From Trichosphaerium sp. ATCC 40318 (taxonomy: Eukaryota; Protista; Tubulinea), in contig JALMLS010000106.1 in assembly GCA_038496445.1 (NCBI GenBank), positions 1-37,255 on the forward strand: a stretch of DNA of 37,255 nt, in the 5' to 3' direction. Shown here one piece after another: positions 1-37,255 of the stretch. Positions within the stretch are counted from its first letter, which is position 1. Each line of letters starts with the position of its first letter. Position numbers and translations under genes: made by a program. The notes under the pieces were generated by a model, which saw only the letters and a program-made list of their open reading frames with translations, was not told the DNA's origin and did not search any database.

Positions 1-626
1 TCAAACATGATCTGGGTCCTCTTCTCTCTAAAGTAACAATAGGTAAGCCAAAAACAACAACTTCTTTTTTCGGAATCTTTTCGAAAAAAAAAACAATAAA
101 AGTGTAAAGAACAGTTCCTGTGTACTTGTCTGCTTTTGTGGTCAATGGTGCTTCAGAGAGGAGAACTCGGTGATCTTCTGGTGTAACATGGAGTTCGTTG
201 AAGGCGGTATGCCATATTTTCTCCATATCGTCCCAGTTGGTTACAATACCACGTTCAATTGGGTACGTCAAGGTTTGAACGGCGCGTTTGGCTTGCGCTT
301 CTTTACTTACGTATGATTCCTCTTTTTCCTTGCTGTGAGCGACAACAGACGCGAAGATAGAACGTGGGCAGTCATCGCCAGAAAAACCAGCTTTACACAA
401 CCCGGATCCATTATCTACCACCAAAGCTTTTACTATGAATGAAATTAGAGCGTGTCCGTTGCGTTTGAGTAAAAACGGGAGTTTTAGCGTAAAACTATGC
501 TGACACGCGCATAAATGCTATAAAACAAGTTGTGGTTGCGTCACGTATGGTTATAACGCAATGAGGTTTTGTAATACCCGAAAGGGCCTGTTAAGGCTCT
601 TGTACCATACCATTATCGTCACACAT
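1..626 (-). CDS. Divergent actin / actin-related protein, 5' part (runs off window start)
   Basis: Spliced exons 626-611, 432-126 and ~27-1 read [117 protein letters not shown]. The actin signatures DNGSG and [18 protein letters not shown] are present; introns are GT-AG. Confidence 0.93.
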
Positions 627-1519
627 TTTAGTTTGTTGTTACGCTTGTTAGATTTTTGGTTTTCTGCTCTAGAAAATGTTACTTTTTAACCAAAAAACCA
701 TCAATTAGCCGTTCTGTTTTTAGCCGAAAAACTGTCATAAGATTGAACAAAAAGGCCAAATGAATTTAGCAAATAACACTATGGACGGTGTTGCATGGTT
801 CTTTAGGAGTAAACGTCATCAAAATAATGTTGACGCTCAGTTTTTGTTGCAATTGTTGAAGTGGTGGCACTGTACTTCTCGGCTACAACTTGAATTTTTA
901 ACCTGCTATGAGAGCTTACACGCACCTAAGTCCATCAGTTGTGGAATTCTTGTCTCTTTTTCAAGCTTATCTAGGCTCAAATTGGCCTATCTGACTCAAC
1001 AAGCACAGTGCTTTGTTGCTGCTACTACTGCAGGCACAACAGCAGATTATTTTCAAGAACTACACAGTAGGGAATGTTAGTTGGTGTGGGATGAAATACT
1101 ACGCTGGTTGATTGTAATAGCTGAATACGTGTTTCTAGTGATACACAAAAGAGAGAAAATAACGTTTCTCTGGAAAATATCACGTGTGACAAAAGGTTTG
1201 GGAGATTAGGTGTTCTGTATTTGCTCAATAGGTATTAACAGTGTATTGTTTAAGGATAGTTCATAGGTTGCTACAATACTGCATGGTAAAAAACTGTCGT
1301 TCATCTTGAGTCAATAAACGAATGTATGTAGTTATCTTATAGATTGCCTTGCGACTACCAAGACTCCATTGCTGTTTTAGTTAATTGTTAACTGAAAATA
1401 TCCTTCGGTCAAAAAAACTGTCATTCTCACGTTATGAGAATACTTGTTACCCTCCTTAATATCAATTACAATCTTCAACAACACACGCAACAACAACTCT
1501 ACAAATAACAACATAAAAA

Positions 1520-2605
1520 ATGAGTTACGACAAACCTGTTTACTTTAAGAACAAATGCACTGGTCTTGTATTCGAGACGAAACAAACTGGACAAATGGTG
1601 ACAAACAAAGAAGTGTGTGACATTATCCAAAGTACTCTGAAAGAAACCGACAATGCCAAACAGCTTTACAAGATTGAAAAATCGGATATTGTTGCTGGAA
1701 AACAAACATACAAGATCACTGCCTTCAACAACGATGTAAGTTGAATGTGTTAGTTTAATATAGTCGCAGCATACTAACAATACCTTAGGTTCTAGATATC
1801 TTCTATGGAGACAAAAAGGATGGTGCTCGCGCCATTACGTACTATTGGCATGGAAGTAATACTCAAAGGTGGTACATTGAAGACCATGAAGGATGTACGC
1901 TCCTAATTTCTGAATACACTTGTACCTTTGAACTAACTGTCTCTTTCAGACAAAGTAATCATCAACGTTAACTCTGGTAAATGTGTGGAAGTCCCAGGAT
2001 CAACAACCGAACAAGGCGCTGCTATTTTACAATTCACAAGCAACCATACCGATAACCAACTTTGGTCTATTCTCACTGAAGAACAAGCAAAGATCAAATC
2101 AGTCCCTGTTCCTTCTGATGCTGATACACCAACAAGCTGTATCGATCTACGCTATGCAACAGACTCTCCAAAATGGCGTCGTTATAAAACAACTTCTGTG
2201 TCATACGATGGTGTTGTACATGATCATCCACGTATTCAAATCCACTTTGATACCAAAGGTGACTATTTTTCAAAACATAGACTTGATGCTTTCTTTTTAA
2301 CATGGTTGTTTAGGGCATGTCATCGATAAGACAAGATCTGCTGAAGGCAAAAAAGTAATTGCATTATGCATAGAGACTAATTGTAAAATGCAAGTGTACG
2401 GTGTGAATCATTGGGCATGGCCTGGATCCAATGGAACCATTCAAGGTATGCTGTTTTTGACTCTACACTCGATTCTTAGTTCTGTTTTTCAGGTTTGTAT
2501 GTGTGGCCGGTTGACAAAGAACCAGAATGGACTTCTGCTAAGAGTACTGAAGTACTTAACTTCTTTGCTCCAGGTAGAACCATTGAAATTGGAGAAGTGG
2601 AATAA
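1520..2605 (+). CDS. Ricin-B (beta-trefoil) lectin domain protein with a C-terminal domain of unknown type; ~6 exons
   Basis: Exon 1 (1520-1735) splices to VLDIFYGDKKDGARAITYYWHGSNTQRW, then YKVIINVNSGKCVEVPGSTTEQGAAILQFTSNHTDNQLW. This gives three QxW-like motifs (KQLY, TQRW, NQLW). No signal peptide; last exon ends ...IEIGEVE* at 2605. Confidence 0.85.
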
Positions 2606-2923
2606 ACAGAGATAGACGTTGATACACGTACAATGTAATGTACTTCAATAAAATTCAGTAAACATTATGTTGTCAACAACTTATACACGAACTTCAGATT
2701 TGTTAAATCTACACTAGTTCTAGATATGAACATCAGACTTGCCTATACTAATAGGCCTCCATGAAGTAGTTCTTCAAGAGAGATTGAAATAGCTATAGTT
2801 GTTGTGTTGCTAGATTCGCCTGTCACACTACCTGAAAAAGGTTCAATAACACAGCGATATCCTAATTTAAAAGTTCTATTTACTTTATTGTGAGTACATT
2901 ACTTTTCATTACAAGTTTCAATT

Positions 2924-5900
2924 TTATTTGAGTGTACTCTCATACTTAGCAATTCGAGAAAGAAGTTCAGCAATTTGAGTATCTTTTTCTTTCAATTTTG
3001 TGCATTGCTCTTTCAATTTTGCATCTTTTTCTTCTAGTTGAGCACCTTGTTCTTCCAGTTTGGTATCTTTTTCCTTGATCTTATTTGATAATACTTGCAC
3101 TTGTAAATCATGTGCGCTCAATTGTTTTGGCTTGTTCAAATTTGTAGCTCCCCATAATTGCCTGTACATGTATATAAGGAACAAAGTAAATGCTGTGATT
3201 ACGTGTACCTGTTTTTCAACAAGTTCTCTTTGTCATCTGACAACTCATCATCGCTATCTGAGTTTGTTTCAAGTTCGATTTTCTTGGCACTCTCATCATC
3301 GGCAACGCTCTTTGGTGTCTTGGTTGTTTTTTTGTTTTTTGGGTTACTCTTTTTTGATTTGGTTGTATTACGTTTCCTTAGTTGCTTTACAACTTTAATT
3401 ATGTATCGTGCTACAGCTTGAACATCTAAAATGGAATGTTAGTACTTTGTATTTTGTAATGCAAGTTACTACAATTGACTGTTTTTTGGAATACCTTGTG
3501 CCACAACCAACTCATCACACACTGCCTCATTCACTTTGGCATTTGAAACTGCAATTCCAAGTTTGTCTACCAATGCGTAGTGACTCTGGTATCCTGGTTT
3601 TATTGGTTTACCATAAAAGTTATCATCATCAGTAGGCTTTTCTGTAGCCTATTACTGTTGTAAACAAATAAAAAGCTGAGGTAATGTTGGTGTACAGGAT
3701 ATACATTTCCGGGAGTGACTAGACTTAAAACAAGAGTCAATTCTCGATTTCCTGATGTATCATATGAGCAAGCATATTCAAGGCTACTCTAAACAATACA
3801 GGTTAAGAATAAATTAAGAAACATGTCCATGTACAGTAAAGTAAACACCCTGACCATAATACCCGCCATCTAAAGAACTCACAGTACCAAATCCAGCTTT
3901 TACAATACTCAAAGCAGCTTCAGGAGATGTACCATGAACCATCAATAAAATGGGTGACTGAAAACATGTAAGATGATTTAGGGTGAATGTCATTACCTGT
4001 TCTAAAGTGTTTGTACTTGGGCTGTTGTCATTAATCAGAGCGTTAAACCTCACAGCCACTGCTCTCTTATGACTGTCTTGTTTCCATTCGTCTTTACAAA
4101 ATAACTTTGGAAGTTCTCTAAATAGTAGGGTAAGCTCTTGTTTATAAAGAACCTGTAAGTTGTATTGGCGTTGAGTCAAGAGTGAGCTCTGTTGAGTTAA
4201 TAGAAACTTGTTGTTAAACGTACTGATGTCTGTGTTTCACTATTGTATTGTACATCCCAAAGTTACAAGTCAAGACATCATTGCATACAAGAAGTGCTTC
4301 TACAACAGTGACTCTATCATATCCAGGCATTTTTGATAGTTGTTGATGAAGAAACTCAAGTTCTCTCTTGGCCACAGTGTTGTCATCAAACAGATTCAAC
4401 GTTCTATAATCTGTTGCTTTTTCAACAGCACCCCTTGCAATAAAAGTTAGACAAAACAATTGTGAAAGAACACTGACTTATGTTAGATCTATTCCAGTAG
4501 TGCGCATACTGTAATCTTGGATTTAAGTCCCAGAAGGTTTCACTTTTTAATCCTTGAGTTTCAGCGTGTTAGTGTGACACTATTGAAAGGTGAGCTGTAC
4601 CTGCAAGTGTGTTACCAAGTACAAGATTTACAGAAGTAGGATTAATACTGTGTTCACAACCCTGGCACTCACACGCAAGCTTAGCAAATGACCATTTTCT
4701 AAGTTTCTGGAAGAAAGTTAATAACCAACTCTAGCACATAAATTACATGGTTTGGGTTATGTTCACCGGCACAATACTGACATAAAGCGACTCCTCTTTT
4801 GTTACAGTCATAGCACAGCAAGACTAGATAGTAACTTAAAAGAATGCATTGTATAAATTATCCTACGATTTTGCTTGGCTATTTTAAGTGAGTTTGTACA
4901 CCATCCTTCTTTTTTACATATCTCAATGCAACTGGGGTGTTTTGGATTGATCCACATATCCTCAGGTAAGTCGAATAATAGTCCCTCCATTAATTCCCCG
5001 TGCTGAATCCAGAAACTCTTTTAAAAAAAAGCTGTTATTTGAAAGTCAGAGATGAAAGACTGCCGTACCGAAGATTGTACAACTATGCGATCATATGTAC
5101 ATATTAAATAACAAATCCCTTTTTGTAATGCAAGTTTAAAATAAGATCGTGTTGGCTGTTATGATTACAATTAGTTTTACAAACTCTTTGAAAATGAAAT
5201 GACATACCAAGTATTGCAACCATTTTGCAAGATTGAGTCTCCATTGTGGCCTTTCTTCCATTGTTGCACAAGATAGCCATAGAGTGCTAGATTGCTTGCC
5301 ATTTAGCATAACTGTCAACACAGTTTCAAATACAGCAATGAATGAGGAATCATTATCAACAACACCTATTACTATCCTATTAAATAGCATCTTATTGTGC
5401 CATATATTTGTAGATAGTGAAATGGCTTTACTCATTTTCAATAACCTAACAAGAACAGAATTATGCCCATAATATGCTAAGAAAGGTTACAACAATTGCA
5501 TAATTTTGACAAATGGGTACCTGAAAGGTGGAGAGCTGTCAATCCATTGTTATTCTTTACTTCAATATTTGCACTAGAGCCAAGTAATATTTCTACAACT
5601 TTAATGTGCCCATTACGTGCTAAGAAACACAAGTTACATCAAGTATATTAACAGTAAGGTACCTGCTAAGAAGAGAGCTGTCCCACCATTGTTATTTTTT
5701 GCTTCGATGTCTGCATTTGAACCAAGTAATATTTCAACAACTTTACTATGGCCATCACGTGCTAAGAAGTGAGTTACATCTATCATTTCTTGACAACAAA
5801 ATGGTACCGGCATGATGAAGAGGTGTCCACCCATATATACCCCTTGCTTCAATATTTACTCTTTGACCAAGTAATACTTCTACAACTTTACTGTGTCCAT

Positions 5901-6963
5901 TACGTGCTAAGAAACAAGTTAGATATAAGTTATTATATATATATTAACAGTAAGGTACCTGCAAAGAGAAGAGCTGTCCATCCTTTGTTATTTTTTGCTT
6001 CGATATCTGCATTTGAATCAAGTAATATTTTAACAACTTTACTATGGCCATCACGTGCTAAGAAGTGTGAGTTACATCTACCATTTCTTGACAACAGAGG
6101 TACCGGCATGATGTAGAGGTGTCCACCCATCTATACCCCTTGCTTCTATATCTGCGTTTGATTCAAGTAATATTTCAACAACTTTACTATGGCCATCACG
6201 TGCTAAGAAGTGTGGTTACAGCTATCCATTTCTTTACAACAAGTAAGTACCAGCGTGATGGAGAGCTGTCCATCCATTGTTATTTTTTACTTTAATATCT
6301 GCATTTGAACCAAGCAATATATCAACAACTTTAATGTGTCCTTGACGTGCTACGAATTACAAATTACAACATTTGTACACTAAATACACTCAAGTACCTG
6401 CACGATGGAGAGGTGTGTATCCATCATTGTCTTTTGCTTCAATATCTGCATTTGAACTAAGTAATATTTCAACAACTTTAATGTGTCCATTACATGCTAG
6501 AGGTACAAGTTACATCAAATGTACATTGACAACAAAAAGGGTATTGACAACGATATAGTAAGTCACCTGCAAGATGCATAGCTGTCCGTCCATCACTGTT
6601 TGTATATTCAAGGTTGGTACCCTTATGTATACACAGTGTTGTAATAATAGCCAGACCATGTTGGGCTAAAATACAGTTTTATATTGTATGAGCGTATTGT
6701 ACATACCTGAGTACAATAGAATTGTCTCATCAAACTTTTCGTTACATAATCTGCTGTTTAGGTCATTTACTACAGATTGTCACAAGATATTAAAAGCCAT
6801 GTTAAGAGTAAGCGCACGTGTTGTAATACTTTCGTATTGTCTGCGAAGTATCGCCAATTCGTCTACATTGGAACTGTTAAATGCACACGTGAAAATATCA
6901 TGTTTCTTGTTACTAACCTTCTAACGATAGCGTTTCTTCTGTATGTTGTTTTTGTTCAGACAT
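2924..6963 (-). CDS. Ankyrin-repeat / UBR-box-like zinc finger / PARP-type ADP-ribosyltransferase protein, copy A (8 ankyrin exons)
   Basis: ATG at 6963 (MSEQKQHTEETLSLE). Eight 99-nt ankyrin exons at 5521-6665. Cys/His cluster CYDCNKRGVALCQYCAGEHNPNH...CECQGC. PARP motifs LLMVHGT, GYYGQGVYFT-SSLEYA and DELVVAQ. C-terminal heptads end at 2924. The spliced frame is open in all exons I translated. Confidence 0.9.
5521..6665 (-). repeat. Array of 8 one-ankyrin-per-exon cassettes (copy A)
   Basis: Exons 6567-6665, 6398-6496, 6251-6349, 6104-6202, 5959-6057, 5808-5906, 5663-5761 and 5521-5619 are each 99 nt, bounded by tag|C... and ...G|gt. Confidence 0.93.
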
Positions 6964-7789
6964 CAAGCGGTGTAACGTGTGCTAGATATTAGATAAAATA
7001 CTTTTATGTTTGCATGATATTCATTGATTTGTTTTGGGTCTGGTACAACACGTTAACTAAATGTTCAGTGATAACCCACAGTAACTCTGAAGGTGCTGTT
7101 CACCTAGCGAGGATGAAAGAACAGGCCTAAGTTGAAATGTGTGTTACCCAGTGATATTGAGTACAAAATCACAACTTTCAAACAAACTATTCTATCCACA
7201 TTTATATGTAACATGTTTTTGAAGAATAGTGACAACAAGTTATCTGACACATAACGCGTACTTCACTGATTAGTGACATGTAAAAATAACAAGAATTTTT
7301 TTTGACCACGTGTTACAAAATAAATACTTATTTAGGTTGTAAATTTTTGTCCGGCAAACAACTGTTGACTCGCAATGTAGTTGACAACAAAGCCATTTTC
7401 ATTTTCTGCTTATAGCAGAAACTTACTACAATTCTCAGTATGCAAACCAAAGTAGCAGGTAGCGTAAAAGGTTAATGGGATGCGTAACAGTAGATTCAAC
7501 TGACAATAAAACGATGTTGATCAAAGACGTGTACCACTTACAGATTTAGTTGGCGCACAACGTTCAAAGCTCTGTGACAATATTCTAGGTACGAAATGTC
7601 ATACGAGTATTTTCGTCTTAATGCTCATTTATAGGCTAGAAATGCTCAAAGCAAAGTGAATCTTACTCAAATAGTATCATTCATATTAGTTTGCCTTAAG
7701 GTTTCCTTAATTTTCCAAGGAGGATTGTGATAGAAAAGTCTAAAGACGACAGTTTTTGTTCAACATTTTATGTGACTATCTTTTTCGCA

Positions 7790-10177
7790 TTATGCGTTTG
7801 TGTACCTTCTGTTTCTTTGTTGTACTGTATACATCACACATCCAATAATAGCAAGAAGAGTTAATACTCCCAAAGCAGATAAGACAATATAAGCCGCTCC
7901 GAAATCTGTTAGGAAAAAAGTTAAAGTTTGATCTGTTAGCATAACTAACTACAAGAAAAAATCCGTACTGCTTCCTTTTGGTTTCTGTAAGTGACAATAA
8001 AATCCAGTGAATCCTGAGTAGCATGAGCATAATCCTAAGATTGTTAAGTTAGTGAAAAAACAATCAAAAGAAACGAAAAGAAAGGTTAGTTTTTTATCAC
8101 CTTTGTTAGCGCCGGTTATTTCGCATGAACCTGCATTACTACAATCAGAAGGGCATATAGTTTGTGTCCATATTATCCAATCCTGTGGTTTTTGAGCCGT
8201 AGGAGTATGCACAATATAAAACCACGTGCCAGACTAAAAAAACATGAAAAAAGTAAGAAGTTACAGTTTAAACTTAGTAACAAGTATCAGAGCGTTATTT
8301 GCAAAATACCTCAATTGAAAATGTATCTATAACGTAAACAATATTGCAATGTTCCTCTGTGCAACCTAATTTGACATAAATAAGCGCCCATATATTGAGT
8401 TAGAGTAACAGCTTTGCTTGTACAGAAAAAAACTGAGATCACCTTGTATGACATGATTGTACTCTTCAAGTGCTCCTATAGATGCACGAACAGTAGGCAT
8501 AGGTGAAAATCTGTGCTCAGGTGATATTGACATCCTATGATGTGACCCCAATTTTGATAGTGAAAAGTAGTATGTGGTATCAGGCTCCAAGGTCAAAACT
8601 TGAACTAGTAAATGTATCCTTAGCACGATAACGGTTTTTGTGCTGCCGGTAGAAAATAGAGGCAAAATACTTTTGGAATAAAAATAATCAACACGTGGTG
8701 TCAGGTCAAATGATAGATTTCTGATTGATATTTAATATGGCTGAATGTGGAAAGCAATTTGGTGCAAATAAAAAACAACGCAAGAAATAAAAGACGCTTG
8801 ATAGTACCTCCTTTTGCTTCGAGAATTGTTGGCTCTATAAACTGTTAGAAATCGAACATCAACATATTTATGAGCGCACGTATATCGCAGTTTATACCAT
8901 AAAAGCCTTCTTCGCACTCTTAAACAACATAATGTTAAATTTAAAGAAAAAAAGAATAGCAGCAAGTTCGGAGATTTACCTGTTGTAGTAATGTTAAAAG
9001 TGAAGTTAGACGGATTGTTTGGCTTCATTCCAATATACCAAGTATCAGGTACAGGACTACTAATTTCAACTTGTCCTACATTACAAATAGCATTCTACAC
9101 AATACATTGAATGAGCACCCACGTGGTGGTTAAAACAACTTTCAAACAAAAGTTTGTACCGAAGTTGCGTTTTCGAATACAGGAGACATTTCTCTGTTTG
9201 CACATAATAGAACATCACTTTCACTTGAATTGATCCTTGATTGTTGTAAGAATAAAATGTTAATAATTCTTTTTAAGGAGTACTCTGTAGAAACAGTGAG
9301 TTTAGAAACTCCAGGAGCTACGTTTAATCTTGAAATTATAGTATCATTAGCTGTCCCATTGAATCCAACTATTGGCTCTAAATAACAATTATTAGCACTT
9401 ACGAAAACTGAAAGCATTGTGATAATTGAGCTAATCTGTCACGTGTAGTTCGCGTTATATTTACTTTTTCAAATGAAAACTAAGACATACCAATACAATC
9501 ACTTGTTACGCCTGTGCCATTACATCTATCACCAGAAAAATAAAGAGATACCGTGTGCATGCTATTAATCGTGCTGCCACTGCATGCAAAACCAGTTGCC
9601 AAACGTCCACGGTGAAGGAAAAGCTTGAGTGAAACATCTTGGCTTACCTCCAAATTCAAAGTCAACACCGAATTGCTTTCATACGTTTACCTTAAATAAA
9701 TGCGTGCATGTATCAGTACTCCATTTTGATACCATAGGCAGAACCATATACGATTGAGAGAGGCATATCGTAAGATTGCACGTGGTCTCTAAACGTGGTA
9801 TGAATTGTCGTTGCCAAAAGCGTACTATTTACCAACATCCAAAACGGCCTCATCTATCAATAACGGTATTTGTGAAGGACCATTCTATAGTCAGCAGTTA
9901 AAATCACGTGTTTGATAGTTCGAGAATACCAAATAAGGATTTGAAGCCTCTAGAGTAATATTCGCAGCGTCAGGTCCTATTTACAAAGTTTTCAAAGCTA
10001 TCTTAAACATCGCAGAAAAACAACATCATGAAAAACCGCTTTGCACACGTGCCTTGCCAAGGAATCGCTTAAGGAGTGTGTTAGCATTTTTATTGTTAAC
10101 TAAACGTAGAAAGTGTTCGTACAACTTGCTAGCGTAGCAGACAAGTAAAAAGTGAGCACTACAACCACCCACGACAT
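7790..10177 (-). CDS. Type I membrane protein with signal peptide, EGF-like Cys repeats, one TM helix and a short cytoplasmic tail; multi-exon
   Basis: Signal peptide MSWVVVVLTFYLSATLASC from ATG 10177. EGF-like segments CEEGFYGINC and CPSDCSNAGSCEITGANKG/LCSCYSGFTGFYC. TM and tail AAYIVLSALGVLTLLAIIGCVMYTVQQRNRRYTNA*. Internal exon boundaries are only partly resolved. Confidence 0.75.
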
Positions 10178-10449
10178 TTGATACTACTTTTTCTGAATAA
10201 GACTTGAAAGTAAACGACTGTTTTTAGGACGAATTACAAGTACTAAAGATAACGGTGAACTAACTGATACGCATATATGTATTAGCCCTTCTTAAGAACT
10301 CTCAAAAAGGAACATGGATGCATCAAATGAATGAGTTACTGAGGACATAAATATCAGAAACAACTTTTTTTGTACAATTTTTTTCTTTTTATTACTTGAC
10401 TTTACACCGCATGATTGTTCCTTCCTTTTTACTGTATCGTCAAATCAAC

Positions 10450-12813
10450 CTATACTGCAGCATATCCACCTCCTTCTGTTAGCTTACGCCTCTTAGATTT
10501 TGGAAAATATTCCTTAGCAGCAGCAGCATTAACAGCAGAACGTAAATGACCAGATAAAGTAACATTAAACTCTTCAGACTCAAGCATTTCGCCATAATTC
10601 TGCAGTATCCACCAAATACACCTTCCCTTTAATAGTTTAGAATGTAGCTTATCTGCACTCTCAAGCATAGTACAAACAGTATCCTTATCAATATTTTCAA
10701 GCATGAAAGCTTCACATAGATACTTAAGACGTTGTAAATCAAATCGATCAGCTGCAACAAAAAGCTCCAATACAGTATCTCCAGTAAGTTTAACAGTTCC
10801 TGTATATATAAATTCAAGCATCTTAGATAATACAGCAAATCTAATATCAGGAATACAAATTTCACTTTGTCCTTGTTCCTTCATACCTAATAACAAATCA
10901 AAAAATCAAAGGAAAAAAAACTCCAAAAAAAAAACATTCGGGAAGGGTTTACAACCCCAAAAACGAGTCTACTTCACCCACATAAATACAATGTCATATT
11001 GGAATACACTATGACGTATTTACGATACAAATAAACTTGTTTTTCAGGTGTGAATTTCAAGACAGATAAAAATTTTTGGATTAAAAACTTGTAAAGAAGA
11101 TGAGATCCGTACCTCCTGATAACATTGCTTTAAAGTATGTAGAACGTATGGAAAGTATACCACGATACACAAAAATCTTCTCATCGGAGTCGCTAGCCTT
11201 AAGGACTAAATCGGAGCACATTTCATTATTAAACATTCCCTTCATATCACTTTGTAAAGTAGAAGCATTTTGTGCAACACTTGTTCCTGGGGCGCGTATC
11301 CACAGAGCATTTTTAAGCGTTCCGGTGAAATCATTCTTAGTTATATCTTCAATATCAACACCAAATCCATTCTTCATTGGCCACCATCTAAACAGACCAT
11401 GTTAGAATAGTAAACGAAAAAAAAAAAAAAAATTCTTTTTGAGTCACTGCGCTCGAAGCCATTTTTTTTTTCACTGGAATAGTATTATTACAAATATTTA
11501 AACAATATTTGCGCCTAGTATACTATTGTTCACAAAGTCGATTTGTTCGAGAAGAAATCAAACAAAACAAAATTTACAATCCACTTTTCAACGCAAAGCC
11601 GAAGCCCCAGATTTCTTTACGGCCTCAGATTGGTACGTACCCAAGGAGACCTTCAGCATCTATAGGAGGCTTCTCATACATATATTTTTTAATATCTTCT
11701 TCTTTAAGGGCCCTATTCCATATACGAACATCGCTCATACTTGCACTCAAATACTCGCTTACTAGAAAAAAAAGATTCAGTACAATGGTTTTTTTTTCGA
11801 CTAGCTACTAATACAGAAAAACAAAAAACACTGATCCGAAATTCTTCAATAGAACATACTAGGGTCTCTAGGAGGATGTCGAGGAGGCTTCATTTCTACG
11901 AAGAAGGGTCGGACACAAGTTTAAAATATTACTCAGGCACACTAATGAGTGCTGTATTGGAAGAAAAAGGCTATTAAGACAAGATTTTTCTGAAACGAAA
12001 AAAAAAAAAAAGGAAACAAAAAAAAATTCAAAAATCATTTCAAACTTATTCAAATCCTTCGCTTTTGTGCTCTCTACCTCCGCAAAAATACGTCGGTACG
12101 TAAATAATTATTGTAGTGCGATTTTAGAGACAAGAAACCGAGAATTTGAAAAAAGCTTGAAATGATTTTTTTGATTTTTTTTTTTTTTGTTTTCGTTTCA
12201 GATCAGATGCAACTCTTATTGATGGCTGTACCCAGGTGTAAACCAAAGTGAAGGTCATTCTTCGTGCAATCAATAGGACCATGCATACTCGAAATAGATT
12301 TAACGCGTACGCCGTTAAGATAGAAGGAAAGGTTACTCTTGCTCTGGCTGTAAGTACAAGCGATATGCGCCCATCTCTAATAAAAAAACCGTTTATTAGC
12401 AACCCTACTGGTCCAAATTAGGTTTAAACGTTCTTACCTCAATTGGCACGCATTGTCTTGAGTTCTTCCATACCCAGCCAGGTCGTATGTTCTTCACAGC
12501 AACCAAAATGGCTGTTTTTTTGATTGCGAGTGCGAAACTCGACTTTTTTACGATCAAATACCCTGTACATAGTTTATGCATGTAAACCCATGTCTCTAGG
12601 GTCAATTCGCTCGAAACCGTCAAGTCGTCTGTATGCGGCACAACTACTTTGTCTTCTTTGTTACTAAAATCCAACGAGAAAACATTAGACAAGCCTAAAA
12701 GTCAACTGTTACAAACGCGCCAAAATCATTACTTTTTCACCAAACGTACTGCAACGTTTTGCATGTGTTCCAGCGATATCAAATTCGTCCCCAGAGTCGC
12801 CTGGCTGTTCCAT
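10450..12813 (-). CDS. LamG/ConA-like domain + BTB/POZ + BACK protein (putative CUL3 substrate adaptor)
   Basis: LamG motifs LTLETWVY, RWAHIACTY...FYLNG and SDVRIWNRALKEEDI. BTB motifs MFNNEMCSDLVL...ILSIRSTYFKAMLSG-GMKE...MLEFIYTG and LFVAADRFDLQRLKYLCE. C-terminal basic NLS-like PKSKRRKL. Probable ATG at 12813. Confidence 0.88.
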
Positions 12814-13037
12814 TATCTAGTTTTTTTGGTGTTTTCCGCCAATAGAGCTTCTGCTGCTATAAAATCGAGTACCAACGATGTTGTGCAACGTTTGGTACAA
12901 GAATCTCGTTTTGTAGAGTGGTTTAAGCCAAGATTGTGAAAAAATGTTCTTTGGGAGAAAAACTCGCAAAAGAAAAAATTGTGCCACCTACAGAAAAGTT
13001 GAACGAAACTTTGCTTTTGTTTCAGATCATCCAAAAC

Positions 13038-14924
13038 ATGAAGCTTCTCTTCCTACTTGCTACCATCGTCGTTGTAGCCTTGTGCGCCGTCGACCGCACT
13101 GGGGCACCTACATACAACCGTATGGATAACCATAAACTCGTTTCTGTGAGTATCTCTACCCAAGCCCAAATTGATGCTTTACAAAAACTTGAGGAACAAC
13201 GCCTTGTACGTACTCACACATCGCGCGTTTTGCGTTACGACCGTGGAAGATAATTTAGGCCACTCTAAGCTTTTTTTAATTAAATCACGTGGTTGTCATG
13301 TGACTTTATACGCACCGTTTCGCGTACACGCATTGAGAGTGTTAACTTTGGTTTTTTTTCTAAGGTTGATATTTGGTCCCACAGCTCCGCCATTACTTTT
13401 GGAAAAAATGAACTACACGTTGCTCCAGAAAACATGAAGTTTATTGAGTATCTTGGCGTAGGATATGATATTCTTCATGAGAATATCCAGGAGCTATTCG
13501 ACGAGGAACTTTCTTCGTACAAATACGGCAAGTAATGAACAAACTTTTTTTTTGATTGCCTCCCCATCTTATTGTATTATCTAGTGCCTTTCAATGCTTC
13601 TGCAGATGATTGGTTCACAGCATATCACAGATTTACCGAAACTTTGAACAGGTTCGAACTTTCCGTGTGCTCTTTTGGACTTGAACTAACTTTTTATGTT
13701 TTTCAACAGAAACCGAGGACTTGCCGGCAATTACGGACCAGCCTCATTGTCTTTCAATCTTCTTGGTAAAACCTACGAAGGTAGAGATTTGTTTGCCATG
13801 AAATTGAGCTCAGGTGGTAGCGGAAAGACAACTTTCTTCAACACAGTACATTTCCACTTTTTTCTTTCAAACCTGCTAAAGAATTTCTTTAGGCTGGTAT
13901 TCACGCACGTGAGTGGATTAGTCCGCAAACTCTTCAGTACATTATGGAGACTTTCGTAAGTACACCTTTAAGATTATTCAAAGAGAGCTAAATTACTTTA
14001 AGATCGAAAAATTGGAACAAGGTTCCGCAAGAGAACTCGCTCTTATAAATGTGCGTCGTCGGAGTTTTTATTCCTCCTATCTAACATTCCTTGTCAGAAA
14101 ATGGACTTCACCTTTATGCCTATGAGCAACCCAGATGGCTATGAATACTCTTGGACTAACACACGTCTTTGGAGAAAGAGCAGAGCTCCTACATCAAACC
14201 CATCTTGCCCTGGCACTGACCTGAACAGAAACTTTGGTACCTTTTTCCTTTCAACAACTTTTTTTTCTTATGTTTTTTTTCAGATTCCCACTGGGGTGAA
14301 GGTGGTAGTTCAACAAACCCTTGCTCTGATACGTACCGCGGTGGTCGTGTTGAATCCGAACTCGAGACACAAATTATCTCCAAGTACTTCAAGGACAATG
14401 TACGCTGAAACTAACTAGTGTTGTAGTATGTTTAGTTTAATTTTTGTTTAGCAACCTACTGGTTTTGGTATTGATTGGCATGCGTATTCTCAATTGATTC
14501 TTCGCCCATGGGGATGGGTACATACAACAAAAGAATAGACTCTACAACGTGGAACTAACATTCTGAAATAGACTAACACACTCCCTCCATGTAACACTAA
14601 GTGCCAAGCTACCGGCGAAAAAATGAGAAATGCTATTCGCGCTGTTGATGGAAAAGCATACACAAACCAACGCTCTATCCAATTATACCTTACAACTGGA
14701 ACTGCAAGTGATTTCTACTATGATTCTAGCACCCTACCAGCTACTGAGAGCCAAGGATTTACAATTGAGTTGAGACCTGCAAGTGCCTTCCCAGGTACGA
14801 ATTTTTATTTTTTTTTGATTATGGTGACCTCTTGTCTTTAGGTTTCCAATTACCTGCTTCTGAAATCCTAAAGACTGGTGAAGAGAACTACGCTGGTTTC
14901 TTGGAAGCAGCTGAGAGCGTATAA
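13038..14924 (+). CDS. Secreted zinc metallocarboxypeptidase (M14A, carboxypeptidase A/B-like) with propeptide
   Basis: Signal peptide [17 protein letters not shown]. Spliced motifs [23 protein letters not shown]...LWRKSR, DLNRNF, DWHAYSQ and FTIELRP. Stop at 14922-14924. Confidence 0.95.
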
Positions 14925-16075
14925 TATGTTTGCAGCAAGCAGAACCAATAAATTGACTTTTTAGCCTGTCTTCTTTATTTTTGATTTTACTGCCGTATTC
15001 ATAATACAACTCACATGTGACACTACTCGTTGCATGCGTAAGAATTTGAGCTCGTTGGTTCTAGGATTTGAGCCATTTCAAATCAAATCCTGGAGAGTGT
15101 TTTTTCCCTGACATTAAATATTTTACTACGTTGGGGATAGCTAAGTTTATTGACTAGATCCTTTTATGTGAAGATCCGCCATGGTGACGGTTTTCATGAT
15201 ATTTGGTGTGTCTTGTTCCATAAAAATACAAAATTGATGCATAAAAGTTTGCAACACAATACTACGAAACATCTGTAATGTTAAAACAACCTACTTCTAC
15301 TTTAAGTACCAGTTTGTTGGACTACTAACGTGGATTCTACCAACAATTCTAACAGCTGACCTCCATCATCTGTGATCCCAACTGCCAACCAGACAACCAT
15401 AGGATGGTATGGTAAACTGAAATTTACGTCAGAATTACAACATTTTGTTCTTTGACGTAAAAAAAATCATTAGAGTTCTGATACTAACTACTACTCTTCT
15501 ATCAACTAACCAAAGGGACTCAACTTAGACGATGTTTGGTAGGAAGACAAAATGTCTTGTGGCTCTAGCGCAGCGCCAAGCATTTGTTATCTATTATACA
15601 AGAAACACTTGGAAAATAAAAGAAAGTTTTACAGGTTTTTAAACAAATTGAAAAGGAAATTTTTGGGTGGGATGTGGGTGATTGCCGCTCGCCATGTTCT
15701 TGTACACGTTGTGGGCGTTTGTAGTTGATTTATGAGTCATACCAAGTCTTACCCAAACGTCTGTAACGGAGAAAACACGTGTACAGCCATTGTAAAAAAA
15801 ATAGTCTGGAAAATCTGCTTCTTGTTTTTTTGATGTTATATATTCGCCTTAACAACTTTGAAGGCGGTTTTCGTGCAGCGGATTGGGAGAAAAAATCCAC
15901 TGTGTATACTCTTAGTTCAAGGTCTTCTGACTGTAACAATAGAAACTACTATGTTGTCATGAAAGTGACTTGAAGGGACATTAAGCTAACTTTTTTTCGG
16001 TCTGGACACGTGTACTATTAGTATTTCACGCTATCCTCCAAAACTAACCCAAAAGCGCCCGATAAGGAATATACT

Positions 16076-17699
16076 ATGCATAGGCGCTGTAAAATCAATA
16101 TGGCTTTATTGTTAGCGGTTTACGTCACTGTACATTACTTGATATTAACGCGATACGATACACACCGCGTGGAGACGCCCGGGATTATCGCTAGTAATTA
16201 TATTAGGCCAACTGAAAGCAAGGGATTCTGTGATATGTTTCCTAGAGGCTACAGAGTTAATTATACAGCTCTAACGGCAAAGGAGCAACTGGAAAGGACG
16301 TTGATCATTTTTAAGAACTACGAGAAAGCACATGACTTGAAACTATCTCGTAAGTGTTCTTTGTGGTTGAAACCACTTGTTGATAGCGCTAAAAAGAAAT
16401 GGATGCTTTATGTTGGCGCAAATGAAAATTTAGCCTTCTTGACACGTGACGAAGAGAGAATTGCAGCGATAGATAAGATTGCCGACTTTACTTTTGGCCG
16501 TCGATCTAATTACAGCATGATCAATCATGAGTGTGTCAAACCAAGTCTTACGCTTAATATCAGTAAAGAAAATAGGTTCATAAACACGTTCATAGCTGTT
16601 GGTGGTAGAACAGAGTGCGCAGAAGCCTTAAAAAAAAGTTGTTTTTACCTGACGGATTGTTTTTTTAGGAATTTAAAGTTCACGCTACAGTCACTCCATG
16701 AAGCGGTTGTTTTTTCTAACATGTCGTCGGAAATACATGTAACTGTGTTAGAATTTGGTATTAAAACAACTGAGGATCTTGTTATGTCAGGTGAGTGGAG
16801 TTTCAAAACAAGTTATATTCATGTACCGAATTGGGTTTCTACACTTTGGGGTTGCAGTACATATTTCCCTACAAGCCTTGCTCATAATCTTGGATTTCTA
16901 CTTACGCAAGAAGCTGAATGGAATATGTTCTTAGTATCGGATTTCGCAATACCAAGAGAGTTCTTTGATATCGCTAGGCTCAGAGACCAGGAACATGATT
17001 TTTTTAATCCTTACAATAGCACGTTTCAGTTTTGAACTTGACAGTTGTAAACTAATGTGTATTTTCCAGGAGCTGTGTTTCTGGGAGAAAAGAAAGCTAA
17101 GAAGTTTCATGAGAACTGGAAAAAGAAAGGATATATTGCTAGGTATACTATTAAAAGAGGAAGACAGTTTAAAAATCCAACAGGTTAATTTTTTCTTCTA
17201 AATACTCACTACGCATTACCCACAGCTAAAAGTGGCTATTTGTAGGAGGTATAATCTTTGTGAAATCTAAGGCTTTTAAAGCTGTTGGTGGGTACGACCC
17301 AGAGATGTTTTGTGGTTGGGCACCAGAAGACCATACGTTTCTATACAAGCTAGCACGTTACTATGAAATGTTACCTAAAAAAACACCTCGGGAGAAGCAA
17401 AGTATGTCAGTTAATTTTTTCAGTTAATCACGTGTTAATAGAAAGTGACTTTTGGGTTTTAGTATAAAGAGTATATTCTAATGATTTCTGTCTTAGGAAT
17501 TGTTCACTTGCCTCATAACAATACAGAAGGCAAATTTTTTTATATCGCTTTTGGTGTATTTATTTCTGAACAAATGATCAACTTAACAACACTTCAAGTT
17601 CATAACTACTTGGATTACAAGCGGAAATTGCTGACATTAGATGATTTACCTGATAGAAATCATACTTACGTTCGGACAAAGTCTGGTGTATGTATGTAA
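16076..17699 (+). CDS. Type II membrane glycosyltransferase (GT-A fold, Glyco_transf_7C-like C-terminus)
   Basis: N-terminal signal-anchor MALLLAVYVTVHYLIL. SLAHNLG...MFLVSDFAIP region. Downstream exon GGIIFVKSKAFKAVGGYDPEMFCGWAPED matches the GGxDxxFxGWGxED motif. Confidence 0.75.
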
Positions 17700-18708
17700 A
17701 ATAAAAAAACCAGAAAAACGTGATTCAAAAGGTAAAAATTTGTTAGTAGAAAGTTGCTTCTTGTTTTTTTCTTTTGTTTTCCAATGGACTAAGCATTGTA
17801 ACAACGGGTAAACTTGTAATCTTGATGAATGAAGCAAGTGGGGACCCGCATTTTATCATGTAACAGTTGCATAATGTAGTTGACGGTTGAAATAGCCACC
17901 TCATTAATTTCAAGCAAGCTCAAGGTAAACGTTTGTTTCACTAATTAATAGCGTTTGTATCACTTTAAAGATAGTAAAACCGTGCAATAAAGTGCAAAAT
18001 TTGAAAAAAATTTTAAAATGTCTTGTTTCAATTCAATCAATCACAGGAGGCGGCAAACGGGTTTGTTTTGCTTGGTGTTATATGTGTTTAAAGCTTGAAC
18101 ATGTTTGTGGAGCTACTATAATTCTGTTCTCAGTGCTTCTCACTTTTATGTATTGGCGTTTGTCCTTTCAATGTAAGCTAGCTTGAAGGGCAGTTTTTGA
18201 GGTATCATTTGTTCTTAGAGTGATTTATGACGTATAACGGTGCATGCGTTTCGTCATCTCATGGAGCCATTTAGAGCCTAAATGCAGTTTTTCTCACTAC
18301 TACATCATAAAGGCAGTCTTGAGTGCGTTTAACAGTGCCAATTTTTATAACTTATTTTTTTATTGTTGATACTGAATACCGTAGCACTCACTTTATTCGA
18401 GTATTACTTACAAGATAATATTACATCGGGGAAAAAAATAACCCTTACCAGCTTGCTCAATCAAGCTCCGACATTTCCCACAAATTTTGGAGGGCCACGT
18501 ACCAGTGTTGTAAGAGATAATCAAATGAAAACCATAAATAAAAAGATAAAAGCAACAGACTAAATAGTGAAACGGAAGTACTGTACTAGCATGTAGTTTG
18601 TTTGAACCGGTTCCTTTAAAGAAACGGCTTGTGCTTTGTGTACAATGAATCACGTGAAAAAATTACCTTATTTTATCTGATATATACCGCGTGCTACAAC
18701 ACCACTTG

Positions 18709-21700
18709 ATGTCTGAAGAAAACAGTACTGAAGCAGCTTTGACCTTAGAAGGTAGGCAACAAGAAACGTGATATTTTCACGAGCTGTATTTAACAGTTCA
18801 TGTAGGCGAATTGGCAATTCTTCACAGACGATACAAGAGTATTAAAACAGGTCCGCTTTCTCTTACCATGGTTTTTTATGTTGTTAAGATAATCTGTAGT
18901 AAAGGACCTAAATAGCATATTGTTTAACAAACAGTCAGTTGACAAAATTCTATTACATGCAGGTATATTCGACATTAACAAATTTATACCTAAACACAAA
19001 CAAATGTAAACTGGATTTTAGCACAGCATGGTCTGGCTATTATTACAACAATGTGTATACATAAGGGTGCGAACCTTGAATATACAAACAGCTATGGCTG
19101 GACAGCTCTCTATTTTACAGGTAACGTAGTCAGTGGACACTTTTTTTAACTTGTATCTCTAGCGCGTTATGGACACAGCAAAGTTTCTCAAATCTTACTT
19201 AGTTCAAACGCAGATATCGAAGCAAAAGATAAGAATGGATGTACAGCTCTCCATCGTGCAGGTACCTTAGTTTCAATTTACAATTGCGTTTACTATACCT
19301 TTAGCACGTCATGGACACAGTAAAGTTGTTGAACTATTGCTTCATTCAAATGCAGATATCGAAGCAAAAGATAAGTATGGATGGACAGCTCTCCATCGTG
19401 CAGGTGTGAGGTTTTACTCAATTGCAATTTGTACTTCTAGATATGATAGATGTAACTCACACTTCCTAGCACGTGAAGGGTATAGCAAAGTTGTTAAAAT
19501 ACTACTTGGTTCCAAAGCAGATATAGAAGCAACAGATAACAATGGATATACAACTCTCCATCATGCAGGTACCGTGTTGTTGTCGTTACACGTTTGTTGA
19601 AACTGTAACTCTAGCACGTCATGGATATAGTACAGTTATTGAAATACTACTTGGATTAAGTACAAATATTGAAGCAAAAGATAATTATGGCTACACAGTT
19701 CTCAATCGTGCAGGTACATTGTTGTAAAAGTATAATTGCTATAACGGCTCTAGCTCGTCATGGGCACAGTACAGTTGTTGAATTATTACTTGAATCAAAT
19801 GCAGATATAGAAGCAAAAGATAATAATGGGTATACAGCTCTCCTTAGTGCAGGTCCTTTACTGTGTTCAGTACATACTTGTTGTAACTTATACTTCTAGC
19901 GCGTCATGGGCACTGTGCGGTAGTTGAAATATTACTTCGGGCAAATGCAGATATTGAAGCGAAAGATAAAGACGGATTTACAGCTCTCTGTCGTGCAGGT
20001 ACCATAGTTGTAAAATTGCTTTAACTGTATGTCTAGCACACAATGGACATAGTCAAGTTGTTGAATTACTGCTTGGTTCAAACGCAGATATTGAAATAAA
20101 GTCTACCAATGGATGGACAGTTCTCCATCATGCAGGTACTTACTTGTTGTCATTATACAGTTGTAACTTGTACCAATAGCGCGTCAAGGACACAATAAAG
20201 TTGTTAAAGTACTACTTGGAGCAAGTGCAGATATTGAAACAACAGACAAAGATGGATGGACAGCTCTACATTGTGCAGGTACTTAGTCGTTGTCATTGCA
20301 CCTTCATAACTTTTCTTAGCATACTGTGGCCATAATTCTGTTCTTGTTACTTTACTGAAAATGAGTAAAGCCGTATCACTATCTACTGATACATGGCAAC
20401 AGATATTTAATAAGATACTAATGGGTGTCGTTGACAACGATTCCTCATTTATTTCTGTGTTTGAAACTGTGTTGAGCTTATTCCCAAATGGTAAGCAATC
20501 ACGAAAACTATGGCTATCTTGTGATTCAATGGACAAAAGGCCACAATGGAGACTCAATCTTGCAAAATGGCTGCAATACTTAGTACATACATACCCTTTT
20601 CAAAGAATTTACATTGTATGCTAATTGTTATCACAACAGCCAACACGATCTTATTTTAAACTTGCATTACAAAAAGGGATTTGTTATTTAATCTGTACAT
20701 ATGATCGCATAGTTGTACAATCTTCGGTACGACCACTATATCTTCATTCTGTGATATTCAACAAATAACATAGTTGTTTTTTCAGAGTTTTTGGATTGAG
20801 TATGGAGAAGTAATGGAAGGCATACTATTCGACTTACCTGAAGATATGTGGATCAATCCAAAACAAACCAGCTGCATTAAGATATGTAAAAAAGAAGGAT
20901 GGTGTACAAACTCACTTACAATATCCAAACAAGATGGTACGTTATAATATTAACAATGCAATTTCTTTTAACTTGCTAATCAAGTTTGGGTGTGCTATGT
21001 GTGTAATGGATTGTATTTGTGCGAGTATTGCGCTAGGAAACATATCTCTAATCATGTACTTTTTGTACTAGTGTTGGTTATTAACATGTTGTATAGAAAC
21101 TAACAAAACTGTCAAATACTATTTATGTGTGTCAGTGCAAAGATTGTAAACATGCCATTAATCCTACCTCTGTAAATCTTGTACTAGGCAACACATCTGC
21201 GGGTACTTACAAGTGATGGCAAAACACTAACACACTCAAAGGATTGAAAAGTGAAACCTTGTGGGACTTAAATCCAAGATTACAGAATGCTCACTACTGG
21301 GATAGGTCTTACAATAAGTCAGTATTCTTTCACAATTATTTGTCTAACTTTTATTATAAGGGGCATCGACGAAAAAGCAACGTTGAATCTGTTTGATGAC
21401 AACACTGTCGCCAAGAGAGAACTTGAGTTTCTTCATCAACAACTGTCAAAAATGCCTGGATACAATCGAGTCACTGTTGTAGAAGCACTTCTTGTATGCA
21501 ATGATGTTTTGACTCATAACTTTGGAATGTACAATACAATAGTGAAACACAGACATCAGTACGTTTATCAACAAATTTATATTAACTCAACAATAACAGC
21601 TACGTTAAAATACTTCTTTCTACTTAACACCAATAGCTTACTACTCTATAGAGAACTTTCAAAGTTATTTTGTAAAGACGAATGGCAGCAAGACAGTCAT

Positions 21701-22476
21701 AAGAGAGCTGTAGCTGCAAGGTTTGAAGCTTTGATCAATGATAACAGCCCAAGTACAAACACTTTAGAACAGGTAATGACACTCACCATAAAACATTGTG
21801 CAATAAATCTTCTCACACGTTTTCAGTCACCAGTTTTATTGATGGTTCATGGTACATCTCCTGAAGCCGCTTTGAGTATTGTAAAAGCTGGATTTGGTAC
21901 TGTGAGTTCTTTAGATGGCGGGTATTATGGTCAAGGCATCTACTTTACTGTATGCGATACTCATATCTCTGTTGTTAACTTATCCTATATTTTAGAGTAG
22001 CCTTGAATATGCTTGCTCATATGATACATCAGGCCAAGGAGAAACAACACTCGTTTTGAGTCTGGTCACTCCTGGAAATATTTTTCCTGTACGCCAACAC
22101 CAACATACCTTATCTTTGTATTTTTTACAACAGCAAGGTTACAGAAAAGCCTACTGATAATTTTAACTATTATGGTAAACCAATAAAACCAGGATACCAG
22201 AGTCATTACACACTTGTAGACAAGAAAGGAATTGCAGTTGCCGAAGACAAAGTCAATAAGGCAGTGCATGACGAGTTGGTTGTGGCACAAGGTATTACAA
22301 AAAAGTTGAGTACAATACAAAGTACTAACATTCTCATGTTAGATGCCCAAGCTGTACCACGATACATAATTAAAGTTGTAAAACAACCAAGGAAACGTAA
22401 TTCAACCAAATCAAAAAAGAGTAAACCAAACAAAAAAACAACCAATACAAAAAACGTTGCCGATGATGAGTGCTAA
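18709..22476 (+). CDS. Ankyrin / UBR-box-like zinc finger / PARP-type ADP-ribosyltransferase, copy B (9 ankyrin exons; C-terminal tail truncated by frameshift)
   Basis: ATG at 18709 ([14 protein letters not shown]). Nine 99-nt ankyrin exons at 19022-20278. Zinc finger [21 protein letters not shown]...CQCKDC. PARP motifs [33 protein letters not shown] and DELVVAQ. Stop at 22474-22476; a vestigial coiled-coil exon runs to 22818. Confidence 0.88.
19022..20278 (+). repeat. Array of 9 one-ankyrin-per-exon cassettes (copy B)
   Basis: Exons 19022-19120, 19163-19261, 19305-19403, 19470-19568, 19615-19713, 19754-19852, 19900-19998, 20037-20135 and 20180-20278 are each 99 nt and phase 1-1. Confidence 0.93.
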
Positions 22477-23296
22477 GAAAATCGAACTTGACATATACTT
22501 AGATAATGATGAGTTGTCAGACAACTTGTTCAAAAACAGGTACACGTGACCATAGCATTTTACTTTGTTCCTTACTTACATATGCAGGCAATTATGGGGA
22601 GCTACAAATTTGAACAAGCCAAAACAATTGAGCGCACATTACAAGTACAAGTATTATTAAATAAAATCAAGGAAAAAGATGCAAAACTGGAAGACCAATG
22701 TTTCAAACTGAAAGAGCAAGGAGCTAAATTGGAAGAAAAAGATGCCCAAATTGCTGAACTTCTTGCTCGGCTTGCCAAGCTTGAGAGTAAAAGTAGCTTC
22801 ACTATTAATAAAAAGTAATGTGCTCACCAAACAATGTTCTAGCATGTATCACTATGCTCTCAAACCTTTTTGTTATACGAATTTGTACCAGCGCTATCTA
22901 GTAGTAACAACGTCAAGTGACATAATTTGATTGACTCAAATGTTAGTTTTCAGTCACTTAAATCACGTGTCTGCAAATCACCTTTTTACCAAGCTCTTTA
23001 TCATGTATATGAAGGTATCTCGTACTCCGAGACTATCATCAGTATTGATAATCAGGCAAGCAGTTGATACATAGTTAGCCTCAAAGTGTTTTCTCTTTGC
23101 CACATTAATTCGGTTGAGCTGTTTTCGTGTAATTGCTATTAAGTCACATAAACGTGAGTCAGTCAAGATCTACAACGTTACAAGTCGTGTCTTTCTTATT
23201 GTTAGCTTTACTACGTTTGGTTGAACGGTAAAACAGTACGTCTTGTTTATTATTTAACTTTAACGCCATAATTAGTTTACCACAGCTTCCGTGACA

Positions 23297-24901
23297 ATGT
23301 CTACGCAGGGCGATACGATAAATACAATAAACAGCCTTAAAGGCGACAAAATAACGCCATTATTGCTACCGCCGGAGATACAGCAATATATCAGTATTTT
23401 AGATGAAACCGCGTTCGTTAATTGGTATATTGCAGAGCTAGAGCGCTTTTTTTTTTACTAAACTTTTTCACTGAAAAACACGTTTATAACGATAGTTTCG
23501 CTAATTGACTACCTCTCTAGGCACTTGCTCTGTAAGGATGCAGCGTTATCTACACACTTTAATACATCTATGGAGAAGCATGGGAACTGGTATAAATGGT
23601 GTGAAGAAGGGTTTCGATACAAACAATGTACTTTTGTTGATGGTAAAAAAAACGGACTTAAACGTTATTGGAGTCCTGAAACGCATAAACTTAACAAAGA
23701 ATACATGTGTCAACATGATAAAAAGAATGGTCTTTATAGAGAGTGGAAAAACGGTGTTCTGTTTAAGAGGTATAATTATGTAGATGGTGAGAAAGACAGA
23801 TTCTGTGAACGCTGGTTTGCCGAAACAACAACTTTGGATAAAACTGTGTACTACGCAAAAGGAATCAAAAATGGAGAGTTTAAATCATGGTATAACAATG
23901 GTCAGTTATTAACACAATGTAATTACAAGGGAGGGGAAGTTGAAGGGCTATTGAGTGAGTGGTGGAGGGGAGGACAATTGAAGAAGAAATGTTCTTACGC
24001 TGACAACCAGTTACATGGGATGTTTGAGACTTGGTATGCAAGCGGTCTCCCAGAGACTAAATATAACGTAAAGGATGGTAAAACACATGGTTTACACAAG
24101 AGTTGGTTTTCGGATGGTACATTATCTATCGAGTACACAATGGAGGAAGGAGTGAAACAAGGACTACATCGAGAATGGTATAAATGTGGTCAACTTGAGG
24201 TTCAATGTACTCTCAAGGATGGTAAGAGAAATGGAGAGTATACCCGATGGCATAGAAATGGTAGAGTATGGGCAAAGGCTATTTACAGTGAAGGAGGAGT
24301 AGAAGGAGAGTATAAGAAGTGGTTCGAAAACGGTCAACTTAAAGTGAAGTGTAGTTACATAAATGGGAAAAAAGAAGGAAAGTACCAACAATGGCATGAT
24401 AATGGTAACATCGATGTTGAGTGTTTTATGAAGAATAACCTCAAGGAAGGTATGTATTATCAATGGCATGAAGATGGTACTACAAAGCATAGTCAAGTAG
24501 ATCATAAGTTAGGACTTGAGGAAGGCGCTTATATTAACTGGTATCCGAATGGTAAAATGAAGAGTAAGAATCATTATATCAAAGGTGTTAAGAATGGTTC
24601 TTGTACTTCTTGGTATCATAATGGTATAATGAAGATTTCTTGTACTATTATTAATGGTAAGAAGGAAGGCGTTTACAAGGCTTGGTTTGAGAATGGTAAG
24701 ATGAGGTTGAAGTGTAATTTTGTTGATGGAAAAAAAGACTCTGTTTCTGAAAGTTGGTTTAATGATGGTCAATTGTCTGTTAGGTGTCATTATAAGGAAG
24801 GTCAAAAAGAAGGATTATACGAATCATGGAGCCCTAAAGGAGTTCTAGTAGCCAAGCGTGGTTATAAAGAAGGTATTAAACAGCATGAGTACGATGTATA
24901 G
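23297..24901 (+). CDS. F-box-like N-terminus + MORN-variant (MORN_2/YwqK-like) repeat protein
   Basis: Exon 1 (23297-23424) splices in frame across intron 23425-23520 to a 1381-nt exon, giving LLLPPEIQQYISILDETAFVNW-HLLCKD (F-box-like). This is followed by about 17-18 repeats of ~24 aa with consensus GKKEGxYxxWxxNGxLxxxCxYxx. Confidence 0.88.
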
Positions 24902-25069
24902 ACATTGTAAGAGATGTATTCCGATATTGGGCTAGAGTGCTTCTCTTTGGGAAGTTCTTTAACAAATTAAGTGAAAGATTGTTAATTAAACAAGCTCTCT
25001 AATACGACTTTATTGTGAGTACACTACTCTTTGTTTACATTCAGCAGTAGTACTATGTTGATAGCGAAG

Positions 25070-28000
25070 CTACTGTTTACTCTCAAGGCTGGTAATTCGA
25101 GCACGAAGCTCAGCAATTTGTTTATCTTTTTCCTCCAGTTTAGCACTTTGCTCCTTCATCTGATGTGTTAAGACTGTCAAGTGCATATCATTTGCACTCG
25201 GTTGTTTTGACGCGGCCGTAGTTGTAGCTCCCCATAATTGTCTGTACATGTAAGTAAGGAACAAAGTAAAATGCTATGATCACGTGCACCTGTTTTTGAA
25301 AAAGTTCTCTTCATCGTCTGACAACTCATCATCTGAGTCTATATCACGTTTACTTTGTTTTACGCTTTCATCATCGGTGGCAACGTTCTTTGATGTTTTG
25401 GTAAGTTTTTTGATTTTTGGTGTACTCCCCTTTGATTTGGTTGTTTTACGTTTGTGCTTTACAACTTTTATTATGTATCGTGCTACAGCTTGAACATCTA
25501 ACATGATAACATTAGTACTTTCTACTCAACTTTTTTGGAATACCTTGTGCCACAACCAACTCATCACGCATTGCCTTATTCACTTTGTCTTCGGCAACAA
25601 CAATACCTTTCTTGTCTACAAGTGTGTAGTGACTCTGGTATCCTGGTTTTATTGGTTTACCATTAAAGTTAAAAGTATCATTAGGCTTTTCTGTAACCTA
25701 TTACTGCCAGTAAATAAATAAAATAGCAAAGTCGTTGGTGTACAGGATATACATTTCCTGGTGTGACTAGACTTAAAACAAGAGTTTTTCCTTTGCCTGA
25801 CGTATCATATGAGCAAGCATATTCAAGGCTACTCTACACAATACAGGTTAAGAATAAATTAAGAAACATGAGTTTCATGTACAGTAAAGTAGATGCCTTG
25901 ACCATAATACCCGCCATCTAAAGAACTCACAGTACCAAATCCAGCTTTTACAATACTCAAAGCAGCTTCAGGAGATGTACCATGAACCATCAATAAAACT
26001 GGTGACTGAAAACGTGTAAGATGATTTAGGTTGAATATTATTACCTGTTCTAAAGTGGAGCTGTTGTCGTTGACCAGAGCTTCAAACCTCGCAGCTACAG
26101 CTCTCTTATGACTGTCTTGCTTCCATTCGTCTTTACAAAATAACTTTGGAAGTTCTCTAAATAGTAGTGTAAGCTCTTGTTTATAAAGAACCTGTAAGTT
26201 GTCTTGGCGTTGAGTCAAAAGAGTAAGCTCTGTTGCAATATTATTTGTTGTTAAACGTACTGATGTCTGTGTTTCACTATTGTATTGTACATCCCAAAGT
26301 TATGAGTCAAGACATCATTGCATACAATAAGTGCTTCTACAACAATAATTTGATCATATCCAGGCATTTTTGATAGCTGTTGGTGAAGAAACTCAAGTTC
26401 TCTCTTGGCCACAGTGTTGTCATCGAACAGGTTTAAGGTTCTATAATCTGTTGCTTTTTCAACAGCACCCCTTTGCAATAAAAGTTAGACGAACAATTGT
26501 GAAAGAACACTGACTTGATGTTAGATCTATCCCAGTGATGAGCATACTGTAATCTTGGATTTAAGTCCCAGAAGGTTTCACTTGTTAATCCTTGAGTTTC
26601 AGAGAGTTAGTCACTGTCAAAATGTAAGCACATACCTTCAGACGTGTTACCAAGTACAAGATTTGCTGAAGTAGGATTAATACCATGTTTACAATCTTGG
26701 CACCGACACATATAGGAAATTTCCGTCTGTTGTACTAATTTCTACAAACTTGTTAATAAATATCACTTACACAGAAATTACATGGTTGGGGTTGTGTTCA
26801 CTAACACAACTTTGGCATAACGGCATTCCATTTTTTGTGTCACATTCGTAGCACAAAAACGCTAGATTCAGACTTAGAAAGTGATTGTATTAATACTACC
26901 ATACTTGGCGAGGGTATTATTGTTTTTAGTGAGTTTGTACACCATCCTTCTTTTTTGCATATCTCAGCACAGCTGTCAATGGAGCTGTACGGATTTTTAT
27001 CACTGTGTATGTATTCAGGTAGGTCAAATAGTATGCCTTCCATTAATTCTCCGTGCTCAATCCAAAAACTCTTTAAAAACAACTCGTTATTTGAATGTCA
27101 CAGAATGAAGATAGTCGTACTGAAGATTGTACAACTATGCGATCATATGTACAAATTAAATAACAAATCCCTTTTTGTAATGCAAGTTTAAAATAAGATC
27201 GTGTTGGCTGTTGTAATAACAATCAGTTTACAAGCTCTGTGAAAAAGGAAGGGCATACCAAGTATTGTAACCATTTTGCAAGGTTGAGTCTCCATTTTGG
27301 CCTTTCGTTCACTGTTGCGCAAGCTAACCATAGTGTGCTTGATTGCTTACCATTTGGGAATACTGTCAATACAGTTTCAAATACAGAAATGAACGAGGAA
27401 TCGTTGGCAACGACACCCAATAGTATCTTTTTAAATATTGTTTGTTGCCATAAATTTGTATCCAGTGAAATGGCTTTACTCACTTTCAGTAAAGTAACAA
27501 CAACAGAATTATAGCCAAAGTACGCTAAAGATTGTTACAACAATTATTTAATGACAAAATAACAGTAACAACATTAACGTACCTGCAAGATGGAGAGCTG
27601 TCCATCCATACTTATCTTTTGCTTCGACATCTGCATTTGATCCAAGTAATATTTTAACAACTTTACTGTGTCCATTACGAGCTAGCAAGTGATTTGTGTC
27701 AATTGTGGACTGACAACAATAAAGATACCTGCAAGATGGAGAGCTGTCCATTCATCGTTGTTTTTTCCTTCAGTATCTGCGTTTGAACCAAGCAAAATTT
27801 GAACAACTTTACTGTGTCCATAGCGTGCTAGAGGTATAAGTTACATCACATTTTGTACAATAGGTACCTGCAAGATGGAGGGCAGCAAATCCATTGGTAG
27901 CCTTTGCTTCAATATCTGCGCTTGAACCAAGTAATACTTCGACACTCTTACTGTCTCCAAAGCGCGCTAAAAAGCGTGAGTTACAGTAACTATATATTGA

Positions 28001-28839
28001 TACCTACATACCTGCAATGTGGAGAGCTGTATAACCAATACTAGACTTTGCTTCAATATCTGCTTGTGAACCAAGCAGTATTTCAATGACATCACTGTGT
28101 TTATTACAAGCTAAAAGTGTGATTACCGCAACGGTATTAACAACAATACGGTACCTGCAAGGTGAAGGGCTGTATATCCATCGTTGTCTTTTGCTTCTAT
28201 ATCTGCGTTCGAACCAAGTAATATTTCAATCACTTTACTATGTCCATCACGTGCTAAAAGCGAGAAGTTACATCAATTGTACACTTACAATACGGTACCT
28301 GCGTAATGGAGAGATGTATATCCAATATTATCCTTTGCTTCAATATCTGCTCTTGAACGAAGTAGTATTTCAACAACTTTAATGTGTCCACCACGAGCTA
28401 AAGTGATTTAAACAATTGTACAATTGTAAAACCTCATACCTGCACAATGGAGAGGTGTCCGTCCTCCTTTATCCGTATATTCAAGGTTTGCTCCCATACG
28501 TATGCACATTGTTGCGATATTAGTGAGACTGTGCTGTGCTAAAATGTAGTTTTGATATTGTGAATGAGCGTATTGTACATACCTGAGTACAATAGAATTG
28601 TCTCATCAAACTTTTCGTTACATAATCTGCTGTTTAGCTCCTTTACTACAGATTGTCACAAGATATTAAAAGCCATGTTAAGAGTAAGCGCACGTGTTGT
28701 AATACTTTCGTATTGTCTGCGAAGTATCGCCAATTCGTCTACATTGGAACTGTTAAATGCACACGTGAAAATATCATGTTTCTTGTTACTAACCTTCTAA
28801 CGTTAACGCTTCTTCTGTACTTTGTTTTTGTTCAGACAT
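25070..28839 (-). CDS. Ankyrin / UBR-box-like zinc finger / PARP-type ADP-ribosyltransferase, copy C (7 ankyrin exons)
   Basis: ATG at 28839 (MSEQKQSTEEALTLE). Seven 99-nt ankyrin exons at 27583-28538. Zinc finger CYECDTKNGMPLCQSCVSEHNPNH...CRCQDC. PARP motifs HGT, GIYFT and DELVVAQ. A short coiled coil ends at 25070. Confidence 0.9.
27583..28538 (-). repeat. Array of 7 one-ankyrin-per-exon cassettes (copy C)
   Basis: Exons 28440-28538, 28299-28397, 28155-28253, 28012-28110, 27868-27966, 27729-27827 and 27583-27681 are each 99 nt. Confidence 0.93.
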
Positions 28840-29775
28840 CAAGCGGTGTTGTAACGCACGTTGGATATTAGATAACTGCGAGTATGCTGATTGTGTCGCG
28901 ACATACTTCTGTTCACATTCCATAGGTTGTTGGAGAATAGCACAAAAAGTCAAGCTCTGTTTGTGTTATGTACGTTTAGAGTATTAGAAATACTTAGACA
29001 AACACCACAAATATTTTAATCGTTCAACAAAGCAATTTATCAGTGGTAACAAAAGATACAAGAACAGCTCTGTACTAAGTTATTTTCTTGTCAAAAAGGG
29101 TGTGTACAAATAAACTCGGACTAACTATTTTGTATTTGTCCAAGAAAGTTACAAGAACAGGCAAAAATAAACACTATGGTTTGCACTACATTTCGCGAAA
29201 TAGATTAGAGCCACGATTGACTAAAAAAATGTGCTGTTTTATGTAAAAATGTAGTATTGTATGTTTCATTCAAGTTTTACTAATATTTTCTAGAAAGTGA
29301 GTTTTTAGCACTTTTAGCAGATCTAACAAGATCTGACACTTCTGTCAAATGGTGTAGATCTATCACAATGTGAACTATTTGTGTTACAATGTTGTCCTTC
29401 ATTGTATGACTTAGGTACCTTACGGTAAGTGATAGCAAAATTTTCAATGTAAGTTTCAACATACCATTGAAGATGATCGCAGTATTTTACCTACGCCAAC
29501 TGTACACGGTACGATCAAACCACAGAGGTGTTCAATGCGCTAAAAGCGAATTAAAAAGGTATGATGTCCTACAAAGCTATCGCATTACCACCAAACACGA
29601 TATGAATGCCTCAAAACACTGTTTGCTGTATGTTTTGCTTCAAAAAATCAACGTACGTGTATAACTTACTAGCGCTACGCTAGCGCCTACCCCACGCTAA
29701 CAGAAGCGCTATGGTAGCATCCAAGCAGCAATGAAGGTGCTTGGTCAAAAGATGGAATATTTTTAAACTCAAACG

Positions 29776-30092
29776 CACGCCCTTCCGTTAGACAAATGTT
29801 AACTTGAATGATACGCAATATTGTTCATTTGGATAAGCAGTTTCACGAAGAACAAGCATAGTTCCAAAGAATACTATTAAAATATGTAGAACGTCTGCTG
29901 TTTACTTGGTGCTGTCTTTATGCTACGCTTTGAACAATGAAACTTAACATTGCTCAAAAATCTTGCTTTGTGAACGCAATTTTAATGCCAACCTTGTAAA
30001 ACAATTTGCTGGAGTTCATACTATTCACCTTGATGACACTTCAGTAACAGATGAAAGTGGTTGGAGTGGATACTATTAACCTGGTATGCTAA
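29776..30092 (+). pseudogene. Possible decayed F-box/leucine-rich-repeat gene remnant
   Basis: Interrupted frames give HALPLD, IRNIVHLDKQFH, LVKQFAGVHTIHLDDTSVTDES and, frameshifted, GVDTINLVC*. The last two look like consecutive GVHTLxL...ITDE-type LRRs. Confidence 0.35.
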
Positions 30093-30413
30093 TTCGAGAT
30101 GTAAACAGACATCTTGGCAATCCCGTTTGTTGAAGTAAAACTCAAAAAATTCTGATTTTTCAGATACTGGAGGCACTATCACACTTGAAAGACTCTGGAT
30201 TTCCTTACACGCACCTCCACATAAGCTAGTACCATGCGGCCACGCCCATCAATTTATCACGTGATGATTTCTCGTTAAAGTGTTTTTTAAGCTAGTTGTC
30301 AACAAAACATGGGTATTGGCCTTTTTGGCAAACATTTATTTATTAACACTCATCTTGTGCCAAAAGAAAAAAAAGGCGCTTTGTTCTTTTGTTGTTTTGG
30401 TTTTTTTTTTTTT

Positions 30414-33400
30414 TCAAAGTGTGCCAGAAGCCTCTTCTGGTGGTTGAAAAAGATGATGGGATGGAGGGTATGGATATGGCCATTCTTTGTAGTCTTTTCC
30501 AAATACGAATGTACGTAACCATTCAGACTCAATTTCATCACCATACCTACACAGTAGTGTTAGTAGTTGAAGGCAAAAAAAAAAGTTGTCGAACTTCTGA
30601 AAAAAAACAAGAAGCAAAATGTTGTGTTTTCCCTTGCTCTTTTCCTTACCTCTTATAGTTCTCTGGTAATTTACCATAGTATATTTCATCTCCCTTACCA
30701 ATATATTTTGGATCAATATATACTTGACCATCTATAACAAAAAACAATGATAAGCAATCAACAAACACAAATCGAAAGAAAAAAAGCGAAAAAAAAAAAA
30801 AAAAAACATTTCTTACCTTCCAAAGAGTTGACAGTCTTCGCCATATCATGCATCCTTTTTATCATATTCTGCTTAGATGGCTCCTGAGACTCAAACATGA
30901 ACGCCTGCATTCCTCCAGTATGTTGATCATGATATACTGGATGAGTTTTAGAAATATATTCTAAGAACGCTTCTTTGAAACCATCTAAATCATATTCTTC
31001 TTCAGTAAACTTTCCTTCTTGGATACCCATCTCATAAAGTTCCTCAAGTTGTTCATCATCACACGTATCAAGATCACCCTTATAGTGCAAATACTCGAAA
31101 GGTGTTGAATCAAGACGATCACCAAGACTCTTAATAGCTCTATTCTCAAACCAAGGTGCAACAAAATCAGGAGGAGGTAGTTCACTCAAACCAAGACTTT
31201 TAAGATAAACATCTTCCTTAAACTTTTCTTGTCGTTTACGTGTCTCTTCATCTACAGGCTTATCCTGCTCTTCAGGGTTTATAGGAGCTTCCTCAACATA
31301 CTTACGCATAAGTTCTGCTTGTTTATACATTATATCTTCCTCTGTAAGACCTGTCTTATCGATATACCAAAAAGAATTAGGGTCATCATATTTAGCTTCC
31401 TCAGCTTCAATTAACTTTGGATCCACTGTATCTTCTACCACTTTTTCTTTACGTGGAAAGTCTTCATAATAACGTGTTTCACCATAAGATGTTCCTTTAA
31501 ATTGTCGGCTTGATTTCCATAGTTTTGGTCCGTCTACACGTGGGAATATATGGTATTTTTGTTCAATAGCTAAGAGGGAAAAAAGTGGTAAGTAAAAAAA
31601 AAATAAAAAACTGAATAAACTTTTTTTTGTTGTTGTTTTTTCGTTTGTTGTTCACGTACGCATAGGGAAATGACCTTGTTGTCCGACAATCTTTGATTTA
31701 TCATAATGCCAAAATTTGAATTTCTAATATTTATGTATAAGTAAAATACAAGGATAGAGTAAAGAGCATCAAGCACATTAACATTAAATGTAACAACGAC
31801 AAGAAAAAAAAATTCTTCAGAAATCCCCATCGTTTAAAAGTGTAGTGCGCATATTATTATCATATTTACGCAATATTCATAAAATATTTGCATCGGTGTA
31901 AAGTTGTTTAGCTCACTTTAGTGGAACCTCACAAAAAGAACAAAACAAAAAAGAAAAAAAATCAAGAAAAAAACAGGAATACATACCAACTTTGTGTTAC
32001 TACTCCTAGCACTTCTACAGTATTGATTGAAATCATACACAAACCTATAAAAGAAATAATTAGTATCTTTAAATAATAAAATAAGGCAATACGCGTTGCC
32101 TAGAACGACTAAAAAAAAAAAGTATCCAAAAAAAACAACTTACGTGTCAAAAAGATGTGTATACTCTTTAGCATCGTTTTTAGATAAACTAGTAATCATA
32201 CCGGCTGGGCTGACCTTAGCTGGAGTAACTGTGAACAAGAAAGGCACCCATTTATCTTTTTCCTCCTCGCTGACGCTCTAATAAACGTTAGACAAAATTT
32301 CTTTTCTGTATTCTTTTTCGAAAAAATGGCTTGATTTTCCAAATCCAAAAAAAAAAAAACTGCTCTCGTGTACCCCAAACCAAATTTTTGCTTGAAACGT
32401 TATCTCATCTGGATAGTCCATTTGAAACGTTACTAATTAATATTGATTAATACGGAAAAGAAGAAAATAATAAAGAAGAAATCCTTAAAATAACTCGAAG
32501 AAAAAAACTTACCACAACCGTAACCCATTTCTTCTATAGATAATAAAGTTGATATCTTTTGTGGGTCCAAAATAGGACTCATTCCGCCTATAGTGAACTC
32601 ACGGAATCTAGGCATTATTTGTACAAAGTCTTCTAATATATTAAACGCCAATGGCGTTTTGAACTACAAAAACAAGTTGTTAGTGACAAGAATACTATTT
32701 CACAAATAAAAATTCTGTTCAAGTTGAGAACGTACTTCATGGTTTGCAAATCCAAATATTTCACCAATATAACGATATACCACGAGAATACTTACAATAA
32801 TTCCCCCTTAATTTAAAAAAGTCAGCATAAACCCTCATGTACAAAAGAGCTTAAAGAGTTTCGAAAAAATTCAAAAATTTAAAAAAAAAATTACCTATTG
32901 TTACAATTACCCAAGCAATACCCATCGCAGAACCACCACCGAGTGCAGGAATCCTTACATTCTTTGTCATCCTTCTCATGAAAAAAGTTGGTGCCCATTT
33001 CGCACGGACAACAGCACTTCGTGCTAGAGCTCTATCACCATGAAAGAACCAATCCGCAATTAATCCACGAAAATATAATTGAATATTCCTTTTTGTATTC
33101 TTGATAGGCTGAAAGACAAACCTACTGATTACACCTGGTTTTTTCTTCTTCTTCTTCTTCTTCTTAGGCATTTGACGTGCAGTTATAAGTTTAGGTTCAG
33201 GAAGTGAAAGAAGAGTTCTGACTCTTTGTTTTAAAGTTGGTGTATCCAAGTTTGCCAGAATACCTACTATCTTTTCTCTAGCCTCTATTGCCCAACTATC
33301 ATTTGAATGAATTTGAGATGCATAGTATGTAAGTAGGTCATTTCTACTTCTAGAAAGCAACTTCTTTACTAAATTCTGTTCTTCTTGTTCTCGTTTGTAA

Positions 33401-35691
33401 GCAATTCTGTCAAGCTTAATCATTTCTCTCATATAATCTCGCTTTGATATGTATCCAATATCTTTCAAGTAATACATCTCACCAGCAGCGTATCCAGATT
33501 CAGCAGCTTGTGGAGGGGTTATCCATTCATGCCTAGAGAGTACTTTATTAGCAAAGAAATCAATTGAATTACAAAAAAGAAGAAAAAATTACGAAAGGAA
33601 CAAGTTCAAAAAGAAATATCCTTTCCCACTCTAAAAATGCTATAACTATTATTTTTCTTTCGATATTTCCTTTAAATACACACTATGCTATACGTAGCAT
33701 AGCCAAATTTAAAAATAGAGCGTCAAGTGTAAGAATTGAGTTTACAAAAAAAATAGAAAAAAAGCAGTTTCGATCTTGTTTTAGACATACCACCAACGAT
33801 AGGCATCAACACGTGGATTGACATCTAACACATGATCATCCGCTACATCATGTAATTGACCAGTTCTTAACCGAGCAGGTTTTCCGAGAGGAGTAAAGAC
33901 ACCAAGTGCACGTCTCATCTGACGGAAAGGTTGAATAATAGGATTAGGTAAACCCAATCGACGGAATATTGTATCATCTCTTGGTGGCACATTTCTGAAA
34001 TATGTTGGGTTCTGCAATAAACCAAATCGTTCACCAAGTGTAGGATTGTCTAAAATACGAAAAAGTCAAAAAACGTGCACACAAACGCGAGTAGAATAAA
34101 AAAAAAAAGAAAAAAAAAAAGATCTTCAAATAATAATATGACGTACATATTGGAAGCGTCTGCAATTGATTGTACACATGCCACTTTTGCATTATATCAC
34201 GAGGATGTAATGGATTAAGATCCATCTTATTACCCATTTCATCAACTCGAGGTTGAAGTACATCTCGTCTTATACGCTGTATCTCAGCATAGTGACCTGT
34301 CTTCATCCTAAACCATTCCACTTCACGATCTAATAAAAAGCCATGGATTTAGTACAATTTAACATAGTAATAATCGCGTAACTAAACAACAGGGACATTG
34401 GTAAAGCAAGATATGATCAATGTTAAGGACAGTTTTTCGCTGGAAAAAAAAAAAAGAAGAAACAACACAAACAAAAATTATTGTGACAACTTACCGAAAA
34501 TCTCCGGATACTTCCTTCCAAGAAGATATTTTGAAGGATCTGTTATCTTTACACCATGCTCCAAAAAAAAATCTTGTGTTTGTTTAAACTCTTCTGGAGA
34601 TTTCCATTGTGAAGCTAGACAGAACAGTGTTAAGGGTAATGACTTCCAATAAATAATGATCTTAATTCTTACGTGGAGGTATCATATCTTCTTCTTCTGC
34701 ACCCTCACCCTTTTCTGCCTCTGTTGCTGCAGCATAGTATTCACGTATACCATCTTGAAGGCCCTACAAGGTATTTAAGGTTGATTTAGGAAAAACGCTT
34801 TAAAATCGCTTAAAATCGTTTAAAATATGCACTCTGAGCGTAGTCGCTACTATTTATGCGTGTTGCGTGTGCTAGAGCATTAATCTGATAAAATACGTTT
34901 GGACAAACACGAAAAGTCAAAAATGCTTCGTGCGCCATTTCCTACTTACATCTTCATCTTTTTTTAATCGTTCAGCTCTGGCATCCATAAACTCTTCAGT
35001 CGCGTGGGAACCAGTTTGAAACTCTGAATTCCATTCTGCCTGCTTCTTTTGCGATTCAGGCTAGTTCATACGTGAGATCAAAGGCGAAATAGCGGTATAA
35101 AAGGAGAAATAATGTATACATCGTCATTCACTGCGTATCGCTTTGCTATTGGCTCTCTCGCTCCAAATGATCCATGTACTCCAGGTTCATCGTAATCCAT
35201 GTAATTTGTTAAACGTGGAAGGTCAGGCTCTGGTTTGAACCCAAACTCAGCTTCCATCTCCTCTTCCATCCTTTTTCTAGTCTCCTCATCCTTTTTTCTG
35301 GTATCCTCATCAACGCCAGCGTTCTTTTCTTCGCCTTTATTGTTTTCGTTGTTTTCTTTGGGTCCATCGCAATACCGTCGTACATGGCTATTAGAGGTTG
35401 AATGGTGAGCGATTTAATGAAGTTTGGCAGGAAAGTATACAATTAACGAACAAAAGTCGCGTACGGTGGTAGTGCATTATGTAATGTAGGCTTTCGTATC
35501 AATAACCCGCCTGAACGAGAGCGTAGAATACTGTTTGTTTTTTTAGTGGTTGCATAGTATCTCTGAGTGCTAAGAGGTTAGCGTAAAATAGCTTGGACAG
35601 TAAAATAGCTTTTCCATGCCTTTGATTGCCTAGGGGCGTAATATTGCTTGCCCCTAACAAGGTACGTAAGCCTCGTTAGGGCTCTCGACAT
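30414..35691 (-). CDS. Large multi-exon protein of unknown function, probably mitochondrial, with a central hydrophobic (TM-like) segment and acidic C-terminal region
   Basis: Spliced N-terminus MSRALTRLTTQRYYATTKKTNSILRSRSGG is presequence-like (Arg-rich, no acidic residues). Exons can be joined in frame through VTQSCELNNFTPMQIFYEYC-KFKFWHYDK...GHFPMPIEQKYH to ...PPEEASGTL* (30414). An alternative acceptor near 31928 would instead split it into two genes. Confidence 0.65.
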
Positions 35692-35842
35692 TAGTGAGCT
35701 CAAACAGAAAACTGAAAGAAATGGCTTGATCGCTAATACATTTATACCAACTTAATTGGAGATAATATTACGTCACACGCTGCTATAACTTCAAGAAAAG
35801 GGTTCGTACAAAGAATAGCCAAGTAATCAGATCGGCCAACCA
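35692..35842. promoter_or_regulatory. Putative ~150-bp bidirectional promoter
   Basis: Head-to-head ATGs at 35691 (-) and 35843 (+); both products have presequence-like N-termini. Confidence 0.5.
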
Positions 35843-37255
35843 ATGTTCCTCAAATCGGCTGTGTGGTACCACAATACGCGCAATACCACCAAAACAAAGC
35901 GACCCGCCACGTTCAGAAAGTTTCACTCCCAAAGAGTGCTTAAAATTAAACAAGGCTACACTGACATACACCCGAAGATCAAAAGAGACGGTTTCAGTGT
36001 CGCTAAACGCGAAAAGAGCAAACCTGAACCGTCTGTGCGTGCAGCGGACCTTGCATTGTCTGACAATAGCAGACTAGAAAAGGTGGACAAAATGCGTTTG
36101 GCGTTGGCTAAAAAACAATACGATATGGTAACAGAATTATACCAAAGGTTGCCAATGGATATGAAAACACCAACAACAACATCCATAGCAATAGACGCTT
36201 TATTCAGACAAGGACAGTTGCTTAAAGTTGATTCTTTTTACCAGGCGTATAAAGTGCGTAACCTGGTTTCGTCAGTGCTTCTTTCGGTGATGATTAGGGG
36301 ATACAGGCAAGTCTTATTCGTATTAGCGTTGGTGTTAACCCAACTCCGCTTTTTTTCTTGTTTTTTGAAACTTTTTCTTTGTCTCTCACTATGTGACGGA
36401 TTGTTTGGCCTCTTGTCAGTTATGGTGTACAGTATAGTACAAAACAGAGTATATAACTGACGGTGGTCTAAATTACTGAAAGGACGAGGAAACTATCGTG
36501 CTTTTTTCTTTTTTATTTTTGCTCTTTTTCAGACATCATTAAAAAACGTGCTGAGGTTTTCAATAATCTACACGTCATCTAATAATTTACTTAGCTCCGC
36601 TGGTCGTATCGAACCAGCACTAGAGTTACTAGAAGATGCAAAATCAACTAACACTTTCATAACTAACCAGGTACCTTTTTTTTCCGTTTTTTTTTGAGCT
36701 GCTTTGTTATACTCTAGACGCTCTTGAGGACGTTTAATATATTATTCTAAGCGTTCATCATTTATATAGGCCTTTCATAGTCTATTGGCTGCTCTTTATG
36801 ATAGAGATATGATCACAGAGATTGAAGAAGCTTACAAATGCATGCATATTGTTAAAAGAAAAAATAAAAGAGGATTAGAAAGTGACATAGCAATGTTGCG
36901 GCATTATACAAGGGCTGGGGAAGTTGAAAAAATAGTAAAAGTACGTCGTATAAAAAATAACAACCTCTTTCTGATCAAGGTTGCCTGGAAGCTTCAGCAA
37001 GACGTCTGTCTGTTTTTTTTCTTTCTTTTCTTTAAGTCTATTAAGCCAGTTTTTTTAACTAAGTCATAGTTCTGTGAACCTCTACGTAATGTACCGTTAC
37101 ACAACGTTGCAACCGCTTTATACAAACAAATGGCATTGTCTCTATCTATTTGTGATAGAGAAGCTGGATATTTACTCTACCAACTTTGTCTACAAGCTAA
37201 AGACCTTGTACGTGTTACAAAACAAAAAAAAAAAACCTCTTCAAACTGTTTTTTC
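35843..37255 (+). CDS. Pentatricopeptide-repeat (PPR) protein, probably mitochondrial, 5' part (runs off window end)
   Basis: Basic presequence-like start. PPR-like helices TTSIAIDALFRQGQLLKVDSFY, LLSVMIRGYS-SAGRIEPALELL (across GC-AG intron 36307-36594) and IAMLRHYTRAGEVEKI. Confidence 0.75.

Follow-up and report, generated by a model that had tools for sequence, protein, structure and literature searches.

The analysed window, a 37,255-nt stretch of the marine amoeba Trichosphaerium sp. ATCC 40318 (contig JALMLS010000106.1), contains three ankyrin-PARP genes, confirming what had been observed on first reading. These genes (copies A, B and C) probably arose by local duplication within an amoebozoan (Trichosphaerium-type) family of PARP-type ADP-ribosyltransferases targeted by ankyrins, their activity being predicted. 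Expression of the subfamily was assessed from the sequence of the Trichosphaerium transcript P0161, which shows that this subfamily is transcribed. The overall match of P0161 to copy C was 78%, rising to near-complete over the PARP half, and the transcript spans four predicted exon junctions of copy C, confirming them.

Gene models of the three copies

Using blastn with introns counted, the three paralogous copies were 75-79% identical over 3.4-3.7 kb. Spliced models were built by hand and all introns were GT-AG and 38-93 nt long. Exons were 84-87% identical between copies as compared to 57-71% for introns, and the exon map is therefore beyond chance. The span of 2924-28839 given in the initial annotation begins exactly at the stop of copy A and ends exactly at the start of copy C. 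The flanking genes were ordinary (actin, BTB/BACK, M14 carboxypeptidase and ricin-B lectin). The features of the three copies were as follows.

Copy A
2924..6963, minus strand: gene, GT-AG spliced model of 24 exons, 956 aa with an alternative donor; ATG at 6963, stop codon 2924-2926
5521..6665, minus strand: ankyrin array of 8 exons (exon scan)
5069-5155, minus strand: 87-nt exon
4601..4920, minus strand: Cys/His module, which starts in the last part of exon 4867-5017 and continues through exons 4747-4823 and 4601-4706
4474..4478, minus strand: weak point, where the conserved GTCAGT donor has lost 1 nt as compared to B and C
3495..4433, minus strand: PARP-type catalytic domain (exons 4224-4433, 3997-4117, 3835-3957, 3696-3788 and 3495-3648)
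3928-3936, 3835-3843 and 3502-3516, minus strand: HGT, YFT and DELVV motifs
2924..3425, minus strand: basic stretch, acidic stretch and leucine zipper, read from the model

Copy B
18709..22476, plus strand: gene, 872-aa ORF ending in ADDEC*; ATG at 18709, stop codon 22474-22476
19022-20278, plus strand: 9 ankyrin exons
20640..20726, plus strand: 87-nt exon encoding a 29-residue peptide, differing by 1-2 nt between copies
~20880-21202, plus strand: Cys/His module
21361-22291, plus strand: PARP-type domain
21848-21856 and 22270-22284, plus strand: HGT and DELVV motifs, with YFT at the end of exon 21827-21949
22467..22640, plus strand: lesions in the tail, with 2 nt deleted after 22467 and 4 nt after 22639

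Copy C
25070..28839, minus strand: gene, 23 exons, 898 aa, canonical sites throughout; ATG at 28839, stop codon 25070-25072
27583-28538, minus strand: 7 ankyrin exons
27121-27207, minus strand: 87-nt exon
26636 to ~26960, minus strand: Cys/His module
25544-26470, minus strand: PARP-type domain
25976-25984, 25883-25891 and 25551-25565, minus strand: HGT, YFT and DELVV motifs
25070-25497, minus strand: tail and zipper

All three copies encode an N-terminal cap, the ankyrin array, a helical linker, a Cys/His module and a PARP-like domain, in that order. Each ankyrin exon was exactly 99 nt long and in phase 1, and Pfam Ank matches were obtained on the ankyrin exons of copy B, the equivalents of the array in copy A. 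In A and C the PARP-type domain is followed by a basic/acidic tail and then a leucine zipper, which in copy A places Leu/Ile at 7-residue spacing for about 7 heptads. The module order described as common to the three copies thus held from ankyrins to PARP in A, B and C and failed for the end of copy B, which is without the acidic stretch and coiled coil. Directly before HGT, all copies carried an in-frame stretch running from GTAAT to TTTTCAG (39 nt in A and C, 54 nt in B) that is probably one further intron.

A near-identical element of ~110 nt in an apparent "long intron" past the linker exon was considered as an intronic noncoding RNA and rejected, as it is the 87-nt exon. This exon is coding since its peptide is kept in the transcript-derived homologue P0002. 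No Rfam match was found in the whole window.

The copies differed in their integrity. With the canonical GTCAGT donor, copy A meets a stop 12 codons into the following exon, ahead of the PARP domain, while a GTGTTC donor at 4473, 4 nt downstream, restores the full ORF. Because of the 1-nt deletion, the frame of copy A is kept solely by this predicted alternative donor and is considered borderline. In copy B, three-way alignment and translation of the model placed the acidic stretch and a zipper remnant (to ~22815) out of frame; as a result of the 2-nt and 4-nt deletions the ORF stops at ADDEC* ahead of both. Copy C is the only unambiguously intact copy of the three. The two frameshifts in the tail of B and the truncation of A before its PARP domain if the other donor is not used could indicate that most of the copies, or even all three, no longer function and are remnants of a family that had expanded. 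Scans of metagenome contigs for exact matches, which found neither the spliced exon 13/14 junction nor the 87-nt exon, point the same way. This reading is very unlikely, however, as copy C is fully intact, the frames stay open over 870-950 codons with dN/dS of 0.2-0.5, exons are far better kept than introns, and the single-base indels are possibly assembly errors.

The catalytic domain and the Cys/His module

The HGT, GxGxYFT and DELVV motifs were all located in A, B and C, and the H, Y and E positions are thus kept in three of three copies as had been proposed. The Glu of DELVV was invariant among 45 relatives; E257, Y182 and T153 were invariant within the family, and the NAD+-site residues H-G, S-x-x-Y, Y and E were conserved. 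In the profile alignment LVV(A/F)Q falls on FVIFQ of ZAP, which identifies the DELVV Glu as the third triad position. Copy C matched PARP-family relatives at E 1e-30 to 1e-40 using blastp, and a 45-sequence profile searched against PDB matched the catalytic domains of ZAP/PARP13 (3e-9), PARP12, PARP10, PARP4 and PARP1. Single raw exons of the window scored 20-21 bits against Pfam PARP, under the PF00644 gathering cutoff of 26.7 bits because the domain is split across exons. Membership of the PARP catalytic domain superfamily (ARTD) was demonstrated via the closest homologues, P0001 (36.5 bits), P0002 (30.9), P0003 (33.2) and P0004 (45.5), and a precomputed PF00644 assignment was available for P0161.

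The fold was modelled using residues 138-417 of the homologue P0002, which is 57% identical to copy C, in place of the window protein itself. The AF2 model had a pLDDT of 86.2 and a pTM of 0.84, and Foldseek matched it to the ART domains of PARP12, tankyrase 1/2 and PARP1 at probability 1.00 (E 7e-11), with PARP3 and PARP4 also matched at probability 1.00. The C-terminal domain, for which an ART fold had been anticipated, does model as a PARP ART in this homologue. Together the sequence profiles and this model support a PARP-type ART domain with predicted catalytic H, Y and E in place. The triad alone does not tell poly- from mono-ADP-ribosylation. The proposal of a catalytically intact domain in all three copies is accurate for the H, Y and E residues and too strong for the genes, since A depends on a predicted donor and B is C-terminally truncated.

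A weak UBA match (E 0.01-0.1) on the exon ahead of the catalytic core was rejected because this stretch corresponds in alignment to the beta-alpha element at the N-terminus of PARP12/13-type domains, and Cpta_toxin, holin and similar Pfam matches on the exons were discarded as sub-threshold noise. Separately, a scan of viral contigs returned three weak PARP-like loci, none with a usable ORF.

Alignment of the models showed 10 Cys and 3 His common to the Cys/His module of A, B and C. The initial annotation had called this module a UBR-box-like finger. This label found no support from profiles: zf-UBR (PF02207) gave no match at E<=10 using single exons or the joined 57-aa core (HMMER filters may hide very weak ones) and only sub-threshold B-box hints were seen (Trim66 B-box at E 9e-4 to 0.012, zf-B_box at E 0.05). 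PDB sequence searches using single finger exons gave no match. A regular expression for the Cys/His pattern was absent from 160 fetched relatives, and the closest public homologues are without the module. It is probably a zinc-binding insert peculiar to this subgroup.

Relatives, selection and possible roles

Among 1.84 billion representatives, the family gave 188 matches at E<=1e-3, of which only 3 were relatives below E 1e-10. The tail of basic stretch, acidic stretch and zipper was also found in P0001, P0002, P0005 and P0161. On the transcript contig L001, Ank repeats precede P0002, and the order of ankyrins, linker, PARP and coil therefore recurs in the mRNA of another organism. The same PARP branch was found in other protists fused to Roc-COR, LRR, FG-GAP, CUB/EGF, TSP1, Ank+SH3 or DUF4116. 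The architecture had been described as not known from other proteins; this has to be qualified, as fusions of ankyrins with PARP have been described as arising independently several times (PMC2964712, PMC4245714).

The genes could be tankyrase-like housekeeping scaffolds whose ankyrins recruit endogenous partners in trafficking, cytoskeleton or chromatin for regulation by the PARP domain, with duplication being incidental. Purifying selection on all modules, a tail and zipper ~50% identical in other organisms, and the ordinary neighbours all favor this role. It is nevertheless unlikely, as the family is rare and patchy by the counts above, its domain partners vary greatly, copies are decaying inside the cluster, and the Cys/His module has been gained or lost among close relatives. 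These data support a lineage-restricted, multi-copy family and not a conserved low-copy housekeeping gene.

In the preferred reading, that of an ankyrin-targeted transferase, the ankyrin solenoid, most variable at positions on its concave face, would bind a protein partner, and the Cys/His module would add a second binding surface. The PARP domain would then move ADP-ribose from NAD+ onto the bound partner or onto itself. The C-terminal leucine zipper may dimerise or oligomerise the enzyme in the role of the tankyrase SAM, and the basic stretch is a possible nuclear-localisation or nucleic-acid-contacting element. The cluster itself would evolve by birth and death together with gene conversion, leaving C intact, A borderline and B truncated.

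Selection was evaluated by module and dN/dS was below 1 in every module of A, B and C. The PARP domain is under purifying selection as its dN/dS was 0.18-0.35. The ankyrin region gave 0.31-0.42, with surface positions at 0.78-0.93 as compared to 0.26 for the framework. Ankyrin surface positions are near neutral and not demonstrably positively selected. The suggestion of rapidly varying recognition modules is therefore only in part borne out, as the ratio rose above 1 neither in the ankyrin region as a whole nor at its surface positions. Introns of A and C were 91-97% identical in the PARP region, N-terminal dS was 0.03, and the ankyrin repeats of the cluster were 74-91% identical to one another.

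These patterns bear on an alternative in which the genes are innate immune sensor-effectors, their variable ankyrin and finger modules recognising pathogen or non-self ligands and ligand binding activating the PARP domain, leading to NAD+ depletion or ADP-ribosylation of viral or host targets. Such a role would be consistent with the local multi-copy cluster and its repeat numbers of 7, 8 and 9, with the mosaic gene conversion between copies, with the pseudogene-like decay of copy B and with the raised surface dN/dS. The use of the same PARP branch behind many domain partners in other protists, as for a portable effector, also fits. Abundant traffic of giant-virus genes has moreover been reported for the host genome (PMC10521059). 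We consider this alternative doubtful, as dN/dS exceeded 1 in no region and the 74-91% repeat identity is unlike the homogenised hypervariable arrays of fungal NLRs. In addition, the ankyrin positions that vary here also do so in ankyrin repeats at large, which counts against it. The immune-receptor proposal of the initial annotation was drawn by analogy. No NTPase switch domain is present, with no Pfam match to NACHT or NB-ARC in any exon or in the homologues and no Walker A motif seen when the models were read by eye. An immune role of A, B and C is a conjecture from that analogy. A wider version proposes that Amoebozoa have a family of innate immune receptors other than NLRs, in which ligands from viruses or bacteria would be sensed by ankyrin cassettes and by a zinc module that changes fast, and a PARP-type effector would be turned on in response. 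Its repertoire would arise as repeats are gained and lost, through gene conversion and perhaps through the skipping of exons, the ankyrin cassettes being one-exon and frame-neutral. This version is quite unlikely.

Comparison with known systems

The clade 1A ankyrin PARPs, such as Dictyostelium ADPRT3 and C. elegans PME-5, have the order Ank-WGR-PRD-PARP and are cited in support of repeated, independent origins of the fusion (PMC2964712, PMC4245714). Like these proteins, which occur in Amoebozoa and other protists, the copies described here place ankyrins N-terminal to PARP. Unlike them, neither WGR nor PRD was matched by Pfam in the exons or in P0002, and in the AF2 model no helical regulatory domain precedes the ART core.

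The clade 3 mono-ARTs PARP12, PARP13 (ZAP) and PARP10 gave the best profile matches (E 3e-9 to 3e-6), PARP12 also being the top Foldseek match. Like the domain here, theirs is a compact ART that has this N-terminal beta-alpha element and lacks a PRD. They differ in having an H-Y-I/L or degenerate triad, whereas the third position here is Glu, and in carrying N-terminal CCCH fingers, WWE or other domains in place of an ankyrin array.

Fungal NLRs with ANK, TPR or WD repeats likewise concentrate variation on the binding face and form multi-copy recombining families. They contain NACHT or NB-ARC, while the genes here have neither, their predicted effector is C-terminal and enzymatic, and their repeats are not homogenised. 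If the ankyrin face does follow ligands as they change, these proteins would recognise and tag their targets as a simple system of two parts, apart from the NLR paradigm.

To our knowledge, functional understanding of ankyrin-PARP fusions comes nearly all from animal tankyrases. Tankyrase 1/2 (PARP5a/b, clade 4) resembles the present genes in combining an N-terminal ankyrin array for partners with a C-terminal H-Y-E PARP ART and in having an oligomerisation element between or after the array and the catalytic domain. Its catalytic domain was among the best structural matches to the P0002 model (TM by target 0.67-0.76), although by sequence profile the domain here is nearer PARP13/12/10. Tankyrase has a SAM domain where these genes have a C-terminal leucine zipper; the lack of SAM noted initially was borne out, with no Pfam match on any linker or finger exon or on full-length P0002. 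Tankyrase also has five ankyrin clusters as compared to 7-9 repeats here, and the present genes contain an extra helical linker and Cys/His module. The amoebozoan branch keeps a full H-Y-E behind Ank, LRR, Roc-COR, FG-GAP and EGF/CUB modules, and in this window its members lie in a local cluster that recombines and carry a further cysteine-rich module. If the product is a regulatory enzyme only, it would represent a compact natural counterpart of tankyrase in which a zipper replaces SAM.

Gene models and condition of the three copies

At about 36% GC the window is intron-rich eukaryotic DNA, and its GC content and short introns agree with those published for the Trichosphaerium draft genome, where GC is 37.7% and introns average 75 bp (PMC10521059). 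The coding strands of the three ankyrin-PARP paralogues A, B and C were 75-79% identical across 3.4-3.7 kb, introns counted in (blastn). Gene models were made by hand from three-way alignments and then checked by script. All introns in the models were GT-AG and 38-93 nt long. Exons were better conserved between copies than introns (84-87% versus 57-71% identity), which independently supports the exon map.

Genes in the window (window positions, strand, identity)
2-517, minus: actin-like gene
About 1500-2330, plus: ricin-B beta-trefoil lectin
ATG 6963 to stop 2924-2926, minus: copy A, spliced model
10453-11401, minus: BTB/BACK gene
About 12400-14900, plus: M14 zinc carboxypeptidase
ATG 18709 to stop 22474-22476, plus: copy B, spliced model
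23462-24898, plus: MORN-repeat gene, single long exon (Pfam MORN_2, E 5e-35)
ATG 28839 to stop 25070-25072, minus: copy C, spliced model

The span of 2924-28839 given by the initial annotation coincides exactly with the stop of A and the start of C. The neighbours are ordinary genes; copies B and C point towards each other with the MORN-repeat gene between them. The ORF-rich stretches 16022-17032, 30761-31651, 32854-33588 and 35819-36457 had no Pfam match, and Rfam returned nothing at gathering score in the whole window.

Modules of copies A, B and C, in order
1: short N-terminal cap, three small exons
2: ankyrin array
3: linker exon of 263-269 nt, opening as a half-repeat (AY.GHNSV)
4: 87-nt exon
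5: exon with C-x3-C-x6-C at its end
6: two small exons, C-x2-C-x5-8-C-x2-C-x3-H-x3-H and C-x-C-x2-C-x-H
7: catalytic-domain exons
8: basic stretch, acidic stretch, then a last exon with Leu/Ile every seventh position

Apart from tail lesions in B, the spliced models reproduced the module order that had been proposed as common to the paralogues. A scan for AG-99 nt-GT phase 1 exons gave the same ankyrin counts as well, with 8, 9 and 7 exons for A, B and C respectively. The last exon held about seven heptads in A and four in C. Directly 5' of HGT lies a stretch, GTAAT..TTTTCAG, in frame at 39 nt (A, C) or 54 nt (B), which is probably one more intron in A, B and C. Its residues are missing from three transcript-derived homologues, and B carries a 15-nt insertion inside it.

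Canonical signals throughout and an intact frame were found in copy C only. Copy A has lost 1 nt just 5' of the GTCAGT donor common to B and C; use of this donor loses the frame and gives a stop 12 codons into the following exon, and splicing at a predicted GTGTTC donor, placed 4 nt further downstream, would restore an ORF of 956 aa. Copy B lacks 2 nt after 22467, leading to ...ADDEC-stop at 22474-22476, and another 4 nt are deleted after 22639. Its predicted 872-aa product would have the ankyrin array, the finger and the catalytic domain but neither the acidic stretch nor the zipper, both of which are kept in more distant homologues. That A, B and C form a decaying cluster is a rival reading of these copies.

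Catalytic domain and Cys/His module

Single window exons scored 20-21 bits against Pfam PARP, below the cutoff of 26.7 bits, because the domain is divided among five exons. When the 91-aa HGT-YFT exon was used as the query of an exhaustive search, 188 representatives scored E<=1e-3, only three of them below 1e-10. The nearest homologous proteins, P0001-P0004, were above the Pfam threshold, and spliced copy C matched dozens of the proteins found in the search (E 1e-30 to 1e-40), each in one alignment spanning predicted junctions. A profile of 45 relatives matched the solved catalytic domains of ZAP/PARP13 (3e-9), PARP12, PARP10, PARP4 and PARP1/2. AlphaFold2 modeling of P0002 (residues 138-417, 57% identical to copy C) gave a mean pLDDT of 86.2 and pTM of 0.84, and Foldseek placed the model with probability 1.00 on PARP12, tankyrase 1/2, PARP1 ART, PARP3 and PARP4. 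An ART fold is thus predicted for the C-terminal domain through this homologue.

Invariant throughout the family alignment were the GxYGxGxY block, the Thr of HGT and the Glu of DELV. In the profile alignment the LVV(A/F)Q strand fell on FVIFQ of ZAP, identifying the Glu of DELVV as the third triad position, which we take to be equivalent to PARP1 E988 and PARP10 I987. The H-Y-E triad claimed earlier therefore holds at the sequence level. S-x-x-Y is likewise present, as SLEY. H-Y-E alone is not predictive of polymer formation, as PARP3 and PARP4 are H-Y-E mono-transferases.

The Cys/His module was the least conserved module (57-65% amino-acid identity between copies). Its 10 Cys and 3 His are conserved in all three copies while the intervening residues diverge, a pattern typical of a zinc-binding module. 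The initial annotation had called it UBR-box-like, which was not supported: neither single finger exons nor the joined 57-residue core matched zf-UBR in Pfam, and the B-box hints were sub-threshold (Trim66 B-box, E 9e-4 to 0.012; zf-B_box, E 0.05). PDB sequence searches with the module exons gave no match. The module was wholly missing from P0001 and P0002 and from all 160 relatives examined, suggesting an insert specific to this subgroup, its fold unassigned.

Expression, relatives and sequence evolution

The transcript-derived protein P0161, from Trichosphaerium sp. ATCC 40318 (MMETSP0405, taxid 498012), was 78% identical to copy C overall and nearly identical in the PARP half. It spans the predicted junctions YFT|SS, YP|VTE, AQ|D and NR|QLW without gaps. 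The source of the window is therefore Trichosphaerium or a near relative of it. P0161 looks mosaic, with A-like and C-like stretches, and is identical to none of the window copies, but it shows that the subfamily is expressed. In another organism's transcript contig, L001 (JGI 3300016894, contig Ga0186627_100633), ankyrin repeats (2-784) lie directly upstream of the P0002 linker-PARP-coil protein (805-2577) across a 10-N scaffold gap, which probably interrupts a single Ank-PARP mRNA. An mRNA of another organism thus has the order Ank-linker-PARP-tail-coil with no finger. N-terminal partners in distant members of the PARP branch were Ank+SH3, Roc-COR, LRR, FG-GAP (Pyxidicula included), CUB/EGF, TSP1/EGF (Copromyxa included) and DUF4116. 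Three metagenomic/transcriptomic proteins (P0071, P0104, P0132) carry the branch C-terminal to Roc-COR GTPase modules and LRRs, architectures reminiscent of ROCO/STAND signalling proteins.

Nei-Gojobori dN/dS among the copies ranged from 0.31 to 0.42 in the ankyrin region and from 0.34 to 0.47 in the finger; the catalytic domain gave 0.18-0.35 and the linker 0.23-0.35. Mapped onto the standard repeat register, the most variable ankyrin exon positions (3, 32, 25, 27, 23, 24) fall on the concave face (hairpin and first helix). Site classes were pooled over positionally matched repeats of uncertain orthology, giving a dN/dS of 0.78 at variable sites (0.93 against all-site dS) and 0.26 at framework sites. 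This indicates relaxed or mildly diversifying evolution, with positive selection not proven.

The copies are mosaics, with B the outlier in the PARP-region introns and first three exons. Copies A (6700-6967, minus) and C (28580-28843, minus) are near-identical throughout the first three exons, introns included; B differs. These exons had a dS of 0.03 between A and C, and the PARP-region introns of the two copies were 91-97% identical, together pointing to recent patchwork gene conversion between these minus-strand copies. The 87-nt exon (20640-20726, plus; 5069-5155 and 27121-27207, minus) differed by only 1-2 nt among the copies, while adjoining exons had a dS of 0.3-0.5; the peptide that it encodes is kept in a homologue of 57% identity too. 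Its near-identity could reflect very local gene conversion or RNA-level constraint.

The proposal of an innate immune sensor is a conjecture compatible with the clustering, repeat-number change, gene conversion and decay of the copies, with near-neutral ankyrin surface positions and with a PARP branch promiscuous in its domain partners. In no module did dN/dS exceed 1, and the rapidly varying recognition modules it invoked are partly borne out, by concave-face sites at 0.78-0.93.

Proposed mechanism and known systems

A housekeeping scaffold role is another rival reading. The evidence best supports an ankyrin-targeted ADP-ribosyltransferase that acts in the manner of tankyrase. The ankyrin groove would bind a partner protein, the H-Y-E PARP domain would modify that partner or itself, the zipper would give dimerisation and the zinc module may supply a second surface that changes faster. 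The analysis shows which domains these are, and the rest of this mechanism is inference.

We found no account of a protein that combines Ank, a Cys/His module, an H-Y-E PARP domain and a leucine zipper, and the paper on the Trichosphaerium genome (PMC10521059) makes no mention of PARP or ankyrin. Tankyrases (Ank-SAM-PARP) occur in animals only, whereas Dictyostelium, C. elegans and oomycetes have clade 1A proteins, with the order Ank-WGR-PRD-PARP (PMC2964712, PMC4245714). Unlike these, the A/B/C family gave no Pfam match to SAM, WGR or PRD, and it gave none to the zf-UBR profile of UBR-box proteins or to the NACHT and NB-ARC domains of NLRs. Ankyrin and PARP fusions in Naegleria, Monosiga and Dictyostelium are described as repeated independent inventions (PMC2964712, PMC4245714). 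The initial annotation could name no described protein of this architecture; that agrees with our search for the full combination but not with what is known of the fusion. The ankyrin-PARP family of A, B and C is real and undescribed, and joins an already known kind of ankyrin and PARP fusion.
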